From a virus: DNA of 64,000 nucleotides. The notes below the pieces were generated by a model. That model ran no database searches. It saw only the letters and a list, made by a program, of their open reading frames with translations, and had not been told where the DNA came from. The position numbers were made by a program, and so were the translations under genes. Location: IMG/VR virus record IMGVR_UViG_3300045988_065571. One strand, given 5' to 3'. Positions within the stretch are counted from its first letter, which is position 1. Every line of letters begins with the position of its first letter. Shown here in pieces: positions 1 to 64,000 of the stretch.

Positions 1-1
1 T

Positions 2-379
2 GAAACCAAGGATATCACTATCGATATTCACTTGGTAGCAACCACTCAGAATGATATGAGATTACTACATTCTATTCTTCATGAAGCTTTACCTACTCGA
101 GGTTATATAAGACCTTACTTCAATGATTTAGAAGAATGGGATAAAGGTAGGATAGCTCCTACTGGGAATCTGTTTATAGAGATTGGTAATTTCTATGACC
201 ATCCAGATGAATCCCATGGATTATTGGAAAAGGTATACCAATATGTATGTAAGGATGGTATTATACCAGAAAAACTGGTAGAAATGGGGGATCTAATACC
301 TATAAAAGATATAAGTCTTTTACTAGGACCCGAATACCAAAAGGACGAGGAGATGCTAAATCTCAATATACATGTTTAA
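2..379 (+). CDS. hypothetical tail/neck-module protein, 5' end outside window
   Basis: Frame is open from nt 2 (no stop before the listed TTG at 32). Ends TAA at 379. Lies directly upstream of the sheath operon. Confidence 0.5.
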   Translation, partial: ETKDITIDIHLVATTQNDMRLLHSILHEALPTRGYIRPYFNDLEEWDKGRIAPTGNLFIEIGNFYDHPDESHGLLEKVYQYVCKDGIIPEKLVEMGDLIPIKDISLLLGPEYQKDEEMLNLNIHV

Positions 380-396
380 CTCAAAAATTTACTAAA

Positions 397-789
397 ATGA
401 AAAAGTTAGTGTTTATGTTGATGGCACTCATGGCTTTTATTTTGCCAGTGTCATTGTTTGCTGCAGAAGTAGAACCTTCAACTGGTTCAGAGTTCGTAAT
501 CAATCTGGGTACCTTTACGGGTATAGTAACTTTGGTATCATCTTTGGTTACTCAGATACTAAAGGTAATCCCAGCTATCAAAGACAACAAACTTGCTAAG
601 ATTGGTATATCTGCCTTAGTAGGTATTCTTGTATGTCTTATAGCTTGGGGATTACAACTTACACCATTATTGGAAAACTATCCTTTCTACCAGGTATTAA
701 TTTATGGATTAGCTGCTGGTTTATCAGGATGTGGTTTCTATGATGTGATTAAGGCTATCGGAGGTTTATTTAAGAATAAAGAGGATTAA
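397..789 (+). CDS. small membrane protein (signal/TM plus 2-3 further TM segments), holin-like topology
   Basis: Hydrophobic stretches MLMALMAFILPVSLFAA, GIVTLVSSLV, ALVGILVCLIAWGL, LIYGLAAGLSGCG, then a charged C-terminus KNKED. Confidence 0.5.
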   Translation: MKKLVFMLMALMAFILPVSLFAAEVEPSTGSEFVINLGTFTGIVTLVSSLVTQILKVIPAIKDNKLAKIGISALVGILVCLIAWGLQLTPLLENYPFYQVLIYGLAAGLSGCGFYDVIKAIGGLFKNKED

Positions 790-799
790 TTTTCTAATA

Positions 800-830
800 A
801 TACCAGTAAGGTAACGATACTTACTGGTAT
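800..830 (+). terminator. hairpin after membrane-protein gene
   Basis: Perfect 11-bp stem ATACCAGTAAG/CTTACTGGTAT with 9-nt loop. No clean U-tract. Confidence 0.4.
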
Positions 831-867
831 TAATTAAATTAATGTATAACCTATAAAACACAAGGAT

Positions 868-2628
868 ATGTCAAAATCACCAAGCGTTGTTTTTAAATTC
901 GAGAACAACAATGTTCAACAGACTACTCCTCTTTTAGGAGTATCATGTTTCTTGGCTAGAACTGAAAAAGGTCCCTATGATGATCCTTCAGAATTAATCA
1001 CTTCTTTCTCTCAATTCCAAAGAATATTTGGTAAAGAGATTGTACCTGATGGTTCTGTATCTAACATAGAGAAAGCTTTAGTAGGAGGTTCTAAGCTAAG
1101 AATTATTCGTGTATTGGGAGCAGGTGCTAAGAAAGGTACCATTTCTAAAGCAGAAGACTCTAGAGTATTAGAAGAAGATGAGATTGAATTAGCTTCTGCT
1201 ATACCCGGAGAAGTTCAAGCTTCTGAAGTAATGAAATTTACTTCTGGAGGTACGAATGTAAGCTTTGGTTTGGTAACTAAAGGATATGGTGATCCTATTG
1301 GTTCTGGAGAAACCTTTAAAGTAGGTTTTTCTAAATCAGTGAATACCATCTTCTATAACATATACGATGCCAATGGTTCCATCCTGGAATCAGGTCCGGT
1401 AATTACTTATAAAACTAAGGATGCTCAGAATAAAACTTCTGTAGATTACCTGGCTTTAAGCAACTTTGCTAGTAATTCTGCATATCTGGAACCTAAGATG
1501 GTAACCACTACCGATAAGATTAAATCTTTCGAAAACTTGGTAGCTTGGCTTCAGACTTCAATTGACCAAACCGAGAATCCCCTAACTATCCAAGTTGGAG
1601 GTAAAGAAGCAACTAGTACTGAGACTATGTTCAATGGTACACTGGGTACTGCTGGTGCTGATCCTACTGCAGATGAATGGATTGCTTCTTTGGACTTGGT
1701 AAAGGATTATACAGATGTTTATCAGCTAGCTTGTTCTCATATTCATCAACATCTGAAAACAGATCAAGATGTTTTAAAAGTACATAAGGCTGCTAAAGAT
1801 ATGTGTGCTGAATTGCAAGAATATACCTATTACATCGAAGTACCTAAATATACTACTCATTATTCTGAGGGAACTCAGCCTAGAAATAAGCAGAGTATTA
1901 TTACTTGGATTAATAACTGTTTGGGTAGTATCGGTAACTCTAGGTATGCGGCCTATTTTGCAGGTGGTATCAAGTACTACAATGAATTCGGATTACTTAC
2001 TAATTCAGATGTATTGGGTACTATCTTCGGTTTGGGTGATACTTCTGCTTCTAACTATGGACCTTGGAAGTCATTTGCCGGTATGAACCGAGGAGTAATC
2101 TATGATGGTCAGGGCCCAGTAAGTCCTAACTATGGTAGTGATTCCCGTTACAATGAACTAAACGAATTGGCTCAGATGTATGCTAACATGATTGTAATCA
2201 AGGATACTCCATCCTCTGGTAAACAGACCATGTTATGGCATTGTTTCTCTTCTCAAGTAAAACAGGATTCAGAAAGATTCCTTTCAATCGTAAGATTGAA
2301 TCTGTACTTGAAGAAGACTCTTCGTCCTATATTGAATAAGTATTTGGAAGAACCCAATATCTGGAGTACTTGGAAGAATATTTATCTTGAGGTAAAACCA
2401 ATCCTGGATAATTTGGTAGATGAAAATGCTATGTCAGAGTATACATGGATAGGTGACCAGGATGCTGGCTCTTATTCAGAACTCTCTGTAAATAATGAAG
2501 CTGATGTCCGTCAGGGTAAATATAAAGTAATCCTGAAGTACAAAGACATTGTTCCTATGCAAGAAATTACAATTAACATTGTAATCGATGCAGCTTCTAA
2601 ATCAGTTAACATTTCAGAAAACGAATAA
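868..2628 (+). CDS. contractile tail sheath protein
   Basis: 586 aa, immediately upstream of the tube gene. The C-terminal region (RLNLYLKKTLRPIL..EEPN..TW..I....ILDNL, then ..GKYKVILKY..) fits the conserved sheath C-terminal domain pattern. Confidence 0.75.
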   Translation: MSKSPSVVFKFENNNVQQTTPLLGVSCFLARTEKGPYDDPSELITSFSQFQRIFGKEIVPDGSVSNIEKALVGGSKLRIIRVLGAGAKKGTISKAEDSRVLEEDEIELASAIPGEVQASEVMKFTSGGTNVSFGLVTKGYGDPIGSGETFKVGFSKSVNTIFYNIYDANGSILESGPVITYKTKDAQNKTSVDYLALSNFASNSAYLEPKMVTTTDKIKSFENLVAWLQTSIDQTENPLTIQVGGKEATSTETMFNGTLGTAGADPTADEWIASLDLVKDYTDVYQLACSHIHQHLKTDQDVLKVHKAAKDMCAELQEYTYYIEVPKYTTHYSEGTQPRNKQSIITWINNCLGSIGNSRYAAYFAGGIKYYNEFGLLTNSDVLGTIFGLGDTSASNYGPWKSFAGMNRGVIYDGQGPVSPNYGSDSRYNELNELAQMYANMIVIKDTPSSGKQTMLWHCFSSQVKQDSERFLSIVRLNLYLKKTLRPILNKYLEEPNIWSTWKNIYLEVKPILDNLVDENAMSEYTWIGDQDAGSYSELSVNNEADVRQGKYKVILKYKDIVPMQEITINIVIDAASKSVNISENE

Positions 2629-2645
2629 CATTAAAATCATAAAAC

Positions 2646-3110
2646 ATGGGAGCAAAAGTAAAGAATCCTAGAAAGAAATTCTTATGGAGCATCTCTTTCC
2701 CAAAACATCCTATCAATACGTATTTATTCCAGACTTGCCAACTTCCGGATATAGAGATTGACCAGGTTGCTCATGGAGATGTAAACAGGGATGTAAAAAC
2801 TGCTGGTAGAGTTACCGTAGGTAATCTGGTAGTAGAGAAACTCTTAACTACTGCTGGTTCAGATACCTGGCTTCAAGATTGGTTATATTCTTGCCAAGAT
2901 ATGATAGCTGGAGGTGGGTTAGTTCCTAGTGAATATTGGGAAACTGCCATTGTAAATGAACTTGCAGAAGATGGAGTATCTGTCCTAAATACTTGGCTGC
3001 TTGAAGAAGTTTGGCCTTGTAAAGTAACTGGCCTTGACTTAGATCGTATGGCTTCAGAAAACACAATAGAAAATATAGAATTTTCTGTCGGTACTTGCGA
3101 TAAGTATTAA
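2646..3110 (+). CDS. tail tube protein (gp19-like)
   Basis: 154 aa directly after the sheath gene. Tube-like pattern: WSISFP...CQLPDIEIDQV..., ...VWPCKVTGLDLD...ENIEF. Confidence 0.7.
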   Translation: MGAKVKNPRKKFLWSISFPKHPINTYLFQTCQLPDIEIDQVAHGDVNRDVKTAGRVTVGNLVVEKLLTTAGSDTWLQDWLYSCQDMIAGGGLVPSEYWETAIVNELAEDGVSVLNTWLLEEVWPCKVTGLDLDRMASENTIENIEFSVGTCDKY

Positions 3111-3146
3111 TTCTCTTAGTCATTTTCTTACTAGAGTTTTAGGTGG

Positions 3147-3190
3147 AGGGGTGGGATTCCTAGATAAGGAGTTTCACCCCTTTCTTGTTG
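3147..3190 (+). terminator. weak hairpin / attenuator after tube gene
   Basis: AGGGGTG/CACCCCT stem with a 21-nt loop, followed by TTTCTTGTTG. Confidence 0.3.
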
Positions 3191-3237
3191 ATACTTACCG
3201 CTACTATGAAATTATGAACTTTTAAAAATTAGATAAA

Positions 3238-4020
3238 ATGGATATGACACTAAGAACCTTAGTATTCACTGCTCCTTCTGGTAGACTTTTTGAAATCAGA
3301 GAGCAGAATGGTGAAGATGAAGAAATTATCACCAACCCGGTAGATTCAAAAAATCTTATGAATCTTACCAAGTATATTTCAGCAATAGTAGTTAAAACGA
3401 ATGCTACTAAGTCAGGTAGATTAACCATAGAGGATGCTCTTAAGTTACCTTTGCTGGATAGATACTGTATCCTATTTAATTCTCGAATCTTCTCTTTGGG
3501 AGAAGAAGTAGAATTTACTTATAAATGGGATAACAAGGATTCTGTAACTTACTCTCAGGACTTGAGAGAATTTCTTTTCGATTATGCAGTACTTCCTACA
3601 GAACAAGAAATGGAAGAAAAACCCAATGCCATTCCTTACTACCCGGGAAGAAAAGGAGAAGATGGATTTACTCTTATGCAATATACAGAGGAATTGAACT
3701 CAGGTAAGGTAATCCAATTCGAATTGATGGATGGAGAAAAAGAGTCTCAGATGGTTCAGCTTTCACCAAGTAAACTTACTCGACACTCTACTCTTCTTCT
3801 TCGTAATCTTAAGTTAAAGGTAGATGATAAATTTGAGAAAGTAGAAAACTTCTCTTTATTCTCATCAAGGGATATGGCAGAAATTCATCGGTTGGTAAAT
3901 ACAGTAGACCCAATCTTCCATGGATATACTCAAATCGAAAATCCAGAAACTGGGAACATGATGGATTACCCAATTATGGCTGCTCCTGATTTTTTCTACT
4001 TGACGGGAGATATAATTTAG
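3238..4020 (+). CDS. tail assembly chaperone (gpG-like), 0-frame product
   Basis: Position between the tube and tape-measure genes. Carries the slippery T_TTT_TTC near its 3' end. Confidence 0.5.
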   Translation: MDMTLRTLVFTAPSGRLFEIREQNGEDEEIITNPVDSKNLMNLTKYISAIVVKTNATKSGRLTIEDALKLPLLDRYCILFNSRIFSLGEEVEFTYKWDNKDSVTYSQDLREFLFDYAVLPTEQEMEEKPNAIPYYPGRKGEDGFTLMQYTEELNSGKVIQFELMDGEKESQMVQLSPSKLTRHSTLLLRNLKLKVDDKFEKVENFSLFSSRDMAEIHRLVNTVDPIFHGYTQIENPETGNMMDYPIMAAPDFFYLTGDII

Positions 4021-4163
4021 AGGAAGATTACATATACATTACTCGGGCTGAGATAGTCTTAGACTATCTCACCTTTTTGTGTCTACCCGTTCGTAAAAGA
4101 AAGAAATTCCTACTCATAGCTGAGAATTATTATAAACAAATGAAGAAGAAAATGTCAACATGA
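3990..4163 (+). CDS. -1 frame extension of the tail chaperone (GT-like frameshift product, C-terminal part)
   Basis: A -1 slip at TTTTTTC (3990-3996) opens 57 stop-free codons (hand translated). They end at TGA 4161-4163, overlapping the tape-measure ATG at 4160. Confidence 0.45.
   Translation, partial: FFLLDGRYNLEEDYIYITRAEIVLDYLTFLCLPVRKRKKFLLIAENYYKQMKKKMST
4050..4079 (+). terminator. hairpin plus T-run between chaperone and tape measure
   Basis: 9-bp stem GAGATAGTC/GACTATCTC, loop TTA, then ACCTTTTTG. Confidence 0.4.
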
Positions 4164-6082
4164 TAGGAGATACAAAAAGTTTAGTAGAAGTCGGGGTATC
4201 AATGGTACTCCGAGATAAGTTTAGCTCTGAAACCGGTAAAATTTCACAATCATTCAACAATATGATGAATGATATGAATGACTGGAACAGGGCTATTCAG
4301 ATGAGTGCAGGTAATGCTGTACAAAACAGTATGAAATTCCTTGGAGGCATGGCAGAAGCTTATCAGTATTCGGCCAAGGTCCAAGATACTATATTCATGG
4401 CTTCAAAGATTGCAGGAGCTACAGCTGAGCAACAAACCGAAATGATGCAATTAGCTCAAGCAGTCAATGCCGTTACTCCCCTGACTGCTGCCGATATTGC
4501 TTCTGGTCAAAGGTACTTAGCCATGGCAGGTAATACAGTAGAACAGATAAAGGATATGACTGGTCCTGCTGCTAAGCTAGCATCTATCCTTGGTCAACCC
4601 TTTGGAGGTAAAGGAGGTGTAGCTGACTTGATGACTAATATCATGTCAATGTATGTTATACCTTCTCAACAAGCTACTAAGGTTACAGATGATTTATATA
4701 CGGCTGTAACTAACGCTAATATGTCTCTTACCGATTTGGCTCAAGCTATTACTTATGCTGGAGCTGACATGGCTAATGCAGGCTATGACTTAAGACAGAC
4801 TGCGGCAGCTATTGGTGTATTGGGGGATATGGGTATTCAGGGTTCATCAGCTGGTACTGCATTAGCAAATATGATCCGTTATTTGCAACTTTCTTTAGCC
4901 GACCAGAAAAAGAAAGGATTTAGTGCATTAACTAGTTTAGGTTTAAGTCCACAAGATTTCTTTGATGCTGAAGGTAATCTTATTCGATTAGATAAGGTAT
5001 ATCGTAAGTTTGGAGAAGCTCTTATGAATAAACCGCTTCTGGAAAGAACTAAAGCTTTCTATAATATCTTCGGAGTTCGAGGTACTCGTGATATTTCTAA
5101 TCAGATTCGAAATATGATGTCTGGTTCTGATAAGATGACTAAGATATTAGAGCAATACGATAAGAACTCGGGTATAGTAGAAGAGGTTACTGAGGAAAGA
5201 TTAAAGACTCCACAGGGTATCATTGAAGCTTTTAAATCTAACTTTGAAAACTTAGTAGTAAATATAGGGTCAACTTTAGCCGACGTCTTTAATCCTATAT
5301 TAACTGTATTCACTAAGATATCTCAATGGGTACAAGGAATAGCTGGTACTATAGGAGGTCAGATAGTAGTTAAAGCATTAGCTTGGGGATCAATTACAGC
5401 TTTAGTAGTAAATGGCTATAGGTACTTAGCTGCTACTGGTAGAATGCTTTCTACTTATATGCAACAAACCAATACCCAATCTCAGGCTACGGCAAGTGGA
5501 GTTAGTAAGTCTGCTTCTGCTGCAGCTGTATTAGAAGCTAGATTAATACATATCACTCAGATCATGAGAGAACAGTATTACCTTCAAAAAGCAATGGCTT
5601 TCGGTTGGACTGCTGGGCCTAGAGGAGGTTGGTATGGACCTAACGGTAAACCCATTAGGAAGTTTGGAATACCTGGCCCAACATTGGGAGGTCTTGGAGG
5701 AGGTACTACTAAACCACTTACACCTCCTGCCGGACCTGCAGTAGCTAGGTTAGGTATGAAAGGTTTATTCGGTAGATTGGCTGGATTCTTGGGAGGTCCT
5801 TGGGGGATGGCTATTGGTATAGCATTACCTCTTGTAGCAGATTATTTACCTAGGCTAATAGACTCACTGAATAAGAATACTGATTCTAATCTATCAAAGG
5901 AAACTCTAACTAGCGATGAATACTTAACTGAGAAAATGGCAAGAGCTATCAGGGCAGCTCTACTGAATGATAAACCCAATGGTACTGTTAACATTACTAT
6001 TGATGGAGCTCCTGTTGGTTCTGTAGCTCCAGGTGAAACTTTAGGAGTTAATTATGCTACTCAAATTGGATTAATACCTTAA
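4160..6082 (+). CDS. tail tape measure protein
   Basis: 640 aa, largely helical and Ala/Gly/Met-rich. Has a TMP-core-like segment LGDMGIQGSSAGTALANMIRY and a Gly-rich hydrophobic C-terminal part. Position follows the chaperone. Confidence 0.85.
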   Translation: MIGDTKSLVEVGVSMVLRDKFSSETGKISQSFNNMMNDMNDWNRAIQMSAGNAVQNSMKFLGGMAEAYQYSAKVQDTIFMASKIAGATAEQQTEMMQLAQAVNAVTPLTAADIASGQRYLAMAGNTVEQIKDMTGPAAKLASILGQPFGGKGGVADLMTNIMSMYVIPSQQATKVTDDLYTAVTNANMSLTDLAQAITYAGADMANAGYDLRQTAAAIGVLGDMGIQGSSAGTALANMIRYLQLSLADQKKKGFSALTSLGLSPQDFFDAEGNLIRLDKVYRKFGEALMNKPLLERTKAFYNIFGVRGTRDISNQIRNMMSGSDKMTKILEQYDKNSGIVEEVTEERLKTPQGIIEAFKSNFENLVVNIGSTLADVFNPILTVFTKISQWVQGIAGTIGGQIVVKALAWGSITALVVNGYRYLAATGRMLSTYMQQTNTQSQATASGVSKSASAAAVLEARLIHITQIMREQYYLQKAMAFGWTAGPRGGWYGPNGKPIRKFGIPGPTLGGLGGGTTKPLTPPAGPAVARLGMKGLFGRLAGFLGGPWGMAIGIALPLVADYLPRLIDSLNKNTDSNLSKETLTSDEYLTEKMARAIRAALLNDKPNGTVNITIDGAPVGSVAPGETLGVNYATQIGLIP

Positions 6083-6085
6083 ATT

Positions 6086-7012
6086 ATGGCAAGAATATTA
6101 GGAAAACTAGCAGGTAAGGTTGTTAAGAAATATAATAATCTTACCCAAGATACTGCTGGAGTACTTACCGGTCCCATAAATAAATTATGGAGAGCTAAGA
6201 TACACCTTAACCGATTAACTTCGGGTTTACCTAAGGATACTGCTCCAAGAGGTAAACTGTTTAATCCTAATGGGGCTTTGGGAGAAAGGGAAAGATCTTC
6301 CAAGAATCCAGTACTTAACAGTTCTCTTCAAAGTATTAGGAGATTACAACTTCAGCATGGGAATATTAAGATTGACCGAGATGATCCTGCTCAAGGTAGG
6401 ACTGTAGTAGAAAACAATAAACTTTATGGAGTAAGTCAAGATATAAGAAAACTGAACCAGGTAATCATATATAATACTAATGTTAGCCCATACCAATATA
6501 TTGTTTTACAGAATAGACCTCTGAGCTTTGACTTTAGAGGAGAAACAACTTGGGCTACCATTAAGTCTATGGGTAGAAATACTCCTATGTATCATTATAC
6601 TGGTTCAGAAGATATTGTACAATTCAATGTATCTTGGTACTGTGATGATCCGGATAATCCTGCTGAAGTATTAACTAAATGTAGGTTATTAGAATCCTGG
6701 AGTAAATCCAATGCTTATCAAGCAGCTCCTCCAATCTTACAGATTCAGTGGGGAAATTCTGATACTTTTGAAGGTCATTATTATATACTTACTTCTGCCA
6801 CATATTCTCTTTCTAATTTTAGAAATGCTTCTAGACAACGTATGAAAGGTTCAGTAGATATAAGAGAAGACCTAAATCTGTATCCTGCTACTGCTACTCA
6901 AGAATTAATCTTCAAACGAGTAAGCTCATATAGTTTATCTTATGAGGATATTGTTAAAAGTAAAGCTACAGAAAAGACTGTGGGTATTTTTACAACTGAT
7001 AAAATTAAGTAA
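6086..7012 (+). CDS. tail/baseplate protein (possible tube-initiator-like)
   Basis: 308 aa, located between the tape measure and the LysM/hub genes. No firm motif. Confidence 0.4.
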   Translation: MARILGKLAGKVVKKYNNLTQDTAGVLTGPINKLWRAKIHLNRLTSGLPKDTAPRGKLFNPNGALGERERSSKNPVLNSSLQSIRRLQLQHGNIKIDRDDPAQGRTVVENNKLYGVSQDIRKLNQVIIYNTNVSPYQYIVLQNRPLSFDFRGETTWATIKSMGRNTPMYHYTGSEDIVQFNVSWYCDDPDNPAEVLTKCRLLESWSKSNAYQAAPPILQIQWGNSDTFEGHYYILTSATYSLSNFRNASRQRMKGSVDIREDLNLYPATATQELIFKRVSSYSLSYEDIVKSKATEKTVGIFTTDKIK

Positions 7013-7014
7013 CC

Positions 7015-7302
7015 ATGGATATAACTTCTTATTTAGTTGGAGCAAGTCCATACGATAATGGGTTTACTCTAAATTATGGAGATGGAGATTATTCTTTAGA
7101 ATCCTACCCTTTACTTATACCCTCTTCTCCTAATGACTTTCAGCATACCTTGAAAGAGGGTGAAACTCTACAGAATATCGCTTATAGGTATTATGGAGAT
7201 TCTGGTAAATGGTATGTTATTGCTGAGTATAATAATATAATAAACCCGTTCACTGAATTAAAAGGTGGGATGGTATTAATGATACCGGCTTATGGAAGTT
7301 AA
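7015..7302 (+). CDS. LysM-domain tail protein (P2 gpX-like)
   Basis: C-terminal LysM pattern HTLKEGETLQNIAYRYYGDSGKWYVIAEYNNI...G..L.IP. Small size and position upstream of the hub. Confidence 0.7.
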   Translation: MDITSYLVGASPYDNGFTLNYGDGDYSLESYPLLIPSSPNDFQHTLKEGETLQNIAYRYYGDSGKWYVIAEYNNIINPFTELKGGMVLMIPAYGS

Positions 7303-7786
7303 AGCAAATAACCCTATATTATATAAGGGCACAGGTACTCCTTACCTAGCCATCTTTGATAATCAAGGTATACCAGTTATGAATCCTCTTACTGGTATAC
7401 CTTTAGGAGCGTATATAAGTAGCTGGTCATATGTATATGATGAAGAAAAAGAAAACTTAGCTACAATAACTATTGATACTGGTAATCCAGATACTGTAGA
7501 TGTAGAAGCTTTACAGGAAAATAGAGATATCTTTTTACAGTGGGGATATATTTTTAGTGATGGTACATTTGTATCAAGCCCAGCTATAAATATCAAAGTA
7601 AGAGATTTCGATTGTATCTTTGATTCTACAGGTACCCATATAACTATCAAATGTATTGATGGCACGAATCATCTTAGGTTTATGCCCCCTCATAAACCTA
7701 CTGAGGATACCGATGATAGTATGGTTAAATTCTTGGATTCAGGATGCGGATTAAATGTTGGAGTAATAATAGAAAGATTTGAGTAA
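7292..7786 (+). CDS. baseplate hub protein, gpD-like N-terminal module
   Basis: 164 aa. Its stop overlaps the start of the next ORF (TAATG). The pattern ...ISSWSYVYDEEKENLATITID...LQWGY... resembles gpD-type N-termini. Confidence 0.45.
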   Translation: MEVKANNPILYKGTGTPYLAIFDNQGIPVMNPLTGIPLGAYISSWSYVYDEEKENLATITIDTGNPDTVDVEALQENRDIFLQWGYIFSDGTFVSSPAINIKVRDFDCIFDSTGTHITIKCIDGTNHLRFMPPHKPTEDTDDSMVKFLDSGCGLNVGVIIERFE

Positions 7787-9702
7787 TGGCAAATATAATA
7801 AGTAATCAAGCTTATGAAGCTATACAGGTACCAACAGAAGTTACTCCTGAAGTACAGGGTACCATTCTGTATGCTAATCAATTTAGTGGCATAGGTCAAG
7901 TTGGTATGCCAGATGATTTAGCTGAAGTACTTAATTCTAACTTAGGTACAATAGGTAATAATGTTCTAGTTCAACTAGAAGCTAAAATGGCTGCCTATGG
8001 TAATGGGCCTTGGTATGTGGATAGTAGAGATGGGGTAATTTACATACATAACCGTAAGTTTCAACAACCTCCTCATCATACCTACATATTCCAAGCTGAA
8101 AACGGAGAAGTATTAAGAGTATCTTTTACTACTCAAAGATCTACTAAGCAGAAGATGATGCAAGTGGGTAATACTATAAAACCTGAGGATAAGCAAATAC
8201 AAATCCAGGTAAGTTACATCGATGACCAACAGAATGAGATTCTACATGACCCACTACAGTTAGATGCCCTATCTACAGTAGATGTGCAAAGCCCAGGATT
8301 ATTTCATAGATCCCCCGAAGTTTTAAAACCCCATGTTGATAGTAAGGTAGAGAAATGGAAAGAAGATAGATTGAAATCCTTAGATGAAGAATTGGCTTCT
8401 AAAAAACAAGCTCAAAGACTAAAGACTGAATCTGCTAAGAAAGAATATGATGCTAAGGGTACTGGTTATTTAGATGCAGGTGGTGGATTAGAGTCTATGT
8501 CCGATACAGAATTAAGGGATGCTACTTCTCAAATGCTAGAGGAAGCTTATACTAAAGGAGAACTAACAAATATAAAATCTTCTATTGATGCACTAGTAGC
8601 GGGAGGAATGGACCTTACTTCTGCAATGAAACAAGTATACCAGGGTTTAAATTTTGTATTCAAAAATAAATACACTGAGGTATGGACTGAAGTCTGGGAA
8701 GATCCTCGTTCATATTCTTCTGGGGAATTAAAGTCTTCTAGTCGTGTGAACAGTATGACTGAACTGAATGCTGAGAAAAGGAAAACTCAGGAGGGATTAG
8801 CTAAAATGCAAGAAGACCCAAATATCATTGTCTACCCCTTAACTCTTCATGAAGAATCATATTATCCTCAAACTTATAACCCAGTCCAAGCTGGTAGAGG
8901 CCCTGGAGATAATCACGGATATTATCGAAGCAGAGTAAAGGTATTCAAAAAAGTAAAACAGCTTTTGAAGGTACCAGCTTGGAAAACTCTTACTAACTTA
9001 TATGATAGAACTGGAGGAGTAGGTAATAGAGAAAGAGCAATGAGGATAAATGCTAATGGAGGTTTAAAGGTAACCGAGAAAAAGCTAGTCTGTCAAATGC
9101 AAGTAGTAGGAAGACCTTCATTAAAAACTTCAATGGTACTTCAGCTTTTGAACGTTGGTAAAAGATGGTCAGGTTATTGGTATATAAAGAAATGTACTCA
9201 TAGGATGGATGCTGGTACTGGCTATATTACTGACTTAGAATTAGTTAGGAATAATGGAACCGCTGGCTTTCAAGTTGCTGCTGGTAATATTAATACTCAA
9301 GATGTAGTATCTAATAATGCCCGAAGTCAAGGAACTACTGATGTAGGTAAGAATAAAGCTGGAGATGCTCATTCTTCTGATTTTACCATAAATGCTACTA
9401 AGGCAGAATATGAAGCCTTCAAAGCCTTGGATGGTAATACCGAAGAACAAAGAAAGTTTGTTCAAGATATGGTTATCTATAGGGAACAGAATGCTAATAC
9501 TCCTACCAAAGGTAATGATGGCATCATAGAAGTAGAAAGAACTGTATACCAATCTACAGGTAAAGATGGAGAAGATGTAGTTACCATTACTAATGTTAAA
9601 CGTAAAAAGGTAGAAGCTACTAAGGATGTATATCGAAAGTATAATTTCAATATAGATTACATTATTAAACAGATGAACCAAGACTTTTCTAAAACTGAAT
9701 AA
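7786..9702 (+). CDS. baseplate hub protein (gpD / gp27-like) with long insertions
   Basis: The segment VVGRPSLKTSMVLQLLNVGKRWSGYWYIKKCTHRMDAGTGYITDLELV fits the gpD/late-control-D C-terminal pattern. A coiled, charged middle region is present. Confidence 0.5.
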   Translation: MANIISNQAYEAIQVPTEVTPEVQGTILYANQFSGIGQVGMPDDLAEVLNSNLGTIGNNVLVQLEAKMAAYGNGPWYVDSRDGVIYIHNRKFQQPPHHTYIFQAENGEVLRVSFTTQRSTKQKMMQVGNTIKPEDKQIQIQVSYIDDQQNEILHDPLQLDALSTVDVQSPGLFHRSPEVLKPHVDSKVEKWKEDRLKSLDEELASKKQAQRLKTESAKKEYDAKGTGYLDAGGGLESMSDTELRDATSQMLEEAYTKGELTNIKSSIDALVAGGMDLTSAMKQVYQGLNFVFKNKYTEVWTEVWEDPRSYSSGELKSSSRVNSMTELNAEKRKTQEGLAKMQEDPNIIVYPLTLHEESYYPQTYNPVQAGRGPGDNHGYYRSRVKVFKKVKQLLKVPAWKTLTNLYDRTGGVGNRERAMRINANGGLKVTEKKLVCQMQVVGRPSLKTSMVLQLLNVGKRWSGYWYIKKCTHRMDAGTGYITDLELVRNNGTAGFQVAAGNINTQDVVSNNARSQGTTDVGKNKAGDAHSSDFTINATKAEYEAFKALDGNTEEQRKFVQDMVIYREQNANTPTKGNDGIIEVERTVYQSTGKDGEDVVTITNVKRKKVEATKDVYRKYNFNIDYIIKQMNQDFSKTE

Positions 9703-9703
9703 T

Positions 9704-10420
9704 ATGGCTTATGAATCAGCAAAAACAATAACTGAACAGGGATTAGAATCCTTGGGAAGATACTATTCGGTGTACAGGGCTATGGTAGTTAATAACACAG
9801 ACCCTGATCATATGAATCGTATAAAGGTAGCTATACCAGAAGTAATGGGGGGAATAGTACTCTGGGCTTATTCAAAGGGTCAACATGGATCTACTGGGTC
9901 TGGCTTTAAAATGATGGCTCCTAAGAATGGTGATATAGTATATATTACCTTTGAATATGGAGATCCTAGTAAACCTCTGTGGGAATATCATGGTTGGGCT
10001 CAAAACCAAATACCCGATATCCTGGATGATCCTGATACTATGGGTATAGTTACACCTAATGGGAATAGAATCTGGTTAAATGATAAAGATGGATCACTCA
10101 AGATGTACTTATATGGGTCTGCTACTATTTACGCCGAAGGCCCAGTAAGTATAAATTCTAAAGCTCAAGCCTATGTGAATGCCTCAAAGGTTATAGTGAA
10201 CCAAGGTAATAATGATGGTATAATCAATATCAATGAATTAACCCAGAAACTAAACCAATTAGTTTCAGAGATAGAATCATTAAAAGCTCAATATAATTCT
10301 CATACCCACTCTGGTATTCAATCGGGACCTGCAGTTAGTGGACCTGTTATTACTCCAGTCACGAAACCATTTTCTACTTTTAATAAAACAGATTATGAGG
10401 ATTCTAAATTTGTACACTAA
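9704..10420 (+). CDS. baseplate central spike (gpV / gp5 / VgrG OB-fold type)
   Basis: N-terminal YRAMVVNNTDPDHMNRIKVAIPEVMGG...WAY motif typical of gpV/Vgr spikes. Position after the hub. Confidence 0.7.
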   Translation: MAYESAKTITEQGLESLGRYYSVYRAMVVNNTDPDHMNRIKVAIPEVMGGIVLWAYSKGQHGSTGSGFKMMAPKNGDIVYITFEYGDPSKPLWEYHGWAQNQIPDILDDPDTMGIVTPNGNRIWLNDKDGSLKMYLYGSATIYAEGPVSINSKAQAYVNASKVIVNQGNNDGIININELTQKLNQLVSEIESLKAQYNSHTHSGIQSGPAVSGPVITPVTKPFSTFNKTDYEDSKFVH

Positions 10421-10845
10421 TGGCAAATAACTTATACACTAATGTTATCGGTATTGGGCCTTTGTTTCCAATACGGATTACTGAGAATGAAAAGGGAGAG
10501 AAAGGTTGGTATCCCGTAAACGGAGATATTGAACTTGTTCATAATAACCTATCTGCTCTCCTTTGGTATGATATAGGTCAAAGATTCAGGCAAGAAGATT
10601 TTGGTACTAGGCTATGGGAATGTATAGAAGAACCTAATACTCAGGCTTTAGCTTTCTTGGTAAAGGATTTCTTAAAGAAAGCCATCTCTACCTATGAAAC
10701 TAGGATTACTTTTAAAAGTCTGAATATGAGGTTAGAGGGTACCAAACTTTTCATCGAAATGAATTATGTAATTAATCAAACTGGTAGCCAACAGGTATTG
10801 GGTATTAGTTATGATAGGTCTGAAAATATTTTAAAACCTTACTAA
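10420..10845 (+). CDS. baseplate wedge protein gp25/gpW-like
   Basis: 141 aa. GIGPLFPIR... start and overall gp25-like layout. Start overlaps the upstream stop (TAATG). Confidence 0.75.
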   Translation: MANNLYTNVIGIGPLFPIRITENEKGEKGWYPVNGDIELVHNNLSALLWYDIGQRFRQEDFGTRLWECIEEPNTQALAFLVKDFLKKAISTYETRITFKSLNMRLEGTKLFIEMNYVINQTGSQQVLGISYDRSENILKPY

Positions 10846-10846
10846 T

Positions 10847-12565
10847 ATGATAACGAATAAATGGCTAAACCCTTATCAGAGATCCTTTCAACAGATTAAA
10901 GCTAAGTTGATTGAATCTCTTACTACTATCAAGGATAAGAATGGTCAGACCCTTATCACGGATTATTCCGAAGGTAATATTCTGATAATTATCCTATCTT
11001 TGTTTGCAGCTATTGCTGAAGTACTTCATTATTACATTGATAACGTAGGTAGGGAATCTTTCTTATCCACGGCTCGGCGTTATGATAGTGTAGTAAAGCA
11101 TGGCTTATTGGTAGATTATCATCCAAGAGGAGCAGTAGCTGCTTCAGTAGATGTAATCCTAACCCGTGATCTTACAGGTAGTAATATTGCTTCTAGGTTA
11201 ACTATCCCAAAAGAAACCCTCTTTACAGATGTTAACGGTAACTCCTGGCTTTCTGCTAGAGATGTAACTTGGTATGCTAATGTTACTACTTGTAAAATAC
11301 CCCTGATTCAACATGAGAAATATAATCAATCTGGGTTGTCAGGATTAGTAATACCTTCCGAAGGTAGACCCGAAATCACAATAGGTAAATTACCTGATGG
11401 TAAATACTATGAGCATGGTACAATGCAATTATCCATCGATGGAACTACTTGGACTTTAGTAGATACCTTTGCTTATTCTAAGCCTTCGGATAAACATTTC
11501 ATGGTAACTGTCAATGCTAGTCAAGTTGCTGTAATAGTATTTGGAGATGGTACTTTTGGTTCTATACCTTCTGCAGGTCAAAAGATAACATCGGCAAGCT
11601 TTTATATCACCACAGGTATTCAGGGTAATGTACCAGCTGGTTCTATTGTACAAACTCCAGCTATAGTAAAAGCTTCTATATCTGAGGCTACTACTAGTAA
11701 TCAATATGCTGCAGGAGGAGGTTCTAGTTATGAGAACTTTGGTATGTTAAAAGAACACATACCCTTGAGTGTTAAAACTCTTGGAGTAGCTGTAAGCAAA
11801 CAGGACTTCGTAGATTTGGCAATGTTAGTTGATGGAGTGAATAAAGCTGCAGTAGATTATGAATGTGGTAGAAAGCTTACTGTATATATCAGTGCTGATA
11901 ATGGAGGAGTAGCTGATTCGGCTATGATAAACAAAGTTTATACTCAACTATCACAGAGAGCTCCTTTAACTACTTGGCTTCAAGTTAAATCTGCAGGATT
12001 AGTAGATATAACTCTAGAGATAGAAGTAACTGGTAAGAAATCTTATAAGACCAACGAAATCCAGGCTCAAGTTCTGAATGCCCTATACAATGCCTATTCT
12101 ATTGAGAACTCAGAGATTGGGGGCAAAGTAAGAATCTCCGATATCTATGCCCTGATAGATAATCTATCTACGGTAGATTACTTACACATAAAGAAGTTTT
12201 ATATCAAACCCTGGCCTGTTACAATATATGGTAATAAAGAATTACTTCTTGGTCAGTTTAAATTAGAGAAGGCTAACGGCTCTATGACTTACTTCATAAA
12301 CTTTACTGGAAGTAATTCATATACTGTAAAAGCTTCAAGTGGAGGATTCCAAACTACTGGTTCCGTAGGTAGTACTATAAACATTACCGATAAGAATAAT
12401 GGTATCACTTTCTCTTTGGACATACAAGCAAACGGTTATCAGCAAGGATATCGTTATTCTATTACTATCTCAGAACCTAATATGGATTATGAAGATCCTG
12501 GTTATAATTTACCCGTATTCCAAAAATCTTCTCAATTGACACTAACCGTTAACGAAACTGTTTAA
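10847..12565 (+). CDS. baseplate J-like protein (gp6/gpJ family)
   Basis: 572 aa after the gp25-like gene. N-terminal TDYSEGNILIIILSLFAAIAEVLHYYIDNVGRESFLSTA matches the Baseplate_J pattern. Confidence 0.75.
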   Translation: MITNKWLNPYQRSFQQIKAKLIESLTTIKDKNGQTLITDYSEGNILIIILSLFAAIAEVLHYYIDNVGRESFLSTARRYDSVVKHGLLVDYHPRGAVAASVDVILTRDLTGSNIASRLTIPKETLFTDVNGNSWLSARDVTWYANVTTCKIPLIQHEKYNQSGLSGLVIPSEGRPEITIGKLPDGKYYEHGTMQLSIDGTTWTLVDTFAYSKPSDKHFMVTVNASQVAVIVFGDGTFGSIPSAGQKITSASFYITTGIQGNVPAGSIVQTPAIVKASISEATTSNQYAAGGGSSYENFGMLKEHIPLSVKTLGVAVSKQDFVDLAMLVDGVNKAAVDYECGRKLTVYISADNGGVADSAMINKVYTQLSQRAPLTTWLQVKSAGLVDITLEIEVTGKKSYKTNEIQAQVLNALYNAYSIENSEIGGKVRISDIYALIDNLSTVDYLHIKKFYIKPWPVTIYGNKELLLGQFKLEKANGSMTYFINFTGSNSYTVKASSGGFQTTGSVGSTINITDKNNGITFSLDIQANGYQQGYRYSITISEPNMDYEDPGYNLPVFQKSSQLTLTVNETV

Positions 12566-12566
12566 T

Positions 12567-15053
12567 ATGATAGACCTTAAGAAACTTATAGATTTTCTAC
12601 CTTTTGAATATAAGGACCAAGATACTTATAAGGTAGATGGAAAGGGTATCTTAGAAAGGTTCCTAGAAATTTGTGGAGGTTATTTTCAAGATAATATATC
12701 CGCAGATATTGAGAGTTTACTAGGAATAACCGACTTTGATACCTGCCCGGAGATTTATTTGAATTATCTTTGGGAAAGCTTTGGGCAATTACCTTTTGCA
12801 CGATGGAATAACATTGATGAGGAGGCTTTTAAAACTTATTATAATGGGCTGTTAAGTGAGGCTGAATTAAATAGCCTTAAATCTAAATGGATTTTACCTA
12901 AGAATGGAGCTTTAGCCTTATCTACTAAACAGATAAGAAATTTACTCAAGTACTCTATATCTTTGATAAAGATACGAGGTACTTCTCAGTTCTTTGAGAT
13001 ATTGTTTAGAATGTATGGGTTAAACTGTACCATTGATGACCCTGCTAAATCGGGATACGATGGTTGGTTAAAAACTCATCCTTACTTTGACCAAGATCAG
13101 TACTATGATAAATCTAACTTTGATAACATCTATGGCTGTAGTCAATGTATCAATGTAACTTTCCATATAACTGGTCACGGTTATTCAAGTAACTCAGGAG
13201 AATTTATCGAATTCAGAAAAGCTATAGAGAATATAATCGATAGGTTTAAACCTTATCATGTAGGGGCTACTATTGATTATGGTTTTAAGGTAGAAGATGG
13301 TTATAAAATAACTGCCGAATTCGTAGACCCTAATATAAATGTAATCCAACCTGGGTATATAAACTTGGTACCTATCAAGGTAACCGTTTCTAGCAATTAT
13401 CAGAATGCCGATTTAAGATATCAAGTATCTGGAGATGGAAATACTTGGGGATATAAGAAATATGAAAATGGTACTATCTTTAATGCTACTGTGGGAAATC
13501 AAACCTATTACTTCAGAAGTGTAGGAGATCCAACCAAAATCGCCCAAATAAGAGTAGGACTGAAAGAGGTAGTAAAATCTTATAATATTTCTGTTAGCCC
13601 AACTACTTCGCATATCACTCCTGCTAATAAGGAAGTTACTGCTACAGTAACTGCTACTCTATATCAGGATGGCAAACAAACTCCAGTAAATGTTCAATTG
13701 GTGGGGGAAACCGAAGTTAAGCCTTCTGGTTCAACTTATAAATTCAAGGAACCAGGTACTTATGAATTTCAGATTGTAGAATATCCAGTAAAAAGAGTTT
13801 CACTAGTTGTTACTAGGGAACCTAATAAGTATAAGGTTAAATGTACTCCGGAAGAATTTAAACTATCAAGCAATGTAACTAGTTTAGCTAAAACAGTATT
13901 AACCATTGAAGATGATTATGATGAAGAAGACTTGGAATGCTACTTGATAGGTAAAGAGGATACCCAATATAAATCTGGGGATACCTTCCAAACATTTGGT
14001 ACTGGAGTTTATAAGTTTGCTTGTACTAAGGATACTTTAGAGAATTTAGATGGTATAGGTATATTCACTGTATATACCAGTATTTCTAAATTCACCTATC
14101 AACTATCCAAGGAATATCAAACTTTATCCTTGGAAATGGGAAGTGGTTCTGTAAACCAAGAGATATATTTATCAGTAACTCCTTCTGATGATCCAGATAA
14201 CCTCATAGATTATGGAGTTAGTATTTATTGTGATAATACTAAGTTAACCGATATTACTTTGAATAAATCGGGTAATGGTAAAGCTAGTGCTACCTATTCA
14301 TGTAATCGGTCTGGAAGTTATAGAGCTGTATGTAAAGGGGATCCCTCAGTTTATACTACATGGTCAGTATACAGTTATACTAAACCCGAAGATCCTTATA
14401 TTTATATTGAAGCTGTAAATCCTGCTGACCCTAATTGGGTATCCCCGAAAGATTGGGCTAACACTCCCAATAATCAAAAGGTAAATGTATCTTATCAACT
14501 TGCTGAAGGTAAATCTGCTACTATTAAAGTGATGCCTTTTGAAATAGATGAGTATGATTCAGTAATACTTAGGGAAACTGGAGCAGAATATAAATTTGAA
14601 GAGTCTATCACTTTAGATAAAGCTGGTACCTATACCTTTGTTGGTAAAGGTAATCAAGATAAAAAAGCTGTCTTAGTAATCAAAGATTATAACCTTGAAG
14701 TTAAGATAAGCTGTAGTCCTGAAAAAGCTACCTTAAGTGGCCAGGGTCAGGGAGAAGTATATACTACTGTGGTATGTTCTTCTAATCACAAGGATTTCGT
14801 AACAGATGTAAGATTAGTTGGCCAAGCTGATTCACATCCAGTACCCTATGAGTTTAGAACTTCTAATCCTGGTACTTATATATTTGAAGCTGTTAACAAA
14901 ACCGATGTAAGGTGTACATTTGAAGTTACTTTAGCTTTTGATGTACAACCCAATGAATTGGTTTGGAACTCTGATGATATTAGCAGTAAAACTTTTGAAA
15001 TAGACATACCAGAAAATACAGCATGGAGAATAACCCCGAAACCTCAGGAATAA
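12567..15053 (+). CDS. tail protein I-like N-terminus fused to five Ig-like repeats (distal baseplate / receptor-binding protein)
   Basis: 828 aa after the J-like gene. Repeated beta-sandwich ends: GTYEFQIVEYP, GVYKFACTKD, GSYRAVCKGD, GTYTFVGKGN, GTYIFEAVNK. Confidence 0.55.
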   Translation: MIDLKKLIDFLPFEYKDQDTYKVDGKGILERFLEICGGYFQDNISADIESLLGITDFDTCPEIYLNYLWESFGQLPFARWNNIDEEAFKTYYNGLLSEAELNSLKSKWILPKNGALALSTKQIRNLLKYSISLIKIRGTSQFFEILFRMYGLNCTIDDPAKSGYDGWLKTHPYFDQDQYYDKSNFDNIYGCSQCINVTFHITGHGYSSNSGEFIEFRKAIENIIDRFKPYHVGATIDYGFKVEDGYKITAEFVDPNINVIQPGYINLVPIKVTVSSNYQNADLRYQVSGDGNTWGYKKYENGTIFNATVGNQTYYFRSVGDPTKIAQIRVGLKEVVKSYNISVSPTTSHITPANKEVTATVTATLYQDGKQTPVNVQLVGETEVKPSGSTYKFKEPGTYEFQIVEYPVKRVSLVVTREPNKYKVKCTPEEFKLSSNVTSLAKTVLTIEDDYDEEDLECYLIGKEDTQYKSGDTFQTFGTGVYKFACTKDTLENLDGIGIFTVYTSISKFTYQLSKEYQTLSLEMGSGSVNQEIYLSVTPSDDPDNLIDYGVSIYCDNTKLTDITLNKSGNGKASATYSCNRSGSYRAVCKGDPSVYTTWSVYSYTKPEDPYIYIEAVNPADPNWVSPKDWANTPNNQKVNVSYQLAEGKSATIKVMPFEIDEYDSVILRETGAEYKFEESITLDKAGTYTFVGKGNQDKKAVLVIKDYNLEVKISCSPEKATLSGQGQGEVYTTVVCSSNHKDFVTDVRLVGQADSHPVPYEFRTSNPGTYIFEAVNKTDVRCTFEVTLAFDVQPNELVWNSDDISSKTFEIDIPENTAWRITPKPQE

Positions 15054-15592
15054 ATCAATATTACGATATGTATACTGAAACATCCACTACATCTATAGTA
15101 TCTAAAGGATTTACGGTAGCTTTTGCTACAGAGTGTATTAACTTATTATATGACCTTCGATGGATGATATTACTAGCATTCATATTAATAATTGCCGACT
15201 TCTGGTTTGGGATGAATGCTAGTAAATTTAAAGGCATACCCATTAGAAAATCTAGAGCTGGAAGAAGAACTTTTAATAAGATTATAGATTATATATGTTA
15301 CTTATTAATGGGAGCAGTTCTTGGTAAGGCTATTGGAGAACCTTATGGGTTAGATCCCCTAGTAGTATCTATAACTGTATTGGTAGTATGTTATGGATTC
15401 GAAGTAGATTCTATCTATGGTCACATATGTACATTACACGGAGTAGAAAAGAGATACAGTATCTGGAAGATACTCTGGTCTATAGTAACCTTGAAGTTCA
15501 ATAGTTTATCTGAAGCTTTCAAGGATATGTCAGAACAATCTAGGAATTATAAACAATCTAAAAACAATAGTAACAATGAAAACGTACTTTAA
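15023..15592 (+). CDS. holin-like membrane protein (start may be ATG 15068)
   Basis: 3 TM segments. The pattern ..ADFWFGMNASKFKG..IRKSRAGRRTFNKII.. and FEVDSIYGH resembles holin family 4-type proteins. The listed start overlaps the upstream gene by 31 nt. Confidence 0.45.
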   Translation: MENNPETSGINQYYDMYTETSTTSIVSKGFTVAFATECINLLYDLRWMILLAFILIIADFWFGMNASKFKGIPIRKSRAGRRTFNKIIDYICYLLMGAVLGKAIGEPYGLDPLVVSITVLVVCYGFEVDSIYGHICTLHGVEKRYSIWKILWSIVTLKFNSLSEAFKDMSEQSRNYKQSKNNSNNENVL

Positions 15593-16826
15593 ATATGAGG
15601 GTTTGATTAAATCCAAGGAGGCAGCAGAGGCAATTGCTGCCCCTGTTGCTCTTGGCCCCTTTTGTGGATTTGGCTCAGTTAAAGTATCTGGTAATAAATT
15701 ATCAGTTCAAGCTAAAGCCGAAAATGGTAAGGTATTCAAGAATGATGTAGCAGATAGAATTACTGCTAGGTATATGGTAAAGAATTCTGAAGATGGTGAA
15801 TCACCACAGATAAACTTCGGCTGTATTTCTAGAGATGGCTATATATTCATCTCGGATGATGAAGAGATTGTAGTAGATAATATCCAAGGGGCTCAAGGAG
15901 CTAATTCCGATATCTTCTTATTCGCAGTCCATCAAGAAGTATCGGAACCAATTGAAAACCCTATTACTTTCGTAGCATATTGGTCTTCATCTTATGAAAG
16001 CTTGTATACTCTGTATAAACAATCACAAAACCCTTACTATCCTTTAGCAGAAGACAAAATCTCTTGGGATATAGTAAAGAATAACCCAGCTTCACATGAG
16101 AAATTAAATTATACTTATCTTAATTCTCAGGTAGAGGGTGCTTGTGAACCCTACAGAAATAGTAAGAATACCATGGTACTGATTGGAGTATATGGTTCTG
16201 GTACTGATGCTAACACAAAAGAATCAGAGAACTATGCTATCATTCCATATGGGGGATGTTTTCCTCAACCTCTGCCTTTTAACTCAGCTTATAATGGTTT
16301 GATGACTCATTCTATTCAAAGAGTAGAACATGTACTGGAAGGCTTCGGAGGTAAAGATGACCAGACTAATGGCATAACTAATCTACAAGAATACCTTACT
16401 AATCTGAAGAAAGAACTCATAGAGATGATTAAAAACTCAGCTTCTTCAGTTCCAACTGGATTGATTGCTATGTTTTCGGGTACTACTCCTCCAGAGGGTT
16501 GGGCATTCTGTGATGGTATGTCTGGTAGACCTAATCTATTGGGTAGATTCGTAGTTGGTTATGATCCAAGTAATCAGGATTATAATACCATTGGTAACAT
16601 GGGGGGAGAAGCTTTAGTAACTCTTACTCTAGATCAGATACCACCACATAGTCATAAGATTACATTTAAAGAAGAGAAATGGGGAGATAATGCAAACAAT
16701 AGACCATTCCCCAATCATACTAAACCAGATTCAGGGTATTCGGCAGATACTCAAGTAACTGGTGGAGGTAGCCCTCATGAGAACAGACCTCCTTATTTCG
16801 TACTAGCTTATATCATTAAACTATAA
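15576..16826 (+). CDS. tail fibre protein with C-terminal phage tail-collar domain
   Basis: C-terminal GLIAMFSGTTPPEGWAFCDG...LLGRFVVGYD...GGEALVTLTLDQIPPHSH...GGGSPHENRPPYFVLAYIIKL is the collar-domain signature. Confidence 0.7.
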   Translation: MKTYFKYEGLIKSKEAAEAIAAPVALGPFCGFGSVKVSGNKLSVQAKAENGKVFKNDVADRITARYMVKNSEDGESPQINFGCISRDGYIFISDDEEIVVDNIQGAQGANSDIFLFAVHQEVSEPIENPITFVAYWSSSYESLYTLYKQSQNPYYPLAEDKISWDIVKNNPASHEKLNYTYLNSQVEGACEPYRNSKNTMVLIGVYGSGTDANTKESENYAIIPYGGCFPQPLPFNSAYNGLMTHSIQRVEHVLEGFGGKDDQTNGITNLQEYLTNLKKELIEMIKNSASSVPTGLIAMFSGTTPPEGWAFCDGMSGRPNLLGRFVVGYDPSNQDYNTIGNMGGEALVTLTLDQIPPHSHKITFKEEKWGDNANNRPFPNHTKPDSGYSADTQVTGGGSPHENRPPYFVLAYIIKL

Positions 16827-16934
16827 CCTTATATAAACTTTTAAAATTATTAGGGCTTTTATATTTAAAGAACAGCTAATCGCTTTCGTCCAACACACAA
16901 GTGGAATTCTTATTGGGAAATAAGTTACACTGGA

Positions 16935-16966
16935 AAGGGAACCTCATGCACTGGGTTCCCTTTTTT
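16935..16966. terminator. bidirectional intrinsic terminator between convergent genes
   Basis: 9-bp stem AAGGGAACC/GGTTCCCTT, 10-nt loop, then TTTTTT. Lies between the + gene ending at 16826 and the - gene ending at 16970. Confidence 0.7.
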
Positions 16967-16969
16967 ATG

Positions 16970-17629
16970 TTAGTAATGTAAGTCTTCTTTAGCTTTCTCT
17001 TCCCAATATCTTATATCTTCTTTAAGTTCTGAGATATATCTTACCGAAGATTTAGTTCTAGGCATATCAAAAAACTCTACTAATAAAATGTTAGTGATAC
17101 GAGAACCATCCTTGATTCTCTCTTTAATATAGGGAGGAGGACTAAGCAATATCTCGAAGATCAAATAAGCATCGGGAGATAGGTTCTTCTTCATATATTT
17201 ATATAACATATCAAGCATTTCTCCTTTAGCTTTCTCTTCTTCTGTATCATCTTCTAGTTCTTTATCATTATCGAATAAATCTTCTAATTGGTAAAGATTC
17301 TGATGATATTCTGCTCCCTCTCCATAAGCAGTTCTTAATAAATGATTCTTAAAGGTACTGAGAGAAGCTAGTATCCTTGCTTTTAAATGTTCTTCTTCAC
17401 AAGTACCGTAATATTTATTAAAGACAAATAACATCTTATCCCAGAAATAAGAACTTATGATATCGGGTGTAACATTAAACCTCCTATTATCAATTTGCTT
17501 AGTAAGACGTCTGATAACTGGTTTACAGATTTTATACATCCTATCAAAAGTTTCCTTATCATAATTTTCTTGCATAGGCTTCAACCTATGTATCTCTGAT
17601 CCGTTGTTGCCATTTTCTTTTATCTTCAT
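16970..17629 (-). CDS. hypothetical protein, possible sigma-factor-like transcription regulator
   Basis: Only minus-strand gene in the first 60 kb. Has its own promoter cassette. Weak sigma region-2-like stretch FDRMYKICKPVIRRL...DIISSYFWDKMLFVFNKY. Confidence 0.3.
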   Translation of the reverse strand: MKIKENGNNGSEIHRLKPMQENYDKETFDRMYKICKPVIRRLTKQIDNRRFNVTPDIISSYFWDKMLFVFNKYYGTCEEEHLKARILASLSTFKNHLLRTAYGEGAEYHQNLYQLEDLFDNDKELEDDTEEEKAKGEMLDMLYKYMKKNLSPDAYLIFEILLSPPPYIKERIKDGSRITNILLVEFFDMPRTKSSVRYISELKEDIRYWEEKAKEDLHY

Positions 17630-17652
17630 AAGTCTATGTTTAAAATGATATG

Positions 17653-17717
17653 CAAATATAAGTATAATAAATCAAATATAAAATAATATATTAATAAAGT
17701 TCACCTAGAAGCTGAGG
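17653..17717 (-). promoter_or_regulatory. promoter cassette for the minus-strand gene (CCTCAGC box plus -7 TATATTTG)
   Basis: On the minus strand, AATCCTCAGCT (plus-strand GCTGAGG 17711-17717) and TATATTTGCATA (plus-strand CAAATATA 17653-17660), about 24 nt upstream of the ATG. Confidence 0.6.
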
Positions 17718-17805
17718 ATTAGTGAGTACTAGGATGAGAGTCTATATGTACAACTCTAACCGAGACTATAGAAATCTATATGATTATACTTAATTATATT
17801 GCAAT

Positions 17806-19236
17806 ATGAAAAAAGATAATACCAAGTTTGAATTTGACACCAGCTTTCAATTAGAAATCCTAAGGTATCTCTTAAAGGATAAAGAGGGAGGTCTAATAAT
17901 CAAAAAGATTAAACCAAGTTACCTAGTTCTGATTGAGCATTCTTTAATTGCCGAGGGCATATTTAAGTTCTTCAAAAAGAAAAACAAGATGCCTTCTAAG
18001 AATATCCTTAAAGAAGTTATAAAAGAATTGCTTGAATCTAAAAATTATGTTGACCTGGTTACTAAGGATGATATACCCAATATCCATAAAATAATCGATG
18101 ACCTATATTCAAATCCTCTGAATGATTCAGAATACATTCGAGAAAAGATATATCAATTCTCTACCTATGTAGAGATGAAGAACTTGAATGATTCTTTCGA
18201 TTTAGATAACTTCGAACAATACGAAACTTATTCAAGGAAGATAGAAAAGATACTTCAAAATTCAAAACCTAAGAAGGATGATGAACCTATCTTCATGATA
18301 AGGGATATTACAGAAAGACAATTCAAACGTCAAGCAGAACCTTCCGTAATACCTTGTCCATTTAGACAACTTAATGATATTACCAATGCTGGAGGTTACC
18401 CAGAACATTCAGTAAATGTTATTCTCGATAAACCTAAAGCTAAGAAAACTTTCTTCATGGTAAACTTAGCAAGAGGTTATTTAAGAATGAAAAAATCGGT
18501 TTTATATGTAGATACAGAAAATGGTAAAGAACAAATCATGGACCGATTTATTCAATCCTCTATCAATAAAACTAAGAAGGAATTATACTCTGGTGAGTAT
18601 GACAAACTCGAAGCTAAACATCTTCGTAAACTTGCAAGATTTGGAGTTGAACTAGTAGTTGAAAGAGTTCCTGCCATGATTACGGATTGTAATTATATAA
18701 GGGAACTTATAATTAAGCTAAGAAACCAGGGTATCAATATTAAAGTACTGATGGTGGATTATGCAGGAAAGCTTGCTTCAATTGCCAGAGATAAAGAGGA
18801 TTTCGACCGTATATCGAATGTATATATCGATATTCAGAACCTAGCAGAAGAGATGGACTTAGATATTGTATGGACCGCTCATCATATTACCAGAGAGGGT
18901 AAGAAACATAGAACTACTAGATATGATGAGAATGATATTTCTGGTTCTATTGCAATTGTTCGTAATGCCCACGTAATAGTTGGTCTTAATTCTACTGAAC
19001 AAGAAGAAAAAGATGATATACTTCGTTGTGAATTAGTAGTACAAAGAGATGGTTTATCTAGTGGTAGAGCATTATTCAAATGCGATGTTGAAAGGCAAAG
19101 ATGTGTAGAGTTTACTAAAGAACAACGTAAACAGTACGATGAAATATATGGTGAGAAGCTCGAGGAATCTCTTAAGAAGAAAGGGAATCCAGATGCTAAC
19201 GAAGATAAGTATAACAATAAAAATGGAGATATATAA
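17806..19236 (+). CDS. DnaB-like replicative helicase homolog with atypical Walker A
   Basis: RecA-fold C-terminal half: Walker B VLMVDYAG, and DnaB H4-like ISGSIAIVRNAHVIVGL. The Walker A position reads DKPKAKKT, lacking the usual glycines. Confidence 0.55.
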   Translation: MKKDNTKFEFDTSFQLEILRYLLKDKEGGLIIKKIKPSYLVLIEHSLIAEGIFKFFKKKNKMPSKNILKEVIKELLESKNYVDLVTKDDIPNIHKIIDDLYSNPLNDSEYIREKIYQFSTYVEMKNLNDSFDLDNFEQYETYSRKIEKILQNSKPKKDDEPIFMIRDITERQFKRQAEPSVIPCPFRQLNDITNAGGYPEHSVNVILDKPKAKKTFFMVNLARGYLRMKKSVLYVDTENGKEQIMDRFIQSSINKTKKELYSGEYDKLEAKHLRKLARFGVELVVERVPAMITDCNYIRELIIKLRNQGINIKVLMVDYAGKLASIARDKEDFDRISNVYIDIQNLAEEMDLDIVWTAHHITREGKKHRTTRYDENDISGSIAIVRNAHVIVGLNSTEQEEKDDILRCELVVQRDGLSSGRALFKCDVERQRCVEFTKEQRKQYDEIYGEKLEESLKKKGNPDANEDKYNNKNGDI

Positions 19237-19253
19237 ACCTAAAATATGAGATT

Positions 19254-19610
19254 ATGATTAAGAGATTAGAAGGAATTCAAAAAGGTCAGAAGGTTTACTT
19301 AGTACCTTCAGATTCAAGATGTACCCCACAATATGCAGAAGTATATTCGGTGGGCCCCAAGTATATCAAGTTAACTGGAGTTAATATAAGTTTAAGGGAG
19401 TTCTTCTCTGAAGATGGAAGATCTGCTAAATGGGGAGGATGGGAACTTTTCCTTTCAAAGGAATCCTATGAAGAACATAAAGAATTACTTTCACTCAGGT
19501 CACAGGTAGTTACTTTATTTGAGCAAATGGTACTGAAATGCGAAGACCTAGATAAATTACGTAGGTTAAAGAAAAGATATGCCGAATATGATGACCCATT
19601 ACCCTTTTAA
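19254..19610 (+). CDS. hypothetical protein
   Basis: 118-aa ORF tightly packed between the helicase-like and primase genes. Confidence 0.6.
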   Translation: MIKRLEGIQKGQKVYLVPSDSRCTPQYAEVYSVGPKYIKLTGVNISLREFFSEDGRSAKWGGWELFLSKESYEEHKELLSLRSQVVTLFEQMVLKCEDLDKLRRLKKRYAEYDDPLPF

Positions 19611-19612
19611 CC

Positions 19613-20569
19613 ATGAGTAAAATCACTAATGAATTTAAAACCAAGCTCTACAATTATTTTATTAAGAGCTTGGGCGCTTATCAATATAAACATGGTTGGA
19701 TGAAATTACCCGTATGCCCATTCTGTCATAGGGAACATAAGATGGGGATTAATCTTTCTATGTACCGTACCAATTGTTTTAGATGCAATTATCATATGAA
19801 TCCTGCTCAACTAGTAATGGATGTTGAAGGATTTGATACTTATGCAGAACTTTTAAAATTTCTAGATAATGGAAACTTTACAGACAAAGCTTTCTCAGAA
19901 GAGAAGGTTGAATTATCCGATGCTAAGCCCGTCTATCTTCCAGATGGGTTTAAACTCATTAATCAAGGAACATCACAAGTTGCAAGAAGCATTAGAAGTT
20001 ACATGTCGAGCCGTGGGTTCACTATCGAAGAATTATCAAAACACGGTATCGGATATGTTGCCACTGAGGGACCTTTTTTTGGGTACCTCATCATACCCTA
20101 TTATTATAAGGGCACGCTCAGGTATTACAATGCGAGAAATGTTATTGGACAGGGCCCAAGATACAATAATCCAAATAAAGATATTACGGGACTTGGAAAG
20201 GAATTTATTATCTTCAATCAAGATGCCCTCGACATGTATAGTTCGATATTTATCTGTGAAGGAGCAATCAATGCACTTACTATGGGAGACAGGGCTATTG
20301 CCACCATGGGTAAGGCGGTATCAAGATATCAATTGAATGGGCTAATAAAATCCCCTTGTCAACGGTATATAATCCTGTTGGATTTTGATGCTCAAAAGTA
20401 TGCTATAGATTTAGCTTTAAAACTTATACTTTATAAGAAAGTAAAAGTAGTTTTCTTTGAAGACTCTCGGGATGTAAATGATTTAGGTAAAAAAGCAGTT
20501 CTTAGAAAAGTATATAGAACTAGATACACTACGTATCAAGAACTTATTAAACTTAAAAATTTGCTATGA
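19613..20569 (+). CDS. DNA primase (zinc ribbon plus Toprim)
   Basis: CPFCH-x17-CFRC zinc motif. Toprim Glu in FICEGAINALT and DxD in LLDFDAQ. Confidence 0.75.
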   Translation: MSKITNEFKTKLYNYFIKSLGAYQYKHGWMKLPVCPFCHREHKMGINLSMYRTNCFRCNYHMNPAQLVMDVEGFDTYAELLKFLDNGNFTDKAFSEEKVELSDAKPVYLPDGFKLINQGTSQVARSIRSYMSSRGFTIEELSKHGIGYVATEGPFFGYLIIPYYYKGTLRYYNARNVIGQGPRYNNPNKDITGLGKEFIIFNQDALDMYSSIFICEGAINALTMGDRAIATMGKAVSRYQLNGLIKSPCQRYIILLDFDAQKYAIDLALKLILYKKVKVVFFEDSRDVNDLGKKAVLRKVYRTRYTTYQELIKLKNLL

Positions 20570-21081
20570 TGGAAGATAATGTACCTGGTTTCCCAGGGTA
20601 TCATGTAACTAGGAGTGGTAATGTATATTCTAGGAGGGTAGAGAGATCTCCTAATAAATTTAGAGATTGGCATTTATTAAAAACTACCCTAAAGAGAAAT
20701 GGGAGAGTTAAAGTTGTTTTATATAGGAGTAGTAAAAGTTACACTCTAAGCCTTAGTAGATTGGTAGCTTTAATACATGTATATAACCCTAATCCCTCTA
20801 TGTTTAATGAAGTAATGCACATAGATAATAATCCTTTAAATAATCATTATAAAAATCTACAATGGGGAACTCATTCCATGAATATGCAACAAATGATATT
20901 TGAACAACGCAGAAGATCTTTTAAGACTACTCAAAACCCCAATTGGCAAAAATTTAAGATATCTCTAAGAAAGAAAAGGAGATTGGATAGGTTGATAAAA
21001 TTAGGGAGAAGTAGAATTTATATAGGTAAGCGGTTAAAAGTATCTCGTAAAACCATCTATAACTCACTTCATAGAGGGTAG
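20566..21081 (+). mobile_element. free-standing HNH homing endonuclease (NUMOD4-HNH-HTH architecture)
   Basis: N-terminal VPGFPGYHVTRSGNVYS, HNH core HIDNNPLNNHYKNLQWGTHSMN, basic C-terminal HTH. Start overlaps the primase stop (ATGA). Paralog at 46779. Confidence 0.8.
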
Positions 21082-21145
21082 TTATCAGAAACTCCTTGGA
21101 TTGAGGATTTCCTATTATAATATATATAACTTAAAATAAGAAAGT

Positions 21146-21289
21146 ATGAAACAATTATTAGAAGCTATAAGAGCCAAATATTTATGCCTTCATGATTGGG
21201 AGGTGGTAAGTAAAACTGAATACACTGATTGTTGGAAAATCTTATTAAAATGTAAGAAGTGCGGTAAACTTAGAAAGAGAATAGTATGA
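21146..21289 (+). CDS. small Cys-containing protein (47 aa, below ORF-track cutoff)
   Basis: Hand-translated MKQLLEAIRAKYLCLHDWEVVSKTEYTDCWKILLKCKKCGKLRKRIV. Its TGA overlaps the next ATG (ATGA at 21286). Confidence 0.4.
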   Translation: MKQLLEAIRAKYLCLHDWEVVSKTEYTDCWKILLKCKKCGKLRKRIV

Positions 21290-22107
21290 GAGACCCCTCT
21301 ATTCATATAACTAAGCATCAATTCGAAAAAATACTATCTCAGTTAGAGGTATATAATTTTCCGATTGATGCTTTCTTTGTTATTGCCCGTAAGGAAGCAA
21401 TAAATACTAGAGTTGTAGTTGTTACAAACAATAAGACAACTAAGAAAGTTTCTAACATTTTACTAGCATCCAAGGGAGATGCTGCTTTAGTTGCTGATAT
21501 TATATATGCAACTCGTATAAAACTAAAGCATAGAGGAGTTAGAAAAATAAGAGAAACAGAACCAAGAAATTGGGCGGTATGTAAAAAGATAGCTGAGCTC
21601 TGTAATCAATTCTGTGAAGATTTTCAATTGGATACCCGGGAAGGTTTTATTAAATATATCGAACTAGGTATCAAGAAGATGGACGGTAATTATAATAACC
21701 TCCTAAACAGATTATCTTCTATGTCAGAAAAGATTTCAGATTTATATTCTGCTACATTGGAAATGGAAGATGATTCTGGTAATGCTAAAGCTATCCATGA
21801 TTACTTCATAAAAAGGGTAGCAGATGTTACTGGTATATACGAATCATTTGTTAATCAACCAGATAAGTATATACACTTTGTAAGGCTAGATAAATTCTTA
21901 TCTGAGAAAGGGTGGGACCCAATTCAATTCATAGATGCTCAATTTGAATCCCTTGCTTGGTGTAATGGTTTACCTGAACCCAGTCAGATGTATAATGACA
22001 AGGCTATCGAAAGGTATAATAAATACCTATTTAAACATAAGAATCATTCACAATCAGAGGAACCTAAAGTAGAGGGAAGCCTCTGGTCAAAAATTAATAA
22101 ATTATGA
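21286..22107 (+). CDS. hypothetical protein
   Basis: 273-aa ORF, translationally coupled to both neighbours. Confidence 0.65.
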   Translation: MRDPSIHITKHQFEKILSQLEVYNFPIDAFFVIARKEAINTRVVVVTNNKTTKKVSNILLASKGDAALVADIIYATRIKLKHRGVRKIRETEPRNWAVCKKIAELCNQFCEDFQLDTREGFIKYIELGIKKMDGNYNNLLNRLSSMSEKISDLYSATLEMEDDSGNAKAIHDYFIKRVADVTGIYESFVNQPDKYIHFVRLDKFLSEKGWDPIQFIDAQFESLAWCNGLPEPSQMYNDKAIERYNKYLFKHKNHSQSEEPKVEGSLWSKINKL

Positions 22108-22721
22108 AAGCTTTTAAAAATCGTTTAGAGGAGATGGCAGAAGCCACTGTAAATGCTTTGGATTATTCCGATAGCAAAGTAGAATACCCCGATATTTCTA
22201 TAGTTCAGAAATGGCCTAAGGAAATAATCTTGCCCTTGTATGATTTATATAAAAATACTCGGTATTCAGAATTAACCTCAATCCTTATGTATACTCAGCA
22301 TCAGGCTAGATTTGGAGAAATAGGGGAATTGATGCTGGGTATCGGATTAGTAGAAATGGTACATTATGATAAACTGGGAGACTTCTTATTAAAGGCTTCC
22401 GATGTAATGGATACGGATATACCAGGAAATAATCAGTTAACTGTACATCCCCTAATAGATCTTGGTACTTCGGCAGAATCAGCTTTAAGATTATCCCTAC
22501 AAGCAGAAAAAGAAACTCTAGAGGAATATTATAAAGTATTTGATTCTCTGAATAAAGAAGAATATATAAAGAGAAGCGATTATATTCCAGTTACATATCT
22601 TATCCAGAAATTCATTGCTGATGAGGAATATCACATTACTCTTTTAAAGAAAGCTTTGAAAGAATACGAGGATTCCGATGATGAACCCAAGAAATGTAAA
22701 TCAGTAACAGTAATCATATGA
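22104..22721 (+). CDS. ferritin-like di-iron carboxylate protein (putative)
   Basis: Two ExxH motifs (VEMVHYD, DEEYHIT), each preceded by a helix with conserved Glu (SELTS.., LQAEKETLEEY). This is the four-helix-bundle E / ExxH / E / ExxH layout. Confidence 0.45.
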   Translation: MKAFKNRLEEMAEATVNALDYSDSKVEYPDISIVQKWPKEIILPLYDLYKNTRYSELTSILMYTQHQARFGEIGELMLGIGLVEMVHYDKLGDFLLKASDVMDTDIPGNNQLTVHPLIDLGTSAESALRLSLQAEKETLEEYYKVFDSLNKEEYIKRSDYIPVTYLIQKFIADEEYHITLLKKALKEYEDSDDEPKKCKSVTVII

Positions 22722-24202
22722 AAATCATAATTCGTAATTGTAACGTTGCAGAATTAGATATACCTCTAAAGTATGCAACTAAGTTATATAACGAATTTGC
22801 TATCAGACACCCCAATGCCTTTTACCTCCGTACTAGGCAACGGGGTATGCAAAACTGGGATGGCAAAATAAAGTATATAACCAAGACTGGTCAATTTAAG
22901 ATAGGCTTACTTCCTTCAGTATATAAAAGATGTATTGAACTTGGAATTAAGCCTATCATAGTAGATATGAGACAACCTTTACCTAAAGTCAGTAAAGTTG
23001 TAACTCAGATAGGTAAGTATAAATTAAGACCCGAACAAGAGAAAGCTGTCAAGGCAATCTTATCTAATAAACTAGGTGAAACACCTTTTCAGATTGGGGT
23101 ATTAGATTATACAGTAAATGCAGGTAAGACTCTGATTATGTCTGCTTTATATTTATCCTATAAGAAGCAGTTAAAGACTTTGCTTATAACTAATGACTCC
23201 GACTGGTTAAATCAAGCTAGAGATGAATTTAAGCAATATCTACCTGGAGAAGATATTACCTTCGTTCAGGGTAAAGTTTTAAACTGGAGTAATTTTACCA
23301 TTGGTATGGTTCAATCTATTTCTCGGAATATGAAATATTATCAGAATGAACTTGCTAAGATTGATATGGTATTAATCGATGAAGCTGACCAAGGAGGTAG
23401 TAAGCAATATCAGAATGTGATCACTAGGTTATTTAATACCCGAGTTAGAATCGGATTATCTGGTACCATTTATATGAGTAAGCTTGCCAAGGATAAAGTT
23501 AAGAATATGAATTTGCGTTGTTTCTTTGGCGATGTAATAGCAGAGTTTAAACTTAAGGACTCGATTAAGAAAGGATATTCAACAAAGACAATTGTAAAAA
23601 CAGTAGAAGGTAAACCTTGGTTTGGTAATTGGGAATCAGATTGTATGTCCTATAATGAAATATATGATGATTCCATTACCCATAATAAGATTGCCTGGAA
23701 TATGGCCTTAGATAGGTTGAAATGGAATCTTAATCAAGGTAGATATCCTGCTCTCGTAGTATGTAAGCATATTGCACATTGTGAAAATCTATATAAATTC
23801 TTTAAAGAAAGACTAGATAATACCCATAATATTGCTTATGTGCATGTTAATACTCCTACTAAATTAAGACAACAGATAATGAAGGATTTTAGGGAGGGTA
23901 AAATAGATATCCTTGTATCAACTACAATTATTGCTCGAGGTAAAAACTTTCCTAAGCTCAGGTATTTGTTGAATACTGCCAGTATGGATTCTCAAGAAAA
24001 ATCAATTCAGTTCTTAGGACGATTGGTAAGAAAGGATGAATCCAAATCCAAAGTTTACCTAGATGATTTACATTATCCCGGGAATTATTTAAGTAGGCAT
24101 GGGAATCATAGAAGAAAGTATTATCAAGATCAAGGACTTAAAGTTATCCGGTTAAGCAAGCTCTGGAATAAGTACCCTAGACATAAGCCTTTTCAAGGAT
24201 AA
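22718..24202 (+). CDS. superfamily-2 DEAD/DEAH-type DNA helicase
   Basis: Motif I VNAGKT, motif II LIDEADQ, motif III LSGT, motif VI QFLGRLVRK. Confidence 0.75.
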   Translation: MKIIIRNCNVAELDIPLKYATKLYNEFAIRHPNAFYLRTRQRGMQNWDGKIKYITKTGQFKIGLLPSVYKRCIELGIKPIIVDMRQPLPKVSKVVTQIGKYKLRPEQEKAVKAILSNKLGETPFQIGVLDYTVNAGKTLIMSALYLSYKKQLKTLLITNDSDWLNQARDEFKQYLPGEDITFVQGKVLNWSNFTIGMVQSISRNMKYYQNELAKIDMVLIDEADQGGSKQYQNVITRLFNTRVRIGLSGTIYMSKLAKDKVKNMNLRCFFGDVIAEFKLKDSIKKGYSTKTIVKTVEGKPWFGNWESDCMSYNEIYDDSITHNKIAWNMALDRLKWNLNQGRYPALVVCKHIAHCENLYKFFKERLDNTHNIAYVHVNTPTKLRQQIMKDFREGKIDILVSTTIIARGKNFPKLRYLLNTASMDSQEKSIQFLGRLVRKDESKSKVYLDDLHYPGNYLSRHGNHRRKYYQDQGLKVIRLSKLWNKYPRHKPFQG

Positions 24203-24297
24203 TAATTTCTGACTATGAGTATATACTTTTTCTCCGTAGGAGGAAAGGTATATTACATGTTACGTTAAGAGGCATTAACCATTAATAATCATAAACA

Positions 24298-24642
24298 ATG
24301 AAGATTCTACAAAAAATCAAATCATTATTCAATTGTTCTGTAATACCTCCAGAACATATATTCAATGGTATAGGAATAGAATATATATCTCCTATCAAAA
24401 AATCAAGAGATAAGCTCGATGAAGTTCGATATTATTTTATGATTCATTTTCAATCTGGGTTAACAATCACAGTTCAGATATATACTTCTGAAATAGAGGT
24501 AACTTCTGAAATAGAAGCACCACCCATTCTTCTGTCTATCAGAGAACTATTTATAAATGGTATAGGACATTCATATATTACTCTGTATCAAGATGAAATA
24601 ATGGATGTTCAAATCATAAGAGATTATCATAAAGAATTTTAA
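24298..24642 (+). CDS. hypothetical protein (contains in-frame 18-nt tandem duplication)
   Basis: 114-aa ORF. TSEIEV/TSEIEA is encoded by a duplicated 18-mer at 24484-24519. Confidence 0.6.
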   Translation: MKILQKIKSLFNCSVIPPEHIFNGIGIEYISPIKKSRDKLDEVRYYFMIHFQSGLTITVQIYTSEIEVTSEIEAPPILLSIRELFINGIGHSYITLYQDEIMDVQIIRDYHKEF

Positions 24643-24652
24643 ATTGGAAATT

Positions 24653-25036
24653 ATGGCAAAGAAGAAACAAACTTTACCTGATATCAAGAATCAGGATCCC
24701 TTAGAACCTATTAATATTGCAGAACTGGGTTCTAATTCAGACCCATGTTTTGGTATTGGTTATGACTTATCAACTAAAGAATGTAAACTATGCGGAGACT
24801 CAGAATTATGTGCATTCAAGATGTCACAGAATATGAATATCACAAGGAAAGAGCTAGAACAGAAGAATCAATACAAGGATTTGGATGTATTAGAAGACAC
24901 GGTTGGAATCAAGAAATACATCCGAGGCTTGATTCGGAAAGGGAAAGAAAGAAAAGAAGTTATTACCAAAACCGTTGAGAAATTCGAAGTACCAAGAAAA
25001 CGTATTAGAGAACTTTACAAGGAATGCAAAAAATAG
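24653..25036 (+). CDS. hypothetical protein
   Basis: The ORF track starts at TTG 24644. The first ATG (MAKKKQ) is at 24653. Confidence 0.6.
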   Translation: MAKKKQTLPDIKNQDPLEPINIAELGSNSDPCFGIGYDLSTKECKLCGDSELCAFKMSQNMNITRKELEQKNQYKDLDVLEDTVGIKKYIRGLIRKGKERKEVITKTVEKFEVPRKRIRELYKECKK

Positions 25037-25230
25037 AAATGATATGGGCTATGTTCAAGGTATACCTTAACAACCCAAATTATTATGTGAAACAAGAGGA
25101 CATACTTGCTAATGTATGCGGCAATGGAAACAGGGATGTAAGGAAGATGATGAACTCTCTTGGTATTTACAAGGGAAATCCCTCAACATTAACTTATGGC
25201 CAACTTTTAAAACAATGTAATATAATATGA
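25024..25230 (+). CDS. hypothetical protein
   Basis: 68-aa ORF overlapping both neighbours by a few nt. Confidence 0.5.
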   Translation: MQKIEMIWAMFKVYLNNPNYYVKQEDILANVCGNGNRDVRKMMNSLGIYKGNPSTLTYGQLLKQCNII

Positions 25231-25781
25231 ACAAATTCAGATTTATCAAAGTAAGAGACGTAAAATCTCCCTCAAGAGGAAACGAAGGAGATGCAGGTTT
25301 AGATTTCTATATACCTGAAGACTTAACTCTACAGGATTTAGTAAAGGCTAATCCACAGTTAATATTTCATTGTGAAATACCTGAACCTGGTAAAGTAACA
25401 CTTGAATATAATTCAAATAACCAGGTACAAGTAATTTACATTTCTCCATTTACCAGAATACTTATCCCATCGGGTATCAAAGGTTTATTAGAACCAAGGT
25501 CTTCTATGCTGATGGCAGCAAACAAATCTGGTATATCAACTAAGAAAGGGCTTATCTATACTGCCGAGATAGTAGATTCTCCCTATACTGGAGAGATTCA
25601 TATCGGTATATATAATACTTCTCATGAGTTTCAAATAATAGAAGCTGGAACCAAGTTAGTACAGTTTATTCATGTACCTATATATCTTACAGAACCAGAA
25701 GAAGTAATCAAAGAAGAGTTTGATGGAGATGCTTCAACTTGGGGAACAAGAGGTAATAACGGATTCGGATCAACCAATTAA
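25227..25781 (+). CDS. dut: dUTPase (trimeric type; dCTPase activity not excluded)
   Basis: All five motifs: DAGLDFY, EPRSSM, AEIVDSPYTGEIHIGIYN, TKLVQFI, RGNNGFGSTN. Confidence 0.85.
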   Translation: MNKFRFIKVRDVKSPSRGNEGDAGLDFYIPEDLTLQDLVKANPQLIFHCEIPEPGKVTLEYNSNNQVQVIYISPFTRILIPSGIKGLLEPRSSMLMAANKSGISTKKGLIYTAEIVDSPYTGEIHIGIYNTSHEFQIIEAGTKLVQFIHVPIYLTEPEEVIKEEFDGDASTWGTRGNNGFGSTN

Positions 25782-25792
25782 TATCATAATAT

Positions 25793-26512
25793 ATGGCAAC
25801 TTTAGATGAACTAGCGAATAGGATATCGGTATTAGAGAATCGGTATTCAACTTTAAACAGTGTAGTGAACGGACATGCTACCGAGATACATAATCTTGAT
25901 ACTAGATTAGATACTGCAGAATCTAAACTAAATAATCATGAGGGACGGATTGAAACTCTAGAAGTTAAAGTAGAGGATCACGAAAGAAGATTGCAACTGA
26001 TAGAGAATTCTCATATAAAGTATACTGTATCAAGAAAGGTAAAATACCCCAAGAAAGCAGATCAAGGATTCTATCTATATCTCCCTGAAGATCTTACTAT
26101 TGATATTCTAATGGAATACAATAATGGAGTAATCAAACAGAAATGGAACTGGTTGAATAGAATCTTTAATCCTCAGGGATTCGGTAAAGTATCATTCGAC
26201 TTAGATAGAAACAGCGAAGGACATATTAAAACCATCGTTCTTGGTCAGAACACTAGGTTATTAATCCCAACTGGTATTCATATTGAAGAATTCACTCCAG
26301 TTAAATCTGTACTGAAAGCTGCAAATGAAGAAACTAATTCTATCAACAGTGGATTAGTATACGGTATAGAAGTACTTGGTCAAGTTCCAGGAGATGAAGT
26401 GGTGGTAAGTGTATTCAACCCAACTTCTGAGATTATTGGAATCGAAGCTGGAAGCGTATTGGTTCAAGTATTACATTTATTCTCTTATCATACAGTACCA
26501 GAAAAAGAATAA
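25793..26512 (+). CDS. dUTPase-fold paralog with N-terminal coiled coil, catalytic motifs degenerate
   Basis: About 70 aa of heptad-like repeats (LDELANRISVLENR...LEVKVEDHERRLQLIEN), then a dUTPase-like layout (QGFYLYLPEDL, LLIPTG, VYGIEVLGQVPGDEVVVSVFN, SVLVQVL). No RSS motif, motif III Asp/Tyr or motif V. Confidence 0.5.
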   Translation: MATLDELANRISVLENRYSTLNSVVNGHATEIHNLDTRLDTAESKLNNHEGRIETLEVKVEDHERRLQLIENSHIKYTVSRKVKYPKKADQGFYLYLPEDLTIDILMEYNNGVIKQKWNWLNRIFNPQGFGKVSFDLDRNSEGHIKTIVLGQNTRLLIPTGIHIEEFTPVKSVLKAANEETNSINSGLVYGIEVLGQVPGDEVVVSVFNPTSEIIGIEAGSVLVQVLHLFSYHTVPEKE

Positions 26513-26517
26513 TTACT

Positions 26518-27360
26518 ATGGATATTTCTAATCTGAAAGAAAAAGCCCCTGAAATCAAACAGGGGCTTGAACTTGAGAATATGTATGAGATTGGTTATCG
26601 CCAATTAGACTGTTATAAACCTTTGGAAAGGTTACCCGAATATCCCATGGATATTAACAGTACTAAAAACCAATCTCTTATGAAAACCCTTATATCTCAA
26701 GTAGTAGAGGAGTTAATGGAGGGTTATGAATCTACTTCTAATATAAATGATATTCTAGAAAACAAAGGATGGAATACCAATTTATATACTGATGTAGAAG
26801 AGATTCAGATAATCAACAATCTACAGAATGCTAATGAAGAACAAGCAGATGCAATAGGATTCTTCTTATCAGCTTTGATATATGCTAACATATTGCCAGA
26901 GGATATCTATAGTTGGGCAAACAAAGAACTTACTAAAGATCAAAAGGCAGTAGAAAACTTAGAGGATGTAATGGCATTCGGTATTCATATGATTTTAGAG
27001 ATGGATACTATTGATAGTATATTCAAAAACTTTAGGCTAATATCTGAAACAATCGAGGATAAAACTTCCGAGTATATAAAGGGATTCAAGGAAATGAGTC
27101 CAAATTTGCATACCGATGAGAAAAATATTTTGTTTCAGATAGTGTATGTTTTGAATCTTGCTAGAAATACTCTTAAGAATCGTACATGGAAACAGTCACC
27201 AGTAATAACTAAAGAACTAGAATTCCAGGATAGGCTGGTAGAGGCATTCTATTATTATATGGGATTCCTATCAATAATGGGATTTACTCCTACGGGTATC
27301 TATGAGCTGTATTTCAAAAAAGAGCGGTTGAATGAATGGAGAATCACTACACAATATTAA
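26518..27360 (+). CDS. all-alpha NTP pyrophosphohydrolase-like protein (MazG / dimeric dUTPase-like), tentative
   Basis: Helical protein with acidic motifs VVEELMEGYE and NANEEQADAIGFFLSAL. Located between the dUTPase and ThyA-like genes. Confidence 0.35.
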   Translation: MDISNLKEKAPEIKQGLELENMYEIGYRQLDCYKPLERLPEYPMDINSTKNQSLMKTLISQVVEELMEGYESTSNINDILENKGWNTNLYTDVEEIQIINNLQNANEEQADAIGFFLSALIYANILPEDIYSWANKELTKDQKAVENLEDVMAFGIHMILEMDTIDSIFKNFRLISETIEDKTSEYIKGFKEMSPNLHTDEKNILFQIVYVLNLARNTLKNRTWKQSPVITKELEFQDRLVEAFYYYMGFLSIMGFTPTGIYELYFKKERLNEWRITTQY

Positions 27361-27375
27361 TGAAAGGAGGTACTT

Positions 27376-28290
27376 GTGTCGGGTTGGAATAAAAAATTAA
27401 ACGGATTAGAGCTTAATACAGAAGAGCAAATCCATTCATTAGAATTTGCTACTTCACAAGAAGCATGGGAAAAGTTAAATGAAGGATTTTTAAGACTAGA
27501 ACCATCTTTATTTGCAAAAGGTGCTACCGCAAACAGTGGAGTAGCTGTGGTATATAACGTATTTATAAAAATACGTAAAGCTTGGGTAGACCCAGATTTT
27601 GATTATGGTAGATGTTTCAATTATAAAGAGACTAAGTGGACAAGCTTACTGAACAATTACATTGATTTCAATAAGCTTGATTTATTGCGTAGTAAGCTGA
27701 GAGTACTAAAAACCAAGTATAATCAGAATTACAACGTTACTTATATGTTTAATAATCATCACGATAACGGTAAACAATGTTTAATTGCTGCTACATTCTC
27801 CAAACGATTTGGGGAAGACATACCTGTTATTACAATGGTAATCAGGGCATCCGAGATAACAAAAAGATTAATCTTCGACTTCTTACTAATACAACGAATG
27901 GCGGAATATGTGTACGGACCAGAACAATCAGTACAAATCAATTTATTTGCCACTCAAATGTATGGGAATGTAGAAACACTTCTGATGTATCATACTCATA
28001 AACCTTTGAAGAAGGTATTAAAGGGAACTGATAAAGAGAATTCCTGGATAAAGAGGTTGAATGAGGTATTCGATAAATTTCAAAACGGTAAAGAGAAAGA
28101 TTTCTCTAGTTTTAAGGTATTCTTTAGAAGTTTTAAAGTGCTTCGACCAGATTTATATAGGGAAACATATAAATCTATGAAAGCAAAGGAATTACTTCTT
28201 GAATATGAAGATATCGAATATCCCGAGAATGTAATCTCTTACTCTCAACGTAAAGCATATAAGAAGAAACTTTTAAAACAGAAGAAATGA
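27376..28290 (+). CDS. possible ThyA-fold paralog (function unknown)
   Basis: GTG start 5 nt after AAGGAGG. The segment KQCLIAATF...VITMVIRASEITKRLIFDFLL loosely parallels the Cys...R-S-x-D core of the thymidylate synthase fold. Stop overlaps the next ATG. Confidence 0.3.
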   Translation: MSGWNKKLNGLELNTEEQIHSLEFATSQEAWEKLNEGFLRLEPSLFAKGATANSGVAVVYNVFIKIRKAWVDPDFDYGRCFNYKETKWTSLLNNYIDFNKLDLLRSKLRVLKTKYNQNYNVTYMFNNHHDNGKQCLIAATFSKRFGEDIPVITMVIRASEITKRLIFDFLLIQRMAEYVYGPEQSVQINLFATQMYGNVETLLMYHTHKPLKKVLKGTDKENSWIKRLNEVFDKFQNGKEKDFSSFKVFFRSFKVLRPDLYRETYKSMKAKELLLEYEDIEYPENVISYSQRKAYKKKLLKQKK

Positions 28291-29033
28291 GAATTTATAG
28301 CAGTAGTTATGAGTTAATGTCTGAAATGGGCAGAGAACTCAACAGTTATGGTCAAACTGTAAAACCAAAGACTTACCAGAATAAGAATATTGAAGGTAAT
28401 GAAGATTTTGTAACTAAAGAGATCATTTGCCAACAATATTGCTTAACTTCTTTGCAAGATCCAACGTGGTTATTCTTCTATTCAAGGTCTAGGGAATGGG
28501 CAGATGCTGAGTTCCAAGAAAGGATTAATACTTCTGAGGTAATTAACCCGGGCAAAGCTTGGGAATTAAGAAAAGACTTATGGGAACAGTTTTTGGTAGG
28601 TGGTAAATTTGATTACACCTATAATGAAAGAATTTACCATGTTATCAAAGACGTAATTAAATTACTTAGGGAGGATAATGATACTCGTAAAGCAGTACTC
28701 CCTATATTTAATGGAGACCAGGAATCTTTAGATACTTTCTGGTATGATGGAAGTAGACGTATTCCATGTTCTATGTACTATGATTTCCTTATCCGAGAGA
28801 ATAGTAAGGGAGAGAAGGTATTACACATTTGCTATCACCAAAGAAGTTCGGACTTTGTTACTCACTTTGGTAATGATGTATATCTTGCATGGAGACTAAT
28901 GGAACATGTAGCTAAAGAAGTAGGAGTAAAACCTGGTTATTTATATCACACCATAGATTCATTACATGCTTATCAAAAAGACTGGGATAAGTTATCCAGT
29001 TCTCTAAGAGTATTCGAGGATACTATCATATAA
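28287..29033 (+). CDS. thymidylate synthase-family enzyme, candidate pyrimidine (dCMP/dUMP) hydroxymethylase
   Basis: RRIPCSMYYDF (catalytic Cys), LHICYHQRSSDFVTHFGNDVY (RSxD core with N-D where ThyA has F-N), DSLHAY (ThyA: D.H.Y). Confidence 0.7.
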   Translation: MRIYSSSYELMSEMGRELNSYGQTVKPKTYQNKNIEGNEDFVTKEIICQQYCLTSLQDPTWLFFYSRSREWADAEFQERINTSEVINPGKAWELRKDLWEQFLVGGKFDYTYNERIYHVIKDVIKLLREDNDTRKAVLPIFNGDQESLDTFWYDGSRRIPCSMYYDFLIRENSKGEKVLHICYHQRSSDFVTHFGNDVYLAWRLMEHVAKEVGVKPGYLYHTIDSLHAYQKDWDKLSSSLRVFEDTII

Positions 29034-29104
29034 TACATGCTTTATTTCTATTTTGTTTTGATGTCATTTTCGCAAAATGATTTAAAGTAACTCATATCAG
29101 GTTT

Positions 29105-29145
29105 AAGGAAGTAGGTCTGGGAAGATATACTTCCTTATTTTATTT
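29105..29145 (+). terminator. intrinsic terminator upstream of DNA polymerase gene
   Basis: 9-bp stem AAGGAAGTA/TACTTCCTT, 14-nt loop, then ATTTTATTT. Confidence 0.6.
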
Positions 29146-29158
29146 AAAAACTTCTAGT

Positions 29159-31465
29159 ATGGAAACGAAATATAAGATTATAACCAATAAACAAGAGCTA
29201 AAGAAACTTATACAGTGTTGTAAGCAAACTGGTTATGCTTCTGTGGACTTTGAAACAAATGCAGAGCCAATATATAACAAATCTTTTAAACCAACTATAT
29301 TATCAGTAACTTTTCAACCGGGTTTTGGATGTTCTATACCTTTAGATCATTTCGAAACTGAAAAGTATACTTCTAAGGGATGGAATTGGAAAAAGATGCT
29401 TCGTAAATTTGGTGAAGAGGTAATTGAAAATCCAAATGTAGTTAAAGTTGCTTGGAACTACAAATTCGATGATCAGATATTTCAAAAGTATAATATCTAT
29501 TATCGAGGAGCATGTTTGGATGGTATGCTTGCTAAATATGTATTAAACGAAGAAAAACCTCATGATCTTAAGTCAATGGTAAGAAGGTATTTACCAGAAT
29601 ATGGGGATTATGAGAAGCAAGATAAATTCGATAAGATTCCCTGGGATAAAAAAGAATTAGAACCACTTTGTCATTATGGATGCCAAGATACAGATTATAC
29701 TCTTAGGTTAATGTTATTCTTTGAGAAAAAGTTAATTGATCTGGGTTTATACTCCGTATACCGTAACCTTTTCATGTGTAATTCTCGGGTACTTACTTCA
29801 GTAGAAAAAGAGGGTTTATATGTAGATGTTGATTTCAATAAGAAATTATTAGACGAATATCTACCAAAGATTGAGAATGCTAAAGATATCATATATAATC
29901 TTCCTAGAGTAAAGAAGTTTACTAAACAGTATAATCAATCCAAAATAGATAAGTATATTGCTAGCTTAGAAGAAGAGATAGAAAATTTGGACCCAGAAAT
30001 AGACAAAAGAAAAATACAATCTAGGGAACAAAAAATCTCTAATATTCGAGCAGGAATCTTTACTACAAAGAAAGAGAAGGATCTTATAAGGATGGTAAAC
30101 CTTGGTAGCTCAACTGATTTACCTCAATTGATGTATTCTGATATTGGTTTTAAATACCCGATCATTAAGTATACGGTTGATAGTAAAACAGGTAAAGAGA
30201 CTAATAAACCAAGTACGGATGAAGAAACTCTTATCAATCTGAGACTAAAGGTAAAAGACCCAGAATCACCTAAAGCAATATTCCTTGATCGTTTACTAGA
30301 ACTAAGAGGTTTAGAGAAAATGTATAAAACCTATATATTAGGCTGGTCAGAAAAGATTCAAGATGATAATAGGTTACATGGTAGATACAATATACATGGT
30401 ACTGATTCTAATCGTTTTAGTTCTGCAGACCCAAATATGCAACAAATACCTAAGACTTCAGTAGACCCCAATATAAAGAAACAACTACTAGCTCCTCCCG
30501 GATATTTATATATGGCTTTTGACTACTCTCAAGCAGAGTTAAGAATGATGGCTCATCTATCTGGAGATGAAACTTATCTTAAGGCTTTTAGAGATGGAGT
30601 AGACCCTCACTTATCTATTGCAGCGGCAAAATACCATGTATCAATTGAAGAAGCAAGTAAGGCTTATGATGATGAAAACCATCCAGATCATAAATTATGG
30701 AAGAACCGAAGGAAACAGGCTAAACAAATTGCATTCGGACTTATTTATGGTATTGGAGATGCTTTATTAGCAGTAAAACTATCCGATCCAAAAGCTGGTA
30801 TTATAGTTACAAAAGAAGAAGCACATAAAGAAATGGAAATCTTCTTTAAACAACATCCCAAAATCCTTAAATTTAAAGAAAAACAAGAGAGATTCCTTCG
30901 TAAGCATGGGTATTATATCCAATTATTTGGTACTAAAAGGAGATTACCACAAATATATTCTCATGATAGGCAAGAGGAGGCTTATGCTATTAGATTAGGT
31001 CTTAATTTCCCTTGTCAGGGAGCAGCTGCAAATATGACTAATTTTGGAGCTATTCTTGTTTATTGGTTAATGAGACAAGGTAAATTACCAATGATGAAAG
31101 AAGCCTGTACAGTACATGATGCAGTATATATGTATTCTAAACCAGAAGATATAAATACCTGGACTGTATATACCATTTGGAATATCCTACGTAACCCAAG
31201 TACTAAGAAATATTTTGGTTTTCAAGTTGATGACGTAGATATGGATATGGATTTTACAATTGGTAGGTCTATGGCAGAAGAATTACCATTTATTCCAGGA
31301 TACGATTATAATAAGATGCTTCAACCAGATTTTTCAGTAGAGGAATATATGGAAGAGCATAAGAAATATAAGCATATACACATCAAACAATTCAAAGAAA
31401 GGTTTAACAAACAAATAAAGAAGTATGAAGAAGATTTTAAACGGACCCACGGTATGGAGAGCTAA
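29159..31465 (+). CDS. family A DNA polymerase with 3'-5' exonuclease domain
   Basis: Exo motifs SVDFETN, WNYKFD, YGCQDTD. Pol motif A DYSQAELR, motif B RRKQAKQIAFGLIYG, motif C VHDAV. Confidence 0.9.
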   Translation: METKYKIITNKQELKKLIQCCKQTGYASVDFETNAEPIYNKSFKPTILSVTFQPGFGCSIPLDHFETEKYTSKGWNWKKMLRKFGEEVIENPNVVKVAWNYKFDDQIFQKYNIYYRGACLDGMLAKYVLNEEKPHDLKSMVRRYLPEYGDYEKQDKFDKIPWDKKELEPLCHYGCQDTDYTLRLMLFFEKKLIDLGLYSVYRNLFMCNSRVLTSVEKEGLYVDVDFNKKLLDEYLPKIENAKDIIYNLPRVKKFTKQYNQSKIDKYIASLEEEIENLDPEIDKRKIQSREQKISNIRAGIFTTKKEKDLIRMVNLGSSTDLPQLMYSDIGFKYPIIKYTVDSKTGKETNKPSTDEETLINLRLKVKDPESPKAIFLDRLLELRGLEKMYKTYILGWSEKIQDDNRLHGRYNIHGTDSNRFSSADPNMQQIPKTSVDPNIKKQLLAPPGYLYMAFDYSQAELRMMAHLSGDETYLKAFRDGVDPHLSIAAAKYHVSIEEASKAYDDENHPDHKLWKNRRKQAKQIAFGLIYGIGDALLAVKLSDPKAGIIVTKEEAHKEMEIFFKQHPKILKFKEKQERFLRKHGYYIQLFGTKRRLPQIYSHDRQEEAYAIRLGLNFPCQGAAANMTNFGAILVYWLMRQGKLPMMKEACTVHDAVYMYSKPEDINTWTVYTIWNILRNPSTKKYFGFQVDDVDMDMDFTIGRSMAEELPFIPGYDYNKMLQPDFSVEEYMEEHKKYKHIHIKQFKERFNKQIKKYEEDFKRTHGMES

Positions 31466-31634
31466 ATGCCTTTACTGTGATTGTGAATTCGAATACGATT
31501 GTTCAGAAGTGGATTCACATACTTTTGCTGATTGTAAAGTGGTTAAATGCCCAGGTTGCAATAGGTACCTTCATCATGAAGACAGTACTAAATCTACTAC
31601 AGAAACGAAAAGAGAGGATACTATGACAACATAA
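31425..31634 (+). CDS. small zinc-ribbon protein
   Basis: CLYCDC...CKVVKCPGC cysteine pairs. Overlaps the polymerase 3' end by 41 nt, so the start is uncertain. Confidence 0.45.
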   Translation: MKKILNGPTVWRAKCLYCDCEFEYDCSEVDSHTFADCKVVKCPGCNRYLHHEDSTKSTTETKREDTMTT

Positions 31635-31653
31635 CTAATTAAAATTTTAGATT

Positions 31654-32160
31654 ATGGAAAATGACACATTAAAGAAAGATGCCGATAAGGTAATCAATGT
31701 AACTTACATGTTATCTGGAGTATTAGAACAATCATTCCAAGAAATGGATGAAATTTTGGATAGATTACACAAAAGACTTCACCATGAAGACAGAAGGTTA
31801 ATCAATTCTATCCGAAAACACATAAGATTTCTCAATTCAAACATAGAATCACTAAGAACTCATTCACTTTCTAAGATGGATGAAGAAACAGTAGAATGCT
31901 TTGATGATACTACTCTTAGATTTTATGTAATCTTCATGAAATTACTTGAAGTTGCTGGTATAGATTACCTTTGCGATTTACGATTATACTCCATATATAA
32001 CCTGTTGGATAAATATCAATCTCTTACTAGTTATCCTAAATTGGATTCTAGGGCTAAGATTGCTTTCCTACAAGTTAAGAGAGATATAGAAAGTGGTCAG
32101 TATTCTGCCGAAGACATGAAAAACGTTTTTAAGTTGAAAGATGAAAACCGAGATAAATAA
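31654..32160 (+). CDS. hypothetical protein
   Basis: 168-aa ORF. Its 30-nt leader plus start is identical to that of the gene at 57590. Confidence 0.65.
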   Translation: MENDTLKKDADKVINVTYMLSGVLEQSFQEMDEILDRLHKRLHHEDRRLINSIRKHIRFLNSNIESLRTHSLSKMDEETVECFDDTTLRFYVIFMKLLEVAGIDYLCDLRLYSIYNLLDKYQSLTSYPKLDSRAKIAFLQVKRDIESGQYSAEDMKNVFKLKDENRDK

Positions 32161-32560
32161 ACTTAAGGTAGTATTTGAGGGTAGAACCTTAGAAATAGAT
32201 ATTCAAAAGGAATTATCTATCAATGAGAACTTATTAAATTCTCAGCTAAAGGATTCTCCCTCTAGTTATTATATACTTGCTTCATTAAGAGATAAGTATA
32301 TAAAACAAAGAGATGCTTTAGCAAGAGAAAAAGAGGAAGCATATTCTGCTGCATGGGTATTTATAAAAGATTCCAATGAGAGGTTCAATAATGATTACGT
32401 ATCTCATAAAGCTAATATAAACCCCAAATATAAATCTATTTGCAAAAGGTATCTAAAGGCTGCAGCTAAAGCTAATAAATTTATAGCTATCTGTAAAGCT
32501 TATGAGAGTAGAGAAGGCATCTTAAGAACTCTTAATGCCAATATCCGTAAGTTACAGTAG
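32141..32560 (+). CDS. hypothetical protein (possible UvsY-like recombination mediator)
   Basis: 139 aa, helical. Size and neighbourhood (SSB-like and RecA-like genes follow). Similarity judged only by eye. Confidence 0.25.
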   Translation: MKTEINKLKVVFEGRTLEIDIQKELSINENLLNSQLKDSPSSYYILASLRDKYIKQRDALAREKEEAYSAAWVFIKDSNERFNNDYVSHKANINPKYKSICKRYLKAAAKANKFIAICKAYESREGILRTLNANIRKLQ

Positions 32561-32595
32561 GAACTATAAAAGATTACTAACTAAATTTTATAAAT

Positions 32596-32985
32596 ATGTA
32601 TAATTTACAACTTATATCAACTCTAGTAGCTAAGAAGCTTGGTAATAGTATTCCAGGTTTACCCGTAGAAAATAAAATCTTGGTATATTCTCCCAAAGAG
32701 ATTAATACCACTGCTTCTGGTATTATTATTCCGGATATGGTAAAGGAAGGAGTTCCTCGTAAGGGTGTTGTTATTAAATCTGGTGTAATCACAGAAGAAT
32801 ATCAAACTTACAAGGACCACGTGGAAATCGGTCGTATAATCGAATATGGATTGTATGCTGGTAAAGAACATCAATTCGATAAAAACCTCTTGCCAGAAGA
32901 ATTACAACCTTTTTATGATAAAGGATTATTTACTGTACTGGCTTTGAACGAAATATCTTATTCAGAACCCAATAACTTAGATTGA
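32596..32985 (+). CDS. GroES-like co-chaperonin
   Basis: ENKILVYSPKEINTTASGIIIPDMVKEGVPRKGVVIKSG follows the Cpn10 pattern (mobile loop, then GxVvAvG-like). Confidence 0.6.
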   Translation: MYNLQLISTLVAKKLGNSIPGLPVENKILVYSPKEINTTASGIIIPDMVKEGVPRKGVVIKSGVITEEYQTYKDHVEIGRIIEYGLYAGKEHQFDKNLLPEELQPFYDKGLFTVLALNEISYSEPNNLD

Positions 32986-32986
32986 T

Positions 32987-33796
32987 ATGATTAAAGATAA
33001 GGACAAAAAGAAAAAGAAATTATCTTCTAGTGGCATGACTACTAAAGATAAGATGTTAGCCCGGAAAAAACAATTAGAATCCAAGGGTAATGGTAGTGGA
33101 TTGGTATTCCCTAAAGAGGGAACCTTAAGAATGAGAATCAAATCTCCAGGCGATGATCAAGAATTGGGTATTGAATTGATTCAGTTCTATCTGAATAAAG
33201 ATTTGGGAGGAGTTATTTCTCCGGCTACTTTTGATGAACCATGTCCCTTTATGGAAAAGTACCAGGAACTGAAAAACTCAAAAGACCCAGATGACCAGGA
33301 ACTTGCAAAGATGTTGGTACCAAGAAGAAAATACGTAGTGGGCGGAATAATATATTCGGATGAAAAAGGTACTAAGGTAGATTATGAAGGAAAAGATAAG
33401 GGAGTATTAATCCCAAGATCAGTATACCAGGATATTATCGACCTTTACTTGGATGAAGATGAAGCTGGAGATATGACAGACCCAAGAACGGGATACGATA
33501 TAAAAATTATCCGTTCTGGTTCAGGTAAGAATGATACTACATATTCGGCTCGTGCATGTAAACCTACTAAACTTGACAAGAAGTATTCAGGTAACGTAGA
33601 TTTGGAATCTATAGTAAGATCTCAGATTAAAGATTATGATGAACTGGAGGAAACTTTGGCCTCATTCTTAAAAGAAGGAAGAGATTCTGATGAAGAGGAT
33701 GAAAAACCAAAGAAGAAAAAGAAAGGCATTCATAAGGATCACTACATGGATGATGAGCCAAAGAAGAAAAAGAGAAAGTATAAGTCAGATATTTGA
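32987..33796 (+). CDS. putative ssDNA-binding protein
   Basis: 269 aa with an acidic tail (DSDEEDE), next to the recombinase. No firm motif. Confidence 0.35.
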   Translation: MIKDKDKKKKKLSSSGMTTKDKMLARKKQLESKGNGSGLVFPKEGTLRMRIKSPGDDQELGIELIQFYLNKDLGGVISPATFDEPCPFMEKYQELKNSKDPDDQELAKMLVPRRKYVVGGIIYSDEKGTKVDYEGKDKGVLIPRSVYQDIIDLYLDEDEAGDMTDPRTGYDIKIIRSGSGKNDTTYSARACKPTKLDKKYSGNVDLESIVRSQIKDYDELEETLASFLKEGRDSDEEDEKPKKKKKGIHKDHYMDDEPKKKKRKYKSDI

Positions 33797-33878
33797 TAAA
33801 TTGGTTTTATAAATGGTTGGTAGAGGAGGTAATTCAAGAAATTGGTTATCTCCTTTATTTATGTTAATACATTACAGT

Positions 33879-35027
33879 ATGGCAAAAGGAAAAGTGGGTT
33901 TAAAAGTTCCCTCTAAAAACGAATTACTAAAGAAATATGGGTCATCAATAGTACTTGCTTCTGAAACAAAAGAAACAGGTCTATGGTTACCAAGTACTTT
34001 CTTTGCATTGAATTATACCTTTGGTGGAGGAATCCCATTTGGTAAAATCCTAGAAGTAGCAGGAGAAGAATCCTCTGGTAAATCACTTATAGCTTACAAC
34101 TTTGCTTATTCATGTCAACAACTGGGAGGGCATGTAATATGGGTAGATGCTGAACAATCATGGATGAATTCCTGGGCTCAAACTAATGGGGTTGATCCAG
34201 AAAGAGTTACAGTAGTTAATGATACTCGTATTGAGAATGTTGCGGATGCAGTAGCAGATTTAGCATTATATTTCAGATCTCAGTTAACACATAATGAACC
34301 CATACTTCTGGTAATAGATTCAGTTGCTGCTATGGATTGTGCAGATAACATAGATTCCAAGATGACAGATGCTAAAGCAGAGATGGGAGGTAGAGCAAAG
34401 GCTTTATATAAATACTTCCGTATCAGAAGCGAATTATTTTATCGACTGGGAGTTACACAGATTTATATTAATCAATTAAGAACTGCATTGAATGTTGGAT
34501 TCGGAAAAGATAATACAACAACTACAGGAGGCGCAGCACTTAAGTTCTACGCTTCAATCAGAGCTGCTTTCTATTCAGGAAGATCTATCACTGTTAAGCA
34601 AAAGGGTAAAGAACGCAAAGCTGGGAAACTCGTCACGGTTCGACTTATTAAAAATAAAGTTGCTCCTCCAAGACCTACAATCAGCAAATGCCCAGTATAC
34701 TTCAATCCTAAGTTCCATGAGGTTGGATTTGATAGATGCTTTGGATTAGAAGATGTATTGGTAGAAAACGATATAATCATTAAATCCTCAGGTGGAGTAT
34801 ATAAACTCAAGGATAAAACCCTTGCAAGAGGGGAAGAGAAATTCCAAAAGCTTTTGGAAGAAGACGATGACTTAAGAAGAAAGCTTTTAAGGAAAGCAGA
34901 TATAAATACCATTGGTACTACTCGTAAGAAACTAGAAGCTCTTACAGAAAACTGTTATCCCATAGATGGAGTAGAATACGAATCCTATAATGAATCAGAA
35001 GACGAAGAGGAGGAAGACGATGAGTAA
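33879..35027 (+). CDS. RecA/UvsX-type recombinase
   Basis: Walker A GEESSGKS, Walker B LLVIDSVAAM, acidic C-terminus. The ATG at 33879 (MAKGKV) is preferred over the listed 33813 start. Confidence 0.85.
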   Translation: MAKGKVGLKVPSKNELLKKYGSSIVLASETKETGLWLPSTFFALNYTFGGGIPFGKILEVAGEESSGKSLIAYNFAYSCQQLGGHVIWVDAEQSWMNSWAQTNGVDPERVTVVNDTRIENVADAVADLALYFRSQLTHNEPILLVIDSVAAMDCADNIDSKMTDAKAEMGGRAKALYKYFRIRSELFYRLGVTQIYINQLRTALNVGFGKDNTTTTGGAALKFYASIRAAFYSGRSITVKQKGKERKAGKLVTVRLIKNKVAPPRPTISKCPVYFNPKFHEVGFDRCFGLEDVLVENDIIIKSSGGVYKLKDKTLARGEEKFQKLLEEDDDLRRKLLRKADINTIGTTRKKLEALTENCYPIDGVEYESYNESEDEEEEDDE

Positions 35028-35898
35028 GAAAACGATATTACTAATAGATGGAGAGAATATACTTCACCAAAGTTTCCATAAGTTCGAAAAACTTAAGTCT
35101 ACCGATGGAAAACCAAGTGGAGCAATATTCGGATTTTTTAGATCATTACATGGGTTCTTACATAGGTGGGACCCAGATGAGGTTATTATAACTTTTGATA
35201 ATGGACACTCTCCTTATAGAGATGCTTTGTTACCAGATTATAAGGGACATAGGAAAAATATTTCAGTAGATTATGAATCTCTTCAATCTCAAAAACGTAT
35301 TATTATGGGTATGCTTAAGCTCCTAAGAATTAAATATGTTTTTGATAAGCATAATTCTACTAAATATGAAGGAGATGATTTCTTAGCATACCTAGTTTTA
35401 AATAAAAAACCCACTGAGAAGGTAATCATAATATCATCCGATAAGGACTTTAATCAACTTATCGGTAAAGACGTAAAAATAAACAATCCAAGAAAAGATG
35501 AGATGATTCATCAGGGTAATTGTAAGGAACTATTCGGATATTCTCCTGAAGAAACAGTAGATTACCTTTCAATGGTGGGGGATACTTCGGATGATATCAA
35601 AGGTATACCAGGTATTGGTCCTGTAAAAGCTAGGAAAATATTGGACGAATATGGTACTTTGGATAAATTTCTAGAGCATCATCATCAAACTTCTCATGTA
35701 GAGATTGCAGAAAGGAATAAGAAGCTTATAGATTTAAGATTATTTCAAAAAGAAGTACCATTATCCAAGTTACCTATGAAAAAGTTTGCTAATAAGGAGA
35801 TAAAATACAAGAAATTCAAAGAAGTCTGTATCGAATACTCTTTAGCATCCTTTATGACAAATGAATTTATGAAACCCTTTAAAGATTTGTTATCATGA
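35020..35898 (+). CDS. 5'-3' exonuclease / flap endonuclease (RNase H-like)
   Basis: LLIDGENILHQSFH (PIN-like N-terminus), SSDKDFNQL, H3TH motif GDTSDDIKGIPGIGPVKARKIL. ATG 35020 overlaps the recA-like stop by 8 nt. Confidence 0.85.
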   Translation: MSKKTILLIDGENILHQSFHKFEKLKSTDGKPSGAIFGFFRSLHGFLHRWDPDEVIITFDNGHSPYRDALLPDYKGHRKNISVDYESLQSQKRIIMGMLKLLRIKYVFDKHNSTKYEGDDFLAYLVLNKKPTEKVIIISSDKDFNQLIGKDVKINNPRKDEMIHQGNCKELFGYSPEETVDYLSMVGDTSDDIKGIPGIGPVKARKILDEYGTLDKFLEHHHQTSHVEIAERNKKLIDLRLFQKEVPLSKLPMKKFANKEIKYKKFKEVCIEYSLASFMTNEFMKPFKDLLS

Positions 35899-36473
35899 AA
35901 AGAATTATGTTTGTAGGACCTAGTGGAATAGGAAAAACCACTTTAGCAAAGTTTATAGAAGGTAAATATGGTATACCCTTTATTTCTGGTAGTATGACTG
36001 ACTTAATGCCAGATACAAAAGAGATGCACCATGCCGAGTTTTTACACCAAGAATGTGGAGAACTCATAAACAAGGATTATCAGCTGTTGAATCTGAGAAA
36101 TAAGCTTTTTAAGGATAAAGAATCATTTGTAACTGATCGTAGTTATGTAGATTTAGCAGCTTATTTCATATATAAACAATCTACTAATATCCCCGAATGT
36201 GAAGTAGATGCTTTCTTAGATATATGCAAAGATCTTACAGTTCAACAATGTGATTTATTAATATACCTTCCCTTGAGTATGTACAATATGAAAGAATGGC
36301 CAATGGAAGACAATAAGAAGAGAATCATAAATAGATATTATCAGGTTCAGATGTCAGATATAATGGGTAACCTGTTAACTCAGTGGAGTACTTTAAGTGT
36401 AATAGATATATTAGTAGTACCCCAATTAGATTTCTACGACAGAATACACATGATAATGTCAAGATTGGATTAA
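35895..36473 (+). CDS. P-loop deoxynucleotide (mono)phosphate kinase-like protein
   Basis: Walker A FVGPSGIGKTT, and DRSYVDLAAY resembling dNK/dNMP-kinase families. Confidence 0.55.
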   Translation: MKRIMFVGPSGIGKTTLAKFIEGKYGIPFISGSMTDLMPDTKEMHHAEFLHQECGELINKDYQLLNLRNKLFKDKESFVTDRSYVDLAAYFIYKQSTNIPECEVDAFLDICKDLTVQQCDLLIYLPLSMYNMKEWPMEDNKKRIINRYYQVQMSDIMGNLLTQWSTLSVIDILVVPQLDFYDRIHMIMSRLD

Positions 36474-36474
36474 T

Positions 36475-37443
36475 ATGAAGAAACAAGTAATAGCAATAGT
36501 TTTCTCGGATTTACACCTAAATTTATGGGCTAAGTTCAATGAAGACAATAAAAGAACCCTGAATCATTTCAGGGTTTTGTCGATTATACAAGAGAAATGT
36601 AAAGAGTATAATTGCCCAGCATTATTCTGTGGAGATTTCTTCCATAAGCCTGAAACTATGGACCAAGATCTTATGGAATTGACCTATGAGAAATTTAAGG
36701 AATTAAAGTTAAGAGAAAACCAGATAGAGATATTTTCTATATCAGGGAATCACGACTTGAAGAAAGTTAGCTTTATAGGTAATAAACCCTTTTCATGGGT
36801 TAAGTTTTTAGAACAATTCGGGATAGTGAACTTAGATTACGGTAAAAGATGGCTGGGTATGAATGCAGTAGTATACGGTATACCATACATAGATCACAAT
36901 GTAGGTTTATCCGAATATCTGAAAAATATAAAGCTTGATAAAGATGCTGATAATATCCTTATGCTTCATACCGATTATCCTGGGGCAAAAGATACTGATG
37001 GTAGGGAGATTGATTCAGTAGAAAATCTAAATCTGAACGTACTGAATAGGTTTGATTTAATCCTTTGTGGTCATATACACAAACCACAAAGATTATCAAA
37101 GAAGGTTTATATGATTGGAGCTCCTTTACAACAGAGAAGAACCGATAAAGATTGTAAATTGGGATATTGGAAACTTTATTCGGATTTATCTATGGAATTT
37201 GTAGAACTGAAAGGATTCCCAAAATTTATAGATGTTGAATCCGAAGATGAAATTAAGGATGATGGCAATTATTATACCATTTTACCCAAGAAAACTAGTA
37301 TTCAAGTAAATACAAATCATAAGATTACTAAGCAAGTTTCTAAGAAAACTCTAGCAAAAAGATACTTAAGGGAAAAAGGTATAAAAGATGATGCTAAGAA
37401 ACAACTTTTAATTGACACTTTAAACAAAGCTGAATCATGTTGA
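36475..37443 (+). CDS. SbcD/Mre11-like nuclease (gp47-like)
   Basis: Calcineurin-type motifs VFSDLHL, GDFFH, GNHD, LHTD, GHIH. Confidence 0.8.
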   Translation: MKKQVIAIVFSDLHLNLWAKFNEDNKRTLNHFRVLSIIQEKCKEYNCPALFCGDFFHKPETMDQDLMELTYEKFKELKLRENQIEIFSISGNHDLKKVSFIGNKPFSWVKFLEQFGIVNLDYGKRWLGMNAVVYGIPYIDHNVGLSEYLKNIKLDKDADNILMLHTDYPGAKDTDGREIDSVENLNLNVLNRFDLILCGHIHKPQRLSKKVYMIGAPLQQRRTDKDCKLGYWKLYSDLSMEFVELKGFPKFIDVESEDEIKDDGNYYTILPKKTSIQVNTNHKITKQVSKKTLAKRYLREKGIKDDAKKQLLIDTLNKAESC

Positions 37444-39149
37444 CATTTACAAGGTTAAATATACAGGGATTCTGTTCTATAGATTCCTTCAGTTTACAAT
37501 TAAACCAAGATTGTACGGTTCTTATCAAAGCTCCTAATGGTTTTGGGAAATCAACTTTACTGAATGCCTTGGTATGGGCATTATATGGGAAAAATATAAA
37601 GGGAGTATCTGAGGTAAATACTTGGAAAGAATACCAACCTAAAGATTATAAGGGAACCATGGTAGAAGTATTTTTTCAGAAAAACCAAGATTCCTATAAG
37701 GTAATCAGATGTCAAAAATTCAAAGATTACCTAGAGGATGGTGCTAAGGGAAATGATAGACTCATAATCATTAAAAATGCCGAGATTATTAATATCAAGG
37801 GTAAGAATGAATTACAGAATGCCATCAATAAAGAACTAGGATTATCCTATCTGTTATTCATGAACTCAATTATGTTCGGTCAGGGTATTAAGAGATTAAT
37901 CCAAGAATCTAATTCGGATAAGAAAAAGCTTTTTGAGGAAGTATTCGATTTAGAATACCTAAATTTAGCAAAGGGTATAGCTAATCAAGATAAGGCAGTT
38001 ATCTTAAATGAGATTAATCAATTAGAATCCGAATCTCTTTCACTAAAGAAAGAATTAGAGGCCAATAAAGAAGCTTACTTCGATTTGAGGTCAAGGGAGA
38101 AATCCTTTAAGAAAGATCTCAGAGAAAAATCTAGGAAACTAAAGGAAGAACGGAAAGACCTAACTGCGTTACTTATTGCAAAACAAAAACATATTTCAGA
38201 TGAAGTAGATGTAGCAATAGAACAAAAGGTAAGAAATCAAACCAAAGCAGTACAAGAGATAAAGAATCGAATTAAGATAAACAAGGAAACTCTAAGTACT
38301 CCCTTAAATGAACTGGTGGATGAGTCCATAGAATTAATAAAGAATAAACAATATAAGAAAGCCTTGAAAATGCTTACTCCCATCAGTAAAGCATTTAAAG
38401 AAAGGGAGGAACTTCAAAGCTTATATGAAGAATCCGTAGAGAGATTAGATGAACTAGAATTTAACTGCAGTAAGTATAAGACTCTAGTTAAAGAATGTTC
38501 CGATATTGCTTCAGATTTGGCAGATATAGACCAGGAAATAAAAGACCTTAAGAATCAGAAACTAAAGGTAATGTCTACTAAATACAAAGAAAGGTTGAAA
38601 AAGATTCGTAGGGATTTAAGAAAGGTAGATGAAGATTACCATAACCGAGAACTAGAGTTAGAGAATTATAATTGGTTGATAAATGACCCTCTTGGTAACA
38701 ATGGGATCAAGGCATATCTATTTGATTCATCCCTACATTTATTAAATCGTACTCTAGCTAGTTACTCGGAAGTATTAGGTTTTAGAATTGAGTTTAATAT
38801 AGACCTTAATTCAACTAGAAAGGATTTTGTTACCCTTATAGAAAGAGATAATCACATTATTGATTATGACGAACTATCAGGAGGTGAAAAACAAGTATGT
38901 AATCTATGTATGGCTTTCGCAATGCATGAAGCTTTGACTGCAAGTAAGGGTATTAACCTAGCATTCCTAGATGAAGTATTTGAATCCCTAAGTTCTGATA
39001 ACATAGAATTGGTAATAAACCTAATAAAACATATATTCAACGGTAAATCATTATTTTTAATAACACATCACGACTCGTTACCTTTATCAAATACTAAGAT
39101 CCTGCAAGTAGAGAAAATCAAGGGCCTTAGTTATTATAAACCACTATGA
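37437..39149 (+). CDS. SbcC/Rad50-like ATPase (gp46-like)
   Basis: Walker A APNGFGKST, long coiled coil, signature LSGGEKQ, Walker B LAFLDEVFESL. Confidence 0.85.
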   Translation: MLTFTRLNIQGFCSIDSFSLQLNQDCTVLIKAPNGFGKSTLLNALVWALYGKNIKGVSEVNTWKEYQPKDYKGTMVEVFFQKNQDSYKVIRCQKFKDYLEDGAKGNDRLIIIKNAEIINIKGKNELQNAINKELGLSYLLFMNSIMFGQGIKRLIQESNSDKKKLFEEVFDLEYLNLAKGIANQDKAVILNEINQLESESLSLKKELEANKEAYFDLRSREKSFKKDLREKSRKLKEERKDLTALLIAKQKHISDEVDVAIEQKVRNQTKAVQEIKNRIKINKETLSTPLNELVDESIELIKNKQYKKALKMLTPISKAFKEREELQSLYEESVERLDELEFNCSKYKTLVKECSDIASDLADIDQEIKDLKNQKLKVMSTKYKERLKKIRRDLRKVDEDYHNRELELENYNWLINDPLGNNGIKAYLFDSSLHLLNRTLASYSEVLGFRIEFNIDLNSTRKDFVTLIERDNHIIDYDELSGGEKQVCNLCMAFAMHEALTASKGINLAFLDEVFESLSSDNIELVINLIKHIFNGKSLFLITHHDSLPLSNTKILQVEKIKGLSYYKPL

Positions 39150-39688
39150 TCCATAAACAATACAATGAAATTATGGCAAATAGTAAAAAGAAAGGTAATC
39201 GATTTGAACTCAAAGTCTCAAAATGGTTTACGGAATGGACTTCTTTCAAATTCGGCAGAACACCCTACTCTGGTGCAAATCATCAGAGTAGGGATTTGTC
39301 TTCTGATATTATGTGTCAGGATGAAAGACATGCTCACAGATGTAAAATCTCAGTAGAATGTAAAAACTACAAGGATATCAAATTTGAGCATGTATTACTT
39401 GGTAATAAATCCTGTGATATATTAAAATTCTGGGAACAAGCAAGTAAAGATGCTAAAAGGGTAAAGAAGGTACCCATCTTATGTATGAGATACAATTCAA
39501 TGCCTGCAAATGAGTTTTTCTTTGTAGTAGATTATAAACTCGGTAGTATTATAGCTCAGTACATTACTAAGTCCATGTATATTCAAGTTCCCGGTAATAC
39601 TCTTATGGTATTCATGGCTAGTGAGGTATTAAAAGTACCATACAAGATGATTCACAAACAAGCTAAGTTAATCGTAAAAAACTCATAA
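39146..39688 (+). CDS. PD-(D/E)XK nuclease, Holliday-junction-resolvase-like
   Basis: KKGNRFELKVSKWF...SSDIMC...ISVECKNYKD gives a D...E-x-K arrangement. Follows the SbcCD-like pair. Confidence 0.45.
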   Translation: MIHKQYNEIMANSKKKGNRFELKVSKWFTEWTSFKFGRTPYSGANHQSRDLSSDIMCQDERHAHRCKISVECKNYKDIKFEHVLLGNKSCDILKFWEQASKDAKRVKKVPILCMRYNSMPANEFFFVVDYKLGSIIAQYITKSMYIQVPGNTLMVFMASEVLKVPYKMIHKQAKLIVKNS

Positions 39689-39689
39689 T

Positions 39690-40406
39690 ATGAAAAAACG
39701 TATCCCATACTCCTATGTAATCTTCTACCTAGAAAGAAAGTATTATCACCTTATCGAGAAAGAGTTAAAAGAAAAGGGATACGAAAATATCAAGGTTATT
39801 ATCCCTACTCTGGATATACTTAAGAGAACCGTAAAGGGTAAGATGGTATTTGAATCTGTTCCTATACTTTTCAATTATGGTTTTATGAGAATGCCTACAG
39901 AGAATGCTTTCTCAAGGCCTTTTTTAAATAAACTAAAACGAAATATCTCAGGTATAAGAACCTTTCTTAAATCTACTGAAACAATGCACGAAAGAAAAAA
40001 GAAGGTACGTATAGATAATGCTGAAGACTTCGATGATTTTTCATTAGTTGCAACTTGTTCTAGAAAAGATGTAAGAAGGTTCATAAGATTAGCAAAAGCA
40101 AATAAAAAATACTCTGTTGATGACCTTATGAATGTAAAACCAGGAGATTATATCGTTTTAAAAGGGTATCCCTATGAAGGTATAGATGCTACAGTATTAG
40201 ACGTAAATTACTCTAATAGAACAGTAAAAGTACTAATCTACCCAGAACATGGTAAAATGGAAGTAACTCTTGATTTTGACAGTGTTCTTTACAGTGTATA
40301 TCAGGATTCAGACCCCGATAAATTACATTGTAATAACTTTGACTATGACCCAAATTCTATTACTTCTGAAAAGATAGAAGAGAACATTAATAAAAGGAGG
40401 CGTTAA
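39690..40406 (+). CDS. NusG/RfaH/UpxY-like transcription elongation (antitermination) factor
   Basis: NGN-like N-terminus (YSYVIFYLERKYYHLIEKELKEKG...VIIPT...PILFNYGFMRM). C-terminal KOW (KPGDYIVLKGYPYEGIDATVLDVNYSNRTVKVLIYPEHGKMEVTLDFDSV). Confidence 0.65.
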   Translation: MKKRIPYSYVIFYLERKYYHLIEKELKEKGYENIKVIIPTLDILKRTVKGKMVFESVPILFNYGFMRMPTENAFSRPFLNKLKRNISGIRTFLKSTETMHERKKKVRIDNAEDFDDFSLVATCSRKDVRRFIRLAKANKKYSVDDLMNVKPGDYIVLKGYPYEGIDATVLDVNYSNRTVKVLIYPEHGKMEVTLDFDSVLYSVYQDSDPDKLHCNNFDYDPNSITSEKIEENINKRRR

Positions 40407-40407
40407 T

Positions 40408-41379
40408 ATGAATAAATACCAAAAGAAAGCATGGGACTGTTTGACTCCAACCGAGCAGCAGTCCCTTTTTCTTCAGTTATCAGAGAGTAAATCCTCTTGG
40501 GAAGCTGGAGAGATATTAAAATTATCTCATTATAAGTACCTAGAAATAAAAGAAAGATCCGAAAAGTTCTTTCGATTATTCTCGGATTTCTTTGAAATAC
40601 ATGAGTCAATATTCAGACCAGATTGCCCATGTGAAAGAAACTTCCAAGATTATATCGAGGCTTGCATAGAAAAAAGGATGAAAAGAAAAGAGGCTCTACT
40701 AAATACTGGAGATGCCTCTCAATTAGTTCCTAAGGTAAATACTCGTAATCTAGAAAGAAATATAAGAAGACTACAAGGTTCAGATAATGAATGGGATAAA
40801 CATTCTCTAGGTTTGATATTAGAATTCGATAGATGGAATAATTTTAGGATATTACCCAGGCAAGTACAGCAACCATCTGCTTTCAAAAGAAGAGCTAACA
40901 AGAAAGAAAAGATTTATATCAACTACTTATTGGAGAAAGTACCAGAATGGGTTCATACTAAACTAAGAGAAAGGTTTAAGTATAAAGTAAAACCCAGTAT
41001 AAAGAAATGGTGGGTATGTTTAATATCTGAAGATTTATATACGGATGGATATTTATTACTTCCTGTAAGACCAACAGATGAGGTAATGAGGGAATTCAGT
41101 AAATTCTATATGTATATATTCGAGGATAAGGATGATGCAGATACATTTGGATTCATGGTATCTAAATTCAATGCCAAGACCACTACTGTAAAACTAGGTC
41201 AGAAGTTTTGGCCAGAATATAGATTATGTATCGAAAAGGCTTTGAATTACAACAAGGTAAATAACATGGATTTTAATGTGAAGCAATTAGATATGGCTTA
41301 TAACACTCACATAAAACGAAAACCTAAAAAGAAACCCCAACCAGGAGCTGCTAGAGTGAAAGAAGACTCCTTCTATTGA
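40408..41379 (+). CDS. protein with N-terminal sigma-70 region-4-like HTH (putative transcription regulator)
   Basis: LTPTEQQSLFLQLSESKSSWEAGEILKLSHYKYLEIKERSEKFF matches the region-4/LuxR-type HTH pattern. The remaining 260 aa are unassigned. Confidence 0.45.
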   Translation: MNKYQKKAWDCLTPTEQQSLFLQLSESKSSWEAGEILKLSHYKYLEIKERSEKFFRLFSDFFEIHESIFRPDCPCERNFQDYIEACIEKRMKRKEALLNTGDASQLVPKVNTRNLERNIRRLQGSDNEWDKHSLGLILEFDRWNNFRILPRQVQQPSAFKRRANKKEKIYINYLLEKVPEWVHTKLRERFKYKVKPSIKKWWVCLISEDLYTDGYLLLPVRPTDEVMREFSKFYMYIFEDKDDADTFGFMVSKFNAKTTTVKLGQKFWPEYRLCIEKALNYNKVNNMDFNVKQLDMAYNTHIKRKPKKKPQPGAARVKEDSFY

Positions 41380-41380
41380 T

Positions 41381-41444
41381 CCTCAGCTAATATTAAAATA
41401 ATAAGTAGAATATTTTTATATATAATATATAAGTATTATATTTG
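41381..41444 (+). promoter_or_regulatory. early promoter cassette P41 (CCTCAGC box plus -7 TATATTTG)
   Basis: ATCCTCAGCT at 41379-41388. TATATTTGCAT with the -7 box at 41437-41444. ATG at 41484. Confidence 0.65.
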
Positions 41445-41483
41445 CATCAGAAAAGAAAATTAGACAATTTTAATATAGACAAT

Positions 41484-41762
41484 ATGAAGAATACCAACTT
41501 AGACATCCGCTTTAACAAAGCAAATAATATCATCAGCCAATTCAGTGATAGCTGGGATGATGACAAATTGATTCTATTACCTAATTTCCCAAAAATTAAG
41601 GATATGGTATCAAACCACATTACTCAAGAGAATTACTTATGGTTAATCACTTATGATTTACCTTATGATCTCTTCTACAAAATAGATAACATGGGATTAG
41701 TTCCCTATGGGCATGTAACTCATGAAGAATTAACTCAAACCTATTACAATCAAAGATTCTAA
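41484..41762 (+). CDS. hypothetical early protein
   Basis: The listed TTG start (41442) lies inside the promoter -7 box. The first ATG (MKNTNLD) is at 41484. Confidence 0.6.
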   Translation: MKNTNLDIRFNKANNIISQFSDSWDDDKLILLPNFPKIKDMVSNHITQENYLWLITYDLPYDLFYKIDNMGLVPYGHVTHEELTQTYYNQRF

Positions 41763-41766
41763 ACTT

Positions 41767-42342
41767 ATGGCAAAGAAGAAAAAAGATAAACCAGCTCCAT
41801 CAAGGGAAAAACAAAATTTCCTAGGAGCTGCCGGTAGAAACATGAAGTACAAGGATCTCAAAAGAAAGGCAGTAATCCTTGGTATGCCTTTTCCTGATGC
41901 TTGTGCTGCAGGAGTATTTGATTTAATCAAGTATATCAGTAACTCAACCAACAAACCTGATAAATCTCTAATTGACCAGTACGATGAATGGGCAGATAAA
42001 CAATTGGAAGCAATCGGTTATGATAAAACTGACCCAATCCGTAATTCAAGATTAAGATTAGGATTCTTAGGAGAAGAGGGGGAAGATGGTATTCGAAAAT
42101 TAAAAAGAGTACCAGGTATAAAGAAACCAAAAGAAAAGAAACCTCCAAGAGAAAGAGATTCTTTTAACCTTATTAAGGGTACTAAGAAATCCTACTGTTA
42201 TGAATTAACAGAAAAGGGATTTGACCAAGAGAGAGTAGTAAGGAGAATGAAAAAGAAATTCCCTGATGCTAATGAGAAATCCATTCAACTCTGGTACAGG
42301 GCTGCAAAAAGGAAATTAAATGGTAAAGCTAGCAAGGGATAA
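41767..42342 (+). CDS. lysine/arginine-rich protein
   Basis: 191 aa with basic runs MAKKKKDK and KKPKEKKPPRER. Confidence 0.6.
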   Translation: MAKKKKDKPAPSREKQNFLGAAGRNMKYKDLKRKAVILGMPFPDACAAGVFDLIKYISNSTNKPDKSLIDQYDEWADKQLEAIGYDKTDPIRNSRLRLGFLGEEGEDGIRKLKRVPGIKKPKEKKPPRERDSFNLIKGTKKSYCYELTEKGFDQERVVRRMKKKFPDANEKSIQLWYRAAKRKLNGKASKG

Positions 42343-42904
42343 TCGAAAAATATACCCAGACTTAATATATGTATGGACTTGGAGGCCTGATGAATATTGG
42401 GGATGGACCAAATACCAATATGCAACAGAAAGTAAATACCGAACTGAGAAGTTGTTATATAAAAAACATATATGTGGTTTAGGATTCTTTTCAAGATACC
42501 ATGCTAGAAGAACCATAACTCTTTTATTAGGAGTAGATGCCAATTTATATATTCATACTATCAAAGGTAAGAATCTTATAAAACAAGGCATAACTGATTT
42601 ACCTAAGAAATGTCATCAATCGATATTCTTCAAAGGTAAGCCAACTAAAATACGAAGATTTATCTTTCCTGCTGAAGCAAGAATGGATAAACATAGGAGA
42701 AGGCATTTTGTAGTAAGAATGAATAAAATTTATAAGAAACATGGAAGAAGAGCATTCAACAGGGCATACCAAATTGCATTATACGGGTATAGGGATGAAT
42801 TCTCACCTGAATATCGAAAGCAAAAGAGATTACAGGTCCATTCTGCTATCCTACAGGAGATACAACAAGCTGAGTCAAGGGGAAAAGATTCAATTCAACC
42901 TTGA
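42320..42904 (+). CDS. basic hypothetical protein
   Basis: 194-aa ORF, R/K/Y-rich. Its 3' end overlaps the next ORF by 164 nt. Confidence 0.5.
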   Translation: MVKLARDNRKIYPDLIYVWTWRPDEYWGWTKYQYATESKYRTEKLLYKKHICGLGFFSRYHARRTITLLLGVDANLYIHTIKGKNLIKQGITDLPKKCHQSIFFKGKPTKIRRFIFPAEARMDKHRRRHFVVRMNKIYKKHGRRAFNRAYQIALYGYRDEFSPEYRKQKRLQVHSAILQEIQQAESRGKDSIQP

Positions 42905-43307
42905 TTGCTTGAATCATCCTCCTAGGATTTGGCAAATAGCCCTGTTCCTTACCAAGGTATATCATATTAAGTTTAATCGTATCTTATTCAAAAAGGCCTA
43001 CGATTTCTTAGATGACTTTGGAGAAGCTTCTCTGAAATTTCAGAATCAGGTTATTATCCCAGATAAATATCTCATAAGAGAATTAAGATGGGAACTATGG
43101 AAACCTCTATCTGATTATAAAATAAGGAATAAGTATGCTTACTTCATGACCAATAGGAAACTAGATTCAGAAATTTGGGTCTACCCAATAAGATTTTCTG
43201 ATAACTATGAAACTTCGAAAAAAGGAAAATATCACTCATACACAGAAATGATGGGTAAATTGGGTTTTCCAGGTTTAACTAAAATATCATATAGCGATGA
43301 ACACTAA
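42741..43307 (+). CDS. hypothetical protein (start uncertain; +1 frame relative to upstream ORF)
   Basis: 188-aa ORF. The only in-frame ATGs (42741, 42795) lie inside the upstream ORF. Confidence 0.45.
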   Translation: MEEEHSTGHTKLHYTGIGMNSHLNIESKRDYRSILLSYRRYNKLSQGEKIQFNLDCLNHPPRIWQIALFLTKVYHIKFNRILFKKAYDFLDDFGEASLKFQNQVIIPDKYLIRELRWELWKPLSDYKIRNKYAYFMTNRKLDSEIWVYPIRFSDNYETSKKGKYHSYTEMMGKLGFPGLTKISYSDEH

Positions 43308-43521
43308 ATTAGAACAACATGGACCATATAATCCATTTGAGGGTAAATCCTTTAAGGTATTAACCTATAATCAAGTGGATCAGGTTATAAATTCTGAAGT
43401 AATTGAGATAACTTCACAAGAACAGTTCAATACCGTTCTAGAAAACATAAAACAATTTAATAATGCTCATGAATCTTTGGGACCATTCCTAAAGAAGTAT
43501 AAAAAGCTTATAACTGAGTGA
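43297..43521 (+). CDS. hypothetical protein
   Basis: 74-aa ORF overlapping the upstream stop. Confidence 0.55.
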   Translation: MNTKLEQHGPYNPFEGKSFKVLTYNQVDQVINSEVIEITSQEQFNTVLENIKQFNNAHESLGPFLKKYKKLITE

Positions 43522-43561
43522 TTAACTATATTCATTAACAAACCATTAAAATTAAACAATT

Positions 43562-44089
43562 ATGGCTAAGAAAAAAGAAACTAAGAAAGTTGAACTTAAA
43601 GAAGTATCTAGAGTAGAAATCAACGGTAACATCATCATTACTTACGAAGATGGCTCGGTAAAGATTATTCCGGCTCCCATTATGCTGACTGCTGACCAGG
43701 CATCCGAAATCTTCGGTTCAGAAGAAGATGAAGACGAAGAGGAGGAAGAATCCGATGACGATGAGGACGAAGAAGAATCGGAAGATGACGAAGATGAAGA
43801 TGATTCTGAAGAGGACGAAGAAGACGAAGAAGATGAGGACGATGATGATGATTCCGATGAAGAAGAAGATGAGGAGGAAGAAGAGGAAGAACTGACCGGT
43901 GAAGCTCTTGCCGAAATGGACTTCGAAGAATTGGAAGATGTTTGCGATGACAAAGATCTTGATACCGATCCAGATGATTTTGATGAAGAAGATATCGAAA
44001 AACTCCGTAAAGCAATTGCCAAGGAATTAGGTATCAAATTGCCCGCTAAAAAGGAAGCTAAGGGTAAAGGTAAAAAGGGTAAAAAATAA
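43562..44089 (+). CDS. hyper-acidic protein (about 60-residue D/E tract) with lysine-rich tail
   Basis: Small beta-like N-terminal domain, then SEEDEDEEEEESDDDEDEEESEDDEDEDDSEEDEEDEEDEDDDDDSDEEEDEEEEEEE, then a KKEAKGKGKKGKK end. Confidence 0.75.
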   Translation: MAKKKETKKVELKEVSRVEINGNIIITYEDGSVKIIPAPIMLTADQASEIFGSEEDEDEEEEESDDDEDEEESEDDEDEDDSEEDEEDEEDEDDDDDSDEEEDEEEEEEELTGEALAEMDFEELEDVCDDKDLDTDPDDFDEEDIEKLRKAIAKELGIKLPAKKEAKGKGKKGKK

Positions 44090-44090
44090 T

Positions 44091-44130
44091 CCCTTTACCT
44101 AGCATAAAGGGTAGGAATCATCTCCTACCC
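44091..44130 (+). terminator. two overlapping hairpins after the acidic-protein gene
   Basis: CCCTTTA/TAAAGGG (44091-44111) and GGGTAGGA/TCCTACCC (44109-44130) share GGG. No U-tract. Confidence 0.35.
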
Positions 44131-44202
44131 TAAAAATTAACTACTATTAGGTTATGTAGAAGTCACAACTTATTTATAACACATTAAAAACTTATTAAGA
44201 TT

Positions 44203-44604
44203 ATGGCAAAGAAAAAAGAAGACACCAAGAAAAAGGGTGCTAAGGAAAAAGATCCCGAAAAAGAAGCTAAACGCAAAGCTCGTATGGAAGCTATTAAAAA
44301 CCGTCCTGCAGGTCAGAGACCGAACGGTAAACAAATTGATGTTATCAAGATTTCTGATAATTCAGAAGTTCAGAACTTCGGTTATGCAATCAAAACAAAA
44401 AAAGGTGCTCAGGGAGTTTTGGTAACTTCAGTATTGGTAGTAGATGGTGCTCCAGTAAATACATCGGTTGCTTTTGTTCCCGGAGAATTGGCAATTAAGT
44501 CAAAGAAAGGACACGGTATTATCACTACTCCGAAGTCAAAGAAAGAAAAAGACACTGACGAAGAAGTAGATGAAGAAGAAACTTCTGAAGAAAACGAAGA
44601 TTAA
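44203..44604 (+). CDS. bipolar charged protein (K-rich N-terminus, acidic C-terminus)
   Basis: MAKKKEDTKKKGAKEKDPEKEAKRKAR... central beta-like core ... DTDEEVDEEETSEENED. Confidence 0.7.
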   Translation: MAKKKEDTKKKGAKEKDPEKEAKRKARMEAIKNRPAGQRPNGKQIDVIKISDNSEVQNFGYAIKTKKGAQGVLVTSVLVVDGAPVNTSVAFVPGELAIKSKKGHGIITTPKSKKEKDTDEEVDEEETSEENED

Positions 44605-44639
44605 ATTCCATAACGATTATACATTATATCAATTATCTA

Positions 44640-44673
44640 AGCCCATTGCCCACAAAGGTGATGGGCTTTTTTA
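44640..44673 (+). terminator. intrinsic terminator
   Basis: AGCCCAT/ATGGGCT stem followed by TTTTTT. Confidence 0.7.
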
Positions 44674-44685
44674 TTTTCATAACCC

Positions 44686-44892
44686 ATGACCAAAGAAGAG
44701 ATAAGAAAGAATATACAGATTATTGCACTTAATAATCTGATAGAAGATTATACTTCATATCTAGAAGTATGCAAAAATCCCCAAGAAAGGGAATTAATAG
44801 AAAACATAATATCAGAAGCTAAGGAAATGATTTTAGAATATCAATCTCAAATAAAAAGGCCCCAATGGAAAAAAGATCTTTCTCATCCTTAA
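44686..44892 (+). CDS. hypothetical protein
   Basis: 68-aa ORF after the terminator. Confidence 0.55.
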   Translation: MTKEEIRKNIQIIALNNLIEDYTSYLEVCKNPQERELIENIISEAKEMILEYQSQIKRPQWKKDLSHP

Positions 44893-45239
44893 TTTCACAG
44901 ATTGCCGAAATATACAAGGATATCAAATACTATAAATACCAAGCTCATATATCCTTGCAGCAAAATAAGATGGGTGAATATAGGAAACACCAAGCCCATA
45001 TTATGTATCAGAAAAGAAAACTTTATTCTTTATCACAAAGAGTAAAAGATATTCTTAACAACCCCGTTCTAGAAGTGAAATATATATGGGGAAATGAAAC
45101 TAAAACCAGTATTTTCTCAGGATTAACTCAAAGAGAGATATCTGATTATCTTCATACTTGTGCAATGGTAAAAGGGATTGAATTAAAAATCCTAGAAATC
45201 AAGGAAATCCATACCTTTAATTCGGATTCACTTCTATAG
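44865..45239 (+). CDS. hypothetical protein
   Basis: 124-aa ORF overlapping the upstream gene by 28 nt. Confidence 0.55.
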   Translation: MEKRSFSSLISQIAEIYKDIKYYKYQAHISLQQNKMGEYRKHQAHIMYQKRKLYSLSQRVKDILNNPVLEVKYIWGNETKTSIFSGLTQREISDYLHTCAMVKGIELKILEIKEIHTFNSDSLL

Positions 45240-45269
45240 GTAAATATAAACTCATAAATTAATAAGGAT

Positions 45270-45827
45270 ATGACAAAGAAAGTAAAACCTGCTAAAAAAG
45301 CAAAGAAACCGGCTGATAAGACTCCGGAAATCACAAAAGCTGCAAAGGCTTTGGAAAACTACCTGAAAGAAAATAACCTGGATCCTGCAAAGGATTGGTC
45401 AAAGGACAAAACTCATGGTAAGGCAGTAAAAGAACTTATGGCAAAACTTAACAAGGAAAGAGATAAAGTTGCTGCCCAATATCCTGAGAAAGACACTGCT
45501 AATCAGAAGAAGCTGGTAAAAATGAAAAAGGCTTCTGAAGATGAAAAGAAAGCTAAGAAGGAAGCTAAAGCAAAAGAGAAAAAGGAAAAAGCTAGTTCAG
45601 GTAGAACAGCAACTAAATACGATTATCCTTTGGTAGACGGAAGAGAAATGACTTCCGAAGAAAAGAAGAAATATCGTATGGCTCAGAGAAAATTGGCTGC
45701 AGGTAAAACTCCAAAAGAATCTAAGCCGAAGGAAGAACCTAAGAAGGAATCCAAAAAGGATAAGCCTTCTAAAAAAGATAAAAAGGCCAAAGATTCTAAG
45801 AAGAAAAAGGCCAAAGACGAGGATTAA
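45270..45827 (+). CDS. lysine-rich low-complexity protein
   Basis: 185 aa dominated by K/E/A (KKVKPAKKAKKPADK ... KKDKPSKKDKKAKDSKKKKAKDED). Confidence 0.7.
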   Translation: MTKKVKPAKKAKKPADKTPEITKAAKALENYLKENNLDPAKDWSKDKTHGKAVKELMAKLNKERDKVAAQYPEKDTANQKKLVKMKKASEDEKKAKKEAKAKEKKEKASSGRTATKYDYPLVDGREMTSEEKKKYRMAQRKLAAGKTPKESKPKEEPKKESKKDKPSKKDKKAKDSKKKKAKDED

Positions 45828-45867
45828 TTCCATTCTTATATTTGTTTTGTTAGTTATTAGTAGTTTT

Positions 45868-45901
45868 GGGCCTGGCAATAATCTTTGTCCAGGCCCTTTT
45901 T
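45868..45901 (+). terminator. intrinsic terminator
   Basis: 8-bp GC-rich stem GGGCCTGG/CCAGGCCC, 13-nt loop, then TTTTT. Confidence 0.75.
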
Positions 45902-45913
45902 ATCTCTAAAGTT

Positions 45914-46792
45914 ATGAAAGAAGAAAAAGAAATATTCAAACCCAAACTGCGTATCACTACACTTTCAGAAAATGGTAACCCTTTATCTGATAGATTAGTA
46001 GATGCTTGCACTGAGATGTATGCCGGTCCAAAGGTACAACATAAAGGTCCAATAAGAATAGAAGTAACCCTTGTTAATCAACAAGATATTTCTCAATTCA
46101 AAGAATACTTGGATAAATTATCTGGTAACTTACCAATCAAAGAATCTGCAGGTAGAGGAAGACCCTCTAATACTCAATCTAAAGAATTAGAATCCCCAAG
46201 AGAAGATATCCTTGCTGATGTAGAAAAGATGGTAAATGAAGGCAAAAGCCAACAAGATATTATTAAGTATCTTAGAGATCTTGGATTTGTATTCATTCTT
46301 ACAGAGGACTTTCTTTATCACTTTCCCGGATTTGAATTCGATAAGAAAGATGTTGGAGAACCTACCAACAATAAGCAATATCCCAATTCGTACTCCTGGA
46401 TGGCAAGATGTATCAAACGAGCCAAAGACCCAAAGGCCGATAAATTCGATCCGATGGTCATCTTCGGTTTTAGCATCCTTGGTGGACCATCGAAGAAAAT
46501 TGTTCCGTACCTTTATAAAGAAAGGAAGAAACCATTAAGAGCATCAGTTGGTAAATCAACCATATCCTTCTCTCAAGCAGAATTCACTAAACTACCCACA
46601 TTTATGTTGGAAGAGGAAAGGGTAAAATTCTCTACGGAACAGAGACAATTAATCCTTAATCAAGAAAAGAAGCCATCAAAATTCTTTTTGAGATGGTCTA
46701 GGGATGTATTATTGCCTAATTCAGTATATGAGAAATTGAAAGGTAGGGATGGATTAATTTTCAAGAATGACCTTATAAATGAAAAAAGATAA
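45914..46792 (+). CDS. hypothetical protein
   Basis: The listed start 45866 lies inside the terminator hairpin. ATG 45914 (MKEEKEIF) is preferred. Confidence 0.6.
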   Translation: MKEEKEIFKPKLRITTLSENGNPLSDRLVDACTEMYAGPKVQHKGPIRIEVTLVNQQDISQFKEYLDKLSGNLPIKESAGRGRPSNTQSKELESPREDILADVEKMVNEGKSQQDIIKYLRDLGFVFILTEDFLYHFPGFEFDKKDVGEPTNNKQYPNSYSWMARCIKRAKDPKADKFDPMVIFGFSILGGPSKKIVPYLYKERKKPLRASVGKSTISFSQAEFTKLPTFMLEEERVKFSTEQRQLILNQEKKPSKFFLRWSRDVLLPNSVYEKLKGRDGLIFKNDLINEKR

Positions 46793-47321
46793 TATACCAG
46801 GTTTAGAAGGTTATTATATAAGTAGATTAGGTACTTTATGGAGCAGATATCATAAATCTGGTAAATTAACTCATAGTGAATGGCATAAAGTAAAACCAAA
46901 TCATAATCAAAAAGGATATCTTTTTGTTCAGAAAAAGGGTAAATGTTGGTATTTACATAGGTTAGTAGCTTTAGCTTGGATACCTAATCCAAATAATTAT
47001 CCAATAGTATGTCATAAAGATAATGTAGTAACTCATAATTGGTATAAGAATCTTTATTGGGGAACACAGAAAGATAATATGCAACAATGTATTAGAGATG
47101 GGAGAACTCTCAAGGGAAATAAAAACCCAATGTATGGTATATCTAGGAGAGGTGCTGCTAATCCAAATGCTAAATTATCTAAAGCTCAAAGAAGAGAAAT
47201 TAGATTTAGATATGAATCTAGGGAAAAGATTTGTAGATTAGCTAACGAATTCAAGGTATCAAGATTGACCATAAGAAGGATTGTAAACCCTAGCTTAAGA
47301 TCTTTCAATAGATTAGTATAA
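46779..47321 (+). mobile_element. free-standing HNH homing endonuclease, paralog of 20566..21081
   Basis: IPGLEGYYISRLGTLWS, HKDNVVTHNWYKNLYWGTQKDNMQQ, C-terminal HTH (KVSRLTIRRIV). Same architecture as the first copy. Confidence 0.8.
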
Positions 47322-47332
47322 TCCACTACCCA

Positions 47333-47375
47333 CCTCAGCATTATTTGCATATTATATATAAAATTTATATATTTG
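47333..47375 (+). promoter_or_regulatory. early promoter cassette P47
   Basis: CCTCAGC 47333-47339, -33 TTTG 47344-47347, 20-nt spacer, -7 TATATTTG 47368-47375, ATG 47400. Confidence 0.7.
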
Positions 47376-47399
47376 TATAACGAAATAAATAATTAAAAA

Positions 47400-47762
47400 A
47401 TGGATGCAGAAACCAAGACGGTTATTAAGAACATTGCCCAAATCCAAGTTGAGGCACTAACTCATATCTCTAAAAATTTAGAGGATACAGACCATTACCT
47501 TCTTAAAAAACTTCTTCAGATTGAAGAGGGAGAAATAAGAGGAGTATTAGATAATATGATAAAACTCTATTCAGATATGATAGAATATCCTCAACTTATA
47601 AAAACTCTTACAGAGTATCAATTATACGTCTGCTCTCATATCCTATGGAAAATGGAGGAAGAATGGATAACAGATAATTCTCAAGGAGTTTTGGGAGCAT
47701 GGGCAATCATTCAAAAATATACCAACGTATTACATCCGGAGTTAACACTTTTAAAACTTTAA
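47400..47762 (+). CDS. hypothetical early protein
   Basis: 120-aa ORF 25 nt downstream of the promoter -7 box. Confidence 0.65.
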   Translation: MDAETKTVIKNIAQIQVEALTHISKNLEDTDHYLLKKLLQIEEGEIRGVLDNMIKLYSDMIEYPQLIKTLTEYQLYVCSHILWKMEEEWITDNSQGVLGAWAIIQKYTNVLHPELTLLKL

Positions 47763-47765
47763 ATT

Positions 47766-48032
47766 ATGGACAGAGAAGAATATCTTGAATCAGTTACCAT
47801 GAATACTGGTATTAAAATGAATCCAGTAGAATCTTCTAATATAGAAGGTATTGGGTATGACAACAAAAACAAACACTTATGGGTTGCTTTTAAGGGCAAC
47901 AAAGTTTACCGGTATGACTTAGTTCCCAGAAAAACTTTCGAAGAACTAATGAATGCCGAATCTAAAGGGAGATATCTTAATTCTCATATCAAGGGACAAT
48001 ATGAAGCTACAGGATATGAACTCAAAAACTAA
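47766..48032 (+). CDS. KTSC-domain protein
   Basis: VESSNIEGIGYDNKNKHLWVAFKGNKVYRYDLVPRKTFEELMNAESKGRYLNSHIKGQY matches the KTSC domain pattern. Confidence 0.75.
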   Translation: MDREEYLESVTMNTGIKMNPVESSNIEGIGYDNKNKHLWVAFKGNKVYRYDLVPRKTFEELMNAESKGRYLNSHIKGQYEATGYELKN

Positions 48033-48615
48033 ACATATTATTTTTCCGTTTTCCATTCTGGGAGTTACTCTTTTGGGATTTACTATTGCCAACACCAATA
48101 GTACCCGGAGGGTAACTCCTCCTTATGTAAAGGAGAGTAGAGAAGATTCTATTAGAAATGTAAAACGGTATGAGGAAAGCAAAAGAAGAGATTCTATATT
48201 CTTTGCTAAAGTAGATTCTATAAAGAAACTAAGAGATTCACTTAGTAATCGAAGATTATACCAATATGCTTTCCTAGTAAGAGTTACTCCAGATAATATA
48301 ATATTTACCGCAAGGAAATCTGGTTATCAACAAGTAACTTTAGATGCTCATTATACTAAACCCAGAGTATATTACCAAGTATTCACTTCCGATAAACCTT
48401 TATCACCAGAGGAAGCTTCTGCTTATGCTGAAAAATATGAACATGATCCCAGTAAGGTAACTATATTAACCGTAGAACAGTATAATCAGAGATATGGTAA
48501 ATCTTCATCTATTTCAGAATATGATATCTTTACTGAAGGCCTAGATTCCTACTATGATGATCCTGAAAACCTAGATGAGAACCCAGATGAAATCTTTGAT
48601 TTCCTACTCGACTAG
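48016..48615 (+). CDS. membrane-anchored hypothetical protein
   Basis: N-terminal TM IIFPFSILGVTLLGFTIA. ATG 48016 gives a 17-nt overlap, preferred over the listed 47953. Confidence 0.55.
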   Translation: MNSKTKHIIFPFSILGVTLLGFTIANTNSTRRVTPPYVKESREDSIRNVKRYEESKRRDSIFFAKVDSIKKLRDSLSNRRLYQYAFLVRVTPDNIIFTARKSGYQQVTLDAHYTKPRVYYQVFTSDKPLSPEEASAYAEKYEHDPSKVTILTVEQYNQRYGKSSSISEYDIFTEGLDSYYDDPENLDENPDEIFDFLLD

Positions 48616-48619
48616 GGAT

Positions 48620-48682
48620 CCTCAGCTATTGATAAAATAAATTAGAATTATTTTTTTATTTAAAATATTGTTCTTATATTTG
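48620..48682 (+). promoter_or_regulatory. early promoter cassette P48
   Basis: ATCCTCAGCT at 48618-48627. -7 TATATTTG at 48675-48682 inside a 26-nt block identical to 57526-57551. Confidence 0.65.
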
Positions 48683-48724
48683 CATAGAGAAATTAATTAA
48701 GTAACATTTTTAAATTAGTCAATT

Positions 48725-49174
48725 ATGAAAAAAGTAAATTTGAACAAGGTAACCGAGTTAATTAACAACCAAGTATCTAACTCATTGAAGGAAGTTAAGG
48801 CTTCTAAAACACAAAAGCCAAAAGAAACTAAAGAATCTAAGGCTAAGGAAGAACCCAAAGCAAAATTGGTAAAAACCACTACCAAGAAAGCTTCTACTAA
48901 AAAGGAAGAAGTTGTCAAGGAAGTTGCCAAACAACAGAAACCCAATATCATCGAACAAGTGATCTCCAATCGGGAAGTGAAATACATTTACCCAGATGAT
49001 GTTACTGATACTCTTTCAAGAAAGAAATGGAGACAACAAACCCGTAATGAACTTCGTAAATTGGAAAGGGAAATGCTCCGAATCCAAGATCACAATTCTA
49101 AAGAATACAAGTCTGCCCAAAATAAATATATTACCTTCCAGAAAAAAGTACTGAAGGTAGATGAAGCAGTATAA
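48725..49174 (+). CDS. lysine-rich protein
   Basis: 149 aa. The N-terminal half contains KTQKPKETKESKAKEEPKAKLVKTTTKKASTKKEE. Confidence 0.65.
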   Translation: MKKVNLNKVTELINNQVSNSLKEVKASKTQKPKETKESKAKEEPKAKLVKTTTKKASTKKEEVVKEVAKQQKPNIIEQVISNREVKYIYPDDVTDTLSRKKWRQQTRNELRKLEREMLRIQDHNSKEYKSAQNKYITFQKKVLKVDEAV

Positions 49175-49192
49175 TTAATCCTTTGTTAACCC

Positions 49193-49248
49193 GGGACTGG
49201 GAACACATTAGTTTGCTATTTTCAAATTCCCAGTCCCATATTTATTTT
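49193..49248 (+). terminator. long-loop hairpin terminator candidate
   Basis: 11-bp stem GGGACTGGGAA/TTCCCAGTCCC, 23-nt loop, then ATATTTATTTT. Confidence 0.45.
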
Positions 49249-49252
49249 GGTT

Positions 49253-49603
49253 ATGGACTATCGAATATTCTCCGATAAGGAGATGGAAAAACAGGAAAAG
49301 GACATGGTAGAACTTCACAAGAGATGTGTAAAGAATTACCTTGTTCAAAGATCTCTCAAACATGGAAAGATTAAAAAATTCTTTATCGTATACGATTATT
49401 ACCTAGGCACTGAGAATATAAGGAATTACTTTTTCAGGCCTATAGATATGTTCGTAAGGTTTTTATTGTTGGGTAAACTTGAAGAAATAGAAGATTATGT
49501 CAAAGCTGATTCTAGAAAGAAGAAAAGAAAACATAAGAGAAATAAAAGTATGGTATCTTCAGAGTCAAAAACTATACGAAGAAAAAATGGTAGAGATAAA
49601 TAA
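49253..49603 (+). CDS. hypothetical protein
   Basis: The first ATG follows the TTG listed at 49247. Basic C-terminus. Confidence 0.55.
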   Translation: MDYRIFSDKEMEKQEKDMVELHKRCVKNYLVQRSLKHGKIKKFFIVYDYYLGTENIRNYFFRPIDMFVRFLLLGKLEEIEDYVKADSRKKKRKHKRNKSMVSSESKTIRRKNGRDK

Positions 49604-49820
49604 GACCAGCAAGGTATTATTTTCTGGGCCAGTATCTTCTATGGTTGCTTGTTGGAGAAATGCCTTGCTCTTAGTAAGAAGATCTTATAGGATATCGAAA
49701 GATTCTAGAATTTCTTTAAGAAACCTTCAACATAATACTAGGGATATTAATGCAGTAAATGACTTAGAATTAGGTCAAGGTGTCAAATTTATAATCATTG
49801 AATTATGTTTCGAGAAATAG
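49587..49820 (+). CDS. hypothetical protein
   Basis: The internal ATG (MVEINKT) gives a 17-nt overlap, against 107 nt for the listed start 49497. Confidence 0.45.
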   Translation: MVEINKTSKVLFSGPVSSMVACWRNALLLVRRSYRISKDSRISLRNLQHNTRDINAVNDLELGQGVKFIIIELCFEK

Positions 49821-50158
49821 TAAAAGATGTATATATCGGTAAATCACAACTGGGGATCTGGGTAAATGGGAAAAGGGTCCCCAAAGAAACTCTGGTAAAG
49901 GATATTGCCTTACCAACCTTACTGGGAAATAAATTGCCAGATTATGGTACCATAGGAAATTTTACCCAGTGGGAATTCGAAGTTAACCCAGGAGGCAATC
50001 ACAAATTATTTATCACAGGTATACCCAAGAAAACTTATGACTTGGACTTATACCGATTAAAAGGGAGATTATGGTCATCCTATTACGAGGATGATAAAAG
50101 GGGATACTTATTTCAGGTATTACCCTATGATGTTAAACACCTAGAAACAGAGATATAA
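49805..50158 (+). CDS. hypothetical protein
   Basis: 117-aa ORF in the + strand array. Confidence 0.6.
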   Translation: MFREIVKDVYIGKSQLGIWVNGKRVPKETLVKDIALPTLLGNKLPDYGTIGNFTQWEFEVNPGGNHKLFITGIPKKTYDLDLYRLKGRLWSSYYEDDKRGYLFQVLPYDVKHLETEI

Positions 50159-50162
50159 TATA

Positions 50163-50558
50163 ATGGAAACAAAAGATTACGTAAAGATATTTAGACTAGA
50201 TCAAGAGAACTTCCAATTTAATAGAGGAGAGTTTATGAATAAATTGGGAGAAGATTTACTAGAGATGTGCCAGAATATGCAAAAGATAAACCCAGCAACT
50301 GGTCACATATATTATTCAGATTTTAAAAAGGTAGTAAAACACTTCGAGGATAAATTTAATGAAATCAGTCGGCAAAGTATAAGACCTTTATCCCAGAATT
50401 TATGGAAGGCATTCTTTGCAACTCAGGTAGTGCCCCTAAGAAAACTCTGGTACCCAGAAACACAAAAAAGGATAGAGGAAATGAAAAATAACTCTAGTGA
50501 ACAAGACAAAAAATCCTCGAGAGGTAAAAAAGGCAATTATGGCAAAGGAAATCGTTGA
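50163..50558 (+). CDS. hypothetical protein
   Basis: 131-aa ORF in the + strand array. Confidence 0.6.
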   Translation: METKDYVKIFRLDQENFQFNRGEFMNKLGEDLLEMCQNMQKINPATGHIYYSDFKKVVKHFEDKFNEISRQSIRPLSQNLWKAFFATQVVPLRKLWYPETQKRIEEMKNNSSEQDKKSSRGKKGNYGKGNR

Positions 50559-50844
50559 CCTTCATGGCAATATTTTTAAGGTAATTAAAGGTTGGGAATT
50601 TTATAACAAGGTTCCCAACCTTGAAGGGAATTATACCTGGATATTTACTAGGGATAGGATTACCGATACTCAATTCATTTTGGCTTTAAATGAAGAACTC
50701 AATATAGCAGTTGGTTATTGGTATTCTAATATTTATCAACTATACGTAGCTCGTCCTCTTAAAAGGATTGGATACGATGAATCTAAGGATATAAGAAAAG
50801 AATATTTGTATAATGGCAAAAGACAACATAAAAAGATTTCCTAG
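50539..50844 (+). CDS. hypothetical protein
   Basis: ATG 50539 (MAKEIV, context TTATGGC typical here) is preferred over the listed 50497. Confidence 0.5.
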   Translation: MAKEIVDLHGNIFKVIKGWEFYNKVPNLEGNYTWIFTRDRITDTQFILALNEELNIAVGYWYSNIYQLYVARPLKRIGYDESKDIRKEYLYNGKRQHKKIS

Positions 50845-51721
50845 ACCTATGGGAACTACTGCAATGGCAGCAGAATACCAAAAGAGTCAGAATCTTGAAG
50901 ATTTACAAAAGGTATACAACTACATTATCAATCACTGGTTGATGGGTAATGGCATGTTATGTGGGATTATGTATGATATTAATACCTTCTCAACAAAGAC
51001 AGGTATAGATATCAATTACATACGAGTATTTATGAGAGATAGATTATTGCAATCTAAGCTTTGGGATAAAGAAAGACAGGAAGAAATGCTACAAGCTCTA
51101 TTGGGAGAACAAGTAGCATGGGCTTTAGAGGATAGAATGGAAATCTCCCATCAGGTAAATATCCTAAGAGAATCTCAGGGAGGACATTATACTCCATTCA
51201 TATCTGCTGAATTGAATAAGGCTCTTAAGATGAAACTAGATTCTTCTACTTCATTGCAATCCATCATACGTACATTTATGGGTGGAGGAACTACCAATAT
51301 CTTTAATCAATTTGGAGATACCCAGAATAATCAATTGAATCAGAACCAAGGTATATCAATAGAGGAAGCCAGAAAGATTATCCTAGAATCTCAAAAGATA
51401 ATGGACAAGCCACAGGAAGCCAAATTATTGGCAGATCACTATGATTTATCTTCTTTACCCGAGGTAGTTGCTACTAAGCAAGAAGGAATTGATACTACCA
51501 AAGAGGGCCTTACTTTGAATACTGCAGAGATGAGGCAAATTACCGATGATTACAAGGGAGCTATGGAACTCTCTTCAAGAGAACACCATGAATTAAGAAG
51601 AGAGATAGAAGCTAACATAGATCCCGAGGATCCAGACCCAGAGATAGATATGTATTTAGATGAAGAGCAATATGAAGAAAAAGAGCCTACATCAATAGCT
51701 GAACAATTCCTCAACAGGTAA
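50813..51721 (+). CDS. hypothetical protein
   Basis: 302-aa ORF with an acidic C-terminus. The alternative start is ATG 50849. Confidence 0.6.
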   Translation: MAKDNIKRFPRPMGTTAMAAEYQKSQNLEDLQKVYNYIINHWLMGNGMLCGIMYDINTFSTKTGIDINYIRVFMRDRLLQSKLWDKERQEEMLQALLGEQVAWALEDRMEISHQVNILRESQGGHYTPFISAELNKALKMKLDSSTSLQSIIRTFMGGGTTNIFNQFGDTQNNQLNQNQGISIEEARKIILESQKIMDKPQEAKLLADHYDLSSLPEVVATKQEGIDTTKEGLTLNTAEMRQITDDYKGAMELSSREHHELRREIEANIDPEDPDPEIDMYLDEEQYEEKEPTSIAEQFLNR

Positions 51722-51730
51722 TCGAGGTTT

Positions 51731-51762
51731 ATTGCATAATTAATTTATTATTCTTAAATTTG
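51731..51762 (+). promoter_or_regulatory. early promoter P51
   Basis: ATTGCAT (-33 TTG 51732-51734), 20-nt spacer, -7 TAAATTTG 51755-51762 (TTTGCAT). ATG 51788. Confidence 0.6.
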
Positions 51763-51787
51763 CATCAAATAAATAAATAATAAGATT

Positions 51788-51982
51788 ATGGATAAAACCA
51801 CATTAAAACAGCTTAAACCAGGTACACTATTCAGATTAAAAGATTCTGAATCTAGTCCAGTATGGGTAAGAGATCATTATGATAGGTCTTCTAAAACTTA
51901 TGCTTGTCATAAATACGAAGACTACAATCATGAAGCTTTCTTCAAAGGAACCAGAACAGTATTCATTAATTTTACATATTAG
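51788..51982 (+). CDS. hypothetical protein
   Basis: 64-aa ORF downstream of the promoter. Confidence 0.55.
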   Translation: MDKTTLKQLKPGTLFRLKDSESSPVWVRDHYDRSSKTYACHKYEDYNHEAFFKGTRTVFINFTY

Positions 51983-51987
51983 ACATT

Positions 51988-52665
51988 ATGAACATCAAAA
52001 ACCTATTCAACAGATTTCGTAAATCAAAGGAATCAGAGTTAAGCTATTCTCTGAATCTCATCTACCTAGAAGATACTAGGGTAGTATTTAACCAGAATAT
52101 ACAATGTGCTAAAGACCTAGAGAATTACCTATCTGCTTATATGAGACTCTTTGGTATGTATTCAGATAAACCCTATGTACTAATCTATCAGGAATACAAA
52201 AACAGATATTGGGTATATGACAAAGAACCTTACCTATTATACTATAAGGTACCACTTATAGTTAACCTCAGTAGAAAGCTATCAGGGAAATCAGACATGG
52301 TAATAACCAAAGAAAAATACCAAGCTGCTAAGGATTTAGTTCCAGCCCATGAAGTATCTGATAGATTCAAGATACCAGAATATATTACGGGAGTCTTTAC
52401 AGATATCTGGTATAAATGCCAAGGATATATGGATACGGACCATGTTGGTTTAGAGGAGATACTGGAATTGATGCAACATAATTGGTTAAAGGAATTCGAA
52501 TTATTAGTATTCAAAAGGAATTACGATACAGATATGTTATTCCTTAATCATTCTCTTACCTATATCTTGGACCAGACAGAAGAAGAGGGCCGAAGAATAT
52601 GTATTCAAAACATTATCGAACGTAACATAAATCAAGAAAATCAAGATGAAAACGAAACAATTTAA
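51988..52665 (+). CDS. hypothetical protein
   Basis: 225-aa ORF. Confidence 0.6.
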   Translation: MNIKNLFNRFRKSKESELSYSLNLIYLEDTRVVFNQNIQCAKDLENYLSAYMRLFGMYSDKPYVLIYQEYKNRYWVYDKEPYLLYYKVPLIVNLSRKLSGKSDMVITKEKYQAAKDLVPAHEVSDRFKIPEYITGVFTDIWYKCQGYMDTDHVGLEEILELMQHNWLKEFELLVFKRNYDTDMLFLNHSLTYILDQTEEEGRRICIQNIIERNINQENQDENETI

Positions 52666-52951
52666 CGTAAGCCAGTCTAGAATATATCCAGATATCAGGG
52701 ATAAATATCTGGATTATATGGGAGAACAATATAATATGTTCATTTCGGATGATACTCTAAAGAATGATCTCAGAGAAATCCTTCGAAAGGGTACTAATAA
52801 AACCATCCATTTCAATATTCTAGAAAAGAACTCAGATCTCTTGGTATTTGAAACCTCTGAATACAGTACTCTATTAGAGTTCACTAACCATTATCTCTGG
52901 ATATTCAGGCTAGTAAACGATAAATGGAATTTAATCCGATACAGAGTATAA
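52646..52951 (+). CDS. hypothetical protein
   Basis: 101-aa ORF with a 20-nt overlap on the upstream gene. Confidence 0.55.
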   Translation: MKTKQFNVSQSRIYPDIRDKYLDYMGEQYNMFISDDTLKNDLREILRKGTNKTIHFNILEKNSDLLVFETSEYSTLLEFTNHYLWIFRLVNDKWNLIRYRV

Positions 52952-52955
52952 ATTC

Positions 52956-52982
52956 GAAAGGCAGACTAACCATCTGCCTTTC
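52956..52982 (+). terminator. hairpin terminator
   Basis: 10-bp stem GAAAGGCAGA/TCTGCCTTTC, 7-nt loop, 5 nt after the stop codon. Confidence 0.5.
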
Positions 52983-52999
52983 ATAGCGTTTACACCTAT

Positions 53000-53052
53000 C
53001 CTCAGCTTAGTATTCCAGAATTTGCATATATAAAATAAAGTAGTTATATTTG
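53000..53052 (+). promoter_or_regulatory. early promoter cassette P53
   Basis: CCTCAGC 53000-53006, N14, TTTGCATAT (-33 53021-53024), 20-nt spacer, -7 TATATTTG 53045-53052. Confidence 0.75.
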
Positions 53053-53093
53053 CATAAGAAAAATAATTAATAACATTTTAAAATTTTAGACTT

Positions 53094-53453
53094 ATGAAAA
53101 ATAATGAAACCTTCCAAACCACACAACATCTAGACAAGTTAGTTACTAACCTAGGTCTTCAAATCCAAGAATTATTTTCCTTAGACTTAGAGGAAATCCT
53201 AGATTACAGCAACAATCTAATGAATCTATTAGTTAATGCTTACGTTGAAAATCAATGCTTAGCATTATCTGCAATGATATCTAAACAGGACGGATTTGCA
53301 ATATACTCTTTCTTATTTCAAACTCCTGATACTTCTAACGGTGCTGCAGATGCTCTGGTAAATTTTGCCATGAACTTTACTGATGGAGAAGCTAATATCA
53401 AATCTATCAACAGAATATCTTCAAACATAATGCAAATCACCTTTACAGTATGA
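53094..53453 (+). CDS. hypothetical early protein
   Basis: 119-aa ORF preceded by the conserved leader TTTAAAATTTTAGACTTATG. Confidence 0.65.
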   Translation: MKNNETFQTTQHLDKLVTNLGLQIQELFSLDLEEILDYSNNLMNLLVNAYVENQCLALSAMISKQDGFAIYSFLFQTPDTSNGAADALVNFAMNFTDGEANIKSINRISSNIMQITFTV

Positions 53454-53764
53454 CACCCATAAGAAGAATCTTAAACATGGTACAATTTGATCTAGCCGAG
53501 AAATTAAACTTGGCTAGATTAAGATGGTATCATTTGAATCATCAGGACCAATACCTTCAATCAGTAATCTATGGTAATCCTGATAATTGTACCTTGTTCA
53601 GACTAAGGAAAGTACTTACTAATTTGCTTAGAGCTAACTTCTTAAGTTACTACATATTAGCAGATACTCCTGAATCTCTATCTATTTCAATACAAGGTAA
53701 TGCTATCATTACATTTGTGATAACTAAAGACAATTACATAACTTTTACAATAACGAAATTATGA
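53450..53764 (+). CDS. hypothetical protein
   Basis: 104-aa ORF with an ATGA overlap. Confidence 0.6.
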   Translation: MTPIRRILNMVQFDLAEKLNLARLRWYHLNHQDQYLQSVIYGNPDNCTLFRLRKVLTNLLRANFLSYYILADTPESLSISIQGNAIITFVITKDNYITFTITKL

Positions 53765-54057
53765 GCACAACTCCATACCCAGGTCCAGATGAAGTAATTA
53801 TACCATCTCGTATATATTTCGATGAAGGTAAGAGAATAGATGTTAAAGTATGGCCTAAGACCATTCAATTAACAGGTCCCACTAAGGATTTAAACAAGGT
53901 ATTCAAAACCCTTGAAGAATATGATGATTGGTGGCATCAGTTTAAGAAAAAGAATCCAGATGCCTTCCGTAAAGATGCGAAATATGTAAAATCCATTAAT
54001 GGCCTCTTCCTTATTCAGAAAAGGCTCTATCAGATACCCAATAGAAGCCTCAGCTAA
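53761..54057 (+). CDS. hypothetical protein
   Basis: 98-aa ORF. The CCTCAGC box of the next cassette is embedded in its last codons. Confidence 0.6.
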   Translation: MSTTPYPGPDEVIIPSRIYFDEGKRIDVKVWPKTIQLTGPTKDLNKVFKTLEEYDDWWHQFKKKNPDAFRKDAKYVKSINGLFLIQKRLYQIPNRSLS

Positions 54058-54101
54058 GTAATCAGGGATATTGCATATTTAAAAATAAAGTATTATATTT
54101 G
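54048..54101 (+). promoter_or_regulatory. early promoter cassette P54
   Basis: CCTCAGC 54048-54054, N15, ATTGCATAT (TTG 54071-54073), 20-nt spacer, -7 TATATTTG 54094-54101. Confidence 0.75.
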
Positions 54102-54145
54102 CATCAGAAAAAGAAATATATTATTCATTTAAAATTTAGGCAGTC

Positions 54146-54535
54146 ATGAACTTGAACAACATTACAACAGCCCTTAAAACCGGTATCACAATTTACCAAT
54201 ACGAACAATGGCAAAATACTGGTTCAGTCAACCTAATGCAAAAGGAATCCCACATGCTTTCCAAGGTTTGGCTTAAGACAAATATCTATAACCCAGATTC
54301 TTTGGATAAACCCTTTATCCAACTCTCTGCTACTTTTACTTTAGAATTCGATATCCAAGAATATAACGAATGGCTAAATGCTAATCAGTACAAGTTATAT
54401 CCATTGCTATTGGATATTCTTAAGATATCACTAAAGGATAATTTCTACAATTACTCCAATGCTTCTAATATTCATTACGAAGGAGGGAAATTCCCAAGTA
54501 TGCTTACCATTCAATTATTTAACTTAGAATTCTAA
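54146..54535 (+). CDS. hypothetical early protein
   Basis: 129-aa ORF downstream of the promoter. Confidence 0.65.
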   Translation: MNLNNITTALKTGITIYQYEQWQNTGSVNLMQKESHMLSKVWLKTNIYNPDSLDKPFIQLSATFTLEFDIQEYNEWLNANQYKLYPLLLDILKISLKDNFYNYSNASNIHYEGGKFPSMLTIQLFNLEF

Positions 54536-54539
54536 TGTC

Positions 54540-54806
54540 ATGAAACTAACAATAACAACCCTAGTAATCATAGAAGGCCATTATATCCAAGGAATTTATC
54601 ATTCCTTGGAAGAGCATCCAGGTAAAGCTTACCAAGAACTGGTAGACCAAGTGGAAAACGAATATGGTTATGATGCCGATAAAGATCATGTACCATTACA
54701 TTTCAAAACTATCCAAGACATAGAGAATTACTTTGAACTTGTACACATAGAGACTCAAGAACTTACAGCAACCGGATTTAAAACAGCAATTTTAAAAGAA
54801 CTATAA
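54540..54806 (+). CDS. hypothetical protein
   Basis: 88-aa ORF. Confidence 0.6.
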   Translation: MKLTITTLVIIEGHYIQGIYHSLEEHPGKAYQELVDQVENEYGYDADKDHVPLHFKTIQDIENYFELVHIETQELTATGFKTAILKEL

Positions 54807-54807
54807 T

Positions 54808-55158
54808 ATGGAACCAATCATAACAATAAACGAATACCCAATCGGATGGGAATGGTTAGACAGAGTACCTTTAGAGGACTTTACCTGGCTAATCGAAATA
54901 TTTGCTACCATGACCGATGATATATGTACTTATGACTTTGCTACCTTCGATAAGGAAGCAACCGATGGAGAACCTCCCTATCCCGTAATCGAAATCAATC
55001 GAAGAGAGTTAGCCTACTTCATGTATGAGGACCAGGGATACGAATCAGGCATATCAATGTACGGTCATTATATAGCATGTAAATCCTTAGACATATTTTC
55101 AGAAGAAGAGTATATGAATCAATTAACTGACATAAAACTAATCTGTAACGAATTATGA
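54808..55158 (+). CDS. hypothetical protein
   Basis: 116-aa acidic ORF. Confidence 0.6.
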   Translation: MEPIITINEYPIGWEWLDRVPLEDFTWLIEIFATMTDDICTYDFATFDKEATDGEPPYPVIEINRRELAYFMYEDQGYESGISMYGHYIACKSLDIFSEEEYMNQLTDIKLICNEL

Positions 55159-55391
55159 GAACAGCATTATATTACATGGGACTAGGGCTTATCTTAGTCC
55201 TATTCCTTAATTCCTCTGGGCCTAACTTAGATACATTCATACCAGGCAATCCATGGGAACATTATTGCAAATATGAATTGCACAAGCATCCATTCCATAC
55301 TAATGAGAAGGAATATAACTATTTCCTTGATACTTTTACTAGCACAGATAAATATGAACAAATAATGGAGATATATGCTAACCCAAAGTAG
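55155..55391 (+). CDS. small membrane-anchored protein
   Basis: 78 aa with N-terminal TM ALYYMGLGLILVLFL. ATGA overlap. Confidence 0.55.
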   Translation: MRTALYYMGLGLILVLFLNSSGPNLDTFIPGNPWEHYCKYELHKHPFHTNEKEYNYFLDTFTSTDKYEQIMEIYANPK

Positions 55392-55659
55392 ATTTCTAAT
55401 TTCATATCAAATATTCGATAATATACAGGTAAATAATATCGGACAAACGCATGTACGTGAAATATTAAAGGATACCCAGGCCTTTACCATCAATTATCGA
55501 ACAGAACAAATAAGAGATTACCTCAGATATCCTGGAGAGGAACTGATACCAGAACATCTACATATGATTAATGCCTTGAAGGAAATCCAGAACTATTGGA
55601 ATCTTACTTCAGAAAAGGTTATCATAACAGATATTATACCTATTCCTCAGCCAGGATAA
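55375..55659 (+). CDS. hypothetical protein
   Basis: 94-aa ORF. A CCTCAGC box lies within its last codons. Confidence 0.55.
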   Translation: MLTQSRFLISYQIFDNIQVNNIGQTHVREILKDTQAFTINYRTEQIRDYLRYPGEELIPEHLHMINALKEIQNYWNLTSEKVIITDIIPIPQPG

Positions 55660-55697
55660 CCATGGTTTGCATATATAAAATAAATATATTACTTTTG
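55645..55697 (+). promoter_or_regulatory. early promoter cassette P55
   Basis: CCTCAGC 55645-55651, N14, TTTGCATAT (-33 55666-55669), 20-nt spacer, -7 TACTTTTG 55690-55697. Confidence 0.75.
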
Positions 55698-55738
55698 CAG
55701 AGTAAATTTAATTATTAACTATTTAAAATTTTAGACTT

Positions 55739-55969
55739 ATGAAAAATAATGAACTATTAAAAAAGTATGCCGGTATCTCAACCCGTATCCGCAGAATCTT
55801 TGCTTATCACTACGACCAAATCCAACGGGAAGTACAAACAGAAATTTCAACACTTACCCCAGAATTACAGGCACAATTCATGGACTTAGTCGTTGAATAC
55901 ATGGAAGAATCCATTAACTGGCCCGATCCCGATGACCAAGAAACATTCGAAAAACAATTACTCGGATAA
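55739..55969 (+). CDS. hypothetical early protein
   Basis: 76-aa ORF preceded by the leader TTTAAAATTTTAGACTTATG. Confidence 0.6.
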   Translation: MKNNELLKKYAGISTRIRRIFAYHYDQIQREVQTEISTLTPELQAQFMDLVVEYMEESINWPDPDDQETFEKQLLG

Positions 55970-55973
55970 TGCC

Positions 55974-56195
55974 ATGACAACAATTGCTTACATTATGAAT
56001 ACCTATCACATAGGTACTTATAACTTAGATATCAGGGATGTACTCAAATCCTATATTATTGCCAGATACTATGGATGGGAACCAAAAGAGGAAGACCTAG
56101 AGGAAATCATTTCCCATACAACCTATTTCGATATCAACATAGATGATGCTATCTATGAAGTCCTAACAATGCCAAGAGAAAAAATAACCCTTTAA
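55974..56195 (+). CDS. hypothetical protein
   Basis: ATG 55974 (MTTIAY) lies just after the upstream stop and is preferred over the listed 55893. Confidence 0.5.
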   Translation: MTTIAYIMNTYHIGTYNLDIRDVLKSYIIARYYGWEPKEEDLEEIISHTTYFDINIDDAIYEVLTMPREKITL

Positions 56196-56201
56196 AAAAC
56201 A

Positions 56202-56618
56202 ATGAAAAGAATGAAAACTTTATCACAAATCACAATCAGTCAGAATGATAATCAAATACTAACCTGCAAAGTATACAAAGAGCCCAACTATATATTATCT
56301 ATGTCCAATGAAGAAATATTAGAACTCATCTCTGGACTAGACTATATAGGTAACCTACCAACGGTACCAGACCTAGAGAAACCAATTGAGATCCAAATCA
56401 CAACTACAAGAGAAATACCCTTAGAACAAAACAAAGAAGTCCAAACCAAAATCAAAGAGATAATATACAATAACCTCTATGATACTCTAGTAAATGAACT
56501 AAAGAATACCATCTCTAGGTTCCAAACCGAGTATCACATCCAAGAGATAAACCCATACCTAGACGATATAATTCAGAACCCAGAAGACCTAGTACCTCAT
56601 AGAACAAAACAAAGATAA
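56202..56618 (+). CDS. hypothetical protein
   Basis: 138-aa ORF, last gene before the long non-coding region. Confidence 0.6.
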   Translation: MKRMKTLSQITISQNDNQILTCKVYKEPNYILSMSNEEILELISGLDYIGNLPTVPDLEKPIEIQITTTREIPLEQNKEVQTKIKEIIYNNLYDTLVNELKNTISRFQTEYHIQEINPYLDDIIQNPEDLVPHRTKQR

Positions 56619-56627
56619 ATAAAAAGA

Positions 56628-56660
56628 ATACCTAGAGCCAAGAACACTCTAGGTATTTCT
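56628..56660 (+). terminator. hairpin terminator closing the early array
   Basis: 10-bp stem ATACCTAGAG/CTCTAGGTAT, 9-nt loop, then TTCT. Confidence 0.55.
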
Positions 56661-56860
56661 GTGTACACAAACCAAGTATATAAATCCTAACCCACCTCCC
56701 AAAACAAAAACAAATATAAATAAACCTAATACTAAGGTATACAATTAACCTCATATACACAATCTGAATATACAGATATCACTAACTAAGATACATACAC
56801 ATTACCTAATCACAATCAATATATAATAATACATATAACTAATACTAATTTACTTTTCTT
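56661..56860 (+). other. G-depleted A/C/T tract (non-coding)
   Basis: By my count only about 6 G in about 190 nt (56671-56860) on the + strand. No ORF of 60 aa or more on either strand. Confidence 0.6.
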
Positions 56861-56989
56861 AGGTTCTTGGTTTATTCCTTTTCTGTGTACCGACGGGGGT
56901 TTTTCGAAAATGTCGGGAACATACCCATTTGGCTTCTCTCACTATATCAAACACTATAGCTCTCAAAATTTAAAGTACTAAATCCTTGA

Positions 56990-57420
56990 GGCCCCAAAGG
57001 CCATTTTAGGCAATAAAATCACCAATCCTGGCCCCTAAATCACAGAAAAGCAAAAAGTACACTCTGGCAATAGTTTTTGAGATACGTATATGAGCCTTTT
57101 TGACACGTAGCTATTTTAGTAACGCCTATATATAATATACTAATATGGGTGGGATTTAGATACGTATGTATTTTAGCTTCACACGTGTAATTGAAAAGTG
57201 TTCTGTTTGGCTAGTTTGTGTAATCTAGGATTTAGGTTGTGATTTTGTGTACCTAGACTCGGATTTTAATTGCCAAGAGGCTAGGATTTATATTAAAATT
57301 GTGTACCTAGAGGGGCCATTTTAGGCTCGGATTTAATAAAACTGGGTACACAATTTATGCCATAAATGGCCTCGGATTTAATAAATTTCTAGGCAATCAA
57401 GGAGCCAATTTTAATTGCCA
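56990..57420. repeat. cluster of short dispersed direct and inverted repeats in ORF-free DNA
   Basis: GGCCATTTTAGGC x2 (56999, 57314). GGCCCC(T)AAA x2 (56990, 57030). TTGTGTACCTAGA x2 (57245, 57299). CTCGGATTTAATAAA x2 (57326, 57371). ATTTTAATTGCCA x2 (57263, 57408). 12-bp inverted repeat AAATTGTGTACC at 57296-57307 / 57345-57356. Confidence 0.8.
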
Positions 57421-57516
57421 TCCTAGTAATATTGTTGTTAATTGCATAAGTATTTATATTATGGTTATTTTAGATAATTCTAGGACATTAGGGGCCTTCG
57501 AAAGGCAAACTGGGAT

Positions 57517-57548
57517 ATTGCATAATTAAAATATTGTTCTTATATTTG
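57517..57548 (+). promoter_or_regulatory. early promoter P57
   Basis: ATTGCAT (57517-57523), 20-nt spacer, -7 TATATTTG 57541-57548. The 26-nt block is identical to P48. Confidence 0.7.
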
Positions 57549-57589
57549 CATCAGATAATTAATTTAATAACTAATTAAAATTTTAGATT

Positions 57590-57985
57590 ATGGAAACAAC
57601 AATTAAAACTTCATTTAACTTTGCAAAAGAGATTCAATGTAATTTTATTACTAAAAACTCTAACCTTGAACACTCCTATCCTGGAGGCTTACCAGAGTTC
57701 ATTACTCCTTACCTACAGGAGTTACAGGAAAATACCATTATACCTGACCACACTACTTTAATATCAATTACCACAATCGATAATCCAGACCAAGACGGTA
57801 TACATATACTAACTTTCCTTAAAAACGATCCAGAACATTTCGATGACGACGACACTGCAAGCATTACTTGCATCGAATGCTTACGGGACACATTTGCCTA
57901 TGATCCTGAGGCATGCTTTGGCCAAGCCCCAATCATAACAGAGTTCAATAGCTTTTTCACAGTATCAATCCCCTACAATTATTAA
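57590..57985 (+). CDS. hypothetical acidic protein
   Basis: 131-aa ORF. Its 30-nt leader plus start is identical to 31631-31660. Confidence 0.65.
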   Translation: METTIKTSFNFAKEIQCNFITKNSNLEHSYPGGLPEFITPYLQELQENTIIPDHTTLISITTIDNPDQDGIHILTFLKNDPEHFDDDDTASITCIECLRDTFAYDPEACFGQAPIITEFNSFFTVSIPYNY

Positions 57986-57996
57986 ATTACTAACCT

Positions 57997-58016
57997 GGCA
58001 CCCATAACTGGGTGCC
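57997..58016 (+). terminator. short hairpin after 57590 gene
   Basis: GGCACCC/GGGTGCC stem, 6-nt loop, no U-tract. Confidence 0.3.
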
Positions 58017-58033
58017 TACAAATCCTATTACCT

Positions 58034-58312
58034 ATGAACACCGAAGAATTATCAAACCGATTAACACAAATCCTTACAGGTATTACCAGTGGAGAGCCTA
58101 ACCCTAATATTATTCAAGGCTTTGTCCAGAACTTTATCGAAGACTTCAAACCAGATTACTATTACGAAATCTCAGTCACAGACGTAGAAGGTTATAGCCC
58201 TACCTTTATCGAATACTATGCCTGGGACGAAGACGAGGATGGTCCTATACCTGGTATAAAACTTTTCAAAGACTTCAACATATACCTTGAACGAGAGTAT
58301 TGCGAATACTAG
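58034..58312 (+). CDS. hypothetical acidic protein
   Basis: 92-aa ORF. Confidence 0.6.
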   Translation: MNTEELSNRLTQILTGITSGEPNPNIIQGFVQNFIEDFKPDYYYEISVTDVEGYSPTFIEYYAWDEDEDGPIPGIKLFKDFNIYLEREYCEY

Positions 58313-58319
58313 TAATATT

Positions 58320-58350
58320 GCCCAGGCCTAACTAAGGTACCTGGGCTTTT
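58320..58350 (+). terminator. intrinsic terminator
   Basis: GCCCAGG/CCTGGGC stem, 13-nt loop, then TTTT. Confidence 0.65.
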
Positions 58351-58359
58351 CTATGTACA

Positions 58360-58654
58360 TACCTAAGAGGCCATCTATAGACTTCATATAATTACCTAAG
58401 AGGTACTAGAGCTTTACTACACATATACTTACTAGCCTTATATAAGAACCCACTAGGCCTATCTATAGATCTTATAAGGCTTACCTAAGTACGCTAACTA
58501 TCGACCATATATGGCCTTCAGGTAATAGGTATATAATATACAGATATTCTATAGCCACTTAAAAGGCCCTCCGAAAATCCCCTAGAATCTTCTGGCCATG
58601 GGGATTTGAATATAGGATTACCTAGAGGATATAGTAAGGGAACCATAGATGGCC
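58360..58654. repeat. second ORF-poor repeat cluster (TACCTA(A)GAGG and GGCCATCTAT-type motifs)
   Basis: TACCTAAGAGG at 58360 and 58393, TACCTAAG at 58482, TACCTAGAGG at 58619. GGCCATCTATAG at 58369, GGCCTATCTATAG at 58456, inverted CCATAGATGGCC at 58643. Confidence 0.7.
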
Positions 58655-58864
58655 TTAACCTTGTTATCATACAGGTATTATATAGCGGACAACGTGCGGG
58701 CAATTTAGGCCGCCCGGAGGTTAATGGGTGGAAATTTGATAAAAATTTTTGATAATAAATAATGTATGCGCAAATAATAAAATTTTTGAGATATGCAAAT
58801 ATTTTCTGAAAATTATTCTTAAAATAATAAAATTCATTTTTAACAAAAAATTTTCTCGAATTTT

Positions 58865-58895
58865 TTTGTAGATTAAAATAAAGTCCTTATATTTG
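58865..58895 (+). promoter_or_regulatory. host-type promoter in AT-rich island (upstream copy)
   Basis: -33 TTTG 58865-58868, 19-nt spacer, -7 TATATTTG 58888-58895 (TTTGCAAT). Confidence 0.65.
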
Positions 58896-58963
58896 CAATA
58901 CAGAAACAAAGAGAGGTTTAAAATTTAATGAGAAAAATTTTTCAAAAAAAAATCTTTGAAAAT

Positions 58964-58994
58964 TTTGCAAATTAAAATATTATTCTTATCTTTG
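58964..58994 (+). promoter_or_regulatory. host-type promoter in AT-rich island (downstream copy)
   Basis: -33 TTTG 58964-58967, 19-nt spacer, -7 TATCTTTG 58987-58994 (TTTGCAAT). Confidence 0.65.
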
Positions 58995-59099
58995 CAATGT
59001 AATCAAAAAACAAATATTAATCAATCCTTGTTTGAACCGATAAAATCGTTTCAACTCTTTAAGACAAGGATATAAAAAACTTAAAGAGTGCGTAATTTT

Positions 59100-59570
59100 A
59101 TGACACAAGAAAATCTAGTTTCAGTTAATGAAAATGTAAAGGTTGAAAATTCTTCAAAAGAAAAAGTAAACAAAGTAAGTGCTAAAAAAGCTAAAGCACA
59201 AGCAAAAGCAAATAATATTCTTTATAAGGATATTCTAGCTAATTTAAATAAATCTACTGAGGGACTTTTAAAAACTTCTTTTGGTGTCAAAAAATCAGAC
59301 ATTTATAAAGAAGAAATTTTTTTAGAACTTTCAGACAAAGAGAAAAAAGTTGCTCGAAAGAAATTCCGTAATACAATTCTTTCATTGTCCGAAAGTTTGA
59401 CACAAGAAAAGGACAAAACACGATTAGAAAAACTAAAAAAAGCGTTTTTAGATTTTTATAAACAAGTTTACAAAGTAAATGATTTTTCACTTTCTTCAGT
59501 TTGTTCTGAAAATATGAAAGAAACAAACAAAGAAATTTTGAAAAAGGCTTTACAAATTGTAAAAAAATAA
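59100..59570 (+). CDS. lysine-rich helical protein encoded in AT-rich island
   Basis: The ORF track starts at GTG 59088. The first ATG (MTQENL) is at 59100. The codon usage is dominated by AAA/AAT/TTT and differs from the rest of the window. Confidence 0.65.
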   Translation: MTQENLVSVNENVKVENSSKEKVNKVSAKKAKAQAKANNILYKDILANLNKSTEGLLKTSFGVKKSDIYKEEIFLELSDKEKKVARKKFRNTILSLSESLTQEKDKTRLEKLKKAFLDFYKQVYKVNDFSLSSVCSENMKETNKEILKKALQIVKK

Positions 59571-59582
59571 ATTGTTTAATCA

Positions 59583-59608
59583 GAGTAAGGGATTAATTCC
59601 CTTACTCT
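59583..59608 (+). terminator. hairpin terminator (island gene 1)
   Basis: 11-bp stem AGAGTAAGGGA/TCCCTTACTCT, loop TTAA. Confidence 0.5.
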
Positions 59609-59624
59609 CTAAATCAAAGAAATT

Positions 59625-59948
59625 ATGTTACTAGTATTATTTATTGTAGGTTTAAGTTTGATTATATATGGTTTGATTTTAAGTTATTGGACTTTAAAGA
59701 AAAATCACGGATTTATAGTTTATCTAAACAAGGGTCAATATAGAGTATATCTAATTCATCTAAACACTTTAAATTTCTTTGAAATTGAAGCGTTTAAAGA
59801 AACTTCTTTGTTTCGATTTAATTTAAAATCGTGGTTTTATTATTTAATGTATCAATTTGAAAATGAAACCGATTCCACGGATTTATTAAAAATTTTCAAA
59901 AAACAACAAGAAAGGGACAAAGCTAAAATAAAAATATTTAATAAATAA
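59625..59948 (+). CDS. small membrane protein encoded in AT-rich island
   Basis: N-terminal TM MLLVLFIVGLSLIIYGLILSYW. 107 aa. Confidence 0.6.
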   Translation: MLLVLFIVGLSLIIYGLILSYWTLKKNHGFIVYLNKGQYRVYLIHLNTLNFFEIEAFKETSLFRFNLKSWFYYLMYQFENETDSTDLLKIFKKQQERDKAKIKIFNK

Positions 59949-59955
59949 TTTTACT

Positions 59956-59987
59956 AGTAAGGGAATGTTTGTCCCTTACTTTTTTTT
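59956..59987 (+). terminator. intrinsic terminator (island gene 2)
   Basis: 9-bp stem AGTAAGGGA/TCCCTTACT, 7-nt loop, then TTTTTTT. The stem sequence is shared with the terminator at 59583. Confidence 0.8.
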
Positions 59988-60027
59988 ACTTCATTCTAAA
60001 TAAGGGCTACCGTACCCCGTTTTTAGT

Positions 60028-60298
60028 ACCACAACTTTTTACCTCCTCGTATTAAGGGCATTGCCTAGAAAAGCCTTGAACATACTACACAAAAAATTTC
60101 CTACACACACGTTAAGGGCATACCAAGACACAACACACAAAGAAGCCAGAGACCTAATATCCCTGGCATTCATCCTACAAAAGAATATTCAATATTTCCT
60201 TAATCCTATTCTTCCCAATAAGCATTCTACCATTCCTTACTTCATAAAAGAAAACATAATACTTCTGAATCTCAATACACCACAACTTTTTACCTCCT
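60028..60298. repeat. 20-bp direct repeat pair (60028-60047 and 60279-60298)
   Basis: ACCACAACTTTTTACCTCCT occurs twice. The second copy is inside the minus-strand gene (encodes EGGKKLWC). The first is non-coding, with similarity decaying beyond it. Confidence 0.8.
60145..60167 (-). terminator. weak hairpin downstream of the minus-strand cluster
   Basis: GCCAG/CTGGC stem. On the minus strand it is followed by a TTCTTTGTGTG T-rich stretch. Confidence 0.3.
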
Positions 60299-60459
60299 TC
60301 TAATAAAGGTTCTATTCTCATCATATCTCCTGGGTCAATCCAAATCTGATACCAAATACTCTTACCTTCAGAACATCTTAATATTCTCTTTTCACTATCT
60401 TCTCTTAATCTATCAATCCTTACCATACTCTTCCTTAATCCTTTATCTATATTGCTCAT
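60175..60459 (-). CDS. hypothetical protein
   Basis: ATG at 60459 (MSNIDKG) overlaps the upstream stop as ATGA. Preferred over the listed 60492. Confidence 0.55.
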   Translation of the reverse strand: MSNIDKGLRKSMVRIDRLREDSEKRILRCSEGKSIWYQIWIDPGDMMRIEPLLEGGKKLWCIEIQKYYVFFYEVRNGRMLIGKNRIKEILNILL

Positions 60460-60842
60460 GATGCTAATCCATATAAAAATATTATAAACCAAGCCACTAG
60501 GATAAAGGTATAAGGGATTGCATACTTCTTAAAGGGATATCCCTCTATCCCATCATTGAGAGCATATATAAATACTATGGGCCATAGCAATATCATTAAT
60601 GCTACTCCCAGTAACTTAAACCAAGTAAAGCCAAGGCATACCATAGCATCAAAATTCATTGAGCTACCCTTATAATTACCGTGACTATCGAAGTGATAGT
60701 AGTTCTTAGGTTTTAATACTTGCTCAGCTCCCAGGTAGGGTGGTAGGTCCTTTTTAATGAACCTACCCTTGCTATCTCTTGCCCTTTTACTTAGAAGTTT
60801 AGGGGCAGATAAATCTTCGTCATAATCTTTAATTCTAGCCAT
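60456..60842 (-). CDS. membrane protein
   Basis: 128 aa with 3 hydrophobic segments in the C-terminal half (MVCLGFTWFKLLGVALMILLWPIVFIY, IPYTFILVAWFIIFLYGL). Confidence 0.6.
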   Translation of the reverse strand: MARIKDYDEDLSAPKLLSKRARDSKGRFIKKDLPPYLGAEQVLKPKNYYHFDSHGNYKGSSMNFDAMVCLGFTWFKLLGVALMILLWPIVFIYALNDGIEGYPFKKYAIPYTFILVAWFIIFLYGLAS

Positions 60843-61023
60843 TGTTTTTCTTTTTAAAGAATATTAGGTAAATAGGAAATAAAGGTAATACTAACCAGAT
60901 TGTAAGAAATAATAGATGAGGTCTTATCATCCTGATTTCCTGACATAACAGCTTGGTTAGAAATATAGAGGGGATTAGGCATATCCCATAGATTATGCCT
61001 AATATTGTCCAAGTACTATTCAT
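60835..61023 (-). CDS. small two-TM membrane protein
   Basis: 62 aa: WTILGIIYGICLIPSIFL and LLFLTIWLVLPLFPIYLIFF, with a basic end. Confidence 0.55.
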   Translation of the reverse strand: MNSTWTILGIIYGICLIPSIFLTKLLCQEIRMIRPHLLFLTIWLVLPLFPIYLIFFKKKNNG

Positions 61024-61402
61024 TGAGCTTTTCGATTAGTTTTTTAAGTTTCTTATCTAAGGTTATCACTTTCTCAAGGGTTTCATCATCCTTGTGTTTC
61101 CCATTATCATCCAACCATTTTTTGATTGCCTCTAGGGATTTCTTGGATTGGTGATATGCAACAAAGGCATTGTACTTCTGTTCATTCTCTGGAGTACAAG
61201 GTAGGATTATTGCATTACCTTTTCCATCTAATCGAGTAAATTGACCCTCTAGATTTGTTGTTCTAGTGATTATTACCTTATTAGATAATATTGCAGTACC
61301 ATTCTTTTTATCGATAGATACTACGTTTGCCTTTTCCATTAGGGTTTTGTCTTGGTAAATTACCGAATTACCCTCTTTGAGTTTTACTATTTCTTTTTTC
61401 AT
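61016..61402 (-). CDS. hypothetical protein
   Basis: The listed start 61459 is TTG and would span a promoter -7 box. ATG 61402 (MKKEIVKL) is preferred. Confidence 0.55.
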   Translation of the reverse strand: MKKEIVKLKEGNSVIYQDKTLMEKANVVSIDKKNGTAILSNKVIITRTTNLEGQFTRLDGKGNAIILPCTPENEQKYNAFVAYHQSKKSLEAIKKWLDDNGKHKDDETLEKVITLDKKLKKLIEKLNE

Positions 61403-61429
61403 ATAAATAAAGTATTTATTTTTGTTATA

Positions 61430-61460
61430 CAAATATACTATTTTATTTTTAAATATCAAT
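61430..61460 (-). promoter_or_regulatory. internal promoter of the minus-strand cluster
   Basis: On the minus strand: ATTG (61460-61457), 19-nt spacer, TATATTTG (plus-strand CAAATATA 61430-61437), 27 nt upstream of ATG 61402. Confidence 0.5.
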
Positions 61461-61824
61461 CATTATTAAATAAATTCTGCAAATCTTCTGAGGTTATACC
61501 ATGCTGACGATAGTAGTCGTATTCCCAAGGATTTAGAGGTTTGCAATTGACTGGGTATTCGTCCCTTAATTCGAAAGGCAAATAGCCAAGAAATTCTATA
61601 CTGTTGAAATACTGTACCTTACCATCAGTAAATAAGAAATATTTCAGAGGTCTATCGATTGCCTTACCGAAACTACTTCCTATTAATCTGATATCCTTGT
61701 TGGCAATGTAAACATGATACTTATCAGTTATCAAATATACCTGGGTATTCCAGGGTTTCTTCGATTCATCTAGGGTTTTCCTAAACCAATCAATCATAAT
61801 CTGTTGTTTCTTTCCCATATCCAT
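61456..61824 (-). CDS. hypothetical protein
   Basis: 122-aa ORF, first gene of the minus-strand cluster, divergent from the endolysin gene. Confidence 0.6.
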   Translation of the reverse strand: MDMGKKQQIMIDWFRKTLDESKKPWNTQVYLITDKYHVYIANKDIRLIGSSFGKAIDRPLKYFLFTDGKVQYFNSIEFLGYLPFELRDEYPVNCKPLNPWEYDYYRQHGITSEDLQNLFNND

Positions 61825-61929
61825 AATTAAATTATTTATTCATTGATAAATAGAACTCGATATACCCACCTAAGAAAGGCTACAAGCAATACTTTACCAT
61901 CTTTAATGTAAACTCTAAGAATTTATATT

Positions 61930-62538
61930 ATGGATAAACTTACTAACGAATTAATTGCCAAGGTTGCAAACAAGTTAAACCTTGAACCAGCTCTGTTAAA
62001 GACAGTAACTGTAGTAGAATGTGGTAATCGAGACGGATTTTTACCCTCTGGTAGACCTCAGATTCTCTTCGAGGGTCATGTAATGTGGAAATATTTGAAG
62101 ATAAAACTCGATGGAGAAGGTAAAAGAACCTATTTATATGACCTAGCCAAGAGAAATCCATCCTTAGTTTATCAGAAATGGACCAAAGAATTCTACTTAG
62201 GAGGTGAAGGAGAGTGGAAAAGACTCGAAGCAGCTCGTAAAATTGATGAAAACTGTGCTAATTTATCCACTTCTTGGGGATTGGGACAGATTATGGGCTT
62301 CAATTATCAGCTTTGTGGATGTCAATCAGTAGATGAAATGATCAAAAAGATGTCTGAATCTCATGAAATGCAGCTAGAAATGATGTATCATTTCCTCTAT
62401 AACTCTGGTTTAGTGAAGCATTTGAAGGCAAAAGACTGGGATGCTTTCGCTAAAGGATACAATGGTCCTGGTTACAAAGACAATAACTACGACCAAAAGC
62501 TGAGAAATACCTACGAAAACTTCAAAGATAAGCTATGA
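61930..62538 (+). CDS. endolysin, N-acetylmuramidase family
   Basis: LKTVTVVECGNRDGF...PQILFEGHV..., STSWGLGQIMGFNY, EMQLEMM, KDWDAFAKGYNGPGYKDNNYDQKL match the muramidase (DUF3380-type) family pattern. Confidence 0.85.
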   Translation: MDKLTNELIAKVANKLNLEPALLKTVTVVECGNRDGFLPSGRPQILFEGHVMWKYLKIKLDGEGKRTYLYDLAKRNPSLVYQKWTKEFYLGGEGEWKRLEAARKIDENCANLSTSWGLGQIMGFNYQLCGCQSVDEMIKKMSESHEMQLEMMYHFLYNSGLVKHLKAKDWDAFAKGYNGPGYKDNNYDQKLRNTYENFKDKL

Positions 62539-62885
62539 AAATAATTTATAACAACCTAATACCTTTCAAAGGGTACAAAGCCATCAACCTTTTTGGGTTA
62601 GTATTTGTAAGAAAAGGGGCTAAATTTACCGAAGTAGATTATAACCATGAACACATCCATTCAAAGCAAATGGCCGAAATGTTAGGGATATTTTTCTACC
62701 TTTGGTACGGAATCGAGTATTTAATCATCCTTTGTTTTGCTAAATGGAACAAGCAGAATGAAAGATATCATGATGTAAGCTTTGAAGAAGAAGCCCATAA
62801 TAATGATTCGAATCTAAGCTATCTGGAAAACCGTAAGCCTTATGCTTGGTTCAAGTACATAAAATTGAGAAGTTACAAGAAATGA
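62535..62885 (+). CDS. small membrane protein with HExxH motif
   Basis: NHEHIHSKQ, then TM GIFFYLWYGIEYLIILCF. Translationally coupled to the endolysin (ATGA) and to the next gene (ATGA). Confidence 0.45.
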   Translation: MKIIYNNLIPFKGYKAINLFGLVFVRKGAKFTEVDYNHEHIHSKQMAEMLGIFFYLWYGIEYLIILCFAKWNKQNERYHDVSFEEEAHNNDSNLSYLENRKPYAWFKYIKLRSYKK

Positions 62886-63895
62886 AAGACTTAAAAGTAC
62901 TGGGAGTATGTGGAGGGCAAGGAGCCCTCCTATTCCCTTTTAAAGATAAACTTATTGGGAATATCGAACCCAGAGGAGTATTCCATACAAGTAGAGAAAG
63001 CCAGTGGAAAGCTAACTTTAAAGGTATACCTTTCTTAAAAGGGTATGAACTACCCGAAGATTGGCATCCAGATATCATATTATCTAGCCCTGATTGTGGT
63101 AGTTGCTCAGTAATGAGGTTATCTAAATCTAAAGCCCTTGGAGACCCTAAAAGTAATAAAAGTATACAACTAGTATTTCAAGCAATTCAATATTACGAAC
63201 CTGCTCTCTTTCTTATAGAAAACCTACCAAGATTGCTATCTCTCATTTCTAAAGAAATGTTAACGGACTTCTTTAAGAACTATAAACTTATTTTTCACGA
63301 AAGAAGCGTTTCTGACTTCGGAAACTCCCAAGTATCAAGAAAAAGATTAGTAATCGTTGGAGTTCATTTAGACAAGGGAAAAGAATATTTGGATTCTTTT
63401 AATGAAGTATTCCAAGTAAATACTCCAAAACTTACTAGAGATTTACTAGTACAAGCTCCACAGGAAGCTTTAATCCCATTCTCTGATAAAGTTTTAGCCA
63501 TGTATGATTATCGGAAATTACCTGAAAAGAAAAATCTTACGGTCAGACAAGTAAGACAACTTTGGACTCATGATTTCAAAGATGAAAAGAAATGGCCAAT
63601 CAAAACTGCTAAGATGAGTACTCTCCCGGGAGTATATCGATTAGAAGATGATAAACCACCCTTAACACTTAGACCTTCTGATAGGCAATTTAGACCAGAT
63701 GGGTATCCTTTGGGTATTTATGATTTCAAGGCAATTATGGGATTCCCTGAAAATTACCGAGTATTTATTCGGGGATTTGCAACTTGGGACCCTAAGACTT
63801 ATCACTACTGGTTAAATAAGGCTAGGTATACACTTGCTAAAGGGTCGGTATGTGAAATAGGATTATGGTTTAAGAAATGCCTTAATTTCAAGTGA
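62882..63895 (+). CDS. divergent DNA (cytosine-5) methyltransferase-like protein
   Basis: Motif I-like LGVCGGQGAL, motif IV-like SSPDCGSCS (DC rather than PC), motif VI FLIENLPRL, motif VIII SQVSRKRLVIVG. ATG 62882 (ATGA overlap) is preferred over TTG 62846. Confidence 0.5.
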   Translation: MKDLKVLGVCGGQGALLFPFKDKLIGNIEPRGVFHTSRESQWKANFKGIPFLKGYELPEDWHPDIILSSPDCGSCSVMRLSKSKALGDPKSNKSIQLVFQAIQYYEPALFLIENLPRLLSLISKEMLTDFFKNYKLIFHERSVSDFGNSQVSRKRLVIVGVHLDKGKEYLDSFNEVFQVNTPKLTRDLLVQAPQEALIPFSDKVLAMYDYRKLPEKKNLTVRQVRQLWTHDFKDEKKWPIKTAKMSTLPGVYRLEDDKPPLTLRPSDRQFRPDGYPLGIYDFKAIMGFPENYRVFIRGFATWDPKTYHYWLNKARYTLAKGSVCEIGLWFKKCLNFK

Positions 63896-63930
63896 ATCCC
63901 CCTATATAAATCTAATAGGCTTTTAAAGGG

Positions 63931-63990
63931 TATTGGAATAAGGAATATTGGAATAAGGAATATTGGAATAAGGAATACTGATATAAGAAT
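63931..63990. repeat. 15-bp tandem repeat, three perfect copies plus a degenerate fourth
   Basis: TATTGGAATAAGGAA at 63931, 63946 and 63961, then TACTGATATAAGAAT. Non-coding, 36 nt after the methyltransferase-like gene. Confidence 0.85.
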
Positions 63991-64000
63991 CAATCAGGAA

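Follow-up and report, generated by a model that had tools for sequence, protein, structure and literature searches.

All five genes that an earlier note had described as lying back to back on one strand were found, at the same coordinates and all on the plus strand, in the window analysed here, a 64,000-nt stretch of phage DNA. Its source is an abundant, uncultured phage of the human gut. The gaps between ORF1 and ORF2, ORF2 and ORF3, and ORF3 and ORF4 are 11, 5 and 15 nt, and direct reading of the sequence confirmed that the last two genes, the ThyA-fold ORFs, share an ATGA stop/start overlap (28287..28290, + strand) coupling ORF4 to ORF5. ORF4 has a GTG start codon at 27376, with the Shine-Dalgarno sequence AAAGGAGG just ahead of it at 27363-27370 (the two together occupying 27363..27378, + strand).

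ORF1 (25227..25781, + strand, 184 aa) is an ordinary housekeeping dUTPase that removes dUTP and supplies dUMP. Its description as a complete trimeric dUTPase was borne out by Pfam (dUTPase PF00692, 1.8e-13), PHROG 135 (dUTPase, 1.4e-24) and matches to 67 solved dUTPases in the PDB (3.8e-10 for the best, motifs 3-5 being aligned), and each of the five motifs can be read in the sequence, as DAGLD, PRSS, VDSPYTGE, KLVQ and RGNNGFGST; the match to NCBIfam dut (8.5e-17) falls under the equivalog cutoff. The gene is kept upstream of the module in gut-phage relatives. ORF2 (25793..26512, + strand, 239 aa) is a true paralog of ORF1, as had been noted (BLASTP, 34% identity across 167 aa, E 8e-22), with an N-terminal coiled coil of roughly 75 aa (residues 1-75) and a dUTPase-like barrel (residues 76-239), though its catalytic motifs are lost: D has become Y in motif 1, PRSS has become PVKS, the Asp/Tyr of motif 3 are gone and motif 5 is absent. 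Pfam returned only coiled-coil noise and a sub-threshold dUTPase match. ORF2 is full-length in related contigs L004-L031 and missing in L032-L083 and L090, and is, as judged from these contigs, an accessory gene limited to the sub-lineage of the window; it is a catalytically dead duplicate of ORF1, probably with a non-enzymatic role. Because ORF1 is ordinary housekeeping and ORF2 is catalytically degenerate and lineage-specific, the five-gene block stands as a set of genes, but its conserved functional core comprises three: the pyrophosphatase gene ORF3, ORF4 and ORF5.

We assigned ORF3 (26518..27360, + strand, 280 aa) to the all-alpha NTP pyrophosphatases of the dimeric-dUTPase/MazG/T4 gp56 superfamily, as first suggested, on the basis of Pfam dUTPase_2 (PF08761, 3e-5; 24.8 bits, above the cutoff of 22.9), PHROG 12184 (NTP pyrophosphohydrolase, 6e-17) and PHROG 173 (6e-7), and an AF2 model that is all-alpha with nine helices (pLDDT 91.5). 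Foldseek found no significant fold match for this model in the PDB. The protein carries acidic EExxE and EExxD motifs, which together with W224, K225, K268, N272, R275 and Y280 are common to ORF3 and T4 gp56, and in the relatives examined an ORF3-type gene always lies immediately upstream of the ORF4-like gene. We propose that ORF3 is a putative dCTP (and dUTP) pyrophosphatase that would feed dCMP to the ThyA-fold enzymes.

The second of these enzymes, ORF5 (28287..29033, + strand, 248 aa), is a ThyA-family protein (Pfam Thymidylat_synt PF00303, 1.3e-12; PHROG 160, 7.9e-28) with a cytosine-type active site. Its catalytic set consists of C161, R186, S187, D189, W99, Y112, H227 and Y229, K28 occupies the position of ThyA R21 as in T4 gp42, and all 14 key residues are invariant in 78 relatives. 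The ThyA C-terminal tail folds over the folate so that hydride can be transferred; this long segment is missing from ORF5 and its whole clade and is present in ThyA and the XP12 methylase. We rejected ORF5 as an ordinary ThyA on the absence of this tail and on scores far under the NCBIfam equivalog cutoffs (thymidylate synthase, 50.6 vs 174.55). In four independent alignments, D197 of ORF5 fell at the ThyA Asn177 position, aligned with N177 of E. coli ThyA, D179 of T4 gp42 and the Asp of XP12, MilA and AfhB, and N177D is the documented, experimentally established determinant of dCMP over dUMP use (PMC8670742; PMC13326640).

ORF4 (27376..28290, + strand, 304 aa) had no match in Pfam, NCBIfam or PDB sequences and belongs to PHROG 34294, annotated 'unknown'. 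Foldseek matched its AF2 model (pLDDT 92.4, pTM 0.89) exclusively to ThyA-family structures in the PDB, with the cytosine enzymes MilA (1.7e-5), HY126 AfhB (1.3e-4) and T4 dCMP hydroxymethylase (2e-4) on top, and again only to the ThyA family in BFVD, though at TM-scores of only 0.4-0.5 to ThyA-family structures. Because this confident model matches ThyA-family structures alone, the earlier ThyA-fold call for ORF4 was right even though profile searches find nothing, and by its predicted structure ORF4 represents an undescribed ThyA-fold family (139 clusters at 50% identity) that is invisible to standard profiles. A weak hhalign match (probability 8-13%) places C135, R157, E160, D168 and Y205 in register with ThyA C146, R166, D169, N177 and Y209, and the catalytic residues are invariant in 34 relatives.

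We propose that ORF4 acts as a second catalytic or partner subunit in a cytosine-modifying step. It is less likely, with perhaps a minor share of the probability, that ORF4 is a non-catalytic pseudo-enzyme, serving as a structural or regulatory subunit or as a nucleotide-binding scaffold for a dNTP-synthesis complex, and that an ORF5 homodimer does the chemistry. ORF4 has nothing corresponding to R126'/R127', the Arg pair of the partner subunit in ThyA, and no detectable ThyA sequence similarity, and the low TM-scores to real ThyA enzymes, the translational coupling (which suggests stoichiometric co-production with ORF5) and the two ORF4 paralogs per one ORF5 in some relatives would all fit a pseudo-enzyme. 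Invariance of C135, R157 and D168 across an alignment of 67 sequences down to 19% identity would, however, be unusual for a dead enzyme; E160 is nearly invariant in the same alignment, the distant homologs in Serbin and Strzyga retain the Cys, Arg, Glu and Asp, and within the block ORF4 shows the strongest conservation (about 90% identity in comparisons that give about 45% for ORF3).

From its active site, we propose that ORF5 may be a dCMP C5-hydroxymethylase-like enzyme, but it is not simply a gp42. Its product is uncertain because BLASTP places it nearer to hydroxylase-type enzymes (3e-16) and the XP12 methylase (3e-10) than to T4 gp42 (0.009). Known hydroxymethylases have Asp/Glu at position 143, whereas ORF5 has an Arg (R158 at the ThyA Leu143 position), but this position does not discriminate because the XP12 methylase has Asn there. 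The hydroxylase-type matches raise the possibility, which we consider unlikely, that one of the two proteins, ORF5 or ORF4, belongs with the flavin-dependent 5-hydroxy-dCMP synthases RB69 gp48, DLP3 gp80 and HY126 AfhB and that the DNA contains 5-hydroxycytosine. AfhB (9iqu/9iqc) is the best solved-structure sequence match of ORF5 (phmmer against PDB sequences, E 1.2e-9, with MilA at 2.4e-4) and ranks high among the structures matched by the ORF4 fold, ORF5 has short N- and C-termini like those of AfhB, and its nearest Straboviridae matches are D169N-type enzymes. The diagnostic D169N, found in all tested 5-hydroxy-dCMP synthases, is nevertheless absent, and we rejected this type for ORF5 on its retained Asp189 at that position; ORF4 has Glu160 there, and both residues are invariant in the close relatives checked. 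Position 143 is Arg in ORF5 and Gly in ORF4 rather than Glu, and the hydroxylase requires O2, whereas the hosts are probably strict gut anaerobes, C. perfringens certainly so.

Among 50,697 phage records, only 13 carried ORF4-like genes, and the 13 best matches to ORF5 come from the very same records. The order pyrophosphatase, ORF4-like (one or two copies), ORF5-like and PolA was repeated in gut-phage relatives and in C. perfringens phage P21, Serratia phage Serbin and Brevundimonas phage Strzyga, with ATGA coupling of the ORF4-like and ORF5-like genes also in Strzyga and a P-loop kinase inside the module run in P21 and Serbin. In MT121964, genes for an IspD cytidylyltransferase (1.4e-26) and a LicD transferase (8e-39) are inserted between the ORF5 homolog and PolA, an arrangement consistent with the decoration of a base that bears a hydroxyl. 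In previous work on metaviromes selected for modified cytosine, all-alpha NTP-PPase and dCMP deaminase domains were found together with ThyA homologs (PMC8670742). We found neither chemical nor sequencing-signal evidence that DNA is modified in the source phage or in any cultured module carrier, and EcoRI typing was applied to all Brevundimonas isolates, Strzyga among them, so Strzyga DNA is probably not heavily protected.

Downstream of the block lies a family-A DNA polymerase gene (PolA, 29159..31465, + strand, 768 aa), which is conserved next to the module in every relative (synteny in L001, L002, L090, L093, L098 and L228). The product of 35895..36473 (+ strand, 192 aa), previously called dNMP-kinase-like, is certainly a P-loop NTPase (Pfam AAA_28, 3e-8; P-loop-level matches only in NCBIfam), but its assignment as a (d)NMP kinase is weak (dNK, 1.7e-3, below cutoff; PHROG 2107 'thymidylate kinase', 1.6e-7), and it is unrelated to the module kinases of these other phages, showing no similarity to that of P21 and only P-loop similarity to that of Serbin. 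Outside the block, a C5-cytosine DNA methyltransferase-like ORF (62846..63895, + strand, 349 aa; Pfam PF00145, 3.1e-9) has GxG, P-D-C, ENL and QxxRxR motifs and is conserved in 192 related contigs. Complete replacement of cytosine is disfavoured because this conserved enzyme can act only on DNA cytosine whose C5 is free. The search for glycosyltransferase, LicD and IspD genes covered the window and, by way of a related contig, all but about 1.5 kb of the ~20 kb of genome beyond it. None was detected, in line with the first reading of the window, although many small ORFs have no assignment.

That no decorating enzyme was detected in the source phage lineage would suit a different product, in which ORF5 is an XP12-like dCMP methyltransferase, ORF4 an accessory or regulatory subunit and 5-methylcytosine is made at the nucleotide level. 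ORF5 shares the cytosine-type Asp with the XP12 enzyme, is closer to it by BLASTP than to T4 gp42 and, like it, is non-acidic at position 143, but we regard this product as rather improbable: the ORF5 clade has lost the C-terminal segment that XP12 keeps, the phage C5-methyltransferase would be redundant, and IspD/LicD in MT121964 suggest a hydroxyl acceptor. That same methyltransferase implies ordinary cytosine in the phage DNA, as would be expected if the block were nucleotide-pool housekeeping, with the dUTPase and NTP-PPase sanitising the pool, ORF5 (perhaps with ORF4) giving dTMP and canonical virion DNA. A dUTPase together with ThyA is common in phages, and ORF5 homologs are annotated 'thymidylate synthase' in public records. 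We nevertheless find housekeeping improbable: both ThyA-fold proteins have Asp where ThyA has Asn177, ORF5 lacks the folate-closing segment and falls far short of the NCBIfam cutoffs, and this gene combination is associated with modified cytosine in metaviromes. The supply of dTMP needs neither a conserved second ThyA-fold partner nor a second pyrophosphatase besides the dUTPase; the earlier argument that two ThyA-fold genes exceed this need was upheld, and neither resembles an ordinary thymidylate synthase.

On balance, we lean towards a T4-like pre-replicative pathway in which the ORF3-ORF4-ORF5 core, with its undescribed ThyA-fold partner, leads to dCTP modified at C5, most probably with a 5-hydroxymethyl group. 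The core genes would be transcribed just upstream of the polymerase gene. ORF3 would hydrolyse dCTP, and probably dUTP, to the monophosphate, depleting canonical dCTP and supplying dCMP, whose C6 would be attacked by Cys161 of ORF5 for addition of a one-carbon group at C5. The active-site features are present in ORF5, and a 5-hydroxymethyl product is suggested because the folate-type Asp169 is kept, the C-terminal tail is absent and enzymes of the hydroxyl-decorating type adjoin the homolog in a close relative, MT121964. ORF4, which has the fold, a nucleophilic Cys, a phosphate-binding Arg and a cytosine-type Asp, may be catalytic too, with dCMP or the product of ORF5 as its substrate, or may pair with ORF5 as the other subunit of a heterodimer. 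A nucleotide kinase, which may be the 35895-36473 P-loop protein or come from the host, would then act with the NDP kinase of the host to yield the triphosphate for incorporation by the phage PolA. The likeness to the T4 gp56/gp42/gp1 recipe and the surplus of ThyA-folds seen in the earlier note are supported, with a three-gene core and a weak kinase, but its SPO1-type 5-hmU option is disfavoured because ORF4 and ORF5 both carry Asp at the ThyA Asn177 position. The phage PolA would need to accept a modified dNTP, and ORF4 is an undescribed enzyme-like protein that accompanies the putative modification block in phages of very different bacteria.

The five ORFs of the block all lie on the plus strand where the earlier note had placed them, at 25227..25781 (ORF1), 25793..26512 (ORF2), 26518..27360 (ORF3), 27376..28290 (ORF4), and 28287..29033 (ORF5), with gaps of 11, 5, and 15 nt and, as read in the sequence, the claimed ATGA overlap of ORF4 and ORF5 at 28287-28290. 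ORF4 starts with GTG at 27376, with the Shine-Dalgarno sequence AAAGGAGG five bases before it, and a terminator-like hairpin (29119-29135) lies 3' of ORF5, shortly ahead of the gene for a family-A DNA polymerase (PolA, 768 aa; 29159..31465, +). The window has ~33% G+C and its transcription is nearly all on one strand. A megablast search of 8 kb of the block region against 50,697 GenBank phage records returned zero matches, which leaves the phage without a sequenced close relative in that set. The nearest protein clusters of each block gene have thousands of members, drawn from human-gut assemblies and carried on contigs of ~85-88 kb, and this cluster size and origin mark it as an abundant uncultured gut phage, the hosts of which are likely anaerobic. 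Related contigs in MAG bins (L090, L092, and L093) were assigned to Romboutsia, Clostridium, and Dysosmobacter, in contrast with the host hint given by a BACON domain (2.8e-12) in a tail-fibre-region protein of a relative (L200, 4160-6247, a part of the genome outside the window), as this domain is typical of Bacteroidota-associated glycan binding. A 205-aa ORF (22104-22721, +), flanked by the primase/HNH region and the helicase, has a borderline ferritin-like match (4.7e-5, just under the Pfam cutoff).

Though all five ORFs are real, the conserved core is narrower than the five-gene block described in the earlier note, consisting of an all-alpha NTP pyrophosphatase of the ORF3 type (PPase) and two coupled ThyA-fold proteins next to PolA. 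ORF4-like genes were detected in 13 of the 50,697 phage records (ten C. perfringens phages and three phages from gut viromes), the very records that give the 13 best ORF5 matches. In the gut relatives, the helicase and dUTPase genes are followed by the PPase, one or two ORF4-like genes, an ORF5-like gene, and PolA, and C. perfringens phage P21 has the run P-loop kinase, PPase, ORF4-like gene, and ORF5-like gene; on short contigs, the PPase precedes even ORF4 relatives of 24-27% identity. In Brevundimonas phage Strzyga, the "hypothetical protein" encoded between an NTP pyrophosphohydrolase and a ThyA-like gene belongs, as a remote member, to the ORF4 family (hhalign 91%, E 9e-7), and its gene overlaps the ThyA-like gene in ATGA, with PolA following. 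Serratia phage Serbin (L228, 1494-7372) has the order kinase, PF08761 dUTPase, ORF4-like gene (hhalign 95%, E 4e-8), ThyA-like gene, cytidine deaminase, and PolA. Serbin is a 9g-like phage without the queuosine (deazaguanine) cluster of that group (PMC6509536), which suggests that one DNA-modification cassette was swapped for another. The block is also strongly mosaic across the window's sub-lineage and its sister lineage (L004-L083), with ORF4 at ~90% identity where ORF3 is at ~45% and ORF1 at ~60%, a contrast that is partly built in because the loci were chosen by ORF4 similarity (at least 90% identity). The module is a conserved, mobile unit. Among the block genes, ORF5 varies most within the lineage of the window itself (82-93% identity), with the changes limited to residues 81-160 and the C-terminus. 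PolA reaches ~1,100 aa in some relatives (L002, 10895-14173; L090, 9734-13054) vs 768 aa in the window, and on visual inspection the inserted segment resembles an intein or a homing-endonuclease element.

Of the two genes at the head of the block, ORF1 is a trimeric dUTPase with all five motifs, among them motif 3 with its Asp/Tyr and motif 5 with RGxxGFGS, just as had been read from the sequence, and it matched Pfam (1.8e-13), PHROG (1.4e-24), and 67 solved dUTPases. ORF2 is a true duplicate of ORF1 (34% identity, E 8e-22), again as proposed, in which other residues stand at the catalytic positions of motifs 1-3, motif 5 has been lost, and the N-terminus has gained a coiled coil of ~75 residues; it may be trimeric and, rather than an enzyme, a protein that binds nucleotides or has a regulatory role. 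Since ORF2 is confined to the window's sub-lineage (L004-L031), with no copy in L090 or in the sister lineage (L032-L083), it stands outside the conserved machinery.

The first gene of the conserved core, ORF3, belongs by family profile and acidic motifs to the all-alpha NTP pyrophosphatase superfamily of dimeric dUTPases, MazG, and T4 gp56, in agreement with the earlier reading. Its Pfam match to the dimeric-type dUTPases (PF08761) is above threshold (3e-5, 24.8 bits vs a cutoff of 22.9), and it matched the PHROG NTP pyrophosphohydrolases (PHROG 12184, 6e-17), and carries acidic EExxE/EExxD motifs (E64, E65, and E68 with E107, E108, and D111) that are conserved in 40 homologs. Similarity to gp56 by BLASTP covers a C-terminal stretch only (E 0.001), and in the alignment W224, K225, K268, N272, R275, and Y280 are invariant and common to the ORF3 homologs and gp56. 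The AF2 model of ORF3 is all-helical (pLDDT 91.5), and a Foldseek search of it against the PDB gave no match with E below 0.3.

ORF5 is a member of the ThyA family (Pfam PF00303, 1.3e-12), which bears out its earlier assignment to the ThyA fold. In alignments with E. coli ThyA (the sequence of which was checked against the PDB), T4 gp42, the phage XP12 enzyme, and others, its nucleophile C161 corresponds to ThyA C146, the R186, S187, and D189 of its R186-S-S-D189 motif to R166, S167, and D169, and W99, Y112, and H227/Y229 to W80, Y94, and H207/Y209, while K28 takes the place of ThyA R21, where gp42 also has Lys. All 14 key residues are invariant across 78 relatives, and the considerable variation among the relatives is limited to residues 81-160 and the C-terminus. 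ORF5 is not a canonical thymidylate synthase by family score (best NCBIfam match 50.6 bits vs a cutoff of 174.55). The C-terminal segment of ThyA, which closes over the folate, is also absent, with 19 residues beyond the H-x-Y motif vs 55 in E. coli ThyA. Moreover, ORF5 has Asp197 at the position of ThyA Asn177, and N177D is the change established as shifting the substrate from dUMP to dCMP (PMC8670742; PMC13326640). As ORF4 likewise has Asp at this position, the SPO1-type 5-hmU scheme, one of the two offered in the earlier note, was rejected: the target base would be cytosine, not uracil.

Which group is added to cytosine depends on further comparison with dCMP-type enzymes. At positions 143, 169, and 177 (E. 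coli ThyA numbering), the residues are Leu, Asp, and Asn in E. coli ThyA; Asn, Asp, and Asp in the XP12 5-methyl-dCMP synthase; Asp, Asp, and Asp in T4 gp42, which makes 5-hydroxymethyl-dCMP; Glu, Asn, and Asp in the 5-hydroxy type (AfhB and two Straboviridae homologs); and Arg, Asp, and Asp in the ORF5 clade. The C-terminal tail is long in E. coli ThyA and XP12 and absent from gp42 and the ORF5 clade. D169N is diagnostic of flavin-dependent 5-hydroxy-dCMP synthases, having been found in all tested enzymes, and an acidic residue at position 143 is typical of hydroxymethylases (PMC13326640). ORF5 retains Asp169 as Asp189, where the Kanagawavirus and Klebsiella-phage homologs aligned alongside it have Asn, and has Arg158 at position 143. 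We dropped position 143 as a discriminator of methyl from hydroxymethyl chemistry because the XP12 methylase has Asn there, so the Arg of ORF5 is an imperfect argument against a gp42-type enzyme. The absence of the folate-closing tail together with the retained Asp169 favours non-reductive, folate-dependent chemistry, i.e. hydroxymethylation.

Overall similarity does not settle the product type, with BLASTP of ORF5 giving 3e-17 against the Strzyga ThyA-like enzyme, 3e-16 against a hydroxylase-type enzyme, 3e-10 against XP12, and a marginal 0.009 against gp42. ORF5 nevertheless shares with gp42 the ThyA fold, the Cys, Asp169 and Asp177 (both invariant in the 78 relatives), the Lys at the Arg21 position, and the absent tail, unlike gp42 having Arg rather than Asp at position 143. 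The XP12 deoxycytidylate methyltransferase is likewise a ThyA homolog with Asp177, Asp169, and a non-acidic residue at position 143, and its product is simple and undecorated; it differs in keeping the long C-terminal segment, which the whole ORF5 clade lacks, in adjoining dCMP deaminase and DHFR genes, and in having no ORF4-like partner. Among solved structures, ORF5 has its best sequence match (1.2e-9) in the 5-hydroxy-dCMP synthases (RB69 gp48, DLP3 gp80, and HY126 AfhB; PDB 9iqu/9iqc; PMC13326640), which also rank among the top ORF4 fold matches and are short ThyA-fold proteins with Asp177 in a pathway with a dCTPase and a dNMP kinase. Unlike these synthases, neither ORF5 (Asp) nor ORF4 (Glu) has the diagnostic D169N, and neither has Glu at position 143; arabinosyl or glycosyl transferases are absent here, and the hosts are likely anaerobic. 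From sequence, then, the most likely product of ORF5-type chemistry would be 5-hydroxymethyl-dCMP, with a methyl, hydroxyl, or novel substituent still conceivable.

The other half of the coupled pair, ORF4, had no match in Pfam or NCBIfam and none among PDB sequences by phmmer or with a 67-sequence profile, its only profile match being PHROG 34294, of unknown function; its ThyA fold is therefore visible through structure prediction only. Its family forms 139 clusters at 50% identity, in which Y83, K87, L91, Y95, C135, R157, and D168 are invariant and N35, W88, N94, F125, K133, L136, E160, R164, L171, R174, and R251 nearly so, and the longer members carry no informative fusion domains. The AF2 model (pLDDT 92.4, pTM 0.89) gave significant Foldseek matches in the PDB exclusively to the ThyA family, albeit with TM-scores of just 0.4-0.5: MilA came first (1.7e-5), then HY126 AfhB (1.3e-4) and T4 dCMP hydroxymethylase (2e-4 to 6e-4), with ordinary thymidylate synthases ranking below. 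In a viral structure library, family members were followed by a Pseudomonas phage PMBT14 protein and then by ThyA and gp42 proteins. An hhalign comparison with a ThyA/gp42/ORF5 alignment was weak (probability 8-13%), yet it placed the catalytic core in register (ORF4/ThyA: C135/C146, R157-A-S-E160/R166-S-x-D169, D168/N177, and Y205/Y209), and the strands and helices around these residues in the model match the element order of the ThyA topology. We thus agree with the earlier note that ORF4 has a ThyA fold. It is not a canonical ThyA, with Asp168 at the Asn177 position, and it has Gly132 at position 143 by direct sequence reading, in place of the acidic residue of gp42-type enzymes, and Glu160 rather than the Asn of flavin-dependent 5-hydroxy-dCMP synthases at position 169. 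In ThyA dimers, the R126'/R127' pair is donated by the partner subunit, and no counterpart of this pair was seen in ORF4.

MilA, the CMP 5-hydroxymethylase of mildiomycin biosynthesis (PDB 5jnh/5b6d), also matches ORF5 in sequence (2.4e-4) and is a cytosine-specific ThyA-fold hydroxymethylase with Asp177; it differs in acting on a ribonucleotide, CMP, in bacterial secondary metabolism and as a single enzyme with no paired paralog, and its TM-score with ORF4 is ~0.4. A parallel in gene content comes from MetaGPA, which tied a ThyA homolog, an all-alpha NTP-PPase, and a dCMP deaminase, with or without a 5hmC carbamoyltransferase, to modified-cytosine contigs (PMC8670742). The window likewise combines an Asp177 ThyA-fold protein with an all-alpha pyrophosphatase, and Serbin has a deaminase. 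In contrast to that network, no carbamoyltransferase is present here, and a paired ThyA partner of the ORF4 type is mentioned neither in PMC8670742 nor in PMC13326640.

The T4 5hmC pathway (gp56 dCTPase/dUTPase, gp42 dCMP hydroxymethylase, and gp1 dNMP kinase), the model put forward in the earlier note, resembles the block in its all-alpha PPase with the gp56 C-terminal motifs and in its pre-replicative logic, as the block genes adjoin replication genes. Unlike the block, T4 has no counterpart of ORF4, and unlike T4, the window has no glucosyltransferase, its candidate kinase is not gp1-like, and it also encodes a C5-DNA methyltransferase. The dNMP kinase proposed at 35895-36473 has a clear P-loop, but its kinase identity is weak: a Pfam dNK match of 1.7e-3 is below the cutoff, PHROG "thymidylate kinase" matched at 1.6e-7, and NCBIfam matches span the first ~30 residues only. 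Beyond the P-loop, it is not homologous to the kinases that P21 and Serbin carry inside the module, and we found no support for it as the kinase of the module. The methyltransferase-like ORF (62846-63895, +) matches the C5-cytosine family (Pfam PF00145, 3e-9) with the motifs GxG, P-D-C, ENL, and QxxRxR and is kept in 192 related viral contigs at 67-98% identity. Complete substitution at C5 would leave this enzyme without a substrate, a conflict unless replacement is partial or its activity differs.

As the earlier note had stated, no glycosyltransferase-like domain was detected among the larger ORFs of the window, where many small ORFs at 39-62 kb are without assignment. None was found either in most of the ~20 kb beyond it, which encodes packaging and structural functions (read from contig IMGVR_UViG_3300045988_023843; ~1.5 kb not covered). 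A 63%-identical relative, MT121964 (L002), has two genes inserted between its ORF5 homolog and PolA (9154-10774), one for an IspD-type cytidylyltransferase (1.4e-26) and the other for a LicD-family transferase (8e-39). Homologs of neither occur in the window. The two genes would fit transfer of a phospho-alcohol onto a hydroxyl-bearing cytosine, though they may have another purpose; if true, phospho-alcohol decoration of hydroxylated cytosine would be a so far undescribed DNA modification. In the literature searched, neither nucleoside analyses nor modification data were found for any phage with the module, be it from C. perfringens, Serratia, or Brevundimonas.

Together, these results partly support the interpretation of the earlier note and add a new element, the ORF4 family, which has a ThyA fold, keeps the residues for covalent catalysis, and is in every case coupled to the distinct Arg143/Asp169/Asp177 ThyA clade. 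A bolder reading, which we regard as rather unlikely, is that ORF4 represents an undescribed catalytic ThyA-fold clade and the obligate coupled partner of the ORF5 clade, the pair producing an uncatalogued cytosine derivative. ORF4 could then pair with ORF5 as a heterodimer and receive the missing Arg pair from it, or ORF4 could re-activate 5-hydroxymethyl-dCMP by Cys addition and exchange the hydroxyl for another group. If this were true, an uncatalogued base would be present both in a highly abundant phage lineage of the human gut and in cultured phages of C. perfringens, Serratia, and Brevundimonas, and in some relatives it would be further decorated by IspD/LicD-type phospho-alcohol transfer.

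The ThyA fold is known for methylation, hydroxymethylation, and, since 2025-26, flavin-dependent hydroxylation, and a strongly conserved, profile-invisible partner of the ORF4 type would extend this repertoire. The module also occurs in easily grown phages, namely C. perfringens phages CPD4 and P21, Serratia phage Serbin, and Brevundimonas phage Strzyga. If it replaces cytosine, one of the phage lineages most frequently assembled from human-gut metagenomes would have modified DNA, which would bear on its recovery by restriction-, ligation-, or nanopore-based virome methods, on which host defences the phage evades, and on its engineering.

What the first reader, a model, noticed from the sequence alone, without database searches (positions are those of the whole stretch)
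41381..57548. Repeated early-gene promoter cassette: ATCCTCAGCT box, TTTGCATAT, 20-nt spacer, TAnnTTTGCAT
At least eight + strand units and one minus-strand unit (17653-17717) carry the Bacteroidota sigma-A type -7 box TAnnTTTG. Most also have a -33 (T)TTG exactly 20 nt upstream. Both boxes are extended to TTGCAT. The + strand units are at 41437, 47368, 48675, 51755, 53045, 54094, 55690 and 57541.

Seven of the units also have CCTCAGC, usually as ATCCTCAGCT, 29-51 nt upstream of the -7 box. These lie at 41381, 47333, 48620, 53000, 54048, 55645 and, on the minus strand, 17711-17717. Three of them sit at an identical N14-15 distance from the -33 element. The box often overlaps the stop codon or last codons of the preceding gene.

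From base composition I expect a GC-rich 7-mer like this only about twice in the window. I saw no copies away from promoters on a visual pass. That is the behaviour of a regulator or activator binding site, or of a recombination boundary for swapping early gene modules. Some cassettes are near-identical in pairs: 26 nt at 48660-48685 matches 57526-57551, and 24 nt at 41431-41454 matches 54088-54111.
Basis: partly seen in the sequence, partly recalled or inferred. Interest (0 to 1): 0.62.

Follow-up and report, generated by a model that had tools for sequence, protein, structure and literature searches.

The report
Phase-locked CCTCAG box upstream of phage promoters
A very common human-gut Bacteroides phage places the short word CCTCAG exactly 35, 45 or 55-57 bases upstream of most of its host-type promoters, always in the same orientation; this marks it as a conserved docking site for a still unknown transcription regulator.

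Summary
All seven CCTCAGC copies in the window lie upstream of Bacteroidota-type promoters (-7 box TAnnTTTG).

I compared 12 related genomes of about 85 kb, which fall into three clades. The box is:
- the most enriched word upstream of promoters (33-37 fold);
- always in one orientation (63 forward, 0 reverse);
- found only 35, 45-46 or 55-57 nt upstream of the -7 box, that is, in steps of one helical turn.

Orthologous promoters have jumped between these classes through 10- and 21-nt indels. Between clades 1 and 3 the box is 95% conserved, while its flanks are 34-48% identical. Clade 2 shows decay of the box. A more distant relative and five candidate host genomes show no such arrangement.

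The best reading is a phase-dependent binding site for a lineage-specific regulator acting on RNA polymerase. That regulator was not identified. The sigma-region-4-like protein at 40408-41379 is a candidate, but it does not co-vary with the box. The recombination-boundary idea is at most secondary.

Earlier notes in this scan describe other promoter-linked boxes in other phages, but not this one.

The parts
41381..41387 (+). CCTCAGC box, 56 nt before the -7 box at 41437. It starts 1 nt after the TGA stop of gene 40408-41379.
47333..47339 (+). CCTCAGC box, 35 nt before the -7 box at 47368 and 5 nt before the -33 element TTTGCATAT (47344-47352). It lies 12 nt after the stop of an inserted HNH endonuclease gene.
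48620..48626 (+). CCTCAGC box, 55 nt before the -7 box at 48675. This promoter has an A/T-rich UP-like stretch and no -33 TTG.
53000..53006 (+). CCTCAGC box, 45 nt before the -7 box at 53045. It lies downstream of a terminator-like hairpin (GGCAGA...TCTGCC) and marks the first base of a 110-nt repeated cassette.
54048..54054 (+). CCTCAGC box, 46 nt before the -7 box at 54094. It overlaps the last codons and the TAA stop of gene 53761-54057.
55645..55651 (+). CCTCAGC box, 45 nt before the -7 box at 55690. It lies inside the last codons of gene 55375-55659.
17711..17717 (-). CCTCAGC box, 57 nt before the -7 box at 17660(-). This is the promoter of the 219-aa gene 16970-17629(-).
61487..61493 (-). 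CCTCAGA box, 56 nt before the -7 box at 61437(-).
51709..51715 (+). Degenerate box CCTCAAC at the in-phase distance of 46 nt before the -7 box at 51755.
57495..57501 (+). Degenerate box CCTTCGA at the in-phase distance of 46 nt before the -7 box at 57541. It is part of a small hairpin.
41437..57551 (+). Eight + strand core promoters with -7 boxes TAnnTTTG(CAT) at 41437, 47368, 48675, 51755, 53045, 54094, 55690 and 57541. Six of them have a -33 (T/A)TTGCATA(T/A) element at 47344, 51731, 53021, 54070, 55666 and 57517, each followed by a 20-nt spacer.
58888..58997 (+). Two sigma-A-type promoters without a box (-7 boxes at 58888 and 58987), in an ORF-poor region.
40408..41379 (+). 323-aa protein whose first ~60 residues fold like sigma-factor region 4, the -35-binding helix-turn-helix. 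It is a candidate box reader but is not supported by co-variation.
16970..17629 (-). 219-aa all-helical protein of unknown fold. Its own promoter carries the box.
46779..47321 (+). I-HmuI-like HNH homing endonuclease gene. It is an insertion that is absent from the 95%-identical record G001.

Best explanation
CCTCAG followed by C, T or A is a cis-acting upstream element of the host-sigma-A-type promoters in this lineage of ~85 kb gut Bacteroidales phages. The lineage fits the description of 'Flandersviridae'. These promoters head the small genes of the ~20 kb locus of unknown function and are probably early.

The box lies on the non-template strand, in one orientation only. If the TA of TAnnTTTG is taken as -12, the box is centred near -44.5, -54.5 or -65. 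All copies are therefore on the same face of the helix as the -33 element.

The most likely mechanism is this. A sequence-specific protein binds the asymmetric 6-7 bp site as a monomer and touches RNA polymerase at the promoter. It either boosts the promoters or shuts them off on schedule, as class I activators and phage early-gene repressors do. I favour a phage-encoded protein over a host one.

Shown here: enrichment, orientation, quantised spacing, purifying selection, and restriction to this lineage. Inferred: protein binding, contact with polymerase, the sign of regulation, early timing, and the position of the transcription start.
For: **Position in the window.** All 7 CCTCAGC copies lie 35-57 nt upstream of a co-oriented -7 box. 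By my arithmetic, about 12 promoters times 23 offsets out of 128,000 stranded positions gives about 0.002 per copy.

**Unbiased word search.** CCTCA and CTCAG are the most enriched 5-mers upstream of promoters in clades 1 and 3, at 33-37 fold.

**Spacing.** Among 59 non-redundant promoters from 12 genomes, exact boxes occur only at 35 (6), 45 (7), 46 (1), 55 (12), 56 (5) and 57 (2) nt. None occurs elsewhere within 100 nt. The Rayleigh resultant is 0.95 at a period of 10.25 nt.

**Orientation.** 63 forward, 0 reverse.

**Independent spacing changes in orthologous promoters**:
- 35 nt in clade 1 against 45 nt in clade 3, in front of the 119-123 aa gene;
- 46 against 35 nt, in front of the 121-141 aa gene;
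- 55/56 against 35 nt, through a 21-nt duplication.

**No fixed relation to the upstream gene.** The stop codon of the upstream gene ends anywhere from 61 nt before the box start to 26 nt after it. Where terminator hairpins exist, they lie upstream of the box.

**Footprint.** In 7 orthologous clade 1 / clade 3 pairs the box is 95% identical, the upstream flank 34% and the downstream flank 48%.

**Lineage restriction.**
- Clade 2, which is sister to clade 3 by identity, shows 1-2 mismatches at the same places.
- MT121964 has the same core promoters but no box.
- Five Bacteroides, Phocaeicola and Segatella genomes show no excess over the control and no quantised spacing.
Against: - There are no transcript data.
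- No binder was identified. The only protein with a recognisable DNA-reading fold, 40408-41379, has an invariant helix-turn-helix in the clade that lost the box.
- A search for genes present in clades 1 and 3 but absent in clade 2 gave only small unannotated ORFs.
- Many box-bearing promoters are paralogous cassettes of 100-110 nt at 62-78% identity. Part of the spacing regularity is therefore inherited rather than independently selected.
- Clade 2 promoters work, presumably, without the box and mostly without a -33 TTG, so the box is dispensable for basal promoter function.
- A 6-bp asymmetric GC-rich site is unusual for classical dimeric activators.
Confidence: 0.55

Rival explanations
1. 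The box is contacted directly by host RNA polymerase, through the alpha C-terminal domain or another surface, as an unusual UP-like element. No separate factor is involved.
For: The positions, near -44.5, -54.5 and -65, are spaced like UP subsites and lie on the polymerase face. In the 55-type promoters the box directly abuts an A/T-rich UP-like stretch.
Against: The box is GC-rich, unlike UP elements. It shows no excess and no phasing upstream of TAnnTTTG in five candidate host genomes. It is decayed in clade 2 and absent in MT121964, although the core promoters there are the same.
Confidence: 0.12
2. The box ends the upstream transcription unit. It would act as a factor-dependent terminator, roadblock or RNA-processing site that insulates each small operon.
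For: The box always lies between the end of one gene and the next promoter, and often within a few nt of the stop codon. In one clade 2 promoter the corresponding word, CCTCGG, is the 3' half of a hairpin-plus-T-run terminator.
Against: The distance to the upstream stop varies from -61 to +26 nt, while the distance to the downstream -7 box is quantised. Where hairpin terminators exist, they precede the box. No complementary CTGAGG lies nearby. The unit at 17711-17717 sits in a divergent intergenic region with no upstream co-oriented gene.
Confidence: 0.1
3. The box is a recombination or homing landmark. It would mark the boundary of mobile promoter-gene cassettes, or form part of a homing-endonuclease target.
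For: A 110-nt repeated cassette starts exactly at the box. Sequence directly upstream of the box is hypervariable between genomes. HNH endonuclease genes are inserted 12 nt upstream of the same box in members of all three clades. Downstream genes have been replaced behind a conserved promoter, at window position 57592 compared with G001.
Against: Six bp is too short for homologous exchange, and no site-specific recombinase was found next to the cassettes. Most endonuclease copies in these genomes are not near boxes. A boundary role does not predict a fixed orientation or 10-nt phasing to the -7 box. The observations fit equally well with the box simply being the outermost constrained element of the promoter.
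Confidence: 0.08
4. The box is a functionless relic carried along when one ancestral promoter cassette was duplicated.
For: The promoters are recognisably paralogous. Clade 2 lets the box decay without losing the promoters.
Against: The box is 95% conserved while its flanks are 34-48% identical between clades 1 and 3. It has survived 10- and 21-nt indels that kept it in phase. It is kept even where it overlaps coding sequence.
Confidence: 0.05

Closest known systems
Class I activator-dependent promoters (E. coli CRP sites at -61.5, -71.5, -82.5 and -92.5; phage phi29 p4 at the A3 and A2c promoters)
   Same: The site lies upstream of the -35 equivalent. It works from several positions that differ by whole helical turns, which implies contact with polymerase on one face of the DNA. 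This comparison rests on established knowledge plus the spacing data.
   Different: The box is a 6-7 bp asymmetric GC-rich word, not a dyad. Its positions are closer to the promoter (about -45, -55 and -65). The host is a Bacteroidota organism whose sigma-A uses -33/-7 elements. No activator is known.
Phage T4 middle promoters (MotA box plus host -10 element; sigma appropriation by MotA and AsiA)
   Same: A short asymmetric phage-specific box is added to a host-type core element and read by a monomeric phage factor. The box is found only in the phage.
   Different: The MotA box replaces the -35 element at -30. Here the box lies 10-30 bp further upstream, and most promoters keep their -33 element.
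Bacteroidota primary-sigma promoters (-33 TTTG, -7 TAnnTTTG)
   Same: The core of every unit matches this layout, with a 20-nt spacer.
   Different: No upstream GC-rich element is part of the described consensus. I found none in five host genomes.
Promoter-early stem-loop (PeSL) cassettes of T4-like phages
   Same: Repeated early-promoter units flank small variable genes and coincide with sites of gene replacement and homing-endonuclease insertion.
   Different: PeSLs are defined by a promoter plus a stem-loop that serves as a recombination substrate. Here hairpins are present only at some junctions, and the conserved word is phase-locked to the promoter.
Other promoter-linked boxes noted in this scan (e1-2903620, e1-3510224, e1-3423672)
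   Same: These are phage-specific words at a fixed distance from a host TAnnTTTG box.
   Different: Those boxes sit at or next to the -33 position at a single distance. None is CCTCAG, and none shows several helical-turn positions.

Membership tests
Bacteroidota sigma-A promoter | -7 element TAnnTTTG | tested here: met
   All units carry it. The extended form TAnnTTTGCAT occurs 7 times against 1.4 expected.
Bacteroidota sigma-A promoter | -33 TTTG element about 19-21 nt upstream of the -7 element | tested here: met
   Six of the ten box-associated units in the window have TTG followed by a 20-nt spacer. Three units of the 55-57 nt class lack it.
Bacteroidota sigma-A promoter | Transcription starts a few nt downstream of the -7 element | not testable with these tools
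Class I activator site | Functional positions spaced by integral helical turns upstream of the core promoter | tested here: met
   Boxes occur only at 35, 45-46 and 55-57 nt. The Rayleigh resultant is 0.95 at a period of 10.25 nt.
Class I activator site | A known sequence-specific activator that binds the site and contacts polymerase | tested here: inconclusive
   A protein with a sigma-region-4-like fold is encoded next to the first cassette, but it does not co-vary with the box. The phylogenetic profile was uninformative.
Class I activator site | Dyad-symmetric site for a dimer | tested here: not met
   The box is asymmetric, its flanks carry no information, and its orientation is 63:0.
UP element | A/T-rich sequence between -40 and -60 | tested here: not met
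   The box is 4/6 G+C. A separate A/T-rich stretch follows it in the 55-type promoters.
T4 MotA-box middle promoter | Box centred at -30 that replaces the -35 element | tested here: not met
   The box lies 35-57 nt upstream of the -7 element, and the -33 element is retained in 20 of 32 box-bearing promoters.
PeSL-type recombination cassette | Repeated promoter units that bound variable genes and coincide with exchange breakpoints | tested here: inconclusive
   Repeats and some breakpoints fit. No systematic breakpoint map was made, and hairpins are not general.
'Flandersviridae' / Gubaphage | Genome of about 85 kb, ordered as contractile-tail structural block, then DnaB/DnaG/PolA module, then a ~20 kb locus of unknown ORFs; gut Bacteroides or Parabacteroides hosts | tested here: inconclusive
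   Genome size (83.9-84.9 kb closed contigs), DnaB, PolA, RecA, SbcC and the locus of unknown ORFs match the description in PMC8008677. No reference genome of that family was compared directly.

The most novel reading that the evidence does not exclude
The box is the operator of a phage-encoded monomeric factor, possibly the sigma-region-4-like protein 40408-41379. The factor would bridge to Bacteroides RNA polymerase from any of three helical-turn positions. If so, this would be the first upstream activator or shut-off system defined for Bacteroidota sigma-A promoters. It would have been gained in one 'Flandersviridae' lineage and lost again in clade 2.
Probability: 0.3. Interest if true: 0.65.

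Novelty: new member of a known kind. Interest (0 to 1): 0.5.

Why it matters
These phages are among the most frequently assembled viruses of the human gut. Nothing is known about how they time their genes, and the ~20 kb locus these promoters control is entirely unannotated.

A 6-bp word with a strict helical-phase rule gives three things. It is a concrete, testable handle on that regulation. It provides a way to delimit about a dozen transcription units by sequence alone. It is a possible compact regulatory part for Bacteroides genetic engineering.

The natural loss of the box in clade 2 offers a built-in comparison for finding the factor that reads it.

Tried and rejected
- **Near and distant DNA search of the phage collection.** There was no near match, and one query was too long.
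- **PHROGs and Pfam on 30 proteins of the region.** Nothing useful came back for the small genes.
- **219-aa protein as a sigma factor.** It had no Pfam or PDB sequence match, and the AlphaFold model had pLDDT 44, which is unusable.
Pfam and PDB sequence searches do not support it, and I did not fold it.
- **Co-variation of the sigma-4-like helix-turn-helix with the box.** There is none.
- **Genes shared by clades 1 and 3 but missing in clade 2.** Only weak, unannotated small ORFs appeared. One of them is absent from the window itself.
- **Box as the -35 element of a second, overlapping promoter.** No conserved element lies at a fixed distance downstream of the box.
- **Box as half of a terminator stem.** No complementary word lies upstream.
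- **Box compensating for a missing -33 element.** Not supported.
- **Host-wide element.** Not supported in five genomes. Repeated host promoters that contain CCTCAGC at 51 or 58 nt are out of phase, and they are not rRNA or tRNA promoters.
- **Literature search.** No description of this motif or of promoters in these phages was found.
- **'Direct terminal repeats' of G002 and G004.** These are 96- and 35-nt assembly overlaps, so they give no information on genome ends.


Full report
**1. The observation**

Chance expectation is 2.9 +/- 1.6, and 3 of 100 shuffles reach 7.

Each copy lies upstream of a TAnnTTTG box and in the same orientation as the gene that follows. Start-to-start distances are:
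- 57 nt (17717, minus strand);
- 56 nt (41381);
- 35 nt (47333);
- 55 nt (48620);
- 45 nt (53000);
- 46 nt (54048);
- 45 nt (55645).

The extended -7 box TAnnTTTGCAT occurs 7 times against 1.4 expected. Six units have a -33 (T/A)TTGCAT element followed by a spacer of exactly 20 nt.

The count alone is only mildly unusual. The hexamer CCTCAG is not enriched overall: 26 copies against 21.5 expected, 17 of them inside genes. The signal lies in where the copies sit.

**2. The genome and its relatives**

The window's own assembly is not held. The nearest record, G001 (170 kb), turned out to be two different ~85 kb genomes laid head to tail. One is 95% identical to the window and the other about 72%.

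A pattern scan of viral contigs brought in more relatives. I fetched ten of them whole. They form three clades:
- clade 1: the window, G001A and G005;
- clade 2: G001B, G003, G004 and G007;
- clade 3: G002, G006, G008, G009 and G010.

Identity between clades is 72-76%. Clades 2 and 3 are slightly closer to each other than either is to clade 1. Closed assemblies are 83.9-84.9 kb.

Several features match the published description of 'Flandersviridae' (PMC8008677): the genome size, the DnaB, PolA, RecA and SbcC genes, the closest records being from human faeces, and a ~20 kb block of unannotated small ORFs after the replication module. That paper gives a median genome size of 85.2 kb and names Bacteroides and Parabacteroides as hosts from CRISPR spacers. 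I did not compare the window with a reference genome of that family, so membership is an inference.

The finding lies in that ~20 kb locus of unknown function.

**3. What the box is**

I collected sigma-A-type promoters in all 12 genomes. The criteria were a TAnnTTTG outside any long same-strand ORF, an A/T-rich upstream stretch, and an ORF downstream.

In clade 3 nearly every such promoter carries CCTCAG followed by C, T or A. The conserved core is therefore the hexamer plus a loosely constrained seventh base, and the flanks carry no information.

With this definition the window gains three things:
- an eighth unit, CCTCAGA at 61487-61493 (minus strand), 56 nt before the -7 box at 61437;
- a one-mismatch remnant at an in-phase place, CCTCAAC at 51709, 46 nt out;
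- a two-mismatch remnant at an in-phase place, CCTTCGA at 57495, 46 nt out.

Only the twin promoters at 58888 and 58987 have nothing.

An unbiased 5-mer count shows CCTCA and CTCAG as the most enriched words 34-62 nt upstream of promoters in clades 1 and 3, at 33-37 fold. Orientation is 63 forward to 0 reverse.

**4. Spacing**

Among 59 non-redundant promoters, exact boxes occur at 35 (6), 45 (7), 46 (1), 55 (12), 56 (5) and 57 (2) nt before the TA of the -7 box. None occurs anywhere else within 100 nt. A Rayleigh test peaks at a period of 10-10.5 nt with a resultant of 0.95.

Because the promoters are paralogous cassettes of 62-78% identity over 65-110 nt, these counts are not all independent. 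Orthologous promoters have nevertheless moved between classes at least three times:
- 35 nt in clade 1 against 45 nt in clade 3 and 44 nt in clade 2, in front of the 119-123 aa gene;
- 46 against 35 nt, in front of the 121-141 aa gene;
- 55/56 against 35 nt, through a 21-nt duplication.

All of these indels are multiples of one helical turn.

The distance from the end of the upstream gene's stop codon to the box start, by contrast, ranges from -61 to +26 nt. Where terminator hairpins exist, they lie upstream of the box. The box is therefore tied to the promoter downstream, not to the gene end upstream.

If the TA is taken as about -12 (my inference from the published layout, not measured), the box is centred near -44.5, -54.5 and -65. 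That is the same DNA face as the -33 element.

**5. Selection and distribution**

I anchored seven orthologous clade 1 / clade 3 promoter pairs on the box. The box is 95% identical (40 of 42 positions). The 24 nt upstream are 34% identical and the 24 nt downstream 48%. The box is a conserved island in otherwise randomised DNA. It is kept even where it overlaps the last codons of the preceding gene.

In clade 2 the same places hold CCTCGG, CCTCCG, CCTAAG, CCTGGG (or CCCGAG), CCTATG and CCTACG. Only one promoter keeps the exact word. This is what neutral decay of an ancestral CCTCAG would look like.

Since clade 2 groups with clade 3, the simplest history is presence in the common ancestor and loss of constraint in clade 2.

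A more distant relative, MT121964 (PolA 63% identical), has the same TTTGCAT -33 and -7 elements but no box.

In four Bacteroides or Phocaeicola genomes and one Segatella genome, CCTCAG-N24-54-TAnnTTTG shows no consistent excess over the reversed-pattern control: the four Bacteroides/Phocaeicola genomes have fewer matches than the control, and the Segatella surplus is largely one repeated sequence. Only 14 of 61 matches fall at the six phage distances, against about 19% expected.

The element is thus specific to a phage lineage and is not a general feature of host promoters.

**6. Mechanism**

Four properties need explaining: a short asymmetric word, a fixed orientation, action from three positions one helical turn apart, and purifying selection.

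These are best explained by a sequence-specific protein that binds the box and acts on RNA polymerase at the adjacent promoter. Established examples of phase-dependent action from several upstream positions are CRP class I sites and phi29 p4 (from my own knowledge).

I cannot tell whether the effect is activation or timed repression.

'Early' is an inference. These are the only host-type promoters in the genome. The replication and structural modules have none.

**7. Who reads the box**

*Protein 40408-41379.* The AlphaFold model is confident (pLDDT 83). Its first ~60 residues superpose on sigma-factor region 4, the domain that reads -35 elements as a monomer. The rmsd is 1-2 Å and target-normalised TM-scores are 0.7-0.8. 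Foldseek E-values are weak because the domain is small.

This makes the protein a natural candidate, and its gene ends 1 nt before the first box. However, its helix-turn-helix is identical in all three clades, including clade 2. There is therefore no co-variation to tie it to the box.

*Protein 16970-17629.* This 219-aa protein could not be classified.

*Genes shared by clades 1 and 3 but absent from clade 2.* These are a handful of small unannotated ORFs, and none is convincing.

A host factor present in the hosts of clades 1 and 3 but not in the hosts of clade 2 remains possible.

**8. Rivals**

- *Direct recognition by polymerase.* This is disfavoured by the GC-rich composition, the host genome test, and the loss of the box in relatives that have the same core promoters.
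- *A terminator or insulator role.* This does not explain the phase lock or the unit in a divergent intergenic region.
- *The recombination-boundary idea.* It has some circumstantial support. A 110-nt repeat starts exactly at the box. DNA just upstream of the box is hypervariable. I-HmuI-like HNH endonuclease genes sit 12 nt upstream of the same box in one member of each clade. Genes have been replaced behind a conserved promoter. All of this is also expected if the box is simply the outermost constrained base of the promoter. Six bp cannot drive homologous exchange.
- *A functionless relic.* The footprint contradicts this.

**9. Verdict**

The regulator-site reading is the best supported, but it rests on comparative sequence evidence alone.

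This is a new motif of a familiar kind, a promoter-upstream regulator site, in a very common and uncharacterised gut phage family. Earlier notes of this scan describe other boxes locked to TAnnTTTG in other phages, but none with this word or with several helical-turn positions.

Noticed in passing
window 46779-47321 (+); also 20566-21081 (+): These are I-HmuI-like HNH homing endonuclease genes (PDB 1u3e, E 6e-8). The copy at 46779 is an insertion absent from the 95%-identical G001. Related copies (69% and 51% identical) occupy the same intergenic site in one clade 2 genome (G004) and one clade 3 genome (G006). Each genome holds 1-5 paralogues.
   Followed up: partly
G001 (IMG/VR record, 170137 bp); also ~170 kb contigs behind L031, L034 and L356: G001 is two different ~85 kb genomes (clade 1 plus clade 2, 72% identical) joined head to tail at homologous positions, yet it is rated 100% complete. 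Several other contigs of about 170 kb exist. This looks like a recurrent co-assembly chimera, or possibly mixed concatemers.
   Followed up: partly
window 5' leaders, e.g. 41469-41480, 53080-53091, 55725-55736, 17633-17645(-): A second conserved word, (C)ATTTTAA(A/T)ATAGAC, lies 2-7 nt before the ATG in 16 of 54 non-redundant promoters. ATAGAC is 60-fold enriched, in all three clades including clade 2. It could be a translational operator, or a start-associated sequence like those of Cluster K mycobacteriophages.
   Followed up: partly
window 40408-41379: The 323-aa protein has an N-terminal sigma-region-4 fold. The remaining ~260 residues have no structural match. One full-length homologue in the viral structure library is labelled 'Ackermannviridae sp.'.
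   Followed up: yes
window 58847-58997: Two strong box-less sigma-A-type promoters lie 99 nt apart in an ORF-poor, repeat-rich region. No tRNA or Rfam family lies downstream. They may drive small RNAs.
   Followed up: partly
window 43562-44089: The ORF contains a long run of GAA/GAT/GAC repeats (43720-43891), which would give an extremely acidic Glu/Asp tract. It may be a DNA-mimic type early protein.
   Followed up: no
L305-L309 (Bacteroides stercorirosoris) and L310-L313 (Segatella copri): Host genomes hold multi-copy promoter repeats that begin with CCTCAGC or CCTCAGT, 51 or 58 nt before TAnnTTTG. There are 6-7 copies each. They are not rRNA or tRNA promoters. One lies beside a FopS sRNA gene. 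They are out of phase with the phage classes.
   Followed up: partly
window 1-16800 and 17806-41379: No sigma-A-type promoter is evident in the structural and replication modules. A conserved GGATTTCCTATTATAATATATA lies upstream of 21286 and its orthologues, and may be a phage-specific middle or late promoter.
   Followed up: no

Follow-up and report, generated by a model that had tools for sequence, protein, structure and literature searches.

The region at positions 56619-57589 of the DNA analysed here is a cis-acting DNA element, neither junk nor gene; this much is well supported. The DNA is a stretch of 64,000 nucleotides from a virus (IMG/VR record IMGVR_UViG_3300045988_065571), which we call the window throughout, and within the ~56.1-58.4 kb examined the strongest sequence constraint falls on this non-gene region. 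It most likely acts as DNA, since its core varies less than the neighbouring genes and carries direct repeats. The sequence-only reading had offered three roles for it: replication origin, packaging site or genome terminus. Its cis-acting character stands, packaging and terminus are now disfavoured, and an origin is compatible with the anatomy. We regard an iteron-type replication origin as the best reading and as quite possible, a tentative identification drawn from sequence features.

The phage

Flandersviridae, or Gubaphages, have been reported to rank with the most prevalent of human-gut phages, and we know of no member in culture. The source of our region, an ~86-kb contractile-tailed phage, fits this uncultured, Bacteroidales/Bacteroides-type group when matched to the published descriptions of Flandersviridae (Benler et al. 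2021, PMC8008677) and Gubaphage (Camarillo-Guerrero et al. 2021, PMC7895897), two names for one group of phages (not for the element). The phage shares with the group the genes for a contractile sheath, DnaB, DnaG, PolA, HNH endonucleases, dUTPase and thymidylate kinase (Tmk), a genome of ~85 kb, a ~20-kb block in which small ORFs without known function run on at length, Bacteroidota-type promoters and a human-gut source; the contigs of its relatives, 84-87 kb long, also come from human-gut samples. The non-coding element itself is described neither in PMC8008677 nor in PMC7895897, and we found no description of it in the literature mentioning Flandersviridae or Gubaphage. GenBank phage DNA gave no similarity in either near or distant search mode. 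The phage encodes a replication set of its own (helicase, primase, polymerase, SSB and recombination proteins), including T4-like replication and recombination genes (UvsX, SSB, SbcCD-like), and it has a gp17-type terminase too.

Anatomy of the element

The region is non-coding, as the sequence-only reading had claimed in saying that neither strand holds an ORF of at least 60 aa: the longest on either strand is 42 aa. A hidden gene is ruled out, for no frame spans the region once stops are recoded (at most 102 aa with TAG and 113 aa with TGA recoded), and every frame retains 7-19 TAA stops. No tRNA, tmRNA or known RNA family was found. Pfam and PHROG assign no function to the neighbouring ORFs. 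Two of the adjacent small proteins are acidic, and they carry no DNA-binding signature; the 131-aa protein encoded downstream, also without a Pfam or PHROG match, yields a weak AF2 model (pLDDT 66) whose best PDB matches (TM <=0.42, E >0.001) point to no known fold.

At the left edge, a hairpin at 56627-56657 with an 11-bp perfect stem (AATACCTAGAG / CTCTAGGTATT) and a 9-nt loop closes the upstream early operon and is kept in relatives. A terminator had been placed at 56628-56660; the hairpin is real, and the terminator is flagged on the minus strand, where the tail is CTTTTTATTT and the T-run is better than the weak tail of the plus strand. There follows, on the plus strand, a G-poor, A/C-rich tract (56661-56880) that keeps its composition while varying in sequence, with many indels. 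It has 5 G and 19 C in 56701-56800, shows a gap fraction of 18% among close relatives and precedes the anchor in all sequence types. This tract may be a spacer or a Rho-loading (rut-like) insulator.

The conserved core starts with what we call the universal anchor (56884-56910, plus strand), TGTGTACC-GAC-GGGGGTTTTTCGAAAA, of the general form GTAC[CT]-N0-6-GGGGGT[AT]T and present as a single copy per 21-kb locus that includes the region. Further along the plus strand come a CACTATA repeat pair (CACTATATCAAACACTATAGC, 56940-56961) and a block of GGCC, TAGGCAA and CCTAAATC words (GGCCCCAAAGGCCATTTTAGGCAAT ... GGCCCCTAAATC, 56978-57046). The next block, 57036-57260, is near-invariant; it holds repeats D4 and D12 and ACGT-centred palindromes (ATACGTAT at 57082 and 57160, ACACGT at 57103, ACACGTGT at 57181), arranged as two modules around an A+T tract at 57127-57146 (19/20 A+T). 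Strand composition switches within this block, the left part being A/C-rich and the right part G/T-rich. An array of direct repeat modules occupies 57225-57426 of the plus strand, each module opening C[TC][AC]GGATTT; GGATTT lies at 57228, 57261, 57284, 57329 and 57374, with an extra copy at 57152, and TGTGTACC octamers lie at 57246 and 57300, with an inverted one at 57345.

The right edge, again on the plus strand, begins with a conserved pre-promoter block (57441-57510) comprising ATTGCATAAGTATTTATATTA, CTAGGAC (57480-57486) and TTAGGGGCC (57488-57496). Then comes an early promoter of Bacteroidota type at 57518-57548 (-33 TTGCAT, -7 TATATTTG), which drives the gene at 57590-57985 through an A+T-rich leader (57549-57589) that ends TTAAAATTTTAGATT-ATG and is common to other early transcription units. 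The promoter cassette occurs in 12 copies in the window, this one among them. A weight matrix built from 11 early promoters of the phage gives its highest score in the 64-kb window, 49.3, at 57541 and has no match in 56660-57500 on either strand, so the observation that no promoter box appears before 57517 holds for the phage's own promoter type. Matches of sigma-70 type are at chance (57 found, 55.8 expected), and we rejected a promoter cluster. Cassette similarity between the early promoters starts only at ~57510.

Direct repeats carry the signal

The repeat families noted from the sequence alone are all where they had been reported. GGCCATTTTAGGC occurs at 56999 and 57314, TTGTGTACCTAGA at 57245 and 57299, CTCGGATTTAATAAA at 57326 and 57371 (a variant lies at 57258) and ATTTTAATTGCCA at 57263 and 57408; GGCCCC is found forward at 56990 and 57030 and in reverse at 57312 and 57491, the 12-bp inverted repeat at 57296-57307 / 57345-57356, and GTGTACAC at 56661. 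For repeated 9-, 10- and 11-mers the region ranks first among 316 windows of its length, making it the 971-nt stretch of the window that is richest in repeats. Measured against 1000 dinucleotide-preserving shuffles, it has 10 exact direct 12-mer pairs (0.17 expected; matched by none of the 1000) and 26 direct 10-mer pairs (2.0 expected). Inverted repeats had been stressed as well, and they are present, but with 2 inverted 12-mer pairs against 0.41 expected, a count reached in 102 of the 1000 shuffles, the 12-bp inverted repeat is not significant alone: the signal sits in the direct repeats.

TGTGTACC has four copies in 64 kb, all within the region, and GGCC, rightly singled out as conspicuous, has six copies in the region against an expected ~1. 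Six GGATTT words stand in a single orientation within 222 nt, compared with 0.67 per kb in the rest of the window; their spacings of 76, 33, 23, 45 and 45 nt are near multiples of 11 but irregular. A-tracts show a periodicity peak at 11.3 nt that lies in the top 1.4% of windows and, with 10 periods tested, is not significant after correction. We rejected a large imperfect palindrome centred at ~56975 (arm alignment scores 25, shuffles 20.9 +/- 2.6).

Conservation across relatives

One layout is common to all 73 related loci that have at least 900 nt of upstream sequence: terminator hairpin, variable G-poor tract, anchor, a promoter-less core of 0.6-0.9 kb and an early promoter of Bacteroidota type downstream. 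GGGGGT[AT]T is found in 73/73, 590-950 nt ahead of the downstream gene. In only some of the relatives does the corresponding region hold ORFs of at least 60 aa.

The core comes in about 17 sequence types at this one locus, each conserved within its type. Discrete conserved types at a single locus are a pattern known from origin/initiator specificity pairs. Among 26 distinct sequences of the window's type, 8 of the 226 columns of 57036-57260 vary (mean pairwise identity 99.5%), and so do 9/100 columns of 57401-57500; in the nearest relatives the genes on either side are 92-94% identical, and some loci with the same core have a downstream protein whose identity is as low as 52-55%. The sequence-only reading had proposed looking for the repeat words in related phages, and words such as CACTATA, AGGCAA and CTAGGAC do recur, in 15-17 of the 17 core types. 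CACTATA is found in 15/17, with 30 copies where the remainder of the window has 1; AAGGCAA/TAGGCAA and TTAGGGG, present in 16-17/17, show a 37-49 fold enrichment compared with elsewhere in the window; and CTAGGAC and TTAGGGG reach 17/17. Repeat modules are gained and lost among the relatives: L088 has 33 nt more, L045 22 nt more and L086 45 nt less. Core type is fully congruent with methylase clade in the loci compared, so association mapping of core type against the alleles of nearby genes, aimed at the binding protein, is impossible with these loci. Asking whether GGCC clusters are targets of the phage's C5 methyltransferase, we found no sequence relative of the enzyme in the PDB.

A possible replication origin

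The region has at least three same-orientation direct repeats above chance, as expected of iterons. The phage's own replication set, the crowding of GGATTT words in one orientation and the discrete core types at one locus all count towards an origin, and so does the A+T tract, central in the invariant block and accompanied by a composition flip with the polarity expected at a bidirectional origin. If the region is an origin, we envisage that a phage-encoded, type-specific DNA-binding protein would load on the GGATTT, TGTGTACC and AGGCAA words and the ACGT palindromes and melt the duplex at 57127-57146, where the DnaB-type helicase, DnaG-type primase and PolA would assemble. Later replication would proceed by recombination (UvsX, SbcCD, RusA), with T4-like headful packaging coming after it. 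The hairpin and the upstream G-poor tract would shield the element from transcription of the preceding early operon, and the early promoter at the right edge would fire away from it. Protein binding to the words, opening of the A+T tract and initiation at the region are all three steps that we infer.

Several observations count against an origin. None of the neighbouring ORFs was identified as an initiator; one distant ORF of 273 aa (21286-22107), which has a weak HTH match, is a possible candidate. Unlike textbook iterons, the repeats are short and imperfect, with irregular spacing, and 56619-57589 has no DnaA box (TTATCCACA, <=1 mismatch; the window has 14, with 23.5 expected). The A+T tract lies only within the least stable 1% of the DNA, and 56819-56849 and 57555-57585 are less stable, the latter belonging to the 0.06% of 30-step windows with the lowest stability. 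On the large scale, cumulative GC skew peaks at ~53 kb and has a local minimum at ~62 kb; neither extreme falls at 57 kb. An invariance that runs almost unbroken over 226 nt exceeds the usual requirement of binding sites alone, and T4-type origins can consist of a promoter and an unwinding element without iterons.

Of the iteron-type origins we compared (lambda ori, P4 ori/crr, SaPI ori and SPP1 oriL), the region has the several short same-orientation direct repeats in non-coding DNA, the A+T-rich stretch between repeated or palindromic sites, the repeat copy number that varies among relatives and the discrete, specificity-like types at one locus. It differs from them in its shorter, imperfect and irregular repeats (6-8-nt cores in 23-45-nt modules) and in having no DnaA boxes; the lambda O and SaPI rep genes lie beside their origins or have them inside, whereas no initiator gene was identified near the region. 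T4 has oriE, with iterons and RepEA/RepEB, and oriF/oriG, with a promoter and an unwinding element. The strong promoter beside very A+T-rich DNA at the right edge resembles the T4 origins, but no RepE-like protein was recognised; the promoter and A+T-rich leader are not specific to the region because all 12 early promoters have them.

Should the region be an origin, it would help in gauging phage activity from metagenome coverage, and in building shuttle vectors, engineering these phages and searching for the initiator. Should it not be, it is still a constrained element to be explained. With discrete types at one locus, strains could be typed by a simple marker, which would also allow recombination between co-resident phages to be traced.

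Possible roles in early control, linkage or partition

A second reading, unlikely in our judgement but to be taken seriously, is that the element controls or insulates early transcription, its repeats being a platform on which a DNA-binding protein of phage or host would regulate the flanking early operons. The promoter at 57518-57548 would be shut off or boosted, or the DNA of the early region organised, and the G-poor tract would be a Rho-dependent stop. The setting agrees with this: the region lies between two early transcription units, with a terminator on its left and the strongest early promoter on its right; the block immediately ahead of the promoter (CTAGGAC, TTAGGGGCC) occurs universally; a second, similar spacer stands ahead of the next early promoter pair; and the G-poor tract keeps composition, not sequence. 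However, the other early promoters (e.g. 47368 to 55690) have short spacers without these words, at least 600 nt of constrained DNA is large for an operator region, and the most invariant block lies 260-500 nt from the promoter.

Somewhat more doubtful is another role as DNA, either as a centromere-like or partition site of an episome or as a conserved 'linker', a homology anchor for mosaic early modules. The flanks are indeed strongly mosaic, the same core being joined to downstream proteins 52-99% identical; hybrids such as L003 and L018 exist, and the assembly breakpoints of circular contigs scatter in the area. A mere homology anchor, however, needs no repeat arrays, palindromes or discrete types. 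As for partition, Benler et al. raised extrachromosomal persistence for the group because of frequent circle closure (PMC8008677), but no partition genes are known for the group (PMC8008677), which counts against such a site, and we saw none in the phage. Nor was the phage found in any isolate genome. The sole match is a 2.8-kb contig of a metagenome-assembled genome labelled 'uncultured Firmicutes', and it is probably mis-binned.

Downstream of the region lies a second promoter-less, non-coding stretch (58313-58860, plus strand), with a hairpin before it, two early promoters after it (58888 and 58987) and, within it, words from the region's own vocabulary: eight GGCC[ATCG] words, TATATAATATAC, CTATAGCCACT and GGGGATTT. 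This may be a partner element of the region; a second related element ~1.3 kb away recalls P4 ori and crr. Element and partner might even work together as a typed module for maintenance, made up of an origin and perhaps a centromere-like site, in which the 17 or more sequence types would be specificity or incompatibility groups. We think this improbable. If true, it could enable these very common 'lytic' gut phages to persist in Bacteroidales in a carrier state, replicating as episomes, and its types could set which co-infecting strains coexist or recombine.

A packaging site or terminus is disfavoured

The proposal of a pac/cos site or genome terminus has fared badly, and we now consider it highly improbable. 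It would have the terminase, or a system that processes termini, read the repeats, with a packaging signal, genome end or terminal-repeat boundary near the GGGGG anchor. In T7-type genomes the terminal repeat at the left end is flanked by arrays of short CCTAAAG-like words, followed by early promoters. Our region shares with such left ends its ~1 kb of non-coding DNA, short polar words (CCTAAATC / GGATTTAGG) upstream of early genes and host-type promoters, and, in lying immediately ahead of early genes, it is placed like the left ends of T7-, T5- and N4-type genomes in general. The boundary at the anchor is sharp, and five short contigs end within ~100 nt of it.

What speaks against a terminus is a T4-like TerL ~7.4 kb off, together with contigs that close at arbitrary points. 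Gp17-type terminases package by headful, without a unique end, and the nearest named relatives of this TerL are T4-like terminases of that type (from cyanophages, Flavobacterium and enterobacterial phages), unlike those of T7-type phages. Its gene lies downstream at ~65.0-66.5 kb (window-equivalent coordinates), with early, lysis and methylase genes in between. True terminal repeats are ruled out: complete contigs circularise at three different positions, where the overlaps (77, 101 and 119 nt) are assembler-sized, and neither a terminal repeat nor a fixed end is detectable in the contigs. Contig starts and ends are scattered, with no nucleotide in common, and ends near the anchor are to be expected in mixed-strain samples at the border between a variable and a conserved tract. 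Read coverage over one member of the group was even (Benler et al., PMC8008677), which also counts against a terminus.

RNA and other readings

The slimmest chance goes to the region encoding structured non-coding RNA or a long structured UTR, which had been named beforehand as an outcome that would overturn the origin or packaging proposal. Compared with shuffled sequence, folding is better on both strands (z = -3.1 and -3.8); the nearly unbroken invariance of 57036-57260 is like that of RNA genes, and the hairpin at 56627-56657 would terminate a minus-strand transcript. But the better folding is equal on both strands, and no fold common to the types emerges on either one. Rfam gave zero matches at gathering scores over the whole window; with E up to 10 only mir-450 appeared, at a chance-level E = 1.4. 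RNAalifold on 26 sequences returned a covariation term of +0.32 kcal/mol, with 1 of 189 pairs compensatory, a test with little power in the invariant block because most of it does not vary. In L006 and L007 the arms of the 12-bp inverted repeat change without compensation, one arm is deleted in L086, and a block of ~180 nt is present or absent among distant types. These tests give an RNA no support. The lack of covariation, of Rfam matches and of phage-type promoters in the core on both strands points to protein-binding DNA, and the gain and loss of modules in L088, L045 and L086 favours a protein-binding array because a folded RNA would not tolerate such change.

An attP or prophage reading is rejected, 185,579 species genomes having given one match, the metagenome-assembled contig described above. 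A tandem array, whether of type III antitoxin-like RNA or CRISPR-like, was rejected as well: TRF gives only two-copy A+T-rich rows, and the 45-nt 'units' are alike only in their first 15 nt.

A repeat-packed region without genes

The sequence-only reading had singled out a gene-free, repeat-packed region at 56619-57589 (here, the element), and on this it was right: its repeats and coordinates were all correct, no ORF in the element exceeds 42 aa, and recoding TAG or TGA still opened none across it. Of 316 windows of equal length, the element is the richest in repeated 9- to 11-mers. It holds 10 direct 12-mer pairs against 0.17 expected and 26 direct 10-mer pairs against 2.0 expected, numbers reached by none of 1000 dinucleotide-preserving shuffles in either case. 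Inverted 12-mer pairs number 2 against 0.41 expected, which 102 of 1000 shuffles matched. The repeat signal is therefore one of direct repeats, and the 12-bp inverted repeat to which attention had also been drawn (57296-57307/57345-57356) is unremarkable taken alone. All four copies of TGTGTACC in the 64 kb lie inside the element, and GGATTT occurs six times within 222 nt, always in one orientation. In a k-mer scan, repeated 10- to 13-mers were also in excess at 43000-44100 and 63000-63970.

The hairpin at 56627-56657 had been taken for the terminator of the upstream gene. The terminator call stands on the minus strand, where there is a good T-run (CTTTTTATTT); the plus-strand T-run is weak. 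Because the good run sits on the minus strand, the hairpin may work in both directions. At its other end the element meets an early promoter, one of 12 copies of a cassette, TTGCATAATTAAAATATTGTTCTTATATTTGCA (TTG at -33, TAnnTTTG at -7), between 17.6 and 61.5 kb: 17660 (minus strand), 41437, 47368, 48675, 51755, 53045, 54094, 55690, 57541, 58888, 58987 and 61437 (minus strand). After each -7 box comes an A+T-rich leader ending TTAAAATTTTAGAnTATG. These cassettes are of Bacteroidota type and define an early regulon; the promoter type points to a Bacteroidota host.

A shared layout and many core types

Relatives' loci were collected through the conserved downstream gene, 57590-57985, giving 31 from IMG/VR and 54 from metagenomes. 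Every one of the 73 loci that extend 900 nt or more upstream has the same layout. A G-poor, A/C-rich tract of variable sequence with many indels (gaps make up 18% in the nearest relatives) leads to an anchor, GTAC[CT]-N0-6-GGGGGT[AT]T, which lies 590-950 nt before the gene and is present once per 21-kb locus that includes it. Then comes the core, with CACTATA repeats, the words AGGCAA, TAGGCAA, TTAGGGG, GGCC and GGATTT, and A+T-rich tracts, followed by CTAGGAC and TTAGGGG and, last, the early promoter. The shared words are about 20- to 180-fold above the rest of the window, and most show strand bias. By sequence, about 17 core types can be told apart, and these can be aligned to each other only in patches. 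The shared words recur in 12 to 17 of the 17.

The window's core type was found in 28 loci. At 57036-57260, only 8 of 226 columns vary among 26 distinct sequences (99.5% mean pairwise identity), while the flanking genes of the nearest relatives are 92-94% identical; 56867-56950 and the repeat array at 57261-57400 are more variable. Within the invariant block, two copies of an ACGT-centred palindrome module (ATACGTAT, ACACGT(GT)) flank an A+T tract at 57127-57146, and there the strand composition flips, A/C-rich to the left and G/T-rich to the right. The same core type also adjoins downstream proteins of only 52-55% identity. Recombination around the element is frequent. Among the relatives' loci, L003/L034 (positions 1-70) and L018 (3772-5627) belong to mosaic genomes: in L003 a pre-promoter block of a distant type is joined to a downstream gene of the window's type, and in L018 an upstream gene of the window's type is joined to a core of a distant type.

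What the element might do

In kind, the element is a familiar thing, a phage cis-acting repeat region. Our tentative choice for its function is a replication origin, which we hold to be a real possibility and short of probable. The direct repeats run in a single orientation and vary in copy number, the A+T tract lies between palindromic modules at the point of strongest constraint, and the local composition flip has an origin-like polarity. The element is shielded from transcription on both sides, and the phage encodes a complete replisome. Discrete types at a single locus would, by analogy, resemble origin/initiator specificity pairs. Against this, searches for an initiator and for DnaA boxes identified none, the repeats are irregular and imperfect with no significant phasing, and large-scale GC skew does not single out 57 kb. 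That skew is negative (C>G, coding strand) across the early genes at 53000-62000 and positive in the rest of the window; its cumulative curve reaches a maximum near 53 kb and a local minimum near 62 kb.

A region controlling or insulating early transcription is an unlikely alternative, and some other DNA-level role, such as a partition site or recombination linker, is a little less likely again.

A genome terminus or pac site, also proposed from the sequence, is improbable. The nearest named relatives of TerL, from cyanophages, Flavobacterium and enterobacterial phages, are T4-like gp17-type terminases; such enzymes use headful packaging and make no fixed end. The terminase gene lies about 7.4 kb downstream. 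Three complete contigs circularize at three different places, through overlaps of 101, 119 and 77 nt that are assembler overlaps, and the contigs that start in this area have no start nucleotide in common. The ends of five short contigs do fall within roughly 100 nt of the anchor; this is weak evidence, because junctions between variable and conserved sequence break assembly graphs in mixed-strain samples.

That the element encodes an RNA is the least probable reading: Rfam gave no match, 56660-57500 has no promoter of the phage's type on either strand, other core types share no common fold on either strand, and RNAalifold on 26 sequences found no covariation (term +0.32; 1 of 189 pairs compensatory), although 57036-57260, the most conserved 226 nt, hardly varies and covariation therefore has no power there. 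Changes in the inverted-repeat arms of two loci (L006, L007) are uncompensated. Folding does beat shuffles, to a similar degree on both strands, as expected of repeat-rich DNA. Whole modules also come and go: L088 has an additional 33-nt repeat module and L045 one of 22 nt, 45 nt are missing from L086, one arm of the 12-bp inverted repeat among them, and the distant core types differ in whether they have a block of about 180 nt. An array of protein-binding sites tolerates this; a folded RNA would not.

A second stretch and a larger domain

A second stretch without ORFs or promoters, 58313-58860, lies between a hairpin and a pair of early promoters and has 88-98% identity among relatives. It shares the element's vocabulary, with eight GGCC words (most of them GGCC[AT]T) and also TATATAATATAC, CTATAGCCACT and GGGGATTT, and its end is a G+C-rich island at 58686-58722 (GCGGACAACGTGCGGGCAATTTAGGCCGCCCGGAGG). 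The element thus makes up half of a domain of 2.5 kb (56.6-59.1 kb) holding only two small genes.

The phage and its relatives

Nearly all genes of the window are on the plus strand. Tail sheath, tape measure and baseplate proteins fill 0.8-17 kb. Between 17 and 47 kb are a DnaB-type helicase, a DnaG-type primase, a second helicase, PolA, SSB, a UvsX-like recombinase, an SbcCD-like nuclease, RusA, dUTPase, thymidylate synthase and kinase, and two HNH endonucleases, homing-endonuclease genes of the replication module (20566-21081 and 46779-47321). A series of small ORFs with no known function (47-60 kb) precedes the endolysin (start 61930) and a C5 cytosine DNA methylase ORF (62846-63895; Pfam PF00145, E = 3e-9), for which no sequence relatives were found in the PDB; GGCC clusters of the two non-coding stretches may be its targets. 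A relative with 97% identity continues directly into genes for the large terminase, portal, protease and major head protein.

GenBank phages showed no DNA similarity to the window, and its best protein matches are uncultured human-faecal phages. The window phage fits the published description of one group with two names, Flandersviridae and Gubaphage (PMC9610469). 'Flandersviridae' have a median genome of 85.2 kb, with sheath, DnaB, DnaG and PolA and then about 20 kb of unknown ORFs, and infect Bacteroides and Parabacteroides (PMC8008677); Gubaphage core genes are homing endonucleases, PolA, primase, helicase, thymidylate kinase and dUTPase (PMC7895897). In the searched literature mentioning either name we found no description of the element, which is new for an uncultured, very prevalent phage group and notable for its degree of constraint and typed diversity.

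In two uncultured relatives, MT121964 and MT121960, the PolA match is split into 2-3 pieces, suggesting that polA there carries insertions. Relatives in IMG/VR and gut metagenomes are contigs of 84-87 kb, with double-length ones of about 170 kb. At least one of the latter, IMGVR_UViG_3300045988_026304 (loci L099 and L150), has two distinct alleles of the methylase, with 97% and 68% identity to the window's, and is therefore a head-to-tail join of two different phage genomes rather than a dimer.
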